From: Malacoraja senta
Lineage: Eukaryota
Reading direction: 5' to 3'
Length of the DNA stretch: 64,000 bases
NCBI GenBank assembly: GCA_038087875.1
Contig: JAXLNO010004994.1
Span: 1-64,000, forward strand
In this document: piece by piece, positions 1 through 64,000 of the stretch
Layout of the letters: each line of letters opens with the position of its first letter
Numbering within the stretch: position 1 is the stretch's first letter
Translations under genes and position numbers: made by a program
Notes under the pieces: generated by a model
What the model was told of the DNA's origin: nothing
Database searches by the model: none
Seen by the model: the letters and a program-made list of their open reading frames with translations, nothing else

Positions 1-131
1 CGGACTTTGCTGGATTCGCCTTACACTAAACGTAATTTCCTTTTCATGTATCTATGCACTGTAAGAGGATCGATTGTAATCCTGTATTGTCTTTCTGCTG
101 GAGACGTCAAGTCATTCGCTGCGAAACATAC

Positions 132-446
132 CGTCAGATACTTCGAGTAAAACGTTAAATATTGGATGGTCGGCTGATGTTGAAATTCCACAGCTGTACC
201 ATCCTGTATCTTCCGAGTGAAGATCCTCCACAGTCACAATAAATATTCCTCGTGCCGGGTTATCTGTGATTGACACTCTTCCACTCCGTCCGTGTTGCCC
301 ATTTGTTTCCACTAAAACTCTACACGATCGACTCCTCCCACGGCACCAGTATTTTGTGTGTGAGCGGTACTCTGCTGCATAGTGACAATCGATTGTGATC
401 TCTCTTCCCACAACTCCTTTTACTTCCCACTCTGCCCACACTGCAC
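132..446 (-). CDS. Gene C, V-type Ig exon V1 (CD300/pIgR-like)
   Basis: Acceptor ...ctcagtttcag|GT GCA GTG TGG and donor TCT GAC G|GTATGT; 315 nt, phase 1-1, open. Motifs ITIDC, KYWCRG..C (extra C-C' disulfide typical of CD300/pIgR/TREM) and DTGWYSC. Confidence 0.92.
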
Positions 447-652
447 CTGAAACTGAGCGGAGAAACTTTCAGATGGAGAGCAAATTAACTGTTTAATGGT
501 AATTGATACATTTTGAAGATTACATGAAAGAAAACGTAAAACGTTCCATAATGTGTCATATTGCTTCACGACCAATGTCTCCGGTCTGAAGTGCAGACAG
601 TGCTGTTATTGTACCAGTTGTGTCAATGTTCTGTCCGCGGCTCAGTACAATT

Positions 653-782
653 TGGGTTCACTTCCCACTCCAGATCCCTGAGCAGAAACTGGGCTGGGAT
701 CGCAGTGCGGTTCTGAGGGAGCGCGGCAGTGTTGCAGGAGCTGCCTTCCAACAATCCCAGGCGGTGCCCGGCCTCTCACCCT
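653..782 (+). mobile_element. Deu-domain SINE relic in the intron upstream of V exons
   Basis: gggttca..cccactccaga..tgagca..ggctg..cagtgcagtactgagggag..tgca..gtc/gttg..gag/ggtgcc pattern matches my recollection of the DeuSINE core. Copies at about 29228, 33517, 35999, 58808 and 63078; reverse copy at about 17085-17165. Confidence 0.6.
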
Positions 783-2019
783 AAAGAAAGACCCCACTTT
801 GCTATTTAATTGGCGGTGCCGCCGGCTGCGCTGCCAACATTCATCTCTCAACCGACACTGGGCCGGACACGTGTTTAAAAAAAAAATATTATCAAATAAT
901 TTATTTAATTATTGAAAATAATATTGACGATACAATAAAACAAAACAGAACCCACCACCATAATACAAGACAAACAAATAAACGAAATAAACAACTATAC
1001 AACTATGTTACAATACTTGTCAAGGATGTATTCAACCCCAGGCGGTGCCCAGATGTCCCGGAAACATTTATCTCTCAACCGACACTGGGCCGGACCCGTG
1101 TTTAGACATTCACCGCCGCCACTGCCTTTATAAAGCCCTGACTGAGGACACTGAGGACGGACGAGTTACAATAATGCGGGTATATTACCGGAGAGCGTTA
1201 CTAGCGTGAAAACGCACACCGCCAGATTCGGGGACAGTTCCTTTCCAGTTGCACTCACACATCAGTATCATCCTACCACAACCAGAGAGCAGTGCTGAAC
1301 TATCTACCTCTTTGGTGACCCTCGGAATACCCTTGATCGGACTTCGCTGGCTTTACCTTACACTTTATTTCCCTTTCATGTATCTATGCACTGTAAGAGG
1401 ATCGATTATAATCATGTATCTGTCTGATTAGCACGCAACAAAAAGCTTTTCACTGTACCTCGGTACACGTGACAATAACCTGAACTTGCATTTTAGCGCG
1501 ACTGGGTTGCGGATTGGAAAGAGGATGGAGAGAGAGTTGGGGGTGGGTGGATAGAGCGAGAACAGTGGTTCAGTCTCAGACTGCGGGGAATTGTTGGGTT
1601 TGCGACAGAGTTGAGTTGGACAAATGCAGGGAATATTTGAACTGATACAATGAGTCCACAATCCCGACCACCCCCCCCCTCAGTTGTAAACACATTTAAA
1701 AGGTGTAGAATTAACTTCCTGGTGATGTTGTAACCTCTGTCCTTCGGTCCAGGTATCTTGGAGTATCTGCTCCAAATTCATTTGCTATTTTATGCCTATA
1801 AACTATCACCAGGATGCAATTAGACCGTGTCAACAGTGGTTAAACTACGAACATAGTCTAGATATTCAAATGTGATTTCAGATCCATCACCACAATGCAC
1901 TGAGTTGCATCTCCCCCATTACATGTCTACACATACTTAACTATCTCTGCTGTGGAAAGGGTGCATGAGACCCCAAATAACATTGATCATTGGAATATCC
2001 GGATCTGGCTTTCACTCAC

Positions 2020-2056
2020 CCGGCAGCGAGGAGATGAGAAGAATGGGAATCCACAT
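2020..2056 (-). CDS. Gene C signal-peptide exon (MWIPILLISSLP-G)
   Basis: ATG at 2056, 12 hydrophobic codons, donor CCG G|GTGAGT (phase 1). Splices in frame to V1 giving MWIPILLISSLPGAVWA. Identical copy at 37365-37401. Confidence 0.88.
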
Positions 2057-2122
2057 TGTTTTATCCACAGTGACGAGGCCAGCACTTGTCTGTCTGTCGC
2101 TCAGCTCGTAGCTCTCAGATAC

Positions 2123-2129
2123 AACCGCA
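2123..2129 (+). promoter_or_regulatory. RUNX-type motif (AACCGCA) about 70 bp upstream of the leader ATG
   Basis: Exact consensus match, also present at the paralogous position upstream of gene B's leader. Short motif with no functional evidence. Confidence 0.25.
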
Positions 2130-2780
2130 TCTCTCAAATAGCAATGACGAAGAAGGGAACAGGACTTCAGATCCTGAACCACAGCGAGCCAGCAGCAGCT
2201 CCACACGTTACAGTGTGAAAGGATCAGGGTTATATTTAACAAATGGTTGGGTCAGATGATCACAGAGTCATACGTCACGGAAACAGGCCCTTCTCCCCAA
2301 CGCGTTAGACCAATGTGCATATCTAAGTTAGTTAGATTTTCCCACATTTAAACCCGAAACTCCCCAAACCTTCCCCTTACATGGACCTGTCCAATGCTCG
2401 TTAGATGTTGTTATTGCTGCTGCTTCAACCACTTCGTCAAGTGTGATGTATCCGTAAGGATGGAGCTGTGATTATCTCTGTACTCAGAGTCTGTTAACAC
2501 TGAACAGTGGTGGAAATAATGCTAGACAAAAAAAATGCAGGAGGAACTCTGCGGGCCAGGCAGCATCTCTGGAGAAAATCGATAGGTGATGTTTCGGGTC
2601 GGGACCCTTCTTGTAAACAATGATACATTGGATAAAATATGACATTTAGAAGAGTAGAAACGTCTAAGATGTGTAAACTTCGGATCATTTCCTCTCGTTG
2701 ATTTTGTAAGTGGACCGGCAGATTAAAAATATAATAATTGGAACTTTTGTTGTGGCATATTACTGGGGACAAGGGGCAAA

Positions 2781-2803
2781 ACAGGAAGCTGGCGTGAGGA
2801 AGT
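2781..2803 (+). promoter_or_regulatory. Tandem ETS/PU.1-type motifs (ACAGGAAGC...GAGGAAGT) about 730 bp upstream of the ATG
   Basis: Two GGAA cores, both retained at 38126-38148 upstream of gene B. Retention may only reflect recent duplication. Confidence 0.25.
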
Positions 2804-3679
2804 AGGGGCTTTTCACCTGAAATCAGCTGAGGTTAATTGGAATTTGACCTTCTCCTCTCTGCTTCAACTCTTTAATTCAAACTTTGAAACACTATTGTCA
2901 TGCTATTCACGTTTTGAAAATGACAATTAATGGTGTAGTGGACTGTGAATACGTTTGTCTAGAATTACCACAGGATGGAGATCAGCTGGGAAAGCGGGAT
3001 GTGGAATGTAACTGACATGTGTAATGTAATTCAAACAAGGGCGAAGTGATACACTTAGTGAAGTTAAAGCAAGGTAAAATATGCACGTTGAATAGAATTG
3101 TTAACTTGTCTTCATTGCAATACAGAGCTCATATATTATCAGTGTTCTGTTCATGTATATGTCAGTTGCTGACTTTTTACATCTGCTTGCATCGATTCAT
3201 TTCAATCTGTAGGCAAATAGTTGCATTATAATATAGCCTAATATCTGCAGCGGGCTATCGTTCTAGGTGTGTTACTTTCAGGGGAAGAGTGCAGTTTATT
3301 CGGGTTGTGTACATCAGTGTCAATGTTGTGTATCACGTGGCATCGGTGTAACACATTGATGTGTCCGCCACTGATGTTAGATGAGCGTTGACGGCCCTCT
3401 GTAAAGGATCTTTTGTTAGGAGCTATTTCATGTTTACTTGCCCAACTAAACATACTGCAAAGAGGAACCGACGATGCACCAAAACAATTTAATTCTGTCT
3501 TCATTCGCCATTGACCCATGACTTCTGCAAACACTCTTCAGCAAACAATGTTACAACGAGTTGCTCGCAAGATGCGGTTCAGAGATACGAATCTACACAC
3601 CCTTGTTGTAGCAACGCGAGCAAAGTGTCAGCAGCGAGTCCACACTGACCGCATACACACTGGGGACAATTTTCATTAA

Positions 3680-3850
3680 TAGCAAGCCAATTAACATACA
3701 TACCTGTACGTCTTTGGAGTGTGGGAGGAGGCGGAAGATATCGAAGAAAACCCATGCGATCACGGGGAGAACGTACAAACTCCATACACGTCGAACCCGG
3801 GTCTCCGGCGATGCAAGCGCTGTGCGGCAGCAACTCTACCGTTGCGCCAT
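3680..3850 (-). mobile_element. tRNA-derived HE1-like SINE
   Basis: Reverse complement of the ggcgca..cggtagagttgctgcc..gacccgggttcga..gtttgtacgttctcccc..gtacaggt SINE body. Similar copies near 6690-6790, 7427-7595, 10447-10630 and 16840-17050 (minus), and 13000-13190, 21803-22030, 48365-48685 and 50945-51265 (plus). Confidence 0.75.
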
Positions 3851-4074
3851 CGTGGCCTTTATTTTTGTCCTTTAACTCATTTGTACGGTAGACAAAATGA
3901 ATAACTCGTTGCGGCATTAAAATGTATATCAATATTACTGTACTCAAAAGACGCGAAAGTGGGGTGATATAGAATTAGTGTGGAAGGGTTGATTGCTGGT
4001 TTACGTGGAATCGGTGGGCCAAATGGTCTGTATCCATGCTGTATCATTCAATCACTTAATCAAAAAATATTGTT

Positions 4075-4700
4075 GTACAACATGCTGGAGTAACTCAGCG
4101 GGACAGGCAGCATCTATGAATGAAAGGAATGGGTGACGTTTCGGGTCGAGACCCTTCTTCAGACTGAAGTCAGGGGAGAGGGAGATACTTGGATAAGGAA
4201 CTGTAAGGCGTGAAACCAAAGGTGATGTGGATCAAGGAAAATGTAGAATAGATTATTGTTAGCTGGGAGAAGGTGACAACAACGCAATTAGAGATAAAAT
4301 ATAACCGGGGACTGTCAAACTGATCGGAGTACTGGGAAGGTGGGGGAGGGGAGGGGAGGGCGGGTGGATTGAGAGGGAAAGCAAGGGTTACTTGAAGTTA
4401 GTGAAGTAATTGTTCATACGGCTGGGGTGTAAGCTGCCCAAGCGAAATATGAGGTGCTGTTCCTCGAATTTACGCTGGGACTCACTATGACAATGGAGGA
4501 TGCCCAGGATTGAAATGTCAGTGTGTGAATGGGAGGGGGGTGTTAAAGTGTTTAGCGACCGGGATATCAGGTAGATTTAGGCGGACTGAGCGGCGGTGTT
4601 CAGCGAAACGATCGCCGAGAAGCGACAACAAGCGCAGGCTCGGCGATCGTCTCGCTGAACACCGCCGCTCAGTCCGCCTAAACCTACCTGATCGATCCAC
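4075..4700 (-). mobile_element. Penelope-like retroelement 3' fragment (GIY-YIG C-terminus) with inverted end
   Basis: Translates to RLGDRFAEHRRSVRLNLPDIPVAKHFN; terminal ctgaagaagggtctcgacccgaaacgtc motif; 54-bp inverted repeat at 4566-4692. Confidence 0.75.
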
Positions 4701-5739
4701 AGATACTGCCTATCACGCTGAGTTACCCCAGCAATTTATGTCTATCTTCAGTTTAAAACAGCATCTGGAGTTCCTTCCAACCTAAAAATTAGTTGCATAT
4801 CGGAAATTAAATCTGCAGATGTTAGATGTGCTTAGCGCATCAGTCAACATCTGTGGAGATAAAAAAATTAGGCTAATAGTCAAAACAATGTCGTTGCATA
4901 ACTTTGATTTGATAGAATAGCATGGTCTGAAAGATTAACTGATTGCCTTTCCTAAACGCCTTTAACGTTTGGCAACCGGAGGAATATCCAGCAGTCTGAT
5001 TGCAGTCTGTTCTTCATCACTAAAGTTGCAGTATATACAAAACAAATCAGACAAACAATTTATCGACAATAACAATTTATTAAGAAGCATTATGATGCAT
5101 TATTATTCAGTAATCAGCGAAAACATTTTTTTCCAGGAAGTTGAATGCATATAATATAGTTTAACAGAGTATAAGACGTTGGAGCAACGGAAAACATGCA
5201 AAGGTTAAAACAACAGTTCGAAGGTGACGAAAGAAACCTTGGAAGAGGTGACAAACAATCAGATCATTGCGGGAAATGCGTTTTGGAAACAGATATGGTT
5301 TGGAAACTTTGGAACATTGCTTTGAAGTCACTTTCATGAATTCATTAGTTGAATTGCAATAGACGTATATTCCGTCGAATTGATATCAGTTGACAAAGCA
5401 GGATGATGCATAAATATTTCATCGCGGTGCAGAATTCCCTCACTGTTGGTGCAAGCTAGGTGTCTTCATTGTAATTCGTGGGTCGAGTGGCCAGCTTCTG
5501 ACTCATCGCGTCTCTGCAAAAGACAATGTGAAGTCATCAGACTCATTGACAGTGGGAACCACGCTTTATTTGACCCGACCACCCCCAACACATTGCTGTC
5601 TGGAAGATGGACCCCTATGAATCCACACCGGGCACAGAAATCCATTCTGCACACGTACAACCTGACAATACCTCGTGATATCATATACATCGAGATTTGG
5701 TTTAACTTCAGGATATGAAAACCTGCACGGTTTTTGTTG

Positions 5740-6033
5740 TGTACTTTAAATGTTGGATCGCCAGATGTAATAATTCCACATCTGTACCATCCTGTATCTC
5801 CAGAGTTAAGATCCTCCACAGTCACAGTAAATGTTCCTCGTGCCGGGTTATCTGTGATTGACACTCTTCCGCTCTGTCCATGTTTCCCATTTGTTTCCAC
5901 CACATGTGTACGTTGGCGACTTGTCCCACGGCACCAGTATTTGTGTGTGAGCGGTACGCTGCTGCATAGTGACATACGATTGTGATCGCTTTACCTACAA
6001 CCACTCTTTCTGCGCTCCCTGCCCACAGTGCAC
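5740..6033 (-). pseudogene. Orphan truncated V exon V2 (V3/V7 class)
   Basis: Acceptor AG mutated to AT (ttcat|gtg). 1-nt deletion at KYWC (agtatttg vs agtattttg). 3' end (LQVSEG plus donor) is replaced by intergenic sequence at about 5739. Confidence 0.85.
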
Positions 6034-7201
6034 ATGAAACTGAAGGTTAAATATTTCATAATTTGAAGAGGAAAATTAGCCTTTCACAAACAGATACATT
6101 ATAATATACATCACTGTGTACAGGGGAGACCGCCCAATCATTTTCGTAACTGTGTTGAATTCCACCTAGATTGCGATGAGAGACAGATACTGTACACCGT
6201 CCCTCACCACCTGCACAGGTCGTTCCAAAGCACTTCCCAGCCAGTGTTGGTGGGAATGGTGAAGAATAATGCCTTGAACACGGAGCCTTTTGCAATTGCA
6301 AGGCGCTGTCGAGGGAGTCTTGGTGAGTTGCTGCAGTGCATCGTGCTAAACTGCTGCTGCTCTGCATCAGCGGGGGAGGTTGAGGATGGGGTGTCTATCA
6401 AGCGCGATTCTGGGTCATGACAGACCAAGCACAAGTGTTCAGCGAAACTGTGGCCCAGGTTTTGCTTGGCCACGCTGATGTAAACCATTCACACTCTCTT
6501 CTGGACTTCCCTCCTGAGCGTCTCCACACCTACTGGGAGATACATTTCAAAATAATTTTGACAAAAGTAAGGAAAATATGGAGTGACGGCCAAGCAGATT
6601 CACTTTAATGTTTTGCGATTCCTGGAGTTCCTCCAGAGATTCATACAAATTAATACGTTTTTAATCCTGCCGTGATCATGAAATTCTACATCATTGGTTA
6701 CAAATGATTTACAGACAGCACTCGAGGTCAGTATCGAACTTGGGACTCGGATGCTGTGCGGCAGCGGCTCTACCTGCTGTGCCAATGTGTGATTGTCTGA
6801 CATATATTTCAACTTACCTTGCAGGCAAGAACAAGGATTGAACCCTGGGTAGCAACATGGGAGCTGCATGCTTGCAAACCGGCAAGCAAACTGCAGAATT
6901 AAGTCTATGGTACATCCTCCTCGATGGTTTTGCAAGCCGACTGTGAACATCCTACGTTGGGTGGTGGTGGGAAGGGCTCCAAAGTCAGATCCTTTTTGCG
7001 TTGCGTTGTGTTGCACAACCACAGATCTGCACAAGGCAGCTGTGCTCTGGACAAAACTGTTATCCATCTACTTCTGGAGTGTGCAATTGGCAAAAAAACG
7101 TTATAGATACAGCGTGGAAACAGGCTCTTCGGCCCACTGAGACCGCGCCAACCAGTGTTCACCCCATATACAATTTACTGTGCAATTTAACCTACAAACC
7201 T

Positions 7202-7392
7202 AAGGTACACAAAAATGCTGGAGAAACTCAGCGGCTGCAGCAGCATCTATGGAGCGAAGGAAATAGGCAACGTTTCGGGCCGAAACCCTTCTTCAGTCTG
7301 AAGAAGGGTTTCGGCCCGAAACGTTGCCTATTTCCTTCGCTCCATAGATGCTGCTGCACCCGCTGAGTATCTCCAGCATTTTTGTGTACCTT
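7202..7392. repeat. 191-bp near-perfect palindrome of two Penelope termini
   Basis: 95-bp arms (7202-7296 and 7298-7392) centred on cttcagTctgaag, with 2 mismatches. Confidence 0.9.
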
Positions 7393-10050
7393 CGATTTTC
7401 CAGCATCTGCAGTTCCTTCTTTAACAACCTACAAACCTATATGTCTTTGGAGTGTGGGAGGAAACCGGAGCACCCCGAGAAACATGTGTACACAAGGAGA
7501 ACGTACAAACTCCATACAGACAGCACCCGAAGTCAGCATCGAACCTGGGTCTCAGGCGCTGTAAGGCAGCGACTCTACCGCTGTGCCACTGTGTTCCACC
7601 CACTGACCTGCCAGGGCAATGTGCTCTCCCTGAGATAACATTCTTATACTCTACATGTTATTGCTGAATACTTGAGAACCAGAGGACATCATTTGAGAAG
7701 CAGTGGGCATAGGTTTAAGGTTGGGGAAAGATTTAATAGGAACCTGAGGGAAGCTGGACAGGATAGGTTTAGAGAGATATGGGCCAAATTTCTTTAGTCA
7801 GAGGTTGGTGAATTTGTGGAATTTATTTCAACAGACAACTGTGGAAGCCAATTCGATGGATATTTAGGCAGAGATTGACAGATACCTGATTAGTGTGGGA
7901 GTCAGGGGTTATGGGGAGAAGGCAGGTGAATGGAGTTGAGAGGGGAAGATAGATCAGCCATGATTGAATGGCGGAGTAGACTTGATGGGCCGAAAGGCCT
8001 AAATCTGCACTTAGAACTTATGAACCTATGAACATTGTTTGTTTGTGGGTTTCTGCTGCTGCAGTCATATTCTGAAAAAGTAACACCAGTCTGAAGTAGG
8101 GTCCTGACTTGAAATGTCACCTGCCCATTTCCTTTCACATATGCTGCTTGAACCACTGAAGTGTTTTTTTTTGTGTTTTGCTCAACGGCTCATATTAACA
8201 GGAAGCACGTTGACCACAGCAAGATGCAGCTCACACATTTGGCTCAGAACTATATATTTCTTTCCATCGCACGTTGGCCTTTGATGTGTTTGTACATTGA
8301 CTGGAAATGTGTTCAAAACAAATAAATGTGTATTGTTGGGTGAACAATTTATTGAACAAATATATCAGGCCCCATTCGGTCCTTCATAACTACACCATGC
8401 ATTAAAATCGTAGCTTATCCTTTATCATGTCAGTTTCCAGTACTAGTTCTATTTCCATAGATCCCTTAATATCAAAGAAACAATTGTTCCCAGGCTAGAT
8501 TGTATTGAAGTCATTGAGTCATACAACGCAGAAACAGGCCATTTGTCCCAACTTACCCCGTAGGTCGTGTACTCATGTACTGGGGAGGGGCGTTGTAGAT
8601 GGGAACATTTCACGTGGACTCCGGGGGCTTATTTTCAGAACAAATTATTTTTATTACACATTGGCCAAATTTAGTTACACATGTCCTTGGGCAGATGCCC
8701 TCAGATACAAAGCATTCATTGCCTTTTACACAACCACATCTACATTGCCTTCCTCCCCTTCCTCCACCTTGCATTCTCAGTTAGTACAAAAGATAAAGGA
8801 ATTCATGTATATTGCTCTATTGTGCTGCTGCAAGTACATACTCTATGATAATAAAACACTCTTGACTTACTTCTTGCATTCTAATAAATTAGAAAATCTA
8901 TGAATATTTCTGCCGTTCCACGCTAAATTACTCACATCCCTCCCCATTTCCTCTTGGCTAGGCCGTATCTAGGGATGGGCTCACTTAAGATCAGTTTATT
9001 TGCAACTGGTCACTGAGGCAGGTAAAATCCAGTCTTGACCAAGTTTCAGTGAGGCCCCTTACCCACGCTTGAGGATTATTTTACATCTTGGGCTTATCTG
9101 CTTTAGACCACTATCATCTTGAACCCATGTTCTTGCTTGATCTATTGCCCCTTTACGGACTTGAACCCATAATATTTTGGCCCAGAGACTATGGGTTGTG
9201 GTGTGCTTAGGCTGACCTTTGCAAGGAATTACGATGGGAATGTTCAATTACACAGACCCCACTCTTCTTAGTCTGAATGTTCAATTAACCCACCTTTTGA
9301 CCATTATAACGATGTTTCTCTTACCTCTGACTCTTGTGGATCTCGGCAGGGAACCAGATCAACCTCAGACGAGGGACCACGGTTTCCCGAAAACTCGTTC
9401 GGGAGTTCAGACTCAATGGATCCGATAGTACACTTTTTACCCCCTCGAGGACCCGGCCAGATAACAGCTGCTTACGCAGTCGTCAGGGATGGTCCCAGCG
9501 AAATCCTGCCGACTACGCCAATGTTAAATTTCAATCCGCGCTATCAAACAACAAACCACATTAGTCACTTTAAGAATGTAACAATTCCTCTTTATTACGC
9601 ACGTGGGAGTTGGAGAGCATCCATGAGTATGTTTACATAATCGTTGCCCCTCACGGTCCCACTCAATTGTTCTGTGCACAGGCAGTATATTTATACATGA
9701 GTAGTCATGTGTCCAGCTAATCACACAATCAGCACATTTCTGCACTGGTTCTTATTGTTTAGAGCAGATGTGTTTTTTTTCTGCAGTACTACTTGGTATC
9801 GGGCCTCTTCCCTTTTTAGTCACAATACCCTTTGCAGTTCTGCAAAACCATTCATTAGTTAGCAATCCTAAGTAAGTAAAGCAGGCTCACCACGTTCAAC
9901 AAGCAATCTGTCATGTACACATTAACTCTTAAACCCCCATCCTACTCGACACATGCTTGCAAACCAGCAAGCAAACTGCAGAGTTAAGTCTATGGTACTT
10001 CCTCCCTGATGGTTTTGCAAGCCGACAGTGAACATCCTTCCTTGGGTATT

Positions 10051-10230
10051 ATAGACAATAGACAATAGACAATAGACAATAGACAATAGACAATATGTGT
10101 AGGAGTAGGCCATTCGGCCCTACGAGCCAGCACCGCCATTTAATGCGATGATGGCTGATCATCCACAATCAGTACCATGTTCCTGCCTTCTCCCCTTATC
10201 CCCTGACTCTGCTATTTAAGAGCCCTATCA
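10051..10230 (-). mobile_element. CR1 3'-end fragment with (ATAGACA)n tail repeat
   Basis: (atagaca)x6 followed by gtaggagtaggccattcggccc, the CR1 3' UTR seen in the other copies. Confidence 0.7.
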
Positions 10231-10740
10231 AGTTGGTGGGAAGGGCTCCCCAGTCAGACCATTTTATCGTTGCGTTGTGTTGCACAACGTCCGAGTTACA
10301 CAAAGCAGCTGTGCTTTGGACAAGACTGGTATCCATCTCCTTCGGGTGTGCGCAATTGAGAAGAAAACGTTATGGATACAGCGTGGAAACAGGGTCTTCG
10401 GCCCATCGACACCGCGCCAATCAGTGTTCACCCCATATACAATTTATTGAGCAAATTAACCTACAAACCTGTATGTCTTTGGAGTGTGGGTGGAAATTGG
10501 AGCACTCAGAGAAAACCCATGCGGACACAGGGAGAACGTACACACTCCATAGAGACAGCACCCGAAGTCAGCATCGTACCTGGATCTCAGCCGCTGTAAT
10601 GCAGCAACTCTACCGCTGTGCCACTGTGTTTCACCTGAAACCCACTAACCTGCCAGGACAAGGTGCTCTCCCTGAGCGAACATTTTTACACTCTACATAT
10701 TAGTGCTGAACACGTGAGGACCAGAGGACATAGGTTTAAG

Positions 10741-10829
10741 GGGAGAGAGGGGGGGTGAGAGGGGCGGGGGGGTGAGGAGGGGGGGGGGGTGAGTGGGGGG
10801 GGGGAGGGGGGGGTGGAGGGGGGGGGGGA
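10741..10829 (+). repeat. G-rich low-complexity tract inside a CR1 fragment
   Basis: About 90 nt made mostly of G runs. Confidence 0.85.
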
Positions 10830-12593
10830 AGATTTAATAGGAACCTGAGGGTACCTGGACATGATAGGTTTAGAGAGATATGGGCCAAATTTCTTTAGTC
10901 AGAGGGTGGTGAATCTGTGGAATTTATTTTCACGGACGGTTGTGGAAGCCAAGTCAATGGATATTTCGGAGGCAGAGATTGAAAGATTCCTGATCAGTGT
11001 GGGTTTCAGGGATTATAAGGAGAAGGCAGGAGAATTGGGTTGAGAGGGGAAGATAGATCAGCCATGATTGAAGTGTGGAGTAGACTTGAATGGCCGAGAT
11101 GCCTAATTCTGCATTAAAACGTACTAACCTATGCACATTGTATGTTTGTGGGTTTCTGCGGCAGTCATATTCTGAGAAAAGTAACACCAGTCCGAAGTAG
11201 GGTCCTGACCTGAAATGTCATCTGCCCATTTCCTGTCAGAGATGCTGCTTGACCCACTGAGGTGTTTTTTTGTGTTTACTCAACTGCACATATTAACAGG
11301 AAGCTCGTTGACCACAGAAAGATGCAGCTCACACATTTGACTCAGAACCCAATATCTATTTCCATCGCACGATGGCCTTTGATGTGTTTGTACATTGACT
11401 GGAAATGTGTTTTTAAAAAAAAGTGTATTGTAGGGTGAACAAATTAATGAACAAATATGTCAGTCCGCACTAGGTCCTTCATAACTACACCATGCATTAA
11501 AATCATACCTTATCCTTTATCATCTCAATATCCAGTACTAGTTCTATTTCCGTGAATCCTTCAATATTGAAGAAACAATTGTTCCCAGGCTAGAGTGTAT
11601 TCGAGTCATAGATTCATACAACGAAGAAACAGACCCTTTGGCCCAACTAACCCCTCCTCACTACGAGCCATGGAAAACCTAATCCCTTCACCTGCACTCT
11701 CCTGCTCTGTAAGAACTGTGTATATTTCGAACAGAGTACCTCTAGAGTTTAGAAGAGGTCCTGTAGAAATGCTGCTAAGATCAGCATTTCCAATTGAACT
11801 TACTTCTGCTGTATCTTGGGCTTCTCTGCCTTATCCCACTATCCACTTGAACCCATTTTCTTACTTGATCCATTGCCGCTTTATTGACTTGAACGCACAA
11901 TATTTTGGCCCAGAGACAATGGGTTGAGGTGTGCTTAGGCTGACCCTTGCTAGGAATTATGATGGAAGGGTTGGGGAATTTGTGGGTGGAGGGAATGAGG
12001 GTGGGTATGACAAGAATGGGAACCAGTGCCGTTTTATCATTTGTATGCGTGATCTAGAGTCATTCATTATACTGGCGGATGAAAGAGATCGTAGAAGTGA
12101 GTGTAATTCGTAAGGTCATCAGTGATAGGGGCAGACAATTTTGCCCACCAAGGCTACTCAACCATTGAATCATCGCTGATCTACCTCTCCCTCCTAACAT
12201 CACTCTCCTGCCTTCTCCCCATCACCCCTTACACCTGATGAATTGAACGAACCAGCTCAGAAGGAGCTTGACAAAGTATAGCTATAAAAAGATGCCGGTT
12301 TATCCAAAGACGAACCCAAAATGCTGGAGTAACTCAGATGGTCAAGAAATATCTCTGGTGAGAATTAATGGGTAACATTGTGGGTCAGGACCTTTCTACA
12401 GACCATCTGAATATGGGTCCCAACGTCAAACATCACCTGTCTATATTCTCCAGAGATGCTGTCTGACCTGTTGAGTTACTCCAGCATTTTGTGTCCATCT
12501 TTGACAACGTATAGGACAGATTAAAGCAGTGTAGTCTAAATAGAGTGGTAAAGCAAGTATTGCTAAAAACTCACACCGAATTAAAGATCTCTC

Positions 12594-12869
12594 CTAAGAA
12601 ACAACAGAGGCATAAATTGTTTCAGAGTTCTCTGGAGCCCTAGTAGAGTGGGGTTTCCGATTGCCCTTTGGGCAGTTGCGATGAAAATTAACATCTGCGT
12701 AGAGAACAGTGTTGTGAGTCTCAGGGTGCATTAATCTCGACTTCCTTTGACATTTCACCACTGCATACGTGATTCCACCTTCATTGTTATCCAAATGGTC
12801 AGCTGCCCTGTTGTTTCCAATTTGCTGTAGATTTGCATCAACGTGGTTCCCTTCCAACACTGCCATTTC
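12594..12869 (-). CDS. Gene B terminal cytoplasmic exon with 2 ITIMs + 1 ITSM
   Basis: Acceptor ttttgttatattttag|GAA ATG (phase 0), open to TAG at 12594. ITYAVV (12756-12773), VLYADV (12690-12707) and TIYASV (12603-12620) match I/V-x-Y-x-x-V and T-x-Y-x-x-V. Confidence 0.88.
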   Translation of the reverse strand, partial: EMAVLEGNHVDANLQQIGNNRAADHLDNNEGGITYAVVKCQRKSRLMHPETHNTVLYADVNFHRNCPKGNRKPHSTRAPENSETIYASVVS

Positions 12870-13287
12870 CTAAAATATAACAAAATCCAATTTTACAACC
12901 TAATAGATTTGAAAGGTCCTCAACAGATGTCTATTACAAAGTAGGTCTCAAACTGTTCAGTGTACAGAACACGCCATTGCTGCTGTTTACAACACAAAGA
13001 TAGCGCAGCATGGTGGAGCAGCGGTAGAGTTGTTGCCTGACAGTGCCTACAACATGTTTGTAGGTTAATTGGTTTGGCATACTTGCAAATTGTCCCTAGT
13101 GTGCGTAGGATAGTTTTTGTGTGCGTGGGTCACCGGTCGGCGTGGACTCGGTGGGCCAAAGGGCCTGTTTCTGTGCTGGGTCTCTTAACTGGAGTGGACT
13201 GGTGTTGCTAAATGGCCTGTGTAAACACAGATAATTCAATATTATATATATTTCATCACTCAGAGAATTTATATTTCACATTTTTCC

Positions 13288-13334
13288 CTGGATTTCATTG
13301 TTGTCTTCACCGTGTGATGTATTGCACTTGGATT
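13288..13334 (-). CDS. Candidate 47-nt juxtamembrane cytoplasmic exon of gene B (ESKCNTSHGEDNNEIQ)
   Basis: Acceptor atattttccag; phase 1->0 exactly bridges the TM exon and the ITIM exon. The donor reads CAG|GGAAAA (GG, not GT). Confidence 0.35.
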
Positions 13335-13954
13335 CTGGAAAATATGTTGTCGATAGAGCCATATTATGAACAGGTTTAAACATCATTCATTCATATATTT
13401 CATTCATTTGTTTCATGTAACTTATATATCTCTTGTTTCCCTTTCACCTGACTCTCAGTCTGAAGAAGGGTCTCGCCTCGAAACGTCAACTGTTCCTTTA
13501 CAAGAGTCAAGAGAGTTTTATTGTCACATGTCCCAGATAGAACAATGACAATCTTACTTGCTGCAGCACAACAGAATATGTAGACATAGTACATAACGGG
13601 AGAGAAAAAAAAGTTCAATGTGTATATATACACATACACACATACTCAATCTGTTTCTTTTATCCAGCTAAGCTGAAAACCACTATATTTGATGATTTTC
13701 TGTTGCGCTGCTGGCAAAATGTCGCCCCTGACCGCTAATTGCTAGAGCATTTTATGTTTATCTTCAGTGTAAACCACCATCTGCAGTTCCTTCCAACACA
13801 CGTGTTGTTGCCACGACCTTATATTTAGGAGAACCCCAAAAGCACTGCAGTATATTTGCACGTACGGAGTAAGAATCTGCCCTGTTGTTTTGGTTACTGT
13901 ACGTAATGTTCAGAATGGATCATATTCCCTGTACTCTACCCCATCCCACCCTAA

Positions 13955-14345
13955 ATTTGCCTAAACCTACCTGATCTCCCGGTTGATCAACACTTTAACT
14001 CCTCCTCCCATTCCCACACTAACCATTCTGTCCTGGGCCTCATCCATTGTCAGAGTGAGGCCCAGCACAAATTGGAGAAACAGCACCTCATATATCCTTG
14101 GGCTGGTTACACCCCAGCGGTATGTACATTGACTTCTCTAACTTCAAGCAGCCCTTGCTTTCCCTCCCTCCATCCACTCCCCCTTCGCAGGTCTCTGACC
14201 AGTCTTACTGTCTCCGACTATACTTTATCTCAGAACTGCCACTCGCCTGACATCAGTCTGAAAAAGAGTTTCGACCTAAAACATCACACATTACTTCTCT
14301 CCAGAGATGCTGCTTGTTTCACTCAGTTACTCCAGCATTTTGTGT
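13955..14345 (+). mobile_element. Penelope-like 3' fragment
   Basis: ctaaacctacctgatctcccggttg..cactttaac..ttggagaaacagcacctcatat..ttgggc motif and a degenerate terminal motif. Confidence 0.65.
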
Positions 14346-15465
14346 CCACACCCTAACCTAATCTGCTTAAAAAGGTTTTCATAAGTTCATAAGCGATAAG
14401 AGTAGAATTAATCTATGCAGCCCATCCATCTACTCCGCCATTTAATCATGGGTCATCTATCTCTCCCTCCTAACCTCTTTTTCCTGCCTTCCCTCCATAA
14501 TCCAGGACACCTGTACGAATCAAGAATCTATCTATGCCTTAAAAATATCTATTGACGGGCTCCACAGCCATCTTTGGCAAAGAATTCCACAGATTCATCA
14601 CCCTCTGACGAATTAAATTCTTCCTCATCTCCATCATAAAGGAATGTCCTTTAATTCTGAAGTTATGATCTCTGGTCCTAGACTCTCCCACTAATGGAAG
14701 CATCCATTCTACATCCACTATATCTAGGCCTTTCACTATTTGATCTTTCAATGAGGTTCCCCCCCTCTTTTCCCTCTTACACTGTTTTATTGGGTCTTGG
14801 ATCTGAAATGTTGACTGTTTTACTTTCCACTAATGCTCTCTGACTGAGGAACAGCTCAGTGAACTTTCACATTTTCATCGGCGGTTGAGATAGTTGGCAG
14901 CTTCAAGTTCATGGGTGTTCACTTCTTGGATTATCTGTCCAGGCTAGACCTGCCCTGCCTCAACTACCTCCTCTGGCAGCTCCTGTCATATACCCACCGC
15001 CCTCTGTGTGAGGCAGGTATGTTGTATGTTGTCTATGTCCCTGTGAGGCTGCAGGTGTGATCTTCATTGTAACTGTACTTCACCATGCTTGTGCATGTGA
15101 CAATAAACACGACTTAATCTGATTTGAAATACAACAGCTAATCACACGAAGCATATTCTAACAGCTGAGAGGATGAGAGTATCGATGTAAATCTTACTTC
15201 TACCTAGCCTCTTATTTCTCACGCATCTCTGCCCATTTCACACTCAGACAGTTTAAGTACAATGATGTTAAAAGAACAGTTTTTGTCACCGAGTCACCAT
15301 GATAGCATCAAACGTGATAGCATTATTGATCATCCATACTTCCTCCAACACTTTATTACTTTAATGCAGGGCATTTGTTGATTAGATCAGAATTAAATCT
15401 CTTGACATTCTGGAAGGAACTGAGACATGTATTGTGAAATTATTTAAGGGAAGTCAGAAACTCAC

Positions 15466-15554
15466 CCTTGGTTTTACGCTTTCGGTACCAAAAGAAGGCA
15501 ATGATGAGAATCAGGAGAAGCACAGTGACACCAGACGCAACTATGTAAGTGATC
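15466..15554 (-). CDS. Gene B transmembrane exon, uncharged (R-ITYIVASGVTVLLLILIIAFFWYRKRKTK)
   Basis: Acceptor cccttccctattctctgtccgacag|G, donor AAG G|GTGAGT; 89 nt, phase 2->1. Hydrophobic run followed by an RKRK stop-transfer signal. Phase matches the 49-nt stalk exon. Confidence 0.9.
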
Positions 15555-15859
15555 CTGTCGGACAGAGAATAGGGAAGGGTGAGGTATGGCTCATCATTGC
15601 TTCTTGGCCTTCAGTAAAGAACAAAAGTCAACAATTTATATGGCACCTTTCATGATTTTTTTGAAGTGTGCAGCAAAGGAAATTAAGTGTAGAGTCTGTT
15701 TCGGTGAGTAACGCAGCAGCTAATCTGCTCACAGTAAGGTGACATTGACCAACGATCATGAAACTGGTTCAAGAGCAATTGCGTCCAACAATTAAGGAAC
15801 CCTCCCTTCCCCATCACAAACAATGCATGGGAACTGTTACACATTAATAGCAATGATTA

Positions 15860-16770
15860 ATTTAGTTTAGTTCAGCTGAGTTTGGTTTAGTTTAGTTTAG
15901 TTTATCATCCAACGGTGGGCGGCGCGACTCTCGTTTGCAGCGGCCTCTGCAGTCCGTCTGTCTTTTTATTATTTCTGTCTTGTTTTTATGTAGTTTTTTA
16001 TTATTTTTTTGTCGGTGTATGTGTGTGGGAGGGTGGAGGTGGGGGGGAGGGACTTTAAAATCTTTCCCCTGCACGGGAGACCCGACCTTTTCTTTGTCGG
16101 GTCTCCGTTGTCGTTGGGGCTGGGCAACGTGGAGCGGCCTCCAGCAGGAACGACCTGGGGCTCCAGTTGCGGAGCTGCGGACTACTCACCGTCGCGGGGC
16201 TGGCCGAGTCCGGAGCGGGGGGAGCTGTGGTGGAGACAATCGCTGTTGCTACCCGACCCCCGGAGATTCGGAGGCTACAACCGCGGGTCTGGCGGACGGC
16301 AACACCGGAAGCCCGCGGGTCCCCTGGTGGGAGACCGCTTTTCGCGGCTTTCGCAGCGGCGACTTCTCCCGCCCGAGTTGCGGGGTTGAAGAGCAGCTGG
16401 AGCGGGGCTTTACATCGTCGCCCCGCACGGCTTGGAATGGCCGCCGGACTTTGCGAGCGCGCGCCGGGGCTCTAACACCAAGACCCGGTGCGCGACCTTG
16501 CATTAACCGGCGTGGCTTTAATGGCCGCGGGATAATCGCCCGCCGGGGGCTTTGACTTTGACTCTGACATGGGGGGGGGGGGGAGTGCAGTGGAGAGATA
16601 CGTCTTTTTGCCTTCCATCACAGCGCTGTGATGGATGTATGTGTAAATTGTGTTGTGTCTCGGGTCTTCTTCGTTTTTGTAATGTATGGCTGCAGAAACG
16701 ACATTTCGTTTGGTCCAAAAGACAAAAAAGACAAATAAATTGTATTGTTGTTAATTTAATTTATTTTAGA
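15860..16770. mobile_element. Unclassified GC/CpG-rich interspersed insertion with (TTTAG)n flank
   Basis: Abrupt GC/CpG-rich block with a G13 run and a flanking simple repeat; no recognisable protein. Confidence 0.45.
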
Positions 16771-17651
16771 GATACAGCATGTAAACAGGACTTTCGGCCC
16801 ACCAAATCTGCGTCGACCAGTAATCACCATATATTAGATCTACCCTACACACTAGAGACAATTTACAGAAGCCAATTAACCTACAAACCTGCACGTCTTT
16901 GAAATGTGGGAGAAAACTGGAACACCTGGAGAACACCCACGTGGTCTCTGAGAGAAGGAACAAACTCCGAACAGACAGCAACAGGAGTCAGGATCGAACA
17001 TAAGTCTCTGGGGCAATAAGGCAGCAACTATATCGCTGTCCCACCATGCCACTGTTATTGGAGTTTTCATATCTTTCAGCTAGCACGCTGCCCTCCCTCA
17101 GTACTGCAGTGGTGTGGTATCTGAGGGATTTACCCAAATATTTGCAGCTATCCTTGAAACCACCACGTTGTGAGCGCGGTTCTACAACCCTGTTCCAACC
17201 TCGGTGGAGAGAACACCATGCCAAAGAGAAAACAATGCACTTCATTCCACAAATCTCACCCCAATGCCATTCACAACTCCATCTCCACATCCACCAACAT
17301 TGGTTTGGACATTGACTGTTCGTTTAGAGCTGTCTGCAATATGGAACATCTTCAGAAGGCAGCTCACCATGACCATCTCAAGGTCAGCAGTGTGACTTAA
17401 CGTGCCTACCACACAGGGTCACGTTCTAGGTGGAGACACTTCCTGCTGTTGGAATGCCTGACATTGAGAATTTGACCAACTCCGCAAGTTGGTGATTTAG
17501 CCCCTAATTCACTATTCCTATCAGTACCACACTAGAGCAGGTCACTGCAAGGCAAAGCAGCAGTAGTTGTGTTTGGCAACTATACTCATCTCACACCATG
17601 AGGTGAGGTTAGTGATGGAGAAGTCAAGGTGAATACCGCAGGGAACGCCCT

Positions 17652-19547
17652 ATAGAAACATAGAAACATGGAAACATAGAAACATAGAAAATAGGTGCAG
17701 GAGGAGGCCATTCGGCCCTATCATTGCACCGCCATTCATTGAGATCATGGCTGAACGCCACCACTCAATAACCCATGCCTGCCTTCTCCCCATATCCCTT
17801 GGTTCCACTAGCCCCTAGAGCTCTATCTAACTCTCTCTTAAATCCATCCAGTGATTTGGCCTCCACTGTCCTCTGTGCAGGAAATTCCACAAATTCACAA
17901 CTGACTGGGTGAAAACGTTTTTCTCACCTCAGTCTTAAATGGCCTCTGCTTTATTCTAAGACTGTGGCCCCCTGGTTCTGGACTCGCCCAACATTGGGAA
18001 CATTTTACCTGCATCTAGCTTGTCCAGTCTTTAAAAATGTTTCTATAAGATACCCCCTCATCCTTCTAAACTCCAGTGAATACAAGCCTAGTCTTTTCAA
18101 TCTTTCCTCATAAGACAGTCCCGCCATCCCAGGGATCAATCTCGTGAACCTACGCTGGACTGCCTCAATCACAAGGATGACCTTTCTCAAATTAGGAGAC
18201 CAAAACTGTACACAATACTCCAGATGTGGTCTTAACAGAGCCCTATACAACTGCAGAAGAACCACTCTACTCCTATACTGAAATCCTCTTGTTAGCTTTC
18301 TTCACTGCCTGCTGTACCTGGACGCCAACTTTCAGTGACCGGTGTACAAGGACACACAGGTCTCGCTGTTCCTCCCCCTTACCTAACCTAACCCCATTGA
18401 GATAATAATCTGCCCCCTTTTTTTTGCCACCAAAGTGGATAACCTCACATTTATCTATATTATACTGCATCTGCCACGCATCTGCCCACACACTCAACCT
18501 GTCCAGGTCACCCTGCAACCTCCTAACATCCTCTTCACAGTTCACACTGCCACCTAGCTTTGTGTCATCCGCAAACTTGCTAGTGTTGCTCCTAATTTCC
18601 TCTTCCAAATCATTAATATATATGGTAAACAGTTGCGGCCCCAACACCGAGGCTTGCGGCACTCCACTCGCCACTGCATGCCATTCTGAAAAGGACCCGT
18701 TCACTCCTGCGCTTTGATTCCTGTCTGCCAACCAATTTTCTATCCACGTCAACACCCTACCAGTACCATGTGCTCTAATTTTAGTCACCAGTCTCCCATG
18801 CGAGACCTATCAAAGGCTTTCTGAACGTCTAGTGACACTACATCCACTGGCTGCCCTTCATCCATTTTACTTGTCACATCCTCAAACCATTCCAGAAGAT
18901 TAGTCAAGCGTGATTTTCCTTTCATAAATCCATGCTGACTTGGACTAATCATTTTACTGCTATCCAAATGCCCCATTATTACCTCTTTAATGATTGACTC
19001 CAACATCTTTCCCACCACCAAAGCCAGGCTAACTGGTCGGTAATTCCCCGTTTTCCCGCTCGCTCCTTTCTTGAAAAGTGGGATAACATTAGCTATCATC
19101 CAATCCACAGGAACTGATCCTGAATCTATTGAACATTCGAAAATGATCACCAATGCATCCACTATTTCTAGAGCCACCTCCCTGAGGACCCTGGGATGCA
19201 GACCATCATGCCCAGGGGATTTATCATCCTTCAGTCCCATTAGCCCAGCCAATACTATTTCTCGCCTAATGATAATTTATTTCAGTTCCTCTACCCCCTT
19301 TGATCCTCTGTCCTCCAGTACTTCTGGGAGATTGTTTGTGTCTTCCTTAGTGACGCCAGATCCATAGTACCTGTTCAACTCCTCTGTCATTTCCTTGTTC
19401 CCCATAATAATTTCACCCATGTCTGGTTTCAAGGGACCCACATCTAATTTTGCTACTATTTTTCCCTTAACATTTTCTAAAGAAGCTTTTACTATCCTTA
19501 TTTATATTCCTGGCCAGCTTCCCCTCGTACTTCATCTTTTCAGCCCG
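17652..19547 (-). mobile_element. CR1/L3-type LINE, 5'-truncated, disrupted RT
   Basis: ORF pieces KSPGHDGLHPRVL, GVPQASVLGP..FADDTKL and RPHLEYCVQFWSP; (ctatgttt)n tail. It interrupts sequence that is contiguous at about 47300. Confidence 0.92.
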
Positions 19548-20289
19548 TAGTGCATATGAATGGCAACAAATGGAGGATCCTGTTCTTATAACCCAAGCAT
19601 ATACACAACACAATGAGATGTAAACAAGTTCAATTTCCCTTCTGATTAATTAGCTAATATCTGGTTTGCAAATTATATACATATTATTATAGAATAAGGT
19701 CATAAGGTCATAAGGAATAGGAGCAGAATTAAGCCAATCGGCCCATCAAGTCTACTCCGCCATACAATCATGACTGATTTTTCTCTCCCACCTAACCCCA
19801 TTTCCTGCCTTTTCCTCATAACCTCCAACACCCATACTAAATAAGAATCTATCTATCTCTGCCTTAAATGTATCCACTGACTTGGCCTCCACATCATTCT
19901 GTGGCAAATTATTCCACAGATTCACCACCCTTTAACTGAAGACATTTCTCATCTCCTTCCTAAAAAGAACATTTAATTTTGAGGCTACTTCCTCTAATCC
20001 TAGACTCTCCCACTGGTGGAAACACCCTCTCCACATTCACTCTATCCATGCCTTTCACTGTTATGTATGTCTCAATGAGGTCCCCCCTCATTCTTCTAAA
20101 TTCTTGTTTAGAAGAATGTTTAAGAGATACATTTATCTTTCTGTGTCAGTCTTGAAACACATGCAAAAGCATTGCTTATGTTTCCTGATATTTGGGCTCA
20201 TAGGATCCATAGAGAGAAACAGTATGGAAATAGGCCATTTGGCCCTTCAGGTCTGCGCTGACCATCAACCACATTTACACAAATCCTGT

Positions 20290-21310
20290 GAGAAGAAGTG
20301 TGATCTAGATAGTTGTGGGAGTCAGTCAGTTTATAATAGACATCCATCGATAGTCTATCTCCTGTGATGGAGATTGTGTGATCGAGAAAGCGGAGGGAGG
20401 TTTGGGAGATGGTCCAAGTGCATTTGAGTGCCAGGTGGAGTGCAGGAAACCATTCCCTGTGCAATCCTGTTGAATGCCCAATTCTACTCCTATCCCTTAT
20501 GACCTTATGACCTATACCTCCCTGGTTATCTCATCCTTTCCCATCCAAACAAACCTCTCCCCAGATTCCTTCCCGTTCAACTGCAGGAATTGCAACATCT
20601 GTCCCTATAACTCCCCCCCTCGACTCTGTCCAAGGAACTCAACAGTCATTTGAGGTTCGGCAGAGTTCATTTGAACCGCCTCGAACCTCATCTATTGTAT
20701 CAGGTGTGGACTCTTATACATCAGCAAGACCAAACGTTGACTGGACAATCGTTTCATTGAACACATACGCTCAATCCGCCTGGGACTATATGATCTTCCA
20801 GTTGCTAAACACTTTAACTCCCCCTCCCATTCCCACACTGACCGTTCTATTCTGTGCTTTCTCCATTGCCAGAGTGAGGCCAAATGGAAATTGGAGGAAC
20901 AGTGCCATATATTTCGCTTGGGCATCTTACAGCCAAGCGATATTAATATTGATTTCTATAACTTCAAATAACCCTTGCATCCCCTCTCTCCCCGTCCCTC
21001 CCCCACCCTAGTCATTGTACGAATTTCACTATCTTGTAGTGTCTCATTGTCCGTACAAATCGTTTTCACCGAGCCCACAGCTAACAATGGATCGTTTCAT
21101 TCATCATCGTTACTTTTGTCGCATATCTTTCATTCAATGTTTTATACCTTTCTATATCACCGTCGATATCACTCTCGTTTCCCTTTCCCCTGCCTTTCAC
21201 TCTGAAGAAGGGACTCAACCCGAAACGTCACCTATGCCTTTTCTCCAAAGGTGCTGTCTGACCCGCCGAGATACTCAATTTTTTGTGCCTATATTCAGTT
21301 TAATCCAGCA
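20290..21310. mobile_element. Penelope-like element with internal inversion
   Basis: Minus-strand RT C-terminal FLD..YYKLTDSHNYLDHTSSH abuts a plus-strand GIY-YIG fragment; terminal motif at about 21202-21236. Confidence 0.7.
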
Positions 21311-21559
21311 TCTGCAGTACCTTCCAACACAATGAAAGGCGCAATTTGCAGAACACACATAGACGGCGTCTAAGTTCAGGTTCTTGGCATTGTGAGGCTG
21401 TGGTTCCACTGGCTGTGTCACTGTGCATTCAGATCAATACTCCCAAGGGCCTTTAATGCCAGTAAACGGAAGACACAACTTTCTCCAAATTGAAGCAATC
21501 CCAATCAAAACACCAGCAATTAGTACATGGCACCTTTCATTGGAAACAGAGTAGTTTAC

Positions 21560-21608
21560 CTTGAAGAATAATTGGTTCTTTTCGAAGTTTCACAAGAATA
21601 TTCAAGTC
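21560..21608 (-). CDS. Gene B 49-nt stalk micro-exon (G-LEYSCETSKRTNYSS-R)
   Basis: Acceptor tttttatttccttgttccaacag, donor AG|GTAAAC; phase 1->2 links C2a to the TM exon. Same length and EYSCE motif in gene A. Confidence 0.85.
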
Positions 21609-22897
21609 CTGTTGGAACAAGGAAATAAAAATCAGTTTCACTGCTTTTCACTTGCAGTTGAACAAGAGAGCATGTTTGTCCGATATAAGGAGTTTATAGG
21701 TTTAATTGACAGGGCAATGTTTCTTCAGTGTAATTTGCAGCAAATGGGAGATGTTATCGTGATAAGCTGTAGTGCTGGTTCCAACTCAGGTTGCCTACAT
21801 TAGGGCGGCACAGTGGCCCACCAGTTGAGTTGCTGCCTTATAGCGCAGGAGACCCGAGTTCAATCCTGACTACGGGTACTGTCTGCACGGAGTGTTTATG
21901 TTCTCCATGTGACCGCGTGGGTTTTATTCAAGTGCTGCGGTTTTCTCCCATATTCTAAAGACGTGCAGGTTTTTAGATTAATTGCCTTCTGTAAATTGTC
22001 CCTAGTGAGTAGGATAGAATTAGTGCACAGGTGAAAGGCAGCTGCTTCCACGCTGGATTTCTAATTAAAATAAAGGAGGTGATTTCATGCGAGGGGTAGT
22101 GCCTGGGATGAAACATTACAGTTAGAAGGAGAGGCTGGATAGTCGGAGATTTTAATCCACACAGGAAAAGAAGGGGGAACCTATTACAGGTGTGTAAAGC
22201 TATGAGGAACATAGATAGGGTACTTTGTGGGAAATCAGCACAGCAGATGTGTGTAGAAGTGGAGAACATAGGGTTGGGTTAAGGAGTAGAATATTTGGAG
22301 GGTATCTGAGCAAGGAATATTTTTAAACCTAGATGGTGAAGACACATGAATTGTCAAGTCTGAGAAGAGTGTGGGTGAGGGGATGGTAAATGGGATTAGT
22401 ATCGATGGTGCTGAATGGTCAACATTAACACAGTGGACCAAAGCTGATATAGTCTAGGAGTTAACTGCGGCCACATTTACGGATAATTTCTGTTCCCTTC
22501 CCATTTTTGAGTGTCGGTCATGCGGAGATTATGGCAGGAAAGTGAAAGTGCTTGGAATGATGTAACTGCAAACCTAGTTTAAAACTGTGTAAACATAAGA
22601 CGAGGTTCTAGCCAGGAATCTGCCCTACACCAGCACTGGGGAATCTATTCCTGGAGCCCAGCAACCAAGTATTGACAAATGGGCCATAAGTCTATCATTT
22701 TAATATTGATGTTCATTAAATAACGTGCATGGATTTCAGGGTGTCGGGGATTATGTGGAAAAGACAGGAGAATGGGATGAAGAGGTGAAGATAGATCAGC
22801 CATGATTGAATGGTCTATTTCTGCTTCTATCACTTGTGATCATATAAACCGCCCCACCCCACTTCCCCTTCTTCTCCTCATTCCCTCCACTACTTAC

Positions 22898-23217
22898 CAG
22901 TGCCGTTGATTTTCACTAGAAAACTACAGGGCACGTCACTGCTGGAGATGGACACGTTGACTATTTCACTGGATTTTGTTCCATTAATATTGAGGCTGTG
23001 CAGTAATATTGATGGTGCTGGTGTTTGAAGGATTGACAATGTAGATCCAAGGCATTTTGGTCTGAGATCTTTGAATCCACAGATAGGGTCTTTTCATACC
23101 AACTGTAGCTAATGGGCGGTGATCCACTGACCGCCTCACAGGACACTGTCACTGAGCCCCCGAGACAGGAGTCATTGACTGGTGACAGGAATCCAAGCAC
23201 AGGAACAGACACGAGTT
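22898..23217 (-). pseudogene. Gene B C2-type Ig exon C2a with a 1-nt deletion
   Basis: Intact splice sites (cacag|AA CTC; ACT G|GTAAGT) but 320 nt vs 321 nt in gene A. Frameshift after YYCTAS gives a stop at 22961. Confidence 0.8.
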
Positions 23218-24410
23218 CTGTGGGTAAGGAGCAAACTGTCAGACACTGGGTGAACATCTGAAAATCAACCACTCGCCAATATCCACCATCTCTGTACCTT
23301 AGCCAGAGCCGCCAGGTTGGAATCTGACCCATCCATCTACATAGAATCATAGTCATACAGCATAGAAACAGGCCCTTCGGTCTAACTTGCCTGCGCTGAC
23401 CAACGCGCCCAATCTACACGAGTTCCACCTGCCCTTTCTTGGCCCTTAACCCACTAAACATATCATATTCATGTACCTGTCCAATATTTATTAAATGTTA
23501 CGATAGTACCTGCCATAACTACTTCTGTCGGCAGTTCGTTTCATGTGCCTACCAACCTTTGTATAAAAACGTTTTCCCAGGTTCCTGTTAAATCATTCCC
23601 CCCTCATATTAAAACCATGTCCTCCGGTTCTCGATTCCCCTACTCTGAGCAAAAGACTCTGTGTATTAACTCGATCTATTCCTCGCATGATTTTTTACCT
23701 GCCATGAGAACATCCCTCATCCTCCTGCGCACCAAGAAATAAAGTCATAATCTGCTCAATCCCTCCCTGTATGTCAGGCCCTCAAGCCATCACAACATTC
23801 TTGTAAGTTTTCTCTGCTCCTTCTCCTCACAATTTATCAGATTTGAACATCTCTGTGTCTCTCCATCCTCCCAGCTGCCAGAACTACCATGTCTGCCACT
23901 GTACCAATACACAGCAGCACCATCTATCTTTGTTTTATATTTCCAGCATCTGCAGTTAATCTTCTTTTAATCTGAAACTCTGCCACAATTCTACAATACC
24001 AACATTCAAACACTTCGTTAGTGCAACAGTATCATTATCAACAACTTTTTAATTTCCTTGTATAAAATTGTTGATAGTGATAATGTTGCACTAATGAGGT
24101 GTGAGAATGGCGGTATTGTAGAATTGTGTGTAGGGAGCGAATGGGAAAGTGGAATAACATAGAACCAGTGTGACCGGTGATCGCTAGTCGGTGTGGACTC
24201 GGTGGGCAGAAGGATCCATTTCCATGTTGCATTTGTAACCTACAACTAAATATCCCGGTGACATTTTTCTGTAACCTCTCCAAACCTTTCACATCTTTTG
24301 TTTTATAAAGCGGCGACCAGAACTGTGCACCAGACTCCCATATGTGACCCAACAAATGTTTTATGCAGATGCCAAAGTCGAGACATGAAGTCACTCACTG
24401 AGAAACCTAC

Positions 24411-24722
24411 CTTCAGATACTTGGAGATGTACTTTAAATGTTGGTTCGCCAGGTGTAATAATTCCACATCTGTACCATCCTGTATCTCCAGAGTGAAGAT
24501 CCTCCACAGTCACAGTAAATATTCCTCGTGCCGGGTTATCTGTGATTGTCACTCTACCGCTCTGTCCTTGTTTCCCATTTGTTTCCACTATATGTGTACA
24601 CTGGCGACTTGTCCCAGGGCACCAGTATTTTGTGTGTGAGCGGTACACTGCTGCATAGTGACAATCGATTGAGATCGCTCTTCCCACAACCCCTCGTACT
24701 TCGCTCTCTGCCCACAGTGCAC
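24411..24722 (-). CDS. Gene B V exon V3
   Basis: tttcag|GT GCA CTG TGG ... TCT GAA G|GTAGGT; 312 nt open; KYWCPG..C and DTGWYRC. Confidence 0.9.
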
Positions 24723-25973
24723 CTGAAACTGAAGGAAAATTCTTTCATAGATTGAAGAGCAACATTAGCCTTTCACAAACATATACATTATAGTATACAT
24801 CAATGTATACAGGGGCGTCCGCCCAGTGATTTTCTTAACTCTGTTGAATTCCACCTAGATTGCGATGAGAGACAGATACTGTACACCGTCCCTCACCATC
24901 TGCACGTCGTTCCAAAGCGCTTCCCAGCCAATGTGGGTGTGAATGGTGAATAATGATGCATTGAACACGGAGCCTGTTGCAATTGGAAGGTAATGTCTTG
25001 GGAGTCTTGGTGAGTTGCTGCAGTGCATCGTGCAGATGGTGCAAACTGCTGCTGCTCTGCATCAACCGGGTGTCTATCAAGTACGACTCTGGGTCATGAC
25101 AGAACAAACACAAGTGTTCGGCGAAATTGTAGCCTCGGCCAGTGCTTCTTAAACTGATGAATGGTTTACCCAAGGGTGAATGAAATTATTTTGGGGTGAA
25201 TGAGTTAATTCATGTGTTTTGCTCATGTGACAAAATAAATTATATATAAAATTATGCACAAGTGAAAATAAGATGATAATAACCAAAAAAAACATAAGAA
25301 TATTTGGTGGAGGGTGAATTAAATATTGTAATAAAGACTCAAGGGTGAATGGCACTGAAATAGTTTAAGAAACGCTGGCATTGTATAAGCTTGGTCTCTC
25401 TGATGTAAACCATTCACACTCTATTCTGGACTTCCAATCTGAACGTTTCCACACCTACTGGGAGTTCATTTCAAAATTCTCTTTGACAAAAGTAAGGGTT
25501 ATACTTGATGGAGTGACGGCCAAGTAGATTACAATTTAATTTAGTGATATTACTGGAGTTTAACACAAATTAACAGTTAAAATCATGAACATGATCATGA
25601 AATTGTACATCCTTGATTGTAAATGATGGCGGATCCAAACAGAATGCATTTGGTTGCTTTCAATGTCTCAAAGTGACTGTGAGACCTTAAGCGGCAGCCA
25701 AGCGGCATTTTTAAGGCAGAAGGCAGACATTTGATGGAGTGCACTCAACGCTTTGTGACAAGTGCATGTCTTTCTCTCCTTTGCTGAAATTGCTCAACAC
25801 CTCCATGGTGGAAGCTACGGGCAATTATTTGCCAGTCTCCCAAACAAACTCTCGCATTTTACACCATGAGCTCACGGTGGCTGCAATGATGCCGTCTGCA
25901 AATAACAAGAAATACATGAACATCACCACAAGGTGAATAGCAGCAGGTTCAGGGACACGAGAGGAACACTCAC

Positions 25974-26294
25974 CTGCATTGTTCATTTCTGTCACATAAC
26001 TGCACGTTCCTGCTCCTTTGAAGACTTTCACCTTGACTATTTCACTGGATTTTGTCCCACGATTATTTGCGGCTGTGCAGTAATATCGAAGGTGTTCACC
26101 TCTGAGGATTTCACAACTCAGATCCAGTTGATTGCCTTGCAAGATCGTTGAAACGCAATGCTCGTTCTTCTCAAACCATGTGTAATGGATGGGAAGGGAT
26201 CCACGGAGAGACTCACAGGACACTGACACTGAGCCTCCAAGACGTGAGGCATTTGCTGCTGACAGATAACTGAGCACAGGAGCAGACATGGGTT
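25974..26294 (-). CDS. Gene B C2-type Ig exon C2b (FCRL-like C2 motifs)
   Basis: cccacag|AA CCC ATG ... GCA G|GTGAGT; 321 nt open; PVL..GGSVSVSC..GSLPIHYTW..YYCTA. Confidence 0.9.
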
Positions 26295-27229
26295 CTGTGG
26301 GAATGGAGCAAATATTCAGTCACCTGTATGAATTGTTAAAAACCAAACACTTGCTAAATCTCAGCAGCACTTTATCTCAGCCCGAACCGTCCGGTTGATA
26401 CCTCACCGGCTCATCTACATCTCTGGGAGTGTGCGAAGCGCAGAAACCGAAGAAGGTTAGAGTTATTGAGAACCGAAAGATGCCCATCACAACAGCTCAT
26501 TAATGCCGACCAACATGTCTTTCTATGACATTTCCATATGTCCGCGTTTCTCATTTATCACTCGCAATGATCCCAATCTACGCAAATATCCAAAATTTAT
26601 TTTAAATGCTGCTATTCTAACTGCCTCAACAACTTCCCCTGGCAGCAGGTTCCATGTACATATTACCCAATGTGTGGAAAATGTTGTCCCTCAGAACATA
26701 TGTTGGGATGTTATGTTTCAGTTGTACATATGTTGTTGAGGTCGAACTTGTGCGAATTGTGTTCAGCTTCGGCCACTCATCTGTACAAAACATGCCATTA
26801 CGGTCAATGGCACCTTACTATTCCTCCCTCTTTAAATAGTTCCCATTACCTCTGTCCTCCACTTTTTGATTCCACACATCGTGGGAAAATGAACATGCTT
26901 CTCGTGATTTATTCATTTCTATAAGTTCCTCTCTCAATCATTTCCACACTAAGGAATGAAGTCTGAGTTTGTCCAATCGCTCCCTGCGTCAATCCCATCC
27001 TGTCCAGGCAACGTCGCCCAAAAACCTTTCTGCACGCTGTCCATCTCAACTTTTCTTGGAGCTGAGTGACTGAAGCTGAACACAATTCCCAAAGTGTGGA
27101 CTGAACATCTGCACGTCTGAAGCATATTATCTCAAATTATATTCTGAATGTTCTCACTGATGAAGACCAGCGTGCCAAAAACACAATTCAATGCCTTGTA
27201 ATTTAATCGCGAAAACTAATTACGATCGC

Positions 27230-28150
27230 TTTAAGAGAGACACAAAATGCTGGGGGAACTCAGCGGAGCCGGCAGCATCTCTCGAGAGAAGGAGTGGGTG
27301 AAGTTTCGGATCGAGACCCTTCTCCAGCCTGACAGTCATGTTCTGGGTGACAGAAGAGAAATGGAAGGATAAGATGTTAAAACAAGTGATCAAAGGTGAC
27401 AATGTTAAAGGGAAATGTAGATTGAATCATTGTCAGCTGAAGGGAAGGGGACAACGAGGCATACAATCAGTAAAATATTATCAGGTGAATCTAATTGGAG
27501 GTTTCGGATGGGGGCGGGATGGAAAGGAGTAAAGCAAGGGTTACTTGAAGTTAGAGATGTCAATATTCAAACCGCTGGGTTGTAAGCTGCCCAAGCGAAA
27601 TATGAGGCGCTGTTTTTCCAATTTGCCTTTGGCCTCACTCTGACACTGGAGGAGGTCCAGGACGGAAAGATCAGTTTGGGAATGGGAGGGGGAATAAAAG
27701 TGTTTAGCAATCGGGATGTAGCGTAGGCCGAGGCAGACTGAGCGGAGTTGTTCAGCGAAACGATCGCCGAGTCTGCGCTTGGTCTCCCATCTACTATATC
27801 CGCTTGTTCACATCTGGAACAGCGGATAGAGTAGATGAGGTTAGAGGAGATGCAAGCGACCCTCTGCCTCACCCGAAAAGACTGTTGAGGCCCATGGACG
27901 GAGTAAAGATGGGGATATATAGTGACTGGTGTTGCATCTCCTGCAGTTGTAGGGGAAGGTACCTGGGGACGAGGGGAGGGGGGGGGGAGGACGTGTTGAC
28001 CAGGGAGTTGCGGAGGGAACGCAAAAAGCGAAGGAGATGGAAAGATGTGACTAGTTGTGGCATCCCGTTGTAGGTGGCGCAAATGTCGGAGGAATATATG
28101 CTGTGTGCGACGGCTGATGGGGCGAAAGATGAGTTTATTCTGCTTACGAA
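27230..28150 (-). mobile_element. Penelope-like fragment (paralogous copy about 56815-57720)
   Basis: ISSNLIYSIRCSRC GIY-YIG-region translation and terminal motif; shared by genes A and B. Confidence 0.7.
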
Positions 28151-28711
28151 CGGGGAAATGTCCGGGAGCAGAGGCTGGCTGGCTGCCGGGCGGTGGGTGG
28201 ACAATGGCTGCTGGCAGTGGGGGCGCATTTACTGGGCAGAGGGAGAGAGAGAGAGTGCACGGGGTGGGGAGGGGGTGACTGATTCCTAAGGTGGGGGCGG
28301 GAAGCGGACTGGCCTGCCCCGGGAGGACTGAACGCAGTCTGTGGAGCTCTGGGGACTGATTCCCTGTTTATGATTCTCCGGGTATTCAGACGGCGAGCAA
28401 CACTTGTTTCTCACTGATCTGTCGGATCATTAGTTTGAGTCGGAATGCAAACCTCTGACAGGGTGATATTTCATACAATTCAGAGGCAGGGAAATGTGTT
28501 GAGTGTCTTGAAGTGGGTGGCCGCTCAATGGCACAGAACCCGCACTGGGTGAGAGCAAACATGAGTGGGGTTTCCCGACCCTCGCCCGCTCCCCGCAGGC
28601 CTCTGCACTGCTGCGGAGCCTCGAGATATCGGTGCTGCCCTGACCCTTCCCGGAGAAAACATGGATCAGGCTTTTCAGTGGAGACATTAAGTCAATCGCT
28701 GCGAATCGTAC

Positions 28712-29026
28712 CGTCAGATACTTGGAGATATACGTTAAACATTGAATGGTCGGCAGGTGCTGTGATTCCACAGCTGTACCATCCGGTATCTCCAGAGTGA
28801 AGATCTTCCACAGTCATAGTAAATATTCTTAGTGCCGGTATATCGGTGATTGACACCCTTCCACTCCGTCCGTGTTGCCCATTTGTTTCCACCATATCTG
28901 TACATTGGCGACTCTGCCCACGGCACCAGTATTTAGCCTGTGAGCGGTACTCTGCTGCATAGTGACAATCGATTGTGATGGCTCTTCCCACAACTCCTGT
29001 TAAATTCCTCTCTCCCCACACTGCAG
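28712..29026 (-). CDS. Gene B V exon V4
   Basis: ctttcag|CT GCA GTG TGG ... TCT GAC G|GTACGA; 315 nt open; NLT sequon. Confidence 0.9.
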
Positions 29027-30159
29027 CTGAAAGGGAGGGGAAAAACTTTCAGATGCAGAGCAAATGAACTGTTTAATGGAAATATATACATTTTGAAGAT
29101 TACATGAAAAACATAATCGTTCCATGATGTGTCATTTTGCTTCACGGCCAATGTCTCGGGTCTGAAGTGCAGGCAGTGCTGTTATTGTACAAGTTGTGTC
29201 TGTGTTCTGTCCCCGGGTCAGTACAATTAGGGTTCACTTCCCACTCCAGATCCCTGCGCAGAAACTGGGCTGGGATCGCAGTGCGGTACTGAGGGAGCGC
29301 GGCAGTGTTGCAGGAGCTGCCTTTCAACAATCCCAGGCGGTGCCCGGCCTCTCACCCTACAGAAATACCTCACTTTGCTATTTCAGTGTCGGCGCTGCCA
29401 GCATTCATCTCTCAACCGACACTGGGCCGGACCCGTGTTTAGAAATTCACCGCAGCCACTGTGTTTACAACGCCCTGACTGAGGACAGAGTACGGACGGG
29501 TTACAATAAAGCGGGTCCCTTGCTGGAGAACGCTACTAGCGTGAAAACACACAACGCCAGATTCACTGTATCTCGGTACTCGTGACAATAAACTAAACTG
29601 AATTGTGAGCCCAATGTCCCGCTGCTCATCTGGGACAGGTTTTATTCCCAATGACCCCGGCTCGCCCTGGACAATTCAGCACGGCTGGGCCGCGGATTGG
29701 AGAGATGATGGAGAGAGAGTTGGGGTGGGTGTATAGAGCGAGGACAGTGGTTCAGTCTCAGACTCCGGGGAATTGTTGGGTTTGCGACAGAGTTGAGCCG
29801 GACAAATGCTGGGAATGTTTGAACTGACACAATGAGTCCACAATCCTGACTTCCACCTCCTTGGTAAACACATTTTAAAAGTGTAGAATTAACTTCCTGA
29901 TGACGTTGGAACCTCTCGCCTTCGGTCCAGGTGTCTTGCAGTATCTGCTTCAAATTCATTCGCTATTTTAAGCCTTTCATTTATCATCAGGATGCAATTC
30001 GACCATGTGTCAACAGTGGTTAAACTACGAACATTGTGTAGATATTCAAGTGTGATTTCAGATCCATCACCACAATGCACTGAGTTCCATTTCCCCCTTT
30101 ACATGTCTACACATACTTAACCATCTCTGCTGTGGAAAACGAATTTACGATCCCTTTAA

Positions 30160-31060
30160 GATAGACACAAAATTCTGGAGTAACGCAACGGAGCAGGCAG
30201 CATCTCTCGAAAGAAGGAATGAGTGACGTTTCGTGTCGAGACCCATCTTCAGCCTGAGAATCATGGGACAGGGAGACAGAAGAAAATGGAAAGGTAAGGT
30301 GTGAAAACAAGTGATCAAAGGTGAAAAGAAAATGGACAATGGATCATTGTGAGCTGAAGGGAAGGTGGCAACGAGGCATACAATAAGTAAAATAAAATCA
30401 GTTTGACTGTGCAACTAACTGGAGAGCTAGGATGGTGGCGGGATGGGGACAGGAGTAAAGCAAGGGTTCCTTGAAGTTAGAGAAGTCAATATTCAAACCG
30501 ATGGGTTGTAAGTTTCCCAGGTGCTTTTCCTCCTATTTACGTTGGATAGTGGAGGAGGTCCAGGACAGAAAGTTGAGTTTGGGGATGGGAGGGGGAATTA
30601 AAGTGTTTAGCAATCGGGAAGTAGCGTCGGCCGAAGCAGACTGAGCGGAGTTATTCAGCGAAACGATCGACGAGTCTGCGCTTGGTCTAGCCGATATATA
30701 GTAGTTCACACCTGGAACAGCGGATGTAGTAGGTGAGCTTGGAGGAGATGCTGGTCAATCCTCACCCGAAAAGATTGTTGGAGACCTTGGACGGAGTAGA
30801 GGTAGGAGGTATCGAGACAGGTGATCTATCTCCTGCAGTTGTCGGGGACGGTACTTGGGGAGGGGATGGGGTTTTTTTTGGGGTGGGGGGGGATGGACGT
30901 TGACCAGGGAGTTACGGAAGGAACGGTCTCTTCGGAAAGCAGAAAGCGGTGGAGATGGAAAGATGTGTCTAGTAGTGGGATCCCGTTGGAGGTGGCGAAA
31001 ATGTTGGAGGATTATGTGTTGTGTGCGACGGCTGATGGGGTGATAGATGAGTTTATTCTG
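30160..31060 (-). mobile_element. Penelope-like fragment (paralogous copy about 59735-60620)
   Basis: Same motif set as the other Penelope pieces; it begins where homology to the leader intron stops. Confidence 0.65.
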
Positions 31061-31328
31061 CTTAACACCGGGGAAATGTCCGGGTGGAGAGGTTGGCTGA
31101 CTGCCGGGCGGTGGGTGGACAGTGGCTGGTGGGGATGGGGGCGCATTGACGGGGCAGAGGGAGAGAGAGAGAGCGCGGGGTTTGGGAGGGAATGACTGGT
31201 CCCTGAGGTGGGGGCGGGAAGCGGGATGGCCTACCCCGGGAGGACTGATCGCAGTCTATTGAGCTATTGAGTCTATTGAACATACAGTTCAGAGGAAGGG
31301 AAATGTGCTGAGCATTCCACTTGAAGTG

Positions 31329-32796
31329 AAAAGTGAAGTGAAAGAGAAGTTAAATTCCACTTTTCAAAAAAGGAGCGAGAGAGAAAACGGGGAATTACAG
31401 ACCAGTTAGCCTGACTTCGGTGGTGGGAAAGATGCTGGTGTCAATTATTAAAGTGGTAATAATGGGGCATTTGGATAGCAGTAAAAGGATTAGTCCAAGT
31501 CAGCATGGATTTATGAAAGGAAAATCATGCTTGACTAATCTTCTGGATTTTTTTGAGGATGTGACAAGTAAAATGGATGAAGGGGTGCCAGTTGATGTAG
31601 TGTATCTAGACTTTCAGAAAGCCTTTGATAAGGACCCGCCCGGGAGACTGGTGACTACAATTAGAGCGCATGGTATTGGGGGTAGGGTGTTGACGTGGAT
31701 AGAAGATTGGTTGGCAGACAGGAAGTAAAGAGTAGGAGTGAACGGGTCCTTTTCAGTATGGCAGGCAGTGACGAATGGAGTGCCGCAAGGCTCGGTGTTG
31801 GGGCCGCAACTGTTTACCATATATATTAATGATTTGGAAGAGGGAATTAGGAGCAACACTAGCAAGTTTGCGGATGACACAAAGCTGGATGGCAGTGTGA
31901 ACTATGAAGAGGATGTTAGCAGGTTGCAGGGTGACCAGGACAGGTTGAGTGAGTGGGCAGATGCGTGGCAGTATAATATAGATAAATGTGAGGTTATCCA
32001 CTTTGGTGGCAAAAACAAGGGGGCAGATTATTATCACAACGGGTTAGGTTAGGTAAGGGGGAGGCGCAGCGAGACCTGGGTGTCCTTGTACACCGGTCAC
32101 TGAAAGTTGGCTTGCAGGTACAGCAGGCAGTGAAGAAAGCTAATGGAATGTTGGCCTTCATAACAAGAGAATTTCAGTATAGGAGTACAGAGGTTCTTCT
32201 GCAGTTGTATAGGGCTCTGGAAAGACCACATCTGGAGTATTGCGTACAGTTTTGGTCTCCTAATTTGTGGACGGACATCCTTGTGATTGAGGCAGTGCAG
32301 CATAGGTTCACGAGATTGATCCCTGGGATGGCGGGACTGTCTTATGAGGAAAGATTGAAAAGACTAGGCTTGTATTCACTGGAGTTTAGAAGGATGAGGG
32401 GCGATCTTATAGAAACACATAACATTATAAAAGGACTGGACAAGCTAGATGCAGGAAAAATGTTCCCAATGTTGGGCGAGTCCAGAACCAGGGGCCACAG
32501 TCTTAGAATAAAGGGGAGGCCATTTAAGACTGAGGTGAGAAAAAACGTTTTCACCCAGAGAGTTGTGAATTTGTGGCATTCCCTGCCACAGAGGACAGTG
32601 GAGGCAAAATCACTGGATGGATTTAAGAGAGAGTCAGATAGAGCTCCAGGGTCTAGTGGAATCAAGGGATATGGGGAGAAGGCAGGCACAGGTTATTGAT
32701 TGGGGACGATCAGCCATGATCGCAATGAATGGCGGTGCAGGCTCGAAAGGCCGAATGGCCTCCTCCTGCACCTATTTTCTATGTTTCTATGTTTCT
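31329..32796 (+). mobile_element. CR1 LINE 3' part in the intron downstream of V5
   Basis: RT-region ORFs and (ttctatgt)n tail; aagtg repeated at both ends relative to the empty site in the V4 intron (cttgaagtgggtggcc). The same insertion is at about 61000-62365. Confidence 0.92.
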
Positions 32797-32996
32797 AAGT
32801 GGGTGGCCGCTCAGTGGGGCAGAGCCCACTCAGGGTGAGAGCAAAATGAGTGCGATTTCCCGACCCCCGCCCGCTCCCCGCATGTCTCTGCACTGCTGCG
32901 GAGCCTCGGGATATCGGTGCTGCCCTGACCCTTCCCGGAGAAAACATAGATCAGGCTTTTCACTGGAGACGACAAGTCAATCGCTGAGAAACGTAC

Positions 32997-33311
32997 CGTC
33001 AGATACTTGGAGTTCTACGTTTAAGATTGAACGGCCGTTAGATGTTGTAATTCCTCACCTGTACCATCCTGTATCTCCAGAGAGAAGATCCTCCACAGTC
33101 AAAGTAAATATTCCTCGTGCCGGGTTATCTGTGATTGACATTCTTCCACTCCCTCCGTGTAGCACATTTGTTCCCACCATATCTGTACATTGGCGATTCT
33201 GCACACGGCACCAGTATTTTGTGTGTGAGCGGTTCTCTGCTTCATAGTGACAATAGATTGTGATCGCTCTTCCCACAATTCCTCTTACATACGTCTCTCC
33301 CCACACTGCAG
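32997..33311 (-). pseudogene. Gene B V exon V5 with a nonsense codon
   Basis: 315 nt with splice sites; the F-strand Cys codon is TGA (33055-33057, WYR*). Confidence 0.88.
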
Positions 33312-34299
33312 CTGATATGGAGGGGAGAAACTTTCAGATGGAGAACAAATGAACTGTTTAATGGAAATAGATACATTTTGAAGAAAACATGCAAGAAAAC
33401 TTAAATCGTTCCATGATGTGTCATATTGCTTCACGGCCAATGTCTCCGGTGTGAAGTGCAGGCAGTGCTGTAATTGTACCTGTTGTGTCAGTGTTCTGTC
33501 CCCTGGTCAGTACAATTAGGGTTCACTTCCTACTCCAGATCCCTGAGCAGAAACTGGGCTGGGATCGCAGTGCAGTACTGAGGGAGCGCGGCAGTGTTGC
33601 AGGAGCTGCCTTTCAACAATCCCAGGCGGTGCCCGGCCTCTCACCCTGCAGAAATACCTCACTTTGCTATTTCATTGGCGGTGCCGCCGGCTACGCTGCC
33701 AAAATTCATCTCTCAACCGACACTGGGCCGGACCCGTGTTTAGGCATTCACCGCCGCCACTGCTTTTACATAGCCCTGACTGAGAACAGAGGACGGACGG
33801 ATTACAATAAAGCGGGTAAAGAAATAAGAGACAATAGGTGTAGGAGTAGGCCATTCGGCCCTTCGAGCCAGCACCGACATTCACTATGATCATGGCTGAT
33901 CATCCACAATCAGTACCCCGTTCCTACCTTCTCACCATATCCCATAGCGCCGCTATCTTTTAGAGCTCCATCTAACTCTCTCGCTCTGACGTTTCGGGTC
34001 GAGACCCATGCTCAGACCAGAAACGTTACCCATTCCTTCTCTCCAGGGATGCAGCCTGTCTCGCTGAGTTAATCCAGCATTTTTTTGTCAATCTTTAATT
34101 CTCTTTTATTTCCTTATCTCAACAGAACCTAAATCTATTCGTGAGTCGTTAACATCAGTTGGGTTCACTTCAAATACAAATGTAACACCCGATAACAATC
34201 ATCAGGAAACCACTGCGCCCAGTTACTCTTGCTCAATTTTGGATTGGTCTTGCTTTTCAATATGAGAGGTGGAGACACAAGGAACTGTAGATACATACA

Positions 34300-35140
34300 T
34301 AGATAAATAGATACATAGATACATAGGCAATAGGTGCAGGAGTAGGCCATTCAGCCCTTCGAGCCAGCACCGCCATTCAATGTGTTCATGGCTGATCATC
34401 CACAATCAGTACCCCGTTCCTGCCTTTCCCCATACCCCTTGATTCCGCTAGCCCAAAGCGCTCTATCTAACTCTCTTTTGAATGCATCCAGTGAATCGGC
34501 CTCCACTGCCTTCTGAGGCAGATAATTCCACAGATTCACAACTCTCTGGGTGAAAACGTTTTTCCTCATGTCCGTTGTAAATTGCCTATCCATTATTCTT
34601 AATATCGGGAAAATGTTTCCTGCCTCTCGCGTGTCCAATCCCTTAATAATCTTATATTTTTCAATAAGATCCCATCTCATCCTTCTAAATTCCAGAGTAT
34701 ACAAGCGCAGCCGCACCATTCAATCAACAGATGACAGTCCCGCCATCCCGGGAATTAACCTTGTTGCACTCCCTCAACATACACTGCACTCCCTCGATAG
34801 CAAGAAGGTCCTTCCTCAAATTTGGAGATCAAAACTGCAAACAATAATCCAGGTGTGGTCTCACTGGGGCCATGTACAACTGCAGAAGGACCTCTTTGCT
34901 CCTGTACTCAACTCCTCTTGTTATTAAGGTCAACATGCCACTAGCTTTCTTCACTGCCTGCTGTACCTGCATGCTTACTTTCAGTGAGTGGTGAACAAGG
35001 ACCCCCAGATCTCTTTGTACTTCCCCTTTTCCCAACCTGACAACATTCAGATAATAATCTGCCTTCCTGATTTTGCTACTAAAGTGGATAAACTCACATT
35101 TATCCACATTAAACTTCATCTGCCATGCATCTGCCCACTC
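34300..35140 (-). mobile_element. CR1 LINE fragment
   Basis: QMKFNVDKC..RPHLDYCLQF and YTLEFRRMR translations. Confidence 0.85.
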
Positions 35141-35479
35141 ACCCAACCACTCACCCACTCACCACTCGCCCACTCACCACCCACCTCCAGGTCCCTTACC
35201 GGAGAGCGTTACTAGCGTGAACACGCACACCGCCAGATTCGGGGACAATTACTTCACAGCTGTTGTCAGGCATCTGAATCATCCTACCACATCCAGAGAG
35301 CAGTGCAGAACTATCTATCTCTTTGATGACCCTCGGACTACCCTTGATCGGATTTTGCTGGATTCGCCTTACACTAAACGTAATTTCCTTTTCATGTATC
35401 TATGCACTGTAAGAGGATCGATTGTAATCCTGTATTGTCTTTCTGCTGGAGACGTCAAGTCATTCGCTGCGAAACATAC

Positions 35480-35794
35480 CGTCAGATACTTCGAGTAAAA
35501 CGTTAAATATTGGATGGTCGGCTGATGTTGTAATTCCACAGCTGTACCATCCTGTATCTTCAGAGTGAAGATCCTCCACAGTCACAGTAAATATTCCTCG
35601 TGCCAGGTTATCTGTGATTGACACTCTTCCACTCCGTCCGTGTTGCCCATTTGTTTCCACTAAAACTCTACACGGTCGACTCCTCCCACGGCACCAGTAT
35701 TTTGTGTGTGAGCGGTACTCTGCTGCATAGTGACAATCGATTGTGATCTCTCTTCCCACAACTCCTTTTACTTCCCACTTTGCCCACACTGCAC
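35480..35794 (-). CDS. Gene B first V exon V6
   Basis: Same splice sites as V1; 315 nt open; 6 nt different from V1. Confidence 0.92.
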
Positions 35795-37364
35795 CTGAAA
35801 CTGAGCGGAGAAACTTTCAGATGGAGAGCAAATTAACTGTTTAATGGTAATTGATACATTTTGAAGATTACATGAAAGAAAACGTAAAACGTTCCATAAT
35901 GTGTCATATTGCTTCACGACCAATGTCTCCGGTCTGAAGTGCAGACAGTGCTGTTATTGTACCAGTTGTGTCAATGTTCTGTCCGCGGGTCAGTGCAATT
36001 TGGGTTCACTTCCCACTCCAGATCCCTGAGCAGAAACTGGGCTGGGATCGCAGTGCGGTTCTGAGGGAGCGCGTCAGTTTTGCGGGAGCTGCCTTCCAAC
36101 AATCCTAGGCGGTGCCCGGCCTCTCACCCTAAAGAAAGACCCCACTTTGCTATTTAATTGGCGGTGCCGCCGGCTGCGCTGCCAACATTCATCTCTCAAC
36201 CGACACTGGGCCGGACCCGTGTTTTTTAAAAATATTATCAAATAATTTATTTAATTATTGAAAATAATATTTACGATACAATAAAACAAAACAGAACCCA
36301 CCACCATAATACGAGACAAACAAATAAACGAAATAAACTACTATACAACTATGTTACAATACTTGTCAAGGATGTATTCAACCCCAGGCGGTGCCCAGAA
36401 GTCCCGGAAACATTCATCTCTCAATCGACACTGGGCCGGACCCGTGTTTAGACATTCACCGCCGCCACTGCCTTTACAAAGCCCTGACTGAGGACACAGA
36501 GGACGGACGAGTTACAATAAAGCGGGTCCATTACCGGAGAGCGTTACTAGCGTGAAAACGCACACCGCCAGATTCGGGGACAGTTCCTTCGCAGTTGTAC
36601 TCAGACATCGGAATCATCCTACCACAACCAGAGAGCAGTGCTGAACTATCTACCTCTTTGGTGACCCTCGGACTACCCTTGATCGGACTTCGCTGGCTTT
36701 ACCTTACACTAAACTTTATTTCCCTTTCATGTATCTATGCACTGTAAGAGGATCGATTATAATCATGTATCTGGCTGGTTAGCACGCAAGAAAAAGCTTT
36801 TCACTGTACCTCGGTACACGTGACAATAAACTGAACTTGCATTTCAGCGCGACTGGGTTGCGGATTGGAAAGAGGATGGAGAGAGAGTTGGGGGTAGGTG
36901 GATAGAGCGAGGACAGTGGTTCAGTCTCAGACTCCGGGGAATTGTTCGGTTTGCGACAGAGTTCAGTTGGAAAATGCAGGGAATATTTGAATGACACAAT
37001 GAGTCCACAATCCCGACTCCCCCCTCAGTTGTAAACACATTTTAAAAGTGTAGAATCAACTTCCTGGTGATGCTGCAACCTCTGTCCTTCGGTCCAGGTA
37101 TCTTGGAGTATCGTCCCCAAATTCATTTGCTATTTTATGCCTATAAAATATCATCAGGATGCAATTAGACCGTGTCAACAGTGGTTAAAGTACGAACACA
37201 GTCTAGATATTCAAATGTGATTTCAGATCCATCACCACAATGCACTGAGTTGCACCTCCCCCATTACATGTCTACACATACTTAACTATCTCTGCTGTGA
37301 AAAGCGTGCATGGGACGCCAAATAACATTGATCATTGGAATATCAGGATCTGGCTTTCACTCAC

Positions 37365-37401
37365 CCGGCAGCGAGGAGATGAGAAGAATGGGAATCCACA
37401 T
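37365..37401 (-). CDS. Gene B signal-peptide exon (MWIPILLISSLP-G)
   Basis: ATG at 37401; donor G|GTGAGT, phase 1. Confidence 0.88.
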
Positions 37402-39695
37402 TGTTTTATCCACAGTGACGAGGTCAGTACTTGTCAGTCTGTCGCTCAGCTCGTAGCTCTCAGATACAACCGCATCTCTCGAATAGCAACGACGAAGAAG
37501 GGAACAGGACTTCAGATCGTGAACCACAGCGAGCCAGCAGCAGCTCGACACGTTACAGTGTGAAAGGATCAGGGTTATATTTAACAAATGGTTGGGTCGG
37601 ATGATCACAGTCATACGTCACGGAAACAGGCCATTCTCCCCAACGCGTTAGACCAATGTGCTCATCTAAGTTAGTCAGATTTTCCCACGTTCAACCCGAA
37701 ACTCCCCAAACCTTCCCCATACTTGGACCTGTCCAATGCTCGTTACATGTTGTTATTGCAGCTGCCTCAACCACTTCGTCAGGTATGATGTATCCGTTAG
37801 GATGCAGCGGCGATTATCTCTGTACTCAGAGTCTGTTAACACTGAACAGTGGTGGGAATAATGATAGACAAAAAAATTCATAAGGAACTCTGCGGGCCAG
37901 GCAGCACCTCTGGAGAAAATGGTTAGGTGACGTTTTGGGTCGGGCCCCTTCATGTAAACAATGATACATTGGATAAAATATGACATGATTTAGAATTGTA
38001 GAAACGTCTAAGATGTGTACACTTCCGGATCATTCCCTCTTGATGATTTTGTAAGTGGACCGGCAGATCAAAAATATAATAATTGGAACTTTTGTTTTTG
38101 CTTATTACTGTTGACAAGGGGCAAAACAGGAAGCTGGCGTTAGGAAGTAGGGGATTTTCACCTGAAATCAGCTGAGGTTAATTGGAGTTTGACCCTCTCC
38201 TCTCTGATTCAACTCTTCAATTCAAATTTGAAACACTATTGTCATGGTATTCACGTTTTGAAAATAGAAAATTAACGGTCTGGAGGACTGTGAAGAAGTT
38301 TGTCTAGAATTACCACAGGATGGAGATCAGCTGGGAAAGCGGGATGTGGAATGTAACTGACATGTGTAATGTAACTCAACAAGGGCGAAGTGATACACTT
38401 AATGAAGTTAAAGCAAGGTAGAATATGCACGGTGAATTGAATTATTAACTTGTCTTCTTTACAATGCAGAGCGAATACATTATCAGAGTTGTGTTCATGT
38501 TCATTCCATTGGCTGACTTTGTACATCTGCTTGCAACGATTTCATTCTGTAGGCAACTAGTTGCATTATAATATAACCTAATATCTGCTGCCGTCTATCG
38601 TTCTGGTGTGTCACTTTCAGTGGAACAGTGCCGTTTATTCGGGTTGTGTAAATCTGTGGCAATGTTGTGTATCACGTGGTATGGGTGTAATACACTGATG
38701 AGTCCGCCACTGGTGTTAGCTGAGCGTTGGCGACCCTCAGTAAAGGATCTTTTGTTAGGAGCTATTTCCTGTATACTTGCCCACCTAAAACACTGCAGAG
38801 AGGAACCGACGATGCAGCAAAACAATTGAATTCTGTCTACATTCGCCTTTGACCCATGACTACTGCAAACACTTCTCAAAAATTTATTAAGAAGCATCCT
38901 GATGCATAATTATTTATTTATCAGCGAAAACATTTTTTTCCAGGAAGTTGAATGCATATAACTTATTTTAACAGAGTATAAGACTTTTGAGCAGCAGAAA
39001 CCACGCAGAGGTTAAAACAATAGTTCGAAGGTGATGAAAGAAACCTTGGAAGAGGTGACAAACATTAAGACCAGTGCGGTAAATGAGTTTTGGAAACAGA
39101 TATGGTTTAGAAAGTTTGGAACATTGCTTTGAAGTCACTTTCATGAAATCGTTCGTTGAATTGCAAGAGACGTATATTCTGTCCAATTGATATCAGTTGA
39201 CAAAGCAGGATGATGCATAAATATTTCATCGCGGTGCAGAATTCACTCATTGATGGTGCAAGCTAGGAGACTTCATTCTAATTCGTGTGTCGAGTGGCGA
39301 GGTTCTGATTCATCGCGTCTCTGCAAAAGACAATGTGAAGTCATCAGACTCACTGACAGTGGGAACCACGCTTTATTTGACCCGACCACCCCCAACACAT
39401 GGCTGTCTGGAAGATGGACCCCAACGAATCCACACCGCGCACAGAAATCCACCCAGCACACGTACAACCTGACAAAACCACATGATATCATCTACATAGT
39501 GATTTGGTTTAACTTCAGGTTATGAAAACGTGCACGATTTTTGTTTCTATCAATGGACAGGATATTTGAAAGCATTAATGAAAACCGTTTGGATACATTC
39601 GGCGAAGAGAATTGATTGTTTTGGGCAGAGGGTGGTGAATCAATGGATTTCATTACCATAGGAGGCTGCGGAGGCCAAATCAATTCACTCCGGAG

Positions 39696-42600
39696 ATACA
39701 TAGCTACATAGATACATAGAAAATATGTGCAGGAGTAGGCCATTCGGCCCTTCGAGCCTGCACCGCCATTCAATATGATCATGGCTGATCATCCAACTCA
39801 GTATCCCGTACCTGCCTTCTCTCCATACCCCCTGATCCCCTTAACCACAAGGGCCACATCTAACTCCCTCTTAAATATAGCCAATGAACTGGCCTCAACT
39901 ACCCTCTGTGGCAGAGAGTTCCAGAGATTCACCACTCTCTGTGTAAAAAAGTGTTTCCTCATCTCGGTCTTAAAGGATTTCCCCCTTATCCTTAAGCTGT
40001 GACCCCTTGTCCTGGACTTCCCCAACATCGGGAACAATTTTCCTGCATCTAGCCTGTCCAACCCCATAAGAATTTTGTACGTTTCTATGAGATCCCCTCT
40101 CAATCTCCTAAATTCTAGCGAATATAAGCCGTCTATCCAGTCTTTCTTCATATGAAAGTCCTGACATCCCAGGAATCAGTCTGGTGAACCTTCTCTGCAC
40201 TCCCTCTATGGCTATAATGTCCTTCCTCAGATTTGGAGACCAAAACTGTACGCAATACTCCAGGTGTGGTCTCACTAAGACCCTGTACAACTGCAGTAGA
40301 ACCTCCCTGCTCCTATACTCAAATACTCTTGCTATGAAGGCCAACATACCATTCGCTTTCTTCACTGCCTGCTGCACCTGCATGCCTACTTTCAATGACT
40401 GGTGTACCATGACACCCAGGTCTCGCTGCATCTCCCCATTTCCTAATCGGCCACCATTTAGATAATAGTCTGCCTTCCGGTTTTTGCCACCAAAGTGGAT
40501 AACCTCACATTTATCCACATTATACTGCATCTGCCAAACATTTGCCCACTCACCCAGCCTATCCAAGTCACCTTGCAGTCTCCTAGCATCCTCCTCACAT
40601 CTAACACTGCCCCCCAGCTTAGTGTCATCCGCAAACTTGGAGATGTTGCTTTCAATTCCCTCGTCCAGATCATTAATATAAATTGTAAATAGCTGGGGTC
40701 CCAGCACTGAGCCTTGCGGTACCCCACTAGTCACTGCCTGCCATTGTGAAAAGGACCCGTTTACTCCTACTCTTTGCTTCCTGTTTGCCAGCCAGTTCTC
40801 TATCCACATCAGTACTGAACCCCCAATACCGTGTGATTTAAGTTTGTATCCTAATCTCTTATGTGGTACCTTGTCGAAAGCCTTCTGAAAGTCCAGTTAC
40901 AACACATCCGCTGGTTCTCCCCTATCCACTCTACTAGTTACATCCTCGAAAAATTCTATAAGATTCGTCAGACACGATTTACCTTTCGTAAATCCATGCT
41001 GACTTTGTCCAATGATTTCACCACTTTCCAAATGTGCTGCTATCCCATCTTTAATAACAGACTCTAGCAGTTTCCCCACTACCGATGTTACACTAAATGG
41101 TCTGTAATTCCCCGTTTTCTCTCTCCCTCCCTTCTTAAAAAGTGGGGTTACGTTTGCTACCCTCCAATACTCAGGAACTACTCCAGAATCTAAAGAGTTT
41201 TGAAATATTATCACTAATGCATCCACTATTTCTGGAGCTACTTCCTTAAGTACTCTGGGATGCAGCCTATCTGGCCCTGGTGATTTATCGGCCTTTAATC
41301 CATTCAATTTACCTAACACCACTTCCTGACTAACCTGGATTTCACTCAGTTCCTCCATCTCCTTTGACCCGCGGCCCCCTGCTATTTCCGGCACATTATT
41401 TATGTCTTAGTGAAGACGGAACCAAAGTAGTTATTCAATTGGTCCGCCATATCCTTGTTCCCCATGATCAATTCATCTGTTTCTGACTGCAAGGGACCTA
41501 CATTTGTTTTAACTAATCTCTTTCTCTTCACATATCTATAAAAACCTTTGCAGTCAGTTTTTATGTTCCCTGCCAGTTTCCTTTCATAATCTATTTTCCG
41601 TTTCCTAATTAAGCCCTTTGTCCTCCTCTGCTGGTCTCTGAATTTCTCCCAGTCCTCTGGTATGCTGCTTTTTCTGGCTAATTTGTACGCATCATCTTTT
41701 GCTTTGATACTATCCCTGATTTCCCTTGTTATCCACGGATGCACTACCTTCCCTGATTTATTCTTTTGCCAAACTGGGATGAACAATTTTTGTAGTTCAT
41801 CCATGCAGTCTTTAAATGCCTTCCATTGCATATCCACCGTCAACCCTTTTAGAACTAATTGCCAGTCAATCTTGGCCAATTCATGTCTCATACCCTCAAA
41901 GTTACCTTTCTTTAAGTTCAGAACCGTTGTTTCTGAATTAACAATGTCACTCTCCATCCTAATGAAGAACTCAACCATATTATGGTCACTCTTGCCCAAG
42001 GGGGCATGCACAACAAGACTGCTAACTAACCCTTCCTCATTACTCAATACCGAGTCTAGAATAGCCTGCTCTCTCGTTGGTGCCTCTACATGTTGGTTTA
42101 GATAACTATCCCGCATACATTCCAAGAAATCCTCTTCCTCAGCACCCCTGCCAATTTGATTCACCCAATCTATATGTAGATTGAAGTCACCCATTATAAC
42201 TGTTTTGCCTTTGTTGCACGCATTTCTAATTTCCTGTTTGATGCCATCCCCAACTTCACTACTACTGCTAGGTGGCCTGTACACAACACCCACCAGCCTT
42301 TTCTGCCCTCAGTGTTTCGCAGCTCTACCCATACCGATTCCACATCCTCCAAGCTAATGTCCTTCCTTTCCACTGCGTTACTCTCCTCTCTAACCAGCAA
42401 CGCTACCCCACCTCCTTTTCCTTTCTCTCTATCCCTCCTGAATATTGAATATCCCTGGATGTTCAGCTCCCAGCCTTGGTCACCCTGGAGCCATGTCTCC
42501 GTGATCCCAACTATATCATAATCATTAATTGCTATCTGCACGTTCAACTCATCCACCTTATTACGAATGCTCCTTGCATTAAGACACAAAGCCTTCAGGC

Positions 42601-42712
42601 TTGTTTTTACAACGGTCTTACCCCTTATACAATTATGTTGAAAAGTGGCTCTTTTTGATTTTGCCCTGGATTTGTCTGCCTGCCTCTTTTACTTTTCACC
42701 TTGCTACCTATT
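39696..42712 (-). mobile_element. About 3-kb CR1 LINE with endonuclease and RT, disrupted
   Basis: CLNARSIRNK..ITETWL (APE endonuclease), VVYRPP..GDFN, KSPGPD, GVPQGSVLGP and FADDTKL, split across frames. Confidence 0.93.
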
Positions 42713-42963
42713 AGCGGGACAGAGATACTGCCTGTCCCGCTGAGTTCAGTATTTTAGTACATATCCAAATCAATTGATATTTTTAAGCCGGAGATTTTCA
42801 TATTTCTTATAAATAAGGATGTCAAGGGTTATGGGGTGAAGGCAGGAGGATGGATCGGGAGCGAAGGCTAGAATAGTCGTGATTGGGGGCGGATTATATA
42901 TAATGGGCTGATTGGACCAATTCTGCTCCTATAATTTATGAACATGATGCTAATAAAACTTAC

Positions 42964-43054
42964 CTTAGAGCTTCTTGTGAACACCGCGGTTGAGATACTC
43001 CAGATCGCAAGCAGGAGAAAGAACAGCCAGCGCCCCACTTTCCATGAGATGTAA
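42964..43054 (-). CDS. Gene A transmembrane exon with basic residues (S-YISWKVGRWLFFLLLAIWSISTAVFTRSSK)
   Basis: Acceptor tctcttgccctttgcccag|T, donor AAG|GTAAGT; 91 nt, phase 2->0, matching the stalk exon. Arg at 43030-43032 and Lys at 43039-43041. Confidence 0.8.
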
Positions 43055-44062
43055 CTGGGCAAAGGGCAAGAGATACAGAATCAATGGGAGGAAACGAGAC
43101 GATTTATCTTTGAAACATTTACCTGTTATTTGCTTCATAATCTTAGTGAAGTGGAGCGGGGCGAAGCAGTAGAGCCAATGGAGATCATCTTGGATAAAGA
43201 ATGGGTGTTGGACTGGGGGGGGGCAACCTATGATCACCAATTACTGACCTCATTGCTGGAGCATATCTATAAGACTGGGTATCAGAGATTAGACGGTTAA
43301 ATGGATTCGGAGAAGACAGAGAAATAAGTCAGTAGATGGAGCAGTGAATTCAGTGACTACAGAGTAGATAGACACACAATGCTGGAGAAACACAGCGGGA
43401 GAGGTTTCAAGGTTCAATGTGTAAGGGAGCGTCAGTTAACACAGTTCGCTGTATTCGGTTGAATTCAAGGCTGTTTTCTCACTTTCTGCGCCACCGAATC
43501 TTTGCTGCATGACCCCACGTGTGACGTTTCGGGTCGAGACCCTTCTTCAGACTGGGAGTCACGGGAAAGGGAAACTGTGGATGTGTGAATGATACAAAGA
43601 ACAGTGTAATACCCTGGAAGAAAGAAACTGCAGCTGCAAGGAGATTATAATAAAATCCATATGGATAGATTAATTAAAAGGGATCAATTCTAATGGTGGA
43701 AGGGAGGTGGGACAATAAATATGGAAACGGATGAGGCCAAGTAATAAAATAAATTAAAAATGTTAATGCTTAATCTCGCCCCCTCGATATTACTTGGATT
43801 AACGCGGTAGGTGTGTGGATGGTGTGTGTTCGAAAAATCGGTTAAAGGTTCGCTCATAACGGCGTGCCTTTTATTAATATTCTTATTTCCTATCGCAAGA
43901 GTGTGATAGAAAGCCAGACCTATTTCAATTGTAACAAGATAAATAACAAAGTGTTCCCACTTTCATGACTGTATTATGATGGAATATTCAGGGATAATTT
44001 AAAAAAACAATGTTTTCAAGATTCAATGTGTAAGGGAGCGTCAGTTATTTATGAATGTTTTT

Positions 44063-46816
44063 TATTATTTTTTTTATTTTTATTTATTAGAAGTACATTA
44101 CATTACAACCACATACATTAATACTCGTCATTTGTATCTTCTTACAATTAATGTACTCCCTTTATTTATTTTTTTACACTAGAAAAGGAAAAGATTGAAA
44201 GAAAGAAGAAAGTGAAGGAAAAAGTGAAAGTGTAGAAAAGTGTAGAAAATGTAACAACAAAAAAGGACGAAGACCCTATAAGAGCGAAATTAAAAACAAA
44301 AGAAAAAGAGTTAAGAAATAGGCCCTAGGAAAAAAAAGAGAAAGAGAGAGAGGAAAAAAAAAAAAAAAAAGAAAAACAAATGTTTTTTTAAGCATTACGT
44401 AAATAGGACATACCAACTCTTCAACTATCATCCCCCCTTACCTGACCTCAATTTTTTTATATTTTTTAAAGTAATTTTGCACCCTATGTTTGTAATAATT
44501 CTATAAATGCAGACCACGTCAGGTGGAAGTGATTTGGTTTACCTGCTAGGAGGAGTCTTATCTCTTCTAGGTGTAATGTTTCAAACATATTTGAAATCCA
44601 CATATTTATAGTTGGTATTGGAGCCTTCTTCCAAAATTTTAGAATTAGCTTTTTTCCAGTTATTAACCCATAGTCCATTAATTTCTTTTGAAACACATTT
44701 AGTTCTGGATCATCTTCCGTTATTCCGAAGATAATCCATTCTGCTTTGGGTATCAGTCTTGTTTTAAATAACTTTGTAAAGATTTCAAAAATTTCATTCC
44801 AAAATTTTTGAATTTTTGTACAGAAGACGAATGAGTGCGCTATAGTAGCTTCTTGGGATTGACATTTATCACAAATAGATGATACGTTTGGGAAAATTTT
44901 ATGAATTTTAGTTTTCGAATAATATAATCTATGTAAAATTTTAAATTGTATTAAAGTGTGTCTTACATTAATCGAGCATTTATGCACGTTTAATAAGTAT
45001 TCATTCCAACTTTCCTTTGAAATTTTAATAGCTAACTCTTGTTCCCAGTCTCTTCTGATACCCTCCGTAGGTGGTATTTGTACATTTAAAATAATATTAT
45101 ACAAATATGATATTAAGTTTGCTGATTCCGCTTTTATCTGCATTGCCTCGTCCAATACATCTACTGGGTTATTATAATGATCTTTTGTATATTTTTTCAA
45201 ATAGTCGCATATTTGAAAATATTTAAAATATTGATTATTTCCGAGTTTATATTTTATTTGTAATTGTTGAAATGAAAGTAATTTTCCAGTTTCATACAAG
45301 TCACCAAGCGTTTTAATTCCTAGTCTATCCCATTGTGTATAAGCTTTATCTATAATAGAAGGACTAAACGAAGGATTATTGACTATAGGTAATAAAAGTG
45401 ATACATTTCTTAATTTTAAATTTTGTTTTATTTGTTTCCAAATACGGATTGTACTATGAATAATGGGGTTCTTATTATAATTTATGTTATTCAGTTTCAT
45501 TGGAGAGAGGAGGATCGCTCCAATGTTTCTAGAGGAGCAATCCTCTTTCTCCATTACAATCCAGTCTACTTGCTGGGCGGAGTTATCCATCAGTTGAATC
45601 ATGTTTTTAATATTTACTGACCAATAATAATACATAAAATTAGGTAGTGCTAAACCCCCCAATACTTTAGGTTTATTCAGATGAGTTTTTTGTATTCTAT
45701 GTGATTTATAGTCCCATATAAAATTAGTGATATCTGAGTCGAGTTTTTTAAAAAACTTCTTAGGTAAGTATATAGGAATTGATTGAAATAGGTATAAAAT
45801 TTGTGGTAAAAAGATCATTTTTATTGCGTTTATTCGACCTATTAAAGACATCGGGAGCGTTTTCCAGAATTTAATTAGTGTATTAAATTTATTAAGTAGG
45901 GGGTCAAAATTTGCCCTGAACATACCTTGATATGTTCTGGTAATTTCGATTCCCAAATATTTAAATTTTTCTGTAGCTATTTTAAAAGGGAATTTTAAAA
46001 GATGTGTTGAATCTTTCGGTTTTATTGACATAATTTCACTTTTATTCCAATTTATTCTATATCCAGAAAAAGATCCAAAGTCTTCAATTAAATTTAATAT
46101 ATTTGGTATAGTGATTTGAGGTTTTGTAATATACAGTAATATATCATCCGCGTGTAAAGATATTTTATTATATGAGTCTTTAGTATTATATCCATGAATA
46201 TCAGGGTGTATTCTAATTTTTTCTGCTAGCGGTTCAATAATGAGAGCAAACAGCTGTGGTGATAATGAGCATCCTTGTCTATTTCCCCTTGATAGTTGAA
46301 ATTTCGAGGATAATATGTTATTAGTTAGTATTCTAGCTGTAGGTTTGTTATATAGTAACTTAATCCATAAAATAAAATTCTCTCCCAGTTGAAATTTTTG
46401 TAATACTTTATCCATATAATTCCATTCTACTTGATCAAATGCTTTTTCAGCATCCAGCGAAATAATTGATAATTCTTGATCTTCAGATTTGTGTGAGTGC
46501 ATTATGTTGAGTAGACGTCTCATATTATTAGAAGAGTATCTCGTCTTAGGGATAAACCCTGTCTGATCTGAGTTTATTAATTTACTAATGTATTTACTTA
46601 ATCTTCTAGCTAATGTTTTCGCTAATATTTTTTGATCTGTGTTTAACAATGCTATAGCTCTATATGAACCAGGTTCTTCTAAATCTTTATTTTTCTTAGG
46701 TATTAATGTAATCGTTGATTCCGCTAATGTATCAGGTAGTATTCGTTTTTTAAAAGCGTATTGGTACATTTTTTGTAATCTTGGTATTAGTTTATCATAA
46801 GTTTATCATAAAATTA
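44063..46816 (-). mobile_element. 5'-truncated L1-clade LINE with an intact 761-aa ORF2 remnant
   Basis: RT motifs (SLDAEKAFD, GNRQGCSLSP, HADDILL, KYLG) and a C-terminal CDKC..H..C knuckle; A-rich tail; 14-bp target-site duplication ttatgaatgttttt at 44049-44062 and 46817-46830. Confidence 0.93.
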
Positions 46817-48126
46817 TTATGAATGTTTTTACTTGTATTTTAATGTTGCTGTTTTTTTACCTGCACTTTTTAGCTATTCGTATTGTTTTTATCAGGGACT
46901 GGATTTTTTATTTATTTATTTATTTATTTATTATTATTATTTTTGGAGTGTTTTTATTGGGGTTTTTTATGTGTGAAATGTTTAAAATGACGATAACGGT
47001 TGATTGATTGATTGATTGATTGAGTTAACTCAGTTCGCTATATTCGGTCTGATTCAAGATTTTTCTCACATTCTGCGCCAGCGAATTTTTGGTGCGTGAC
47101 CCCATCAATGGCAAGGTGTTGCCACAAGTGATATCAAGGGGGGTGTCTTAGCCCATAATTCATAATGCATTTACCTATCAGCACCACACCAGAGCAAGTC
47201 TCAACCAAGCTAAACTGCAAGACTTGGGTTTGGCAACTATATTCATCTCACAGCATGGGATGAGGTTAGTGAAAGAGAAGTCATGGTGAATACTGCAGGG
47301 AGCGCTCTCTGAAAAGCAGCAAATGGAAGAACTTGTTCTTATCATCCAAGCATGTACACAACACAATGAGATGTAAACCCAGTGTAATCCCCCTTCTGAA
47401 GAGTTAACTAATAATTGGTTTGCAAGTTAAATACATATTATTAACGCATATTTAAGAGATACATTTATATTTGGTGTCAGGCTTGAAACAATAGACAATA
47501 GACAATAGACAAGAGGTGCAGGGGTAGGCCATTCGGCCCTTTGAGCCAGCACCGCCATTCAATGTGATCATGGCTGGACGTACAGAGTTTGATTATGCTT
47601 CGATTTTTGGTTTCATTGGATCAAAGACCCATGGAGAAACACAGTATAGAAACAGGCCATTTGGCCCTTCTGGTCTGTGCCGACAGTCAACTACATTCAC
47701 ACGGATCCTCTGTCAATGCCATTTTTATTTTCCCCACTTTTTCATCAACTACCACTACCGTCCAACACCCTCCCTCCCTCCCCACCCCATCCCCTATCCA
47801 CAGATTAAACCGCTGTCCTGTACACACGGGGCAATTTACAACTGGCACATCTTTGGGAGCTGGGAGGAAACTGGAGCACTTAAATTAAACCAACACAATA
47901 AAAGGCAAAACATGCAGACCACGCACAGACAGCACCTAATGAACCAGGGTCGTGGCGTTGTGAGGCTGTGATTCTATCGGCTGTGCCACTGTGCATTCAG
48001 ATCAATACTCTCAGGGCATTTAATGCCAGTGAAAGGCAGGCACAAATCTCTCCCAAATAAAGCATTCCCAACCAAAACACCAGCAATTACTATAGTGTAA
48101 CTTCCACTGGAAACAGAGTGGTTTAC

Positions 48127-48175
48127 CTTGCAGAGTTATTGGATGTTATCGAATTTTCACAAGAATATTCATGAC
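48127..48175 (-). CDS. Gene A stalk micro-exon, downstream copy (G-HEYSCENSITSNNSA-S)
   Basis: tctttgttccaacag|GT ... AG|GTAAAC; 49 nt, phase 1->2. Confidence 0.8.
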
Positions 48176-49442
48176 CTGTTGGAACAAAGAAATAAAAGTC
48201 AGTTTCACTGTTTTTCACTTGCAGTTGAACAAAGGAGTATGGTTTTCCGATGTGAGTAGTTGATAGGCTTAAAAGACAGGATAATGTTTCTTCAGTGTGG
48301 GTTGAGTAAATGGGAGATGTTACGACAAGCAGGCGGGCTGGTAAAAACTCTGGCGCCAGGTGTAGACGGCACAGTGGCGCAGCGGTAGACTTGCTGCCTT
48401 ACAACGCCAGAGACCCGGGTTCGATCCTGAATACGGATGTACGGAATTTTTACCACCTCCCTGTGACCGTGTGGGTGTTCTCCAAGTGCTCCTGTCCCCC
48501 TCCACCTCCCCCCTCCCCATCCCCCCTCCCCCTCCCCCCCCTGCATTACAAAGTCGTGCACGTTTGCCAGTTCATTGGCTTTGTAAATGGTCTCCATGGA
48601 ACTAGTGTACTGGTGAATACTGGACGGTGTGCACCGAGTGGGTCGAAGAGCCTGTTTCCACGCTGTATCCATAAACTAATCTAAAGGGTGCAATTTCACT
48701 TGAGACTTGTGAGAAGTGTTGCTTGGGATGAAACATTGCAGTTATGGGGAGGGGTTGGATAGGGTTTTTTTATAAAATTCCATGCAGGACAGGTGAGGAA
48801 GGGGAAACCAATTACAGGTGTGCAAAAACTCTGAGCTGCATAGACAGTGGATTTTTGGGAAATGTTGCACGACAGATATGTGTAAATGTGGAGAACACAT
48901 GGTTAAGTTAAGGAGCAGGATGTTTCAAGGGTATCAAGAAATATTTTTAAACCCAGAAGGTGGAGGTACCTGAATTGCTGCAATGGACGAGGTGCTGGTA
49001 AATGGGATACCGTCGTCAAGGATTTAACTGTGGCCACATTTACTGATAATGTCTGAACCCTTACCATATCTGTGTATGGATCATGTGGTGGGAAAGTGAA
49101 TGTGCTTGGACTGATGTCACTGCAAACCTAGTTTAAAGCTGTGTAAATGCAAGAGGGAACTCTATACAGGATGCTAGCCTACACCAACACTAGGGATTCT
49201 ATTTCTGGAACCCAACAACCAAGTACTGACAAATGAGCCATAATTCCATATATTAATCTTGATAAATTAATTAAATAACGTGCAGGGATTTCAGGGTGAC
49301 GGAGGTTATGAGGAGAAAGCAGGAGAATGGGGAAGATAGATCAGCCATGATTGAATGGTCTATTTCTGCTTCTATCACTTGTAATCTGATGAACCCCCCA
49401 CCCGCACTTCCCCTTCTTCTCCTCATTCCCCCCACTACTTAC

Positions 49443-49541
49443 CAGTGCCGTTGATTTTCACTAGAAAACTGCAGGGCACGTCACTGCTGGAGATGGACAC
49501 GTTGACCATTTCACTGGATTTTGTTCCATTATTATTGGAGG
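49443..49541 (-). pseudogene. Duplicated 3' fragment of the C2a exon (donor intact, no acceptor)
   Basis: Identical to the 3' end of exon 52022-52342, cut at the duplication junction. Confidence 0.85.
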
Positions 49542-50706
49542 GTTTTTTATGTGTGAAATGTTTAAAATGACGATAACGGTTGATTGATTGATTGATTGAT
49601 TGAGTTAACTCAGTTCGCTATATTCGGTCTGATTCAAGACTTTTCTCACATTCTGCGCCAGCGAATTTTTGGTGCGTGACCCCATCAATGGCAAGGTGTT
49701 GCCACAAGTGATATCAAGGGGGGTGTCTTAGCCCATAATTCATAATGCATTTACCTATCAGCACCACACCAGAGCAAGTCTCAACCAAGCTAAACTGCAA
49801 GACTTGGGTTTGGCAACTATATTCATCTCACAGCATGGGATGAGGTTAGTGAAAGAGAAGTCATGGTGAATACTGCAGGGAGCGCTCTCTGAAAAGCAGC
49901 AAATGGAAGAACTTGTTCTTATCATCCAAGCATGTACACAACACAATGAGATGTAAACCCAGTGTAATCCCCCTTCTGAAGAGTTAACTAATAATTGGTT
50001 TGCAAGTTAAATACATATTATTAACGCATATTTAAGAGATACATTTATATTTGGTGTCAGGCTTGAAACAATAGACAATACACAATAGACAAGAGGTGCA
50101 GGGGTAGGCCATTCGGCCCTTTGAGCCAGCACCGCCATTCAATGTGATCATGGCTGGACGTACAGAGTTTGATTATGCTTCGATTTTTGGTTTCATTGGA
50201 TCAAAGACCCATGGAGAAACACAGTATAGGAACAGGCCATTTGGCCCTTCTGGTCTGTGCCGACAGTCAACTACATTCACACGGATCCTCTGTCAATGCC
50301 ATTTTTATTTTCCCCACTTTTTCATCAACTACCACTACCGTCCAACACCCTCCCTCCCTCCCCACCCCATCCCCTATCCACAGATTAAACCGCTGTCCTG
50401 TACACACGGGGCAATTTACAACTGGCACATCTTTGGGAGCTGGGAGGAAACTGGAGCACTTAAATTAAACCAACACAATAAAAGGCAAAACATGCAGACC
50501 ACGCACAGACAGCACCTAATGAACCAGGGTCGTGGCGTTGTGAGGCTGTGATTCTATCGGCTGTGCCACTGTGCATTCAGATCAATACTCTCAGGGCATT
50601 TAATGCCAGTGAAAGGCAGGCACAAATCTCTCCCAAATAAAGCATTCCCAACCAAAACACCAGCAATTACTATAGTGTAACTTCCACTGGAAACAGAGTG
50701 GTTTAC

Positions 50707-50755
50707 CTTGCAGAGTTATTGGATGTTATCGAATTTTCACAAGAATATTCATGAC
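50707..50755 (-). CDS. Gene A stalk micro-exon, upstream copy
   Basis: Identical to 48127-48175. Confidence 0.8.
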
Positions 50756-52021
50756 CTGTTGGAACAAAGAAATAAAAGTCAGTTTCACTGTTTTTCACTT
50801 GCAGTTGAACAAAGGAGTATGGTTTTCCGATGTGAGTAGTTGATAGGCTTAAAAGACAGGATAATGTTTCTTCAGTGTGGGTTGAGTAAATGGGAGATGT
50901 TACGACAAGCAGGCGGGCTGGTAAAAACTCTGGCGCCAGGTGTAGACGGCACAGTGGCGCAGCGGTAGACTTGCTGCCTTACAACGCCAGAGACCCGGGT
51001 TCGATCCTGAATACGGATGTACGGAATTTTTACCACCTCCCTGTGACCGTGTGGGTGTTCTCCAAGTGCTCCTGTCCCCCTCCACCTCCCCCCTCCCCAT
51101 CCCCCTCCCCCTCCCCCCCCCTGCATTACAAAGTCGTGCACGTTTGCCAGTTCATTGGCTTTGTAAATGGTCTCCATGGAACTAGTGTACTGGTGAATAC
51201 TGGACGGTGTGCACCGAGTGGGTCGAAGAGCCTGTTTCCACGCTGTATCCATAAACTAATCTAAAGGGTGCAATTTCACTTGAGACTTGTGAGAAGTGTT
51301 GCTTGGGATGAAACATTGCAGTTATGGGGAGGGGTTGGATAGGGTTTTTTATAAAATTCCATGCAGGACAGGTGAGGAAGGGGAAACCAATTACAGGTGT
51401 GCAAAAACTCTGAGCTGCATAGACAGTGGATTTTTGGGAAATGTTGCACGACAGATATGTGTAAATGTGGAGAACACATGGTTAAGTTAAGGAGCAGGAT
51501 GTTTCAAGGGTATCAAGAAATATTTTTAAACCCAGAAGGTGGAGGTACCTGAATTGCTGCAATGGACGAGGTGCTGGTAAATGGGATACCGTCGTCAAGG
51601 ATTTAACTGTGGCCACATTTACTGATAATGTCTGAACCCTTACCATATCTGTGTATGGATCATGTGGTGGGAAAGTGAATGTGCTTGGACTGATGTCACT
51701 GCAAACCTAGTTTAAAGCTGTGTAAATGCAAGAGGGAACTCTATACAGGATGCTAGCCTACACCAACACTAGGGATTCTATTTCTGGAACCCAACAACCA
51801 AGTACTGACAAATGAGCCATAATTCCATATATTAATCTTGATAAATTAATTAAATAACGTGCAGGGATTTCAGGGTGACGGAGGTTATGAGGAGAAAGCA
51901 GGAGAATGGGGAAGATAGATCAGCCATGATTGAATTGTCTATTTCTGCTTCTATCACTTGTAATCTGATGAACCCCCCACCCGCACTTCCCCTTCTTCTC
52001 CTCATTCCCCCCACTACTTAC

Positions 52022-52342
52022 CAGTGCCGTTGATTTTCACTAGAAAACTGCAGGGCACGTCACTGCTGGAGATGGACACGTTGACCATTTCACTGGATTT
52101 TGTTCCATTATTATTGGAGGCTGTGCAATAATATTGATGGTGCTGGTGTTTGAATGATTGACAATGCAGATCCAGGGCATTTTGGTCTGAGATCTTTGAA
52201 TCCACAGATGGGGTCTTTTCATACCAGCTGTAGCTAATGGGCGGTGATCCGCTGACCGACTCACATGACACTGTCACTGAGCCCCCGAGACAGGAGACAT
52301 TGGCTGGTGACAGAAATCCAAGCACAGGAACAGACACGGGGT
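52022..52342 (-). CDS. Gene A C2a exon (intact)
   Basis: tcccacag|AC CCC GTG ... ACT G|GTAAGT; 321 nt open. Confidence 0.9.
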
Positions 52343-53531
52343 CTGTGGGAAAGGAGCAAACAGTCAGACAACTGAGTGAACATCTGAAAATCAAACACTC
52401 ACCAATATCCACCATCTCTGTATCTTAGCCAGAGCCGCCATTTTGGAATCTGACCCATCCATCTACATAGAATCATAGAGTCATACAACATAGAAACAGG
52501 CTCTTCGGTCTAACTTGCCCGTGCTGACCAACACGCCCAATGTACACTAGTTCCACCTGCCCTTTCTTGGCCCTTAACCCACTAAACATATCATATTCAT
52601 GTACATGTCCAATATTTTATTAAATGTTACGATAGTACCTGCCATAACTACTTCTGTTGGCAGTTCGTTTCATGTGCCTACCAACCTTTGTGTAAAAACG
52701 TTACTCCCCAGGTTCCTGTTAAATCATTCCCCCCTCATATTAAAACCATGTCCTCCGGTTCTCGATTTCCCTACTCTGAGCAAAAGGCTGTGTATTAACT
52801 CGATCTATTCCTCGCATGATTTTTTACCTGCCATAAGATCATCCCTCATCCTCCTGCGCTCCAAGAAATAAAGTCCTAATCTGCTCAATCCCTCCCTGAG
52901 TGTCAAGTCATCGCAACATCCTTGTAAGTCTTCCCTGTACCTTCTCCTCACAATTTAACAGATTTGAACATCTCTGTGTCTCTCCATCCACCCAGCTGGC
53001 AGAACTACCATGTCTGCCACTGCACCAACACACAGCAGCACCATCTGTCTTTGTTTTATATTTCCAGCATCTGCAGTTAATCTTCTTTTAATCTGAAACT
53101 CTGCCACAATTCTACAATACCAACATTCAAACACTTCATTAGTGCAACAGTATCATTATCAACAACTTTTAAATTTCCTTGTATACAATTGTTGATAGTG
53201 ATAATGTTGCACTAATGAGGTGTGTGAATGGCGGTATTGTAGAATTATGTGTAGGGAGCGAATGGGAAAGTGGAATAACATAGAACTAGTGTGACCGGTG
53301 ATTGCTAGTCGGTGTGGACTCGGTGGGCCGAAGGATCCATTTCCATGTTGCATTTGTAACCTACAACTAAATATCCCGGTGACATTTTTCTGTAACCTCT
53401 CCAAACCTTTCACATCTTTTGTTTTATAAAGCGGCGACCAGAACTGTGCACCAGGCTCCCATATGTGACCCAACAAATGTTTTATGCAGATGCCAAAGTC
53501 GAGACATGAAGTCATTCACTGAGAAACCTAC

Positions 53532-53843
53532 CTTCAGATACTTGGAGATGTACTTTAAATGTTGGTTCGCCAGGTGTAATAATTCCACATCTGTACCATC
53601 CTGTAACTCCAGAGTGAAGATCCTCCACAGTCACAGTAAATATTCCTCGTGCCGGGTTATCTGTGATTGACACTCTTCCGCTCTGTCCATGTTTCCCATT
53701 TGTTTCCACTATATGTGTACATTGGCGACTTGTCCCAGGGCACCTGCATTTTGTGTGTGAGCGGTACACTGCTGCATAGTGACAATCGATTGAGATCGCT
53801 CTTCCCACAACCCCTCGTACTTCGCTCTCTGCCCACAGTGCAC
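53532..53843 (-). CDS. Gene A V exon V7 (open, but core Trp->Arg and Asp->Val)
   Basis: 312 nt with splice sites; KCRCPG instead of KYWCPG, and VTGWYRC instead of DTGWYRC. Confidence 0.75.
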
Positions 53844-54739
53844 CTGAAACTGAAGGAAAATTCTTTCATAGATTGAAGAGCAAAATTAGTCTTTCACAAA
53901 CATATACATTATAGTATACATCAATATATACAGGGGAGTCCGCCCAATGATTTTCTTAACTCTGTTGAATTCCACCTAGATTGCGATGAGAGACAGATAC
54001 TGTACACCGTCCCTCACCATCTGCACATCGTTCCAAAGCGCTTCCCAGCCAATGTGGGTGTGAATGGTGAATAATGATGCATTGAACACGGAGCCTGTTG
54101 CAATTGGAAGGTAATGTCTTGGGAGTCTTGGTGAGTTGCTGCAGTGCATCGTGCAGATGGTGCAAACTGCTGCTGCTCTGCATCAACGGGGTGTCTATCA
54201 AGTACGACTCTGGGTCATGACAGACCAAACACAAGTGTTCGGCGAAATTGTAGCCTCGGCCAGTGCTGCTTAAACTGATGAATGGTTTACCCAAGGGCGA
54301 ATGAAATTATTTTGGGGTGAATGAGTTAATTCATGTTTTTTGCTCATGTGACAAAATAAATTATATATAAAATTATGCACACGTGAAAATAAGATGATAA
54401 TAACCAAAAAAACATAAGAATATTTTGTGGAGGGTGAATTAAATCTTGTAATAAAGACTCAAGGGTTAATGGCACTGAAATAGTTTAAGAAACGCTGGCA
54501 TTGTATAAGCTTGGTGTCTCTGATGTAAACCATTCACACTCTATTCTGGACTTCCAATCTGAACGTCTCCACGCCTACTGGGAGTTCATTTCAAAATTAT
54601 CTTTGACAAAAGTAAGGGTTATACTTGATGGAGTGACGGCCAAGTGACTCCACCTAAATTTTGTGAGATTACTGGAATTCCAGTGATTCACACAAATTAA
54701 CAGAGTTAAAATCATGAACATGATCATGAAATTGTACAT

Positions 54740-55199
54740 AGGTACACAAAAATGCTGGAGAAACTCAGCGGGTGCAGCTGCCTCTATGGAGCGAAGGAAA
54801 TAGGTAACGTTTCGGGCCGAAACCCTTCTTCAGACTGATAGGGGGTGGGGAGAAGAAAGGAAAAAAGGAAAAGGCGGAGGAGGAGCCCGAGGGCTGGGGG
54901 AGGGGAGGAGACAACCAGATGGCTGATGAAGGGGAGGGGACAGCCAGGGCTTGCAGAATTGGGAGAATTCAACGTTCAGGCCACCAGGATGTAGACTGCC
55001 CAAGCGGAATATGAGGTGCATTTCCTCCAATTTACGGTGTTGCTCGCTGTGGCCATGGAGGAGACCCAGGACAGAGAGGTCAGATACGGAATGGGAGGGG
55101 GAGTTGAAGTGCTGAGCCACCGGGAGTTCAGGTTGGTTATTGCGGACCGACCGGAGGTGTTCGACGAAACGATCGCCAAGCCTCCGCTTGGTCTCACAT
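54740..55199 (-). mobile_element. Gene-A-specific Penelope-like insertion
   Basis: TKRRLGDRFVEH..LIFRLGSL translation; empty site in gene B (gtacatccttgattg); acat at both ends. Confidence 0.85.
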
Positions 55200-55561
55200 C
55201 CTTGATTGTAAATGATGGCGGATCCAAACAGGATGCATTTGGTTGCTTTCAATGTCTCAAAGTGACTGTGAGACCTTAAGCGGCAGCCAAGCGGCATTTT
55301 TAAGGCAGAAGGCAGACATTTGATGGAGTGCACTCAACCCTTTGTGACAAGTGCATGTCTTTCTCTCCTTTGCTGAAATTGCTCAACACCTCCATGGTGG
55401 AAGCAACGGGCAATTATTTGCCAGTCCCCCAAACAAACTCTCGCATTTTACACCATGAGCTCACGATGGCTGCAATGATGCCGTCTGCAAATAACAAGAA
55501 ATCATGAACATCACCACAAGGTGAATAGCAGCAGGTTCAGGGACACGAGAGGAACACTCAC

Positions 55562-55881
55562 CTGCACTGTTCATTTCTGTCACATAACTGCACGTTCCTG
55601 CTCCTTTGAAGACTTTCACCTTGACTATTTCACTGGATTTTGTCTCACGATTATTTGCGGCTGTGCAGTAATATCGAAGGTGTTCACCTCTGAGGATTTC
55701 ACAACTCAGATCCAGTTGATTGCCTTTCAAGATCGTAGAAACCCAATGCTCGTTTTCTCAAACCATGTGTAATGGATGGGAAGGGATCCACGGAGAGACT
55801 CACAGGACAATGACACTGAGCCTCCAAGACGTGAGGAATTTGCTGCTGACAGATAACTGAGCACAGGAGCAGACATGGTTT
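55562..55881 (-). pseudogene. Gene A C2b exon with a 1-nt deletion
   Basis: 320 nt; ctcgttttctc vs ctcgttcttctc in gene B; reads WFEKTSIGFLRS*. Confidence 0.8.
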
Positions 55882-58293
55882 CTGTGGGAATGGAGCAAAT
55901 ATTCAGTCACCTGTATGAATTGTTAAAAACCAAACACTTGCTAAATCTCAGCAGCACTTATCTCAGCCCGAGCCGTCCGGTTGATACCTCACCGGCTCCT
56001 CTACATCTCTGGGAGTGTGCGAAACGCAGAAACCGAAGAAGGTTAGAGTTATAGAGAACCGAAAGATGCCCATCACAACAGCTCATTAATGCCGACCAAC
56101 ATGTCTTTCTATGACATTTCCATATGTCCGCGTTTCTCATTTATCACTCGCAATGATCCCAATCTACGCAAATATCCAAAATTTATTTTAAACGCTGCTA
56201 TTCTAACTGCCTCAACAACTTCCCCTGGCAGCAGGTTCCATGTACATATTACCCAATGTGTGGAAAATGTTGTCCCTCAGAACATATGTTGGATGTTATG
56301 TTTCAGTTGTACATATGTTGTTGAGGTCGAACTTGTGCGAATTGTGTTCAGCTTCCGCCACTCAGCTGTACAAAACATGCAATTACGGTCAATTGCACCT
56401 TACTATTCCTTCCTCTTTAAATAGTTCCCATTACCTCTGTCCTCCACTTTTTGATTCCACACATCGTGGGAAAATGAACATGCCTTCTCGTGATTGTTAC
56501 ATTTCTATAAGTTCCTCTCTCAATCATTTCCACACTAAGGGATGAAGTCTGAGTTTGTCAATCGCTCCCTGCGTCAATCCCATCCTGTCCAGGCAACGTC
56601 GCCCTTAAACCTTTCTGCTCGCTGTCCATCTCAACTTTTCTTGGAGCTGAGTGATTGAAGCTGAACACAATTCCCAAAGTGTGGACTGAACATCTGCACG
56701 TCTGAAGCATATTATCTCAAATTATATTCTGAATGTTCTCACTGATGAAGACAAGCGTGCCAAAAACACAATTCAATGCCTTGTAATTTAATCGCGAAAA
56801 CTAATTACGATCGCTTTAAGAGAGACACAAAATGCTGGGGGAACTCAGCGGAGCAGGCTGCATCTCTCGAGAGAAGGAGTGCGTGAAGTTTCGGATCGAG
56901 ACCCTTCTCCAGCCTGACAGTCATGTTCTGGGTGACAGAAGAGAAATGGAAGGGTAAGATGTTAAAACAAGTGATCAAAGGTGACAATGTTAAAGGGAAA
57001 TGTAGAATGAATCATTGTCAGCTGAAGGGAAGGTGACAACGAGGCATACAATCAGTAAAATATTATAAGGTGAATCTAATTGGAGGTTTCGGATGGGGGC
57101 GGGATGGAAAGGAGTAAAGCAAGGGTTACTTGAAGTTCGAGATGTCAATATTCAAACCGCTGGGTTGTAAGCTGCCCAAGCGAAATATGAGGCGCTGTTT
57201 TTCCAATTTGCCTTAGGCCTCACTCTGACACTGGAGGAGGTCCAGGACGGAAAGATCAGTTTGGGAATGGGAGGGGGAATAAAAGTGTTTAGCAATCGGG
57301 ATGTAGCGTAGGCCGAGGCAGACTGAGCGGAGTTGTTCAGCGTAACGATCGCCGAGTCTGCGCTTGGTCTCCCATCTACTATATCCGCTTGTTCACATCT
57401 GGAACAGCGGATAGAGTAGATGAGGTTAGAGGAGATGCAAGTGAACCTCTGCCTCACCCGAAAAGACTGTTGAGGCCCATGGACGGAGTAAAGGGGGGGA
57501 TATATAGTGACTGGTGTTGCATCTCCTGCAGTTGTAGGGGAAGGTACCTGGGGACGGGGGGAGGGGGGGGGGGACGAGTTGACCAGGGAGTTGCGGAGGG
57601 AACGCAAAAAGCGATGGAGATGGAAAGATGTGACTAGTTGTGGCATCCCGTTGTAGGTGGCGCAAATGTCGGAGGAATATATGCTGTGTGCGACGGCTGA
57701 TGGGGCGAAAGATGAGTTTATTCTGCTTACGAACGGGGAAATGTCCGGGAGGAGAAGCTGGCTGGCTGCCGGGCGGTGGGTGGACAATGGCTGCTGGTAG
57801 TGGGGGCGCATTGACTGGGCAGAGGGAGAGAGAGAGCGTGCGCGGGGTGCGGAGGGGGTGACTGATTCCTGAGGTGGGGGCGGGAAGCGGGCTGGCTGCC
57901 CCGGGAGGACTGAACGCAGTCTGTGGAGCTCTGGGGACTGATTCCCTGTTTATGAATCTGCGGGTATTCAGACGGCGAGCAACACTTGTTTCTCACTGAT
58001 CTGTCGGATTATTAGTTTGAGTCGGAATGCAAACCTCTGACAGGGTGATATTTCATACAATTCAGAGGCAGGGAAATGTGTTGAGTGTCTTGAAGTGGGT
58101 GGCCGCTCAATGGGACAGAGCCCGCACTGGGTGAGAGCAAACATGAGTGGGGTTTCCAGACCCTCGCCCGCTCCCCGCAGGCCTCTGCACTGCTGCGGAG
58201 CCTCGAGATATCGGTGCTGCCCTGACCCTTCCCGGAGAAAACATGGATCAGGCTTTTCAGTGGAGACATTAAGGCAATCGCTGCGAAACGTAC

Positions 58294-58608
58294 CGTCAGA
58301 TACTTGGAGATGTACGGGAAACAATGGATGTTCGGTGGATGCTGTGGTTCCACACCTGTACCATCCTGTATCTCCAGAGTGAAGATCTTCCACAGTCACA
58401 GTAAATATTCTTAGTGCCGATATATCTGTGATTGACACTCTTCCACTCCGTCCGTGTTGCCCATTTGTTTCCACCATATCTGTACATTGGCGACTCCACC
58501 CACGGCACCAGTATTTTGTGTTTGAGCGGTAATCTGCTGCATAGTGACAATCGATTGTGATCGCTCTTCCCACAACACCTGTTACATTCCTCTCTCCCCA
58601 TACTGCAG
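58294..58608 (-). CDS. Gene A V exon V8
   Basis: atttcag|CT GCA GTA TGG ... GAC G|GTACGT; 315 nt open. Confidence 0.9.
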
Positions 58609-60999
58609 CTGAAATGGAGGGGAAAAACTTTCAGATGGAGAGCAAATGAACTGTTTAATGGTAATAGATACATTTTGAAGATTACATGAAAAACATAATC
58701 GTTCCATGATGTGTCATATTGCTTCACGACCAATGTATCCGGTATGAAGTGCGGCAGTGCTGTTATTGTATCAGTTGAGTCAGTGTTCTACCCCCCGGTC
58801 AGTACAATTTGGGTTCACTTCTCACTCCAGATCCCTCAGCAGAAACTGGGCTGGGATTGCAGTGCGGCACTGAGGGAGCGCGGCAGTGTTGCAGGAGCTG
58901 CCTATCAACAATCCCAGGCGATACCCGGCCTATTCCCTTCAGAAAGACCCCATTTTGCTATTTCAGTTTCGGCGCTGCCAACATTCATCTCTCAACCGAC
59001 ACTGGGCCGTACCCGTGTTTAGAAATTCACCGCAACCACTGCCTTTACAACCCCCTGACTGAGTACGGACGGGTTACAATAAAGCGGGTCCTTACTGGAG
59101 AGCGTTACTAGCGTGAAAACGCACACCGCCAGATTCACTGTACGTCGGTACTCGTGACAATAAACTAAACTGAATTGTGAGCCCAATGTCCCGCTGCTCA
59201 TCTGGGACAGGTTTTATTCCCAATGACCCCGGCTCGCCCTGGACAATTCAGCACGACTGGGCCACGGATCCGAGAGAGGATGGAGAGAGAGTTGGGGGTG
59301 GGTGGATAGAGCGAGGACAGTGGTTCAGTCTCAGACTCCGGGGAATTGTTGGGTTTGCGACACAGTTGAGCCGGACAAATGCTGGGAATGTTTGAACTGA
59401 CACAATGAGTCCACAATCCTGACTTCCACCTCCTTGGTAAACACATTTTAAAAGTGTAGAATTAACTTACAGATGACGTTGGAACCTCTCGCCTTCGGTC
59501 CAGGTGTCTTGCAGTATCTGCTTCAAATTTCTTCGCTATTTTAAGCCTTTCATTTATCACCAGGATGCAATTCGACCATGTGTCAACAGTGGTTAAACTA
59601 CGAACATTGTGTAGATATTCAAGTGTGATTTCAGATCCATCACCACAATGCACTGAGTTCCATTTCCCCCATTACATGTCTATACACAGTTAACCATCTC
59701 TGCTGTGGAAAACGAATTTACGATCCCTTTAAGATAGACACAAAATTCTGGAGTAACGCAACGGAGCAGGCAGCATCTCTCGAAAGAAGGAATGGGTGAC
59801 GTTTCCTGTCGAGACCCATCTTCAGCCTGAGAATCATGGGACAGGGAGACAGAAGATAAATGGAAAGGTAAGGTGTGAAAACAAGTGATCAAAGGTGAAA
59901 AGAAAATGGACAATGGATCATTGTGAGCTGAAGGGAAGGTGACAACGAGGCATACAATAAGTAAAATAAAATCAGTTTGACTGTGCAACTAACTGGAGAG
60001 CTAGGATGGTGGCGGGATGGGGACAGGAGTAAAGCAAGGGTTCCTTGAAGTTAGAGAAGTCAATATTCAAACCGATGGGTTGTAAGTTGCCCAGGTGCTT
60101 TTCCTCCTATTTACTTTGGATAGTGGAGGAGGTCCAGGACGGAAAGTTGAGTTTGGGGACGGGAGGGGGAATTAAAGTGTTTAGCAATCGGGAAGTAGCG
60201 TAGGCCGAAGCAGACTGAGCGGAGTTATTCAGCGAAACGATCGCCGAGTCTGCGCTTGGTCTCGCCGATATATAGTAGTTCACATCTGGAACAGCGGATG
60301 TACTAGGTGAGCAAGGAGGAGATGCAAGTGAATCCTCACCCGGAAAGATTGTTGCAGACCTTGGAGGGAGCAGAGGAAGGAGGTATCGAGACAGGTGATC
60401 TATCTCCTGCAGTTGTCGGGGAAGGTACTTGGGGAGGGGATGGGTTTTTTTGGGGGGGGGGAGGATGGACGTTGACCAGGGAGTTACGGAAGGAACGGTC
60501 TCTTCGGAAAGCAGAAAGCGGTGGAGATGGAAAGATGTGGCTAGTTGTGGGATCGCGTTGGAGGTGGCGAAAATGTTGGAGGATTATGTGTTGTGTGCGA
60601 CGGCTGATGGGGTGAAAGATGAGTTTATTCTGCTTACCACCGGGGAAATGTCCGGGTGGAGAGGTTGGCTGACTGCCGGGCGGTGGGTGGACAGTTGCTG
60701 CTGGAGATGGGGGCGCATTGACGGGGCAGAGGGAGAGAGAGAGAGCGCGGGGTTTGGGAGGGAATGGCTGATCCCCGAGGTGAGGGCGGGAAGCGGGATG
60801 GCCTACCCCGGGAGGACTGATCGCAGTCTATTGAGCTCTGGGGACTGATTTTTTTAAACTCTCGTGGTATTCAGACCGTGAGCAACACTTGTTTCTCACT
60901 GATCTGTCGGATTATTAGTTTGAGTCGAAATGCAAACTTCTGACAGGGTGACATTTCATACAGTTCAGAGGAAGGGAAATGTGCTGAGCATTCCACTTG

Positions 61000-62365
61000 A
61001 AGTGAAAAGTGAAGTGAATGAGAAGTTAAATTCCACTTTTCAAAAAAGGAGCGATAGAAAAAACGGGGAATTATAGACCAGTTAGCCTGACTTCGGTGGT
61101 GGGAAAGATGCTGGTGTCAATTATTAAAGAGGTAATAATGGGGCATTTCGATAGCAGTAAAAGGATTAGTCCAAGTCAGCATGGATTTATGAAAATCATG
61201 TTTGACTAATCTTCTGGATTTTTTTGAGGATGTGACAAGTAAAATGGATGTAGGGGAGCCAGTGGATGTAGTGTAACTAGACTTTCAGAAAGCCTTTGAT
61301 AAGGACCCGCCCGAGGGAATGGTGACTAAAATTAGAGCGATTGGTGTTGGGGGTAGGGTGTTGACGTGGGTGGTGTTGGGGCCGCAACTGTTTACCATAT
61401 ATATTAATGATTTGGAAGAGGGAATTAGGAGCAACACTAGCAAGTTTGCGGATGACACAAAGCTGGATGGCAGTGTGAACTGTGAAGAGGACGTTAGGAG
61501 GTTGCAGGACAGGTTGACCGAGTGGGCAGATGCGTGGCAGTATAATATAGATAAATGTGAGGTTATCCACTTTGGTGGCAAAAACAAGGGGGCAGATTAT
61601 TATCACAACCGGGTTAGGTTAGGTAAGGGGGAGGAACAGCGAGACCTGGGTGTCCTTGTACACCGGTCATTGAAAGTTGGCTTGCAGGTACAGCAGGCAG
61701 TGAAGAAAGCTAATGGAATGTTGGCCTTCATAACAAGAGAATTTCAGTATAGGAGTAGAGAGGTTCTTCTGCAGTTGTATAGGGCTCTGGAAAGACCACA
61801 TCTGGAGTATTGCGTACAGTTTTGGTCTCCTAATTTGTGGAAGGACATCCTTGTGATTGAGGCAGTGCAGCATAGGTTCACGAGATTGATCCCTGGGATG
61901 GCGGGTCTGTCTTATGAGGAAAGATTGAAAAGACTAGGCTTGTATTCACTGGAGTTTAGAAGGATGAGGGGATATCTTATAGAAACACATAAAATTGTAA
62001 AAGGACTAGACAAGCTAGATGCAGGAAAAATGTTCCCAATGTTGGGCGAGTCCAGAACCAGGGGCCACAGTCTTAGAATAAAGGGGAGGCCATTTAAGAC
62101 TGAGGTGAGAAAAAACGTTTTCACCCAGAGAGTTGTGAATTTGTGGCATTCCCTGCCACAGAGGACAGTGGACGCCAAATCCCTGGATGGATTTAACAGA
62201 GTCAGATAGAGCTCCAGGGTCTAGTGGAATCAAGGGATATGGGGAGAAGGCAGGCACAGGTTATTGATTGGGGACGATCAGCCATGATCGCAATGAATGT
62301 CGGTGCTGGCTCGAAGGGCCGAATGGCCTCCTCCTGCACCTATTTTCTATGTTTCTATGTTTCTA
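61000..62365 (+). mobile_element. CR1 LINE 3' part (paralogue of 31329-32796)
   Basis: 296-aa RT-region ORF, same flanks and tail. Confidence 0.92.
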
Positions 62366-62564
62366 AGTGGGTGGCCGCTCAATGGGGCAGACCCCGCACA
62401 GGGTGAGAGCAAAATGAGTGCGGTTTCCCGACCCCTGCCCGCTCCCCGCAGGTCTCTGCACTGCTGCGGAGTCTCGGGATATCGGTGCTGCCCTGCCCCT
62501 TCCCAGAGAAAACATGGATCAGGCATTTCAGTGGAGACATCAAGTCAATCGCTGCGAAACGTAC

Positions 62565-62879
62565 CGTCAGATACTTGGAGTTCTACGTTTAACATTGGAC
62601 GGCCGTTAGATGCTGTAATTCCACACCTGTACCATCCTGTATCTCCAGAGTGAAGATCCTCCACAGTCAAAGTAAATATTCCTCGTGCCGGGTTATCTGT
62701 GATTGACACTCTTCCACTCCGTCCGTGTAGCCCATTTGTTTGCACCATATCTGTACATTGGCGACTCTAAACACGGCACCAGTATTTTGGGTGTGAGCGG
62801 TACTCTGCTGCATAGTGACAATCGATTGTGATCGCTCTTCCCACATCTCCTGTTACATACGTCTCTCCCCACACTGCAG
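62565..62879 (-). pseudogene. Gene A V exon V9 with a nonsense codon
   Basis: 315 nt with splice sites; TAG at 62767-62769 (KYWCRV*); F-strand Cys intact. Confidence 0.88.
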
Positions 62880-64000
62880 CTGAAATGAAGGGGAGAAACT
62901 TTCAGATGGAGAGAAAATGAACTGTTTAATGGAAATAGATACATTTTGAAGAAAACATGCAAGAAAACTTAAATCGTTCCACGATGTGTCATATTGCTTC
63001 ACGGCCAATGTCTCCGGTCTGAAGTGCAGGCAGTGCTGTTATTGTACCTGTTGTGTCAGTGTTCTGTCCCCGGGTCAGTACAATTAGGGTTCACTTCCCA
63101 CTCCAGATCCCTGAGCAGAAACTGGGCTGGGATCGCAGTGCGGTACTGAGGGAGCGCGGCAGTGTTGCAGGAGCTGCCTTTCAACAATCCCAGGCGGTGC
63201 CCGGCCTCTCACCCTGCAGAAAGACCTCACTTTGCTATTTCATTGGCGGTGCCGCCGGCTACGCTGCCAACATTCATCTCTCAACCGACACTGGGCCGGA
63301 CCCGTGTTTAGGCATTCACCGCCGCCACTGCTTTTACATAGCCCTGACTGAGAACAGAGGACGGACGGGTTACAATAAAGCGGGTCAAGAAATAAGAGAC
63401 AATAGGTGTAGGAGTAGGCCATTCGGCCCTTCGAGCCAGCACCGACATTCACTATGATCATGGCTGATCATCCACAACCAGTACCCCGTTCCTACCTTCT
63501 CACCATTTCCCATAGCGCCGCTATCTTTTAGAGCTCCATCTAACTCTCTCGCTCTGACGTTTCGGGTCGAGACCCATGCTCAGACCCGAAACGTTACCCA
63601 TTTCTTCTCTCCAGAGATGCTGCCTGAATCGCTGAGTTAATCCAGCATTTTTTGTCTATCTTTAATTGTCTTTTATTTCCTTATCTCAACAGAACCTAAA
63701 TCTATTCGTGATTCGTTAACATCAGTAGGGTTCACTTCAAATACAAATGTAACACCCGATAACAATCATCAGGAAACCACTGCGCCCAGTTACTCTAACG
63801 GGTATAGTGTTCTCTTGCTCAATTTTTGATTGGTCTTGCTTTTCAATATGAGAGGTGGAGACACAAGGAACTGTAGATACATACATAGATAAATAGATAC
63901 ATATATACATAGGCAATAGGTGCAGGAGTAGGCCATTCAGCCCTTCGAGCCAGCACCGCCATTCAATGTGTTCATGGCTGATCATCCAGAATCAGTAACC

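Follow-up and report, generated by a model that had tools for sequence, protein, structure and literature searches.

The modular receptors and their mammalian counterparts

MDIRs (modular domain immune-type receptors) of skates carry one to six modular Ig domains drawn from several subfamilies, and are kin to CD300, pIgR, TREM and NKp44, as well as to homologs of the Fc receptors (PMC3031540). Activating and inhibitory forms within the family have already been described.

A comparable arrangement is seen in mammals in CD89 (FcalphaRI), NKp46, and LILRA versus LILRB, where near-identical ectodomains end either in an ITIM tail or in an arginine-bearing transmembrane (TM) segment with a short tail. 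In CD89, NKp30 and NKp46, dimers of FcRgamma or zeta dock at an Arg lying close to the upper end of the TM helix (PMC13107469).

The subject of this analysis is a 64-kb window, meaning the whole stretch of 64,000 nucleotides, from a skate-like genome. This window is probably one stretch of a tandem MDIR array, in which a gene resembling MDIR3 (gene B) and a gene resembling MDIR5 (gene A) share an ectodomain block that was recently duplicated or converted, while their signaling ends are old; docking of SHP-type phosphatases and of adaptors at those ends is predicted. Genes A and B are additional members of the described family.

Family identity and array context

The assembled product of gene B aligns end to end with MDIR3, with 79.5% identity over 699 amino acids; that of gene A matches MDIR5 with 78.4% identity over 486 amino acids. 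Both are collinear at every exon joint, including the passage from stalk to TM. These alignments exclude a chance origin for either gene, and they bear out by protein comparison the kinship with MDIR and CD300 that an earlier note on this DNA had proposed. MDIR3 and MDIR5 of the clearnose skate, Rostroraja eglanteria, were among the matches of a close homolog in a protein search. When the search was limited to the stalk-TM-tail region of MDIR5 (by word index), at least two proteins matched; MDIR1 was not among the matches when a single-V, Arg-TM protein served as the query. The best matches, at 80-89% per module, all come from Rajiformes (Leucoraja, Amblyraja, Rhinoraja and Rostroraja).

Every Ig exon of both genes has AG/GT borders, phase 1-1, and a length of 315-321 nt. 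The V-set exons match Pfam PF07686 (E 4e-13 to 6e-8), and their nearest solved relatives are pIgR (E 4e-49 for its domains taken together), CD300 (E 5e-18), NKp44 and TREM2. The C2-type exons match Ig_3, Ig_2 and Ig_C17orf99 and are nearest to FcRL5. Thus, V domains of the pIgR/CD300 type stand beside C2 domains of the FcRL type, and the Ig exons, five or six in each gene and of several Ig subfamilies, fit the MDIR pattern of ectodomains.

Close homologs are named “polymeric immunoglobulin receptor-like” (pIgR-like) or “CMRF35-like” by NCBI. The first name is owed to the V domains only. True pIgR has V-type domains alone and a long sorting tail that lacks an ITIM, and CD300 (CMRF35) has a single V, whereas in genes A and B the C2 exons alternate with V exons, and the tails are either ITIM/ITSM-bearing or 15 residues long; true membership in either family was therefore rejected. 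The earlier note had supposed that the layout might be unannotated. As the family is described and close skate homologs already carry the pIgR-like label, the genes are not of an unrecognized kind. In elasmobranch genomes, this label conceals paired receptors of the MDIR type.

All exons of the two genes lie on the minus strand, and every feature named in the earlier note was found in its place (Table 1). The window holds three gene starts and one relic, as would a multigene family, and ITIM-tailed and charged-TM forms are both present.

Table 1. Exons and related features of the MDIR-like genes in the 64-kb window
Feature	Position	Strand	Remarks
Gene C (third gene), start	133..2056	-	leader near 2056-2020, first V exon near 456-133; 94% identity to gene B 5' end
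Relic of another A-type gene	5469..6043	-	V-exon-4 fragment and A-type terminal-exon copy (RRDESEAGHSTHELQ, stop); without TM exon
Gene B terminal exon	12594..12869	-	ITYAVV (ITIM), VLYADV (ITIM), TIYASV (ITSM), all in 12869-12597; stop; 78% to MDIR3 tail
Gene B cytoplasmic exon	13288..13334	-	SKCNTSHGEDNNEIQ; 47 nt; by tblastn with MDIR3 596-610; GG donor at 13287-13286
Gene B TM exon	15466..15554	-	ITYIVASGVTVLLLILIIAFFWYRKRKTK; uncharged; 88% to MDIR3 TM
Gene B stalk exon	21560..21608	-	LEYSCETSKRTNYSS; 49 nt, phase 1 to 2
Gene B C2-type exon b	22898..23217	-	320 nt; 1 base short at 22991/22992, frameshift (alignment against gene A copy)
Gene B V exon 4	24411..24728	-	Pfam V-set; nearest solved relatives pIgR, CD300, NKp44, TREM2
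Gene B C2-type exon a (FcRL-like)	25974..26294	-	intact; Pfam Ig_C17orf99/Ig_2/Ig_3; 72% to MDIR3
Gene B V exon 3	28712..29026	-	Pfam V-set E 4e-13
Gene B V exon 2, pseudo-exon	32997..33311	-	TGA at 33057-33055 in place of second Ig Cys; splice sites kept
Gene B V exon 1 (pIgR/CD300-type V-set)	35480..35800	-	321 nt, AG/GT; Pfam V-set E 5e-13; 78% to MDIR3 D1
Gene B leader exon	37365..37401	-	MWIPILLISSLP; ends in phase 1, GT donor; by tblastn with MDIR3 residues 1-16
Gene A terminal exon	39273..39320	-	RRDESEPRHSTHELE and stop; 15-residue tail, no tyrosine, no ITIM
Gene A TM exon	42964..43054	-	SYISWKVGRWLFFLLLAIWSISTAVFTRSSK; Arg, then 17 hydrophobic residues; 77% to P0024, near-identical to MDIR5 TM
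Gene A stalk exon, downstream copy	48127..48175	-	HEYSCENSITSNNSA; 49 nt, phase 1 to 2
Gene A stalk exon, upstream copy	50707..50755	-	in 2.58-kb tandem duplication; identical to 48175-48127 copy
Gene A C2-type exon b	52022..52342	-	intact; FcRL5 nearest solved relative
Gene A V exon 4	53532..53849	-	Y>C and W>R at conserved YWC; D>V in DxGxYxC; Pfam score 33.2 bits, down from 49.6
Gene A C2-type exon a	55562..55881	-	320 nt; 1 base short between 55755 and 55754, frameshift
Gene A V exon 3	58294..58608	-	Pfam V-set E 2e-10
Gene A V exon 2, pseudo-exon	62565..62879	-	TAG at 62769-62767

Two signaling ends

Gene B opens with a leader; five usable Ig exons (V-V-C2-V-C2) and one dead V exon come next, followed by a stalk, an uncharged TM, the 47-nt exon and a tail in which two ITIMs are joined by a terminal ITSM. 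The earlier note had read the uncharged TM and the three tyrosine motifs of the tail correctly, and had overlooked the 47-nt exon, the terminal exon of gene A and the lesions described below. Because their phases mismatch, the tail exon cannot directly follow the TM exon, and it is this short exon that intervenes.

MDIR3 (UniRef entry P0166) resembles gene B in its V-V-C2-V-C2 ectodomain and its EYSC stalk. In both, RKRKTK comes after an uncharged TM, and the three tyrosine motifs occupy matching positions: ITYAVV, V(V/L)YADV and (S/T)IYASV. The differences are a divergence of about 20%, as of another species or a paralog; the extra dead V exon; and, in the assembly, a 1-nt deletion in the last C2 exon and the GG donor. 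Once phosphorylated, the gene B tail would be expected to recruit SHP-type phosphatases.

The 5' end of gene A falls outside the window. Its TM reads WKVGRW, an instance of the motif W-x-V/I/L-x-R-W, in which Arg is found in all 40 occurrences among 38 proteins of skates, rays and sharks. After this invariant Arg, which lies toward the outer end of the helix, come 16-17 hydrophobic residues. No ITIM follows the TM in gene A, as the earlier note had said, nor in any of the 38 homologs with the same TM, nearly all of which are short-tailed; two Mobula isoforms have an atypical SQYRGL there. By homology to MDIR3 and MDIR5, gene A is read as lacking an ITIM, and the joins of stalk to TM are predicted in both genes.

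MDIR5 (UniRef entry P0186) is almost identical to gene A in the stalk (GHEYSCEN...), in the TM (SYISWKVGRWL(L/F)FLLL.IWSISTAVFTR) and in the tail ((K/R)RDESEPRHS.HEL). The Ig domains of MDIR5 number four; gene A exceeds it in V exons, one being dead, and also has the C2 frameshift and a duplicated stalk exon. By analogy with CD89 and NKp46, the A-type Arg would dock the acidic pair of a dimer of the zeta/FcRgamma family.

The 49-nt stalk exon ends in phase 2 in both genes, again as the earlier note had claimed. Inclusion of both gene A copies places a stop just after the stalk. If the stalk is skipped, the gene A TM exon is read in another frame (VTSHGKWGAGCSFSCL...), and the NCBI models of Leucoraja and Amblyraja end in that peptide.

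Probably young ectodomains and old ends

The exon series of the two genes lie in a segmental duplication (22452-34411 versus 51594-63997) with 93-96% nucleotide identity, which agrees with the near identity that the earlier note had seen. Between the two proteins, the membrane-proximal V-C2 module has 94% amino-acid identity. Introns within the block are 94-98% identical. As the introns are as alike as the exons, the likeness of the ectodomains reflects recent duplication or conversion. This, in turn, weakens the case for the sharing of a ligand that the earlier note had proposed. At 0.58, from only 58 changes, the A-B ratio of pN to pS gives no clear sign of purifying selection since the duplication; exon divergence is close to intron divergence. 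Near-identical ectodomains might nevertheless bind the same ligand, with opposite outcomes.

In a tree of membrane-proximal V-C2 modules, species rather than TM type sets the grouping (support 100/99 for window A and B, 100/99 for Rhinoraja A and B). The two TM exons are unrelated, as had been claimed, and so are the tail exons; each TM exon is present in a single copy in the window. The signaling ends are probably old and trans-species, with the Arg-TM module conserved from skates to sharks.

What emerges is one recently homogenized ectodomain block attached to either of two old signaling ends, the connection being a 49-nt stalk exon that shifts the phase. Mammalian paired receptors are likewise arranged in tandem clusters, with ectodomains homogenized within species and about 17 hydrophobic residues after the Arg. 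They are not orthologs of A and B, which alternate V domains of the pIgR/CD300 type with C2 domains of the FcRL type. In their sequences, A and B are, as paired receptors are, neighboring genes with highly similar ectodomains and opposite signaling ends. This gives an exon-level genomic view of inhibitory and Arg-TM forms of skate MDIRs, and extends an evolutionary logic like that of KIR, LILR and PIR to cartilaginous fish.

A further hypothesis, to which we would assign nearly an even chance, is that the MDIR5-type module (the W-x-V-x-R-W TM and its short tail) was an adaptor-coupled activating end already in the ancestor of sharks and rays, kept across species while ectodomains were repeatedly exchanged with ITIM-bearing neighbors. 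If so, MDIRs would be paired receptors in the strict sense, an Arg-Asp-Asp assembly of the zeta/gamma type would exist in the oldest jawed vertebrates, and the 49-nt stalk exon would switch the reading frame to give membrane or soluble forms. The conservation of the Arg-TM module justifies a search for the adaptor.

Lesions, independent DNA and alternative readings

In the assembly, neither member of the pair is intact. Gene B has a 1-nt deletion and the GG donor; gene A has a 1-nt deletion; the second V exon contains a stop in both (TGA in B, TAG in A). Two independent runs, X1 and X2, the only ones in which the locus was found, bear on these lesions. Both are genomic DNA, with depth even across introns and exons. 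Both have A rather than C at position 13286, which gives the 47-nt exon of gene B a GT donor. A contig from X2, with single-copy depth, carries at 22991 the base that gene B lacks; this result is ambiguous, because the 95% threshold might also admit a contig of the gene A copy. The C2 deletion of gene A recurs in an X2 contig (aligned to the gene B copy, with one base left out at 26167). DNA depth over the ectodomain block is 3-4x single copy. When runs were searched with the 91-nt A-type TM exon, only single-word matches in other organisms were returned, and none in the host organism.

Since frame-breaking lesions are found in both genes, the haplotype may carry null alleles or pseudogenes. 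Of the activating/inhibitory pair proposed in the earlier note, the exon layout, the adjacency and the two 3' signaling ends stand; each gene has at least one such lesion in the assembly. The pairing is real in sequence; that the pair works in this haplotype is doubtful. It is quite possible, though we would put it at rather less than even, that A and B are a relic, with one or both genes being pseudogenes in an array of fast turnover and no working pair here. The deletions in the last C2 exon of B and the first C2 exon of A speak for this, the latter recurring in independent DNA, as do the W>R and D>V replacements at core positions of V exon 4 in gene A, the dead second V exons, the GG donor, the decayed A-type gene at 5.5-6.0 kb, and the similar divergence of exons and introns. 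However, the splice sites of all Ig exons are kept, and the TM and tail exons, which are intact, closely resemble those of MDIR3 and MDIR5. Two of the three gene B lesions are also absent from other DNA, if the base at 22991 is not that of the gene A copy. Further, because all Ig exons are in phase 1-1, a damaged one can be skipped with the frame kept.

Gene A might also be intact in its signaling end and yet not activate. Here, the Arg would sit at the membrane edge without an adaptor, the product being a signaling-null decoy, or a secreted form would arise by skipping or doubling of the stalk exon. The alternative frame and the early stop described above would both serve such an end. In the 2006 description of the family, MDIR5 was reportedly listed without signaling motifs. 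One survey did not find FcRgamma in cartilaginous fish (PMC4016189). We nonetheless consider this reading unlikely. An Arg kept in every occurrence from sharks to rays, followed by 16-17 hydrophobic residues, has the geometry of CD89, NKp46 and LILRA; a conserved buried charge would be costly if unpaired; and the UniRef sequence of MDIR5 uses the TM frame. It is very improbable that A and B are a single gene with alternative 3' ends, although similar ectodomain blocks lie upstream of both ends on one strand, and a relic of an A-type terminal exon lies downstream of B. A separate 3' end belongs to each ectodomain block, and MDIR3 and MDIR5 are separate database proteins. This reading was rejected because a leader exon, with its ATG at 37401, lies between the blocks, 1.9 kb below the gene A stop, and because the A-type TM, B-type TM and ITIM tail exons each occur only once in the window.

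The two genes as members of the MDIR family

With one V exon as the query, phmmer matched multi-Ig proteins from skates, rays and sharks among 1.84 billion representative sequences; NCBI labels these proteins "polymeric immunoglobulin receptor-like." When the closest of these homologs was itself the query, "Modular domain immune-type receptor 3" and "5" (MDIR3 and MDIR5) from Rostroraja eglanteria also appeared. MDIR3 is collinear (tblastn against the window; see the table) with gene B, the minus-strand gene having an uncharged transmembrane (TM) segment and an ITIM/ITSM tail. The conceptual product of gene B, made by omitting a dead V exon and inserting an X at a 1-nt gap, matches MDIR3 with 79.5% identity (699 aa). 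The product of gene A, the neighbor whose TM segment carries Arg, matches MDIR5 with 78.4% identity (486 aa). This identity and collinearity confirm the kinship with MDIRs that the earlier note had suspected.

Searches of solved structures placed the V exons nearest to pIgR, CD300, NKp44 and TREM2, and the C2 exons nearest to FcRL5. These matches agree with one account of MDIRs as a multigene family of skates, with activating and inhibitory members, related to CD300, TREM, FCAR and pIgR (PMC3031540). Genes A and B are further members of this family, described since 2006; close homologs in related species are already annotated, under a misleading name ("pIgR-like"). Annotation of such MDIR arrays is unreliable. 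In related species, several NCBI models (P0024, which is Rhinoraja longicauda XP_078277019.1, P0001 and P0015) run MDIR genes together with adjacent ones, so that an Arg-TM MDIR gains a TRIM69-like N-terminus or two receptors share one model.

Exon layout

A six-frame scan with inspection of exon ends placed all relevant features on the minus strand, and arranged the Ig exons of the window in two parallel series, A and B. In Pfam, these exons are V-set (E 4e-13 to 6e-8) or C2-like (Ig_3, Ig_2, Ig_C17orf99). All have AG and GT borders, a length of 315-321 nt, and phase 1-1.

The 49-nt stalk exons and the TM exons of both genes lie exactly where they had been claimed to lie, as does the terminal exon with the ITIMs. 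MDIR3 and MDIR5 cross the stalk-TM joints in the frames proposed earlier, and their reading frames are the best available support for the predicted junctions 21560>15554 and 48127>43054. Both stalks (21608-21560 and 48175-48127) hold a conserved membrane-proximal cysteine (EYSC), common also to MDIR3, MDIR5 and other skate homologs, which may form the disulfide link of a dimer.

In gene B, the tail had been placed directly after the TM exon. Both exons are present, but the TM exon ends in phase 1 while the tail exon requires phase 0, and joining them directly gives a stop. A 47-nt exon, overlooked earlier, lies between them. In gene A, as had been claimed, no ITIM exon was found 3' of the TM exon; a short terminal exon stands there instead, so that the cytoplasmic part has about 20 residues and no tyrosine.

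Features of the two receptor genes and their surroundings
Feature	Position	Strand	Remarks
MDIR3 leader match, gene B	37413-37366	minus	tblastn
MDIR3 ectodomain matches, gene B	V, V, C2, V, C2 exons, then stalk	minus	tblastn
MDIR3 TM match, gene B	15562-15464	minus	tblastn, 88%
MDIR3 short-exon match, gene B	13332-13288	minus	tblastn, 87%
MDIR3 tail match, gene B	12869-12597	minus	tblastn, 78%
Gene B 47-nt exon	13334-13288	minus	encodes SKCNTSHGEDNNEIQ; bridges TM and tail as in MDIR3 (tblastn)
Gene A last exon	39320-39273	minus	RRDESEPRHSTHELE then stop; counterpart in MDIR5 and Rhinoraja P0024
Gene B second V exon stop	33057-33055	minus	TGA in place of second Cys
Gene A second V exon stop	62769-62767	minus	TAG
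Gene B last C2 exon	22991/22992	minus	one base missing
Gene A first C2 exon	55755/55754	minus	one base missing
A-type gene relic	5.5-6.0 kb, downstream of B		V4 fragment and terminal-exon copy
Third gene start	leader 2056, V 456		region downstream of B; self-comparison/tblastn
LINE ORFs	44487-46802, 39800-42700, 17660-19490	minus	reverse-transcriptase/endonuclease
LINE ORF	61277-62206	plus	reverse-transcriptase/endonuclease

Origin of the pair

Compared with itself, the window contains one block twice, at 22452-34411 and 51594-63997 (93-96% identity). Between A and B the stalk regions are only 79-84% alike, and beyond these the self-comparison found nothing matching between the genes. Introns between paired exons are 94-98% identical and the exons 91-98%, with a pN/pS of 0.58 (20 synonymous and 38 non-synonymous changes). 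The likeness of the ectodomains therefore stems from the whole block having been recently duplicated or converted, not from conservation by selection. A maximum-likelihood tree of the membrane-proximal V-C2 module, built from five skate species, pairs A with B as sisters (support 100/99) and groups Rhinoraja's Arg-TM and ITIM genes together (100/99); it requires three changes of the Arg-TM label.

Unlike this ectodomain module, the TM and tail modules are kept across species. Among the 223 collected proteins, 38 contain the motif W-x-V/I/L-x-R-W-h-h-F, with 40 occurrences in total, all of them with the Arg; these proteins come from skates, stingrays, sawfish and several orders of sharks. Most carriers end about 33 residues past the motif. 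A typical ITIM within 90 residues of the motif was found in none of the 38; an atypical SQYRGL follows it in two Mobula isoforms. Classical paired receptors show the same pattern of species-grouped ectodomains and trans-species TM/tail modules.

Signaling, lesions and copy number

ITIM and ITSM motifs recruit SHP or SAP-type SH2 proteins. The gene B product would inhibit, the gene A product would activate via a putative adaptor, and both could bind one shared ligand. The 2006 abstract of Cannon et al. reportedly assigns the charged TM to MDIR1 and lists MDIR5 without signaling motifs. In the TM of gene A, 17 hydrophobic residues lie between a first Arg and a second one. In CD89, NKp30 and NKp46, an Arg close to the upper end of the TM is the docking site for the two aspartates of FcRgamma or zeta dimers (PMC13107469); one survey did not find FcRgamma in cartilaginous fish (PMC4016189). 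The earlier note was right in what it observed; a functional inhibitory/activating pair is plausible rather than proven, and both partners carry damage in the present haplotype.

Both genes have a dead second V exon, each through a different stop. The fourth V exon of gene A has Y>C and W>R at the conserved YWC, and D>V in DxGxYxC; the 47-nt exon of gene B has GG as its donor. The only sequencing runs matching the locus, X1 and X2, are DNA, having even depth over introns and single contigs that span exon and intron, and served as an independent DNA check on the lesions. In both, C>A at 13286 (plus strand) puts T for G at the donor of the 47-nt exon, restoring GT. The base missing at 22991 is present in one X2 contig at single-copy depth, although the contig may derive from gene A's copy and still have cleared the threshold. 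Gene A's C2 deletion recurs in an X2 contig aligned to B's intact C2 exon (26167, "left out 1"); this frameshift is therefore real DNA, not an assembly slip. Other individuals may carry an intact gene B. Gene A looks more decayed.

Depth in X1/X2 over 23.4-27 kb, within the ectodomain block, is 3-4 times the single-copy level, which points to additional copies of the block. Around B's TM exon (15187-15944), the runs and the window are about 3% apart, and the same 23 differences occur in both runs. Depth and differences together indicate a divergent haplotype, further paralogs, or both.

The stalk exon as a possible frame switch

If gene A's stalk exon is skipped, its TM exon (43054-42964) is one frame off and reads VTSHGKWGAGCSFSCL..., the exact end of NCBI models in Leucoraja and Amblyraja (P0004, P0005, P0206). 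Given this match, the stalk exon may be a frame switch that yields either a TM form or a short C-terminus lacking the TM. Inclusion of both copies of gene A's stalk exon gives a stop immediately past the stalk. These identical copies, with AG/GT kept, arise from a 2.58-kb tandem duplication (46951-49541 and 49529-52120; 99.6% identity), possibly an assembly artifact, which also carries the last 99 nt of a C2 exon. The long introns of both genes contain LINE reverse-transcriptase and endonuclease ORFs; the one of 772 aa at 44.5-46.8 kb lies in an AT-rich block (29% GC).

Follow-up and report, generated by a model that had tools for sequence, protein, structure and literature searches.

Three questions are raised by this locus of Malacoraja senta: whether six immunoglobulin (Ig) exons of two alternating domain types belong to one gene, which receptor family they represent, and whether the gene can work by leaving out its damaged exons. 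The studied stretch extends from the start codon ATG at 37401 to the final base of the stalk exon at 21560, within the window (the whole 64-kb stretch of DNA that was analyzed). With a probability of roughly three in four, as judged from sequence comparison, it represents the half of a single MDIR3-type gene that encodes the ectodomain, and this gene is a decaying copy or null allele in a birth-and-death cluster and does not depend on the bypass of dead exons.

The gene (gene A) is located on the minus strand and contained 11 coding exons spanning 24.8 kb, in the order leader, V1, V2, V3, C2a, V4, C2b, stalk, transmembrane (TM), cyt1, and cyt2. The coding part of the leader exon (37365..37401; MWIPILLISSLP plus one base) ends in phase 1 at a GTGAGT donor, and this leader is also present in the MDIR3 and MDIR5 cDNA proteins and in Amblyraja models. 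The V1 exon (35480..35800) is intact, and its length of 321 nt falls to 315 nt when splicing uses the proximal acceptor at 35794, its tandem acceptor being tcag/TTTCAG/GT; it shared 92% identity with Amblyraja V1. Intact exons were also found for V3 (28712..29026; 315 nt), C2a (25974..26294; 321 nt), and V4 (24411..24728; 318 nt, reduced to 312 nt by use of the proximal acceptor at 24722). V2 (32997..33311; 315 nt) is a dead exon with a TGA at 33057-33055 and intact splice sites, and C2b (22898..23217; 320 nt) is frameshifted, one base short near 22991. The sequence-only reading had placed the six Ig exons in the order V-V-V-C2-V-C2 and described them as phase 1-1 throughout and 312-321 nt when intact; both statements were borne out on the minus strand, C2b being 320 nt as assembled and 321 nt in the paralogue and in four Amblyraja copies. 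The possibility that C2a continues into a hydrophobic ORF of the intron (25825-26289) was ruled out, as the C2 exon of relatives stops at the GTGAGT donor, here at 25974.

The remaining exons encode the membrane anchor and the tail. The 49-nt stalk exon (21560..21608; GLEYSCETSKRTNYSS) is entered in phase 1 and left in phase 2; it fixes the reading frame in which the membrane anchor is translated. The TM exon (15466..15554; ITYIVASGVTVLLLILIIAFFWYRKRKTK; phase 2 in, phase 1 out) was matched by MDIR3 in tblastn (88% identity, E 3e-13), showed 93-97% identity to MDIR3 and Leucoraja, and carries zero charged residues in its membrane span. It is followed by cyt1 (13288..13334; 47 nt), whose donor is GG and not GT, and by the last exon, cyt2 (12597..12869; tblastn with MDIR3: 78% identity, E 2e-44), which encodes the cytoplasmic tail and the stop codon. 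The tail motifs in this exon include two with the ITIM pattern (ITYAVV and VLYADV) and one with the ITSM pattern (TIYASV).

Pfam and sequence matches to solved structures confirmed the earlier assignment of the V exons to the CD300/pIgR type and of the C2 exons to an FCRL-like type. The Pfam V-set model matched V1, V3, and V4 at E 2e-13 to 4e-13 (3.6e-13, 2.3e-13, and 3.3e-13, respectively) and the truncated V2 at 5e-7, and both C2 exons were matched by Ig_3, Ig_2, and Ig_C17orf99. By sequence, the solved structures nearest to V1 were pIgR (E 2e-55) and CD300f/CLM-1 (E 8e-20), and those nearest to C2a were FCRL5 (E 1e-35), followed by FCRL4 and domains d6-d7 of CD22. Each of the four V positions falls into an orthology group of its own, and Amblyraja has the same four groups; V4, which forms a distinct clade, shared 89% identity with the V domain that stands third in MDIR3, and 92% with Amblyraja/Leucoraja.

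The locus nevertheless fits none of these three families as a whole. CD300a and CD300f signal through ITIMs, and the V domains here are of the subtype that CD300 and pIgR share, with their best structural matches in these proteins; however, CD300 has a single V domain without C2, whereas six Ig exons, including two C2, were found here. pIgR has 2 V-type domains in teleosts and 4-5 in tetrapods, and binds J-chain-containing polymeric Ig. Its five-domain form is built of V-type domains without interleaved C2, and its tail carries transcytosis signals rather than ITIMs; in gene A, C2 exons are interleaved and the ITIM/ITSM tail matches that of MDIR3. FCRLs resemble the locus in their C2 domains (FCRL5, as above), in their ITIM-bearing tails, and in a domain number that varies from phase 1-1 exons, but they consist of FcR-type C2/I-set domains without pIgR/CD300-type V domains, whereas four of the six Ig exons here are V-set exons of that type.

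On the other hand, the interleaved V/C2 architecture, which the sequence-only reading had regarded as unusual, is the defining feature of the MDIRs (modular domain immune-type receptors) found in skates. This family has been known from cDNA since 2006 (Cannon et al. 2006, Immunogenetics 58:362, as cited in PMC3031540). A protein search recovered the cDNA-derived MDIR3, MDIR5, and MDIR2 of Rostroraja eglanteria (clearnose skate), and the conceptual product of gene A without V2 was colinear with MDIR3 (79.8% identity over 694 aligned residues), whose layout is V-V-C2-V-C2-stalk-TM-ITIM tail. The two share the leader, the V-V-C2a-V-C2b order, the C2-to-V linker, a Cys-containing stalk, an uncharged TM, and two ITIMs plus one ITSM; the linker, a stretch of ~20 residues within C2a that ends in TEMNNA, is identical to that of MDIR3 and MDIR5. 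MDIRs combine CD300/pIgR-like and FcR-like Ig modules in variable number, with layouts of V-C, V-C-V-C, V-V-C-V-C, and V-C-V-C-V-C among relatives, and gene A adds four V and two C2 exons to this range. Its ITIM tail and uncharged TM are those of the MDIR2/MDIR3 class, although the tail may not be reached because of the GG donor of cyt1. MDIR genes are clustered, and three genes or gene parts were found in the window, with tandem genes at both Amblyraja loci (L001 and L002). The genomic copy differs from MDIR3, which comes from another skate species, in a third N-terminal V exon (six Ig exons), in three lesions, and in the type of its N-terminal domains, as both N-terminal V of MDIR3 are V1-like and the copy here would have V1 plus V2 or V3. 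Gene A is thus an ordinary, probably decaying member of the known MDIR family.

Alternatively, the six exons could be spread over a number of short genes that have promoters and leaders of their own, such as an L-V1(-V2) gene and a distinct V3-C2a-V4-C2b-TM gene. An Amblyraja MDIR5-type gene does begin with a V3-type exon after its own diverged leader (L002: 52.7k, 59.8k), and the intron upstream of V3 (29672-30141) is homologous to the intron directly downstream of the leader exon. However, this homology of the leader region does not reach the leader exon itself but ends ~60 nt away from it, where a repeat has been inserted. When the leader region was used as query, sensitive blastn found no leader exon between 22k and 35k of the window or between V1 and C2b of Amblyraja locus L001, although the same search detected leaders of only 72% identity in L002, and regex and blastn together located leader-type exons of the 64-kb window only at 37401 and 2056. 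One candidate internal leader, at 25295, was the sole ATG followed by a hydrophobic run; it was ruled out because the number of T in the run on which it sits varies among copies, with changes of frame. The six exons of the Amblyraja orthologue fall inside one RefSeq model, and in MDIR3, as derived from cDNA, the domains V, V, C2, V, and C2 follow one another within a single polypeptide. A division into several genes is therefore highly improbable, and the earlier treatment of the block as a single gene holds.

The Amblyraja radiata orthologue (model P0183, CM021389.1, 33.40-33.44 Mb) corresponds to gene A exon for exon from V1 through cyt2, in the same order and with similar spacing, and shows 83% protein identity to the conceptual product. 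Its RefSeq name, "polymeric immunoglobulin receptor-like", is automatic. In contrast to gene A, every exon of the orthologue is intact and the cyt1 donor is GT; the RefSeq model takes V1 and V2 but not V3, and the intact V2 of Amblyraja is used in models P0183 and P0006. As assembled, gene A contained three lesions. In V2, the second canonical Cys codon is replaced (TGT>TGA at 33057-33055). In C2b, a base is missing near 22991, just past the second Cys, which shifts the frame and leads to a stop 11 codons later; gene B and four Amblyraja copies each have the extra base. The cyt1 donor, CAG/GTAA in all four Amblyraja copies, has changed from GT to GG, and read-through would end the tail after three codons, before the ITIMs. 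Two of the six Ig exons (V2 and C2b) are thus dead, and 7/10 of the remaining coding exons are fully intact. This count and a dS to Amblyraja of only ~0.05 suggest either that decay is recent or that the lesions are allelic or errors. The dN/dS ratios against Amblyraja and gene B, a comparison that left out the cyt2 pair, ranged from 0.5 to 1.9 (5.5 for V2/V2', on 18 changes), and at ~310 nt per exon, with few sites, such ratios cannot distinguish neutral decay from the fast evolution that is usual for such receptors.

All three lesions rest on a single assembly, and they could be assembly or haplotype artefacts, in which case most individuals would carry an intact five- or six-domain inhibitory receptor of the MDIR3 type. 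Indels of a single base, such as the C2b change, are the errors that long reads produce most often, and the exons other than the lesioned ones are intact. Public DNA contigs carried the gene B letter at 36 of the 40 listed variants, and are thus paralogue contigs of at least 95% likeness. In run X2, an insertion at 22991 that would seem to restore the frame is likewise a gene B letter, and the site is spanned by no A-type contig in either run. However, the V2 and cyt1 lesions are substitutions (TGT>TGA and GT>GG), a type that is rare among assembly errors, and the paralogue has its own independent set of lesions, as real decay in the cluster would produce. An artefactual origin is therefore considered unlikely, and gene A is most probably, on present sequence evidence, a decaying copy or null allele.

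The paralogue, gene B, is the upstream neighbor of gene A. Self-alignment revealed a 12-kb segmental duplication (89-96% DNA identity) through which the two genes share a V2-V3-C2a-V4-C2b block. The membrane anchor of gene B is of the MDIR5 type (TM exon, 43056-42964; last exon, 39323-39276), and MDIR5 of Rostroraja eglanteria matches this gene, its V3-C2a-V4-C2b block being shared with gene A by duplication. MDIR5 and gene B differ from gene A in their TM exon (SWKVGRW...) and in a last exon that encodes 16 residues and lacks tyrosine motifs. The damage in gene B comprises a stop, a frameshift, and two changes that hit canonical Ig residues; its V2 copy is interrupted by an independent TAG.

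Whether a damaged gene of this kind could still work depends on exon skipping. The sequence-only reading had proposed that any subset of the Ig exons can be skipped in frame, so that one gene gives many domain combinations and tolerates dead exons. The in-frame property stands, as all Ig exons are phase 1-1, but it is not special: phase 1-1 symmetry is a general rule for Ig-domain exons, and skippability is therefore true of most IgSF receptors. Whole-exon skipping found indirect support in RefSeq models of Amblyraja and Rhinoraja, which are computed and come from a cluster with at least one chimeric model. Amblyraja model P0183 passes over a V3 exon (L001:21091-21402) that is intact and has good splice sites. 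In Rhinoraja, isoform X1 is distinguished from X2 by exactly one C2 exon and by 6-nt acceptor shifts, both tandem acceptors being used. These models would accord with a working gene in which regulated whole-exon skipping yields many domain combinations and routinely bypasses the dead V2 and C2b, for example as V1-V3-C2a-V4 receptors; intact splice sites beside independent stops in V2 of both window paralogues are also what long-standing non-use would produce. However, the dead V2 and C2b retain consensus splice sites, so that default splicing would include them together with their premature stops. The GG donor of cyt1 lies outside the Ig exons, and exon skipping therefore cannot rescue the copy. 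The tolerance of dead exons is weakened accordingly, the more so as the paralogue decays similarly, and routine bypass in a working gene A is improbable. A broader form seems quite doubtful, namely that MDIR genes regulate Ig-exon skipping, that V2 and V3 serve as tip domains which are optional or alternate with each other, that both 6-nt tandem acceptors are used, that V2 is permanently bypassed in both paralogues here, and that gene A encodes a receptor of five domains or of the V1-V3-C2a-V4 set, whose tail may be truncated and ITIM-less so that it acts as a decoy. If regulated skipping did occur, one locus would give a set of receptors differing in domain number.

By analogy with the MDIR family, the product of an intact MDIR3-type gene would be a leukocyte type I membrane glycoprotein, with pIgR/CD300-type V domains alternating with FCRL-type C2 domains in its ectodomain. 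The two ITIMs and the single ITSM of its tail would be expected to recruit SH2 phosphatases and thereby dampen activation. Symmetric phase 1-1 Ig exons allow domains of this family to be gained, lost, and skipped, and the locus gives the exon-level anatomy, in symmetric Ig exons of 312-321 nt, of the cDNAs described as "modular" in 2006. The ectodomain block has been copied between an ITIM-tailed and a short-tailed gene, and the arrangement of gene A beside gene B is, as far as their predicted tails indicate, the layout of paired receptors. The coexistence of pIgR/CD300-type V and FCRL-type C2 domains within one cartilaginous-fish gene bears on literature statements that sharks have no pIgR or FcRL relatives (PMC4016189). 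The copy is damaged and nothing in it is new in kind; its value lies in annotation and in one data point on the birth-and-death evolution of paired immune receptors.

The V/C2 design of gene A is that of the MDIRs (modular domain immune-type receptors), a skate family known from cDNA since 2006, and is not new. All MDIR-related genes in the window are located on the minus strand. In gene A, scanning of all six frames and tblastn searches with proteins of related receptors placed four V exons (near 35.6k, 33.2k, 28.9k, and 24.6k) and two C2 exons (near 26.1k and 23.2k); a leader exon precedes them and a short stalk exon follows. The coding part of the leader (37401-37365, 37 nt, ATG at 37401) ends in phase 1 and is followed by V1 (35800 or 35794 to 35480, 321 or 315 nt), V2 (33311-32997, 315 nt), V3 (29026-28712, 315 nt), C2a (26294-25974, 321 nt), V4 (24728 or 24722 to 24411, 318 or 312 nt), C2b (23217-22898, 320 nt), and the stalk (21608-21560, 49 nt, phase 1 to 2). 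V1 and V4 carry a tandem acceptor (cag/TTTCAG/GT), and both versions, with or without 'VS', occur among related proteins. The V-V-V-C2-V-C2 order proposed by the sequence-only reading was thus confirmed, and the leader ATG and the stalk end coincide exactly with the limits it had set. V1, V3, and V4 matched the Pfam V-set family (E about 3e-13), as did the cut V2 (E 5e-7), and both C2 exons matched Ig_3, Ig_2, and Ig_C17orf99. Among solved structures, V1 was closest to pIgR (2e-55) and CD300f/CLM-1 (8e-20), and C2a to FCRL5 (1e-35), followed by FCRL4 and CD22. Therefore, the labels CD300/pIgR-type V and FCRL-like C2 were correct.

The proteins nearest to the window genes came from skates and rays only, and synonymous divergence between the window and Amblyraja radiata was about 0.05, which marks this vertebrate DNA as that of a skate. 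A library-wide HMMER search with V3 as the query matched multi-domain RefSeq models in Rhinoraja, Leucoraja, Amblyraja, Hemitrygon, Hypanus, Mobula, Pristis, and several sharks, which are named 'polymeric immunoglobulin receptor-like', 'CMRF35-like', or 'Fc receptor-like 5'. Mapping of window-derived V and C2 profiles onto these models revealed the alternating designs V-C, V-C-V-C, V-V-C-V-C, and V-C-V-C-V-C. A second protein search recovered the cDNA-derived MDIR 2, 3, and 5 of Rostroraja eglanteria; MDIR3 (701 aa) consists of a leader, V, V, C2, V, C2, stalk, TM, and ITIM tail. With MDIR3 as a probe, the remaining exons of gene A were located beyond the block 21560-37401, namely TM (15554-15466, 89 nt, phase 2 to 1; 88% identical to MDIR3), cyt1 (13334-13288, 47 nt, phase 1 to 0), and the last exon, cyt2 (12869-12597), which ends with a stop codon, is 78% identical to MDIR3 (E 2e-44), and carries ITYAVV, VLYADV, and TIYASV. 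A conceptual gene A product of 696 aa, with V2 omitted, an X at the C2b break, and the cyt1 junction assumed, was colinear with MDIR3 (79.8% identity across 694 positions) and 83% identical to P0183, the RefSeq model of the orthologous Amblyraja locus. The original MDIR study reportedly described MDIRs with one to six Ig ectodomains in four subfamilies, with ITIMs in MDIR2 and MDIR3.

Leader exons of the MDIR family were found in the window only at 37401 and 2056. Sensitive blastn with the leader region gave no match between 22k and 35k of the window, and the same search picked up 72%-identical diverged leaders in another Amblyraja locus. The sole ATG-plus-hydrophobic candidate for an internal leader, at 25295, was rejected because its frame was not conserved; the linker of about 20 residues between a C2 and the next V (…VFKGAGTCSYVTEMNNA) was rejected as a hidden leader because it belongs to the C2 exon. 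In the Amblyraja orthologue, ten exons follow the leader in an order identical to that of gene A, within one RefSeq gene and with no internal leader. The block therefore holds as one gene, as had been claimed. A tree of V exons gave four groups (V1, V2, V3, and V4), each with a window and an Amblyraja exon. Together with the same exon order, these shared groups imply that the six-exon arrangement predates the split between the two skates.

Relative to its paralogue and four Amblyraja copies, gene A as assembled carries three lesions: the second Cys of V2 is changed from TGT to TGA, C2b lacks 1 nt directly after its second Cys, and the cyt1 donor is changed from GT to GG. Read-through at this donor meets a stop after three codons, ahead of the ITIMs, and the lesion cannot be repaired by exon skipping. 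From these differences, gene A is read as a recently decaying copy or a null allele. That the lesions are an assembly artefact is a live alternative; in public DNA contigs at gene A, nearly all 'variants' were gene B letters from paralogue contigs, and no contig of the gene A type spanned the C2b indel.

The sequence-only reading had also claimed that any subset of the Ig exons could be skipped in frame. All six are indeed phase 1-1. Amblyraja P0183 includes V1, V2, C2a, V4, and C2b but not V3; the V3 exon is open there and has a consensus acceptor and donor. The only differences between two isoforms from Rhinoraja, X1 (977 aa) and X2 (870 aa), are three: X2 lacks 109 residues, corresponding to one C2 exon plus a 2-residue acceptor shift, and has an additional 2-residue acceptor difference at another junction. 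The MDIR3 cDNA has five domains. In-frame use of Ig-exon subsets in the MDIR family is therefore plausible, with its support coming from computed models. Phase 1-1 symmetry is the general rule for Ig-domain exons, so skippability is not special to gene A. Overall, the sequence-only interpretation receives partial support, for one gene and for plausible skipping; the design is known, and this copy looks broken. Caution is due for RefSeq models of this Amblyraja cluster: P0179, at a further MDIR locus (gene 10001-84969, CM021389.1 33.65-33.74 Mb), extends over 75 kb, skips C2b, TM, and tail exons that belong to at least two other MDIR genes, and is probably chimeric.

Elsewhere in the window, a third gene (C; leader ATG 2056, intact V1 at 456-133) extends past the window start, and a frameshifted V4-like pseudo-exon (6043-5739) adjoins an MDIR5-type last exon (5516-5469). 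LINE reverse-transcriptase fragments (17650-19520, 31350-32800, 34300-35150, and 39700-41580) lie in both orientations, in introns and between genes; the V2-V3 intron is longer than in Amblyraja mostly because of those at 30135-32800.

The block from V2 to C2b (22042-34414) has a second copy at 51232-64000 (89-96% identity), and is common to gene A and gene B, an upstream MDIR5-type paralogue (39276-64000, minus strand). Gene B carries its own lesion set: V2' has a TAG stop, C2a' (about 55.76k) lacks 1 nt (GAGAAGAAC to GAGAAAAC), canonical Ig residues of V4' are changed (W>R and D>V), and the stalk exon of 49 nt occurs twice; V3' and C2b' (52343-52020) are intact. Through a 2.58-kb tandem duplication (46951-52120, 99.6% identity), the 3' part of C2b' and the stalk (about 50.7k and 48.1k) are each present twice; if both stalk exons were included, the TM exon would be read in a different frame. 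The V3 pair (28712-29026 and 58295-58609) is 89% identical, and its duplicated flanking introns about 96-97%; the exon has changed faster than its flanks, either by diversifying change or because other V exons acted as donors in conversion, and a dN/dS of 0.68 is compatible with both. The TM exon of gene B (43056-42964) is MDIR5-type and 90% identical to MDIR5, and the last exon lies at 39323-39276. Read one base out of frame, this TM exon (43008-43056) gives VTSHGKWGAGC.FSCL and then a stop; the RefSeq models P0005 (Leucoraja) and P0006 (Amblyraja), both without the stalk exon, end in this sequence; skipping of the 49-nt stalk would therefore switch the membrane form to a short secreted-type form. 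Genes A and B are thus neighbors with a common ectodomain and different tails, an ITIM tail in A and a short tail in B. This arrangement is the layout of paired receptors, which is common among the KIR, LILR, CD300, and SIRP families.
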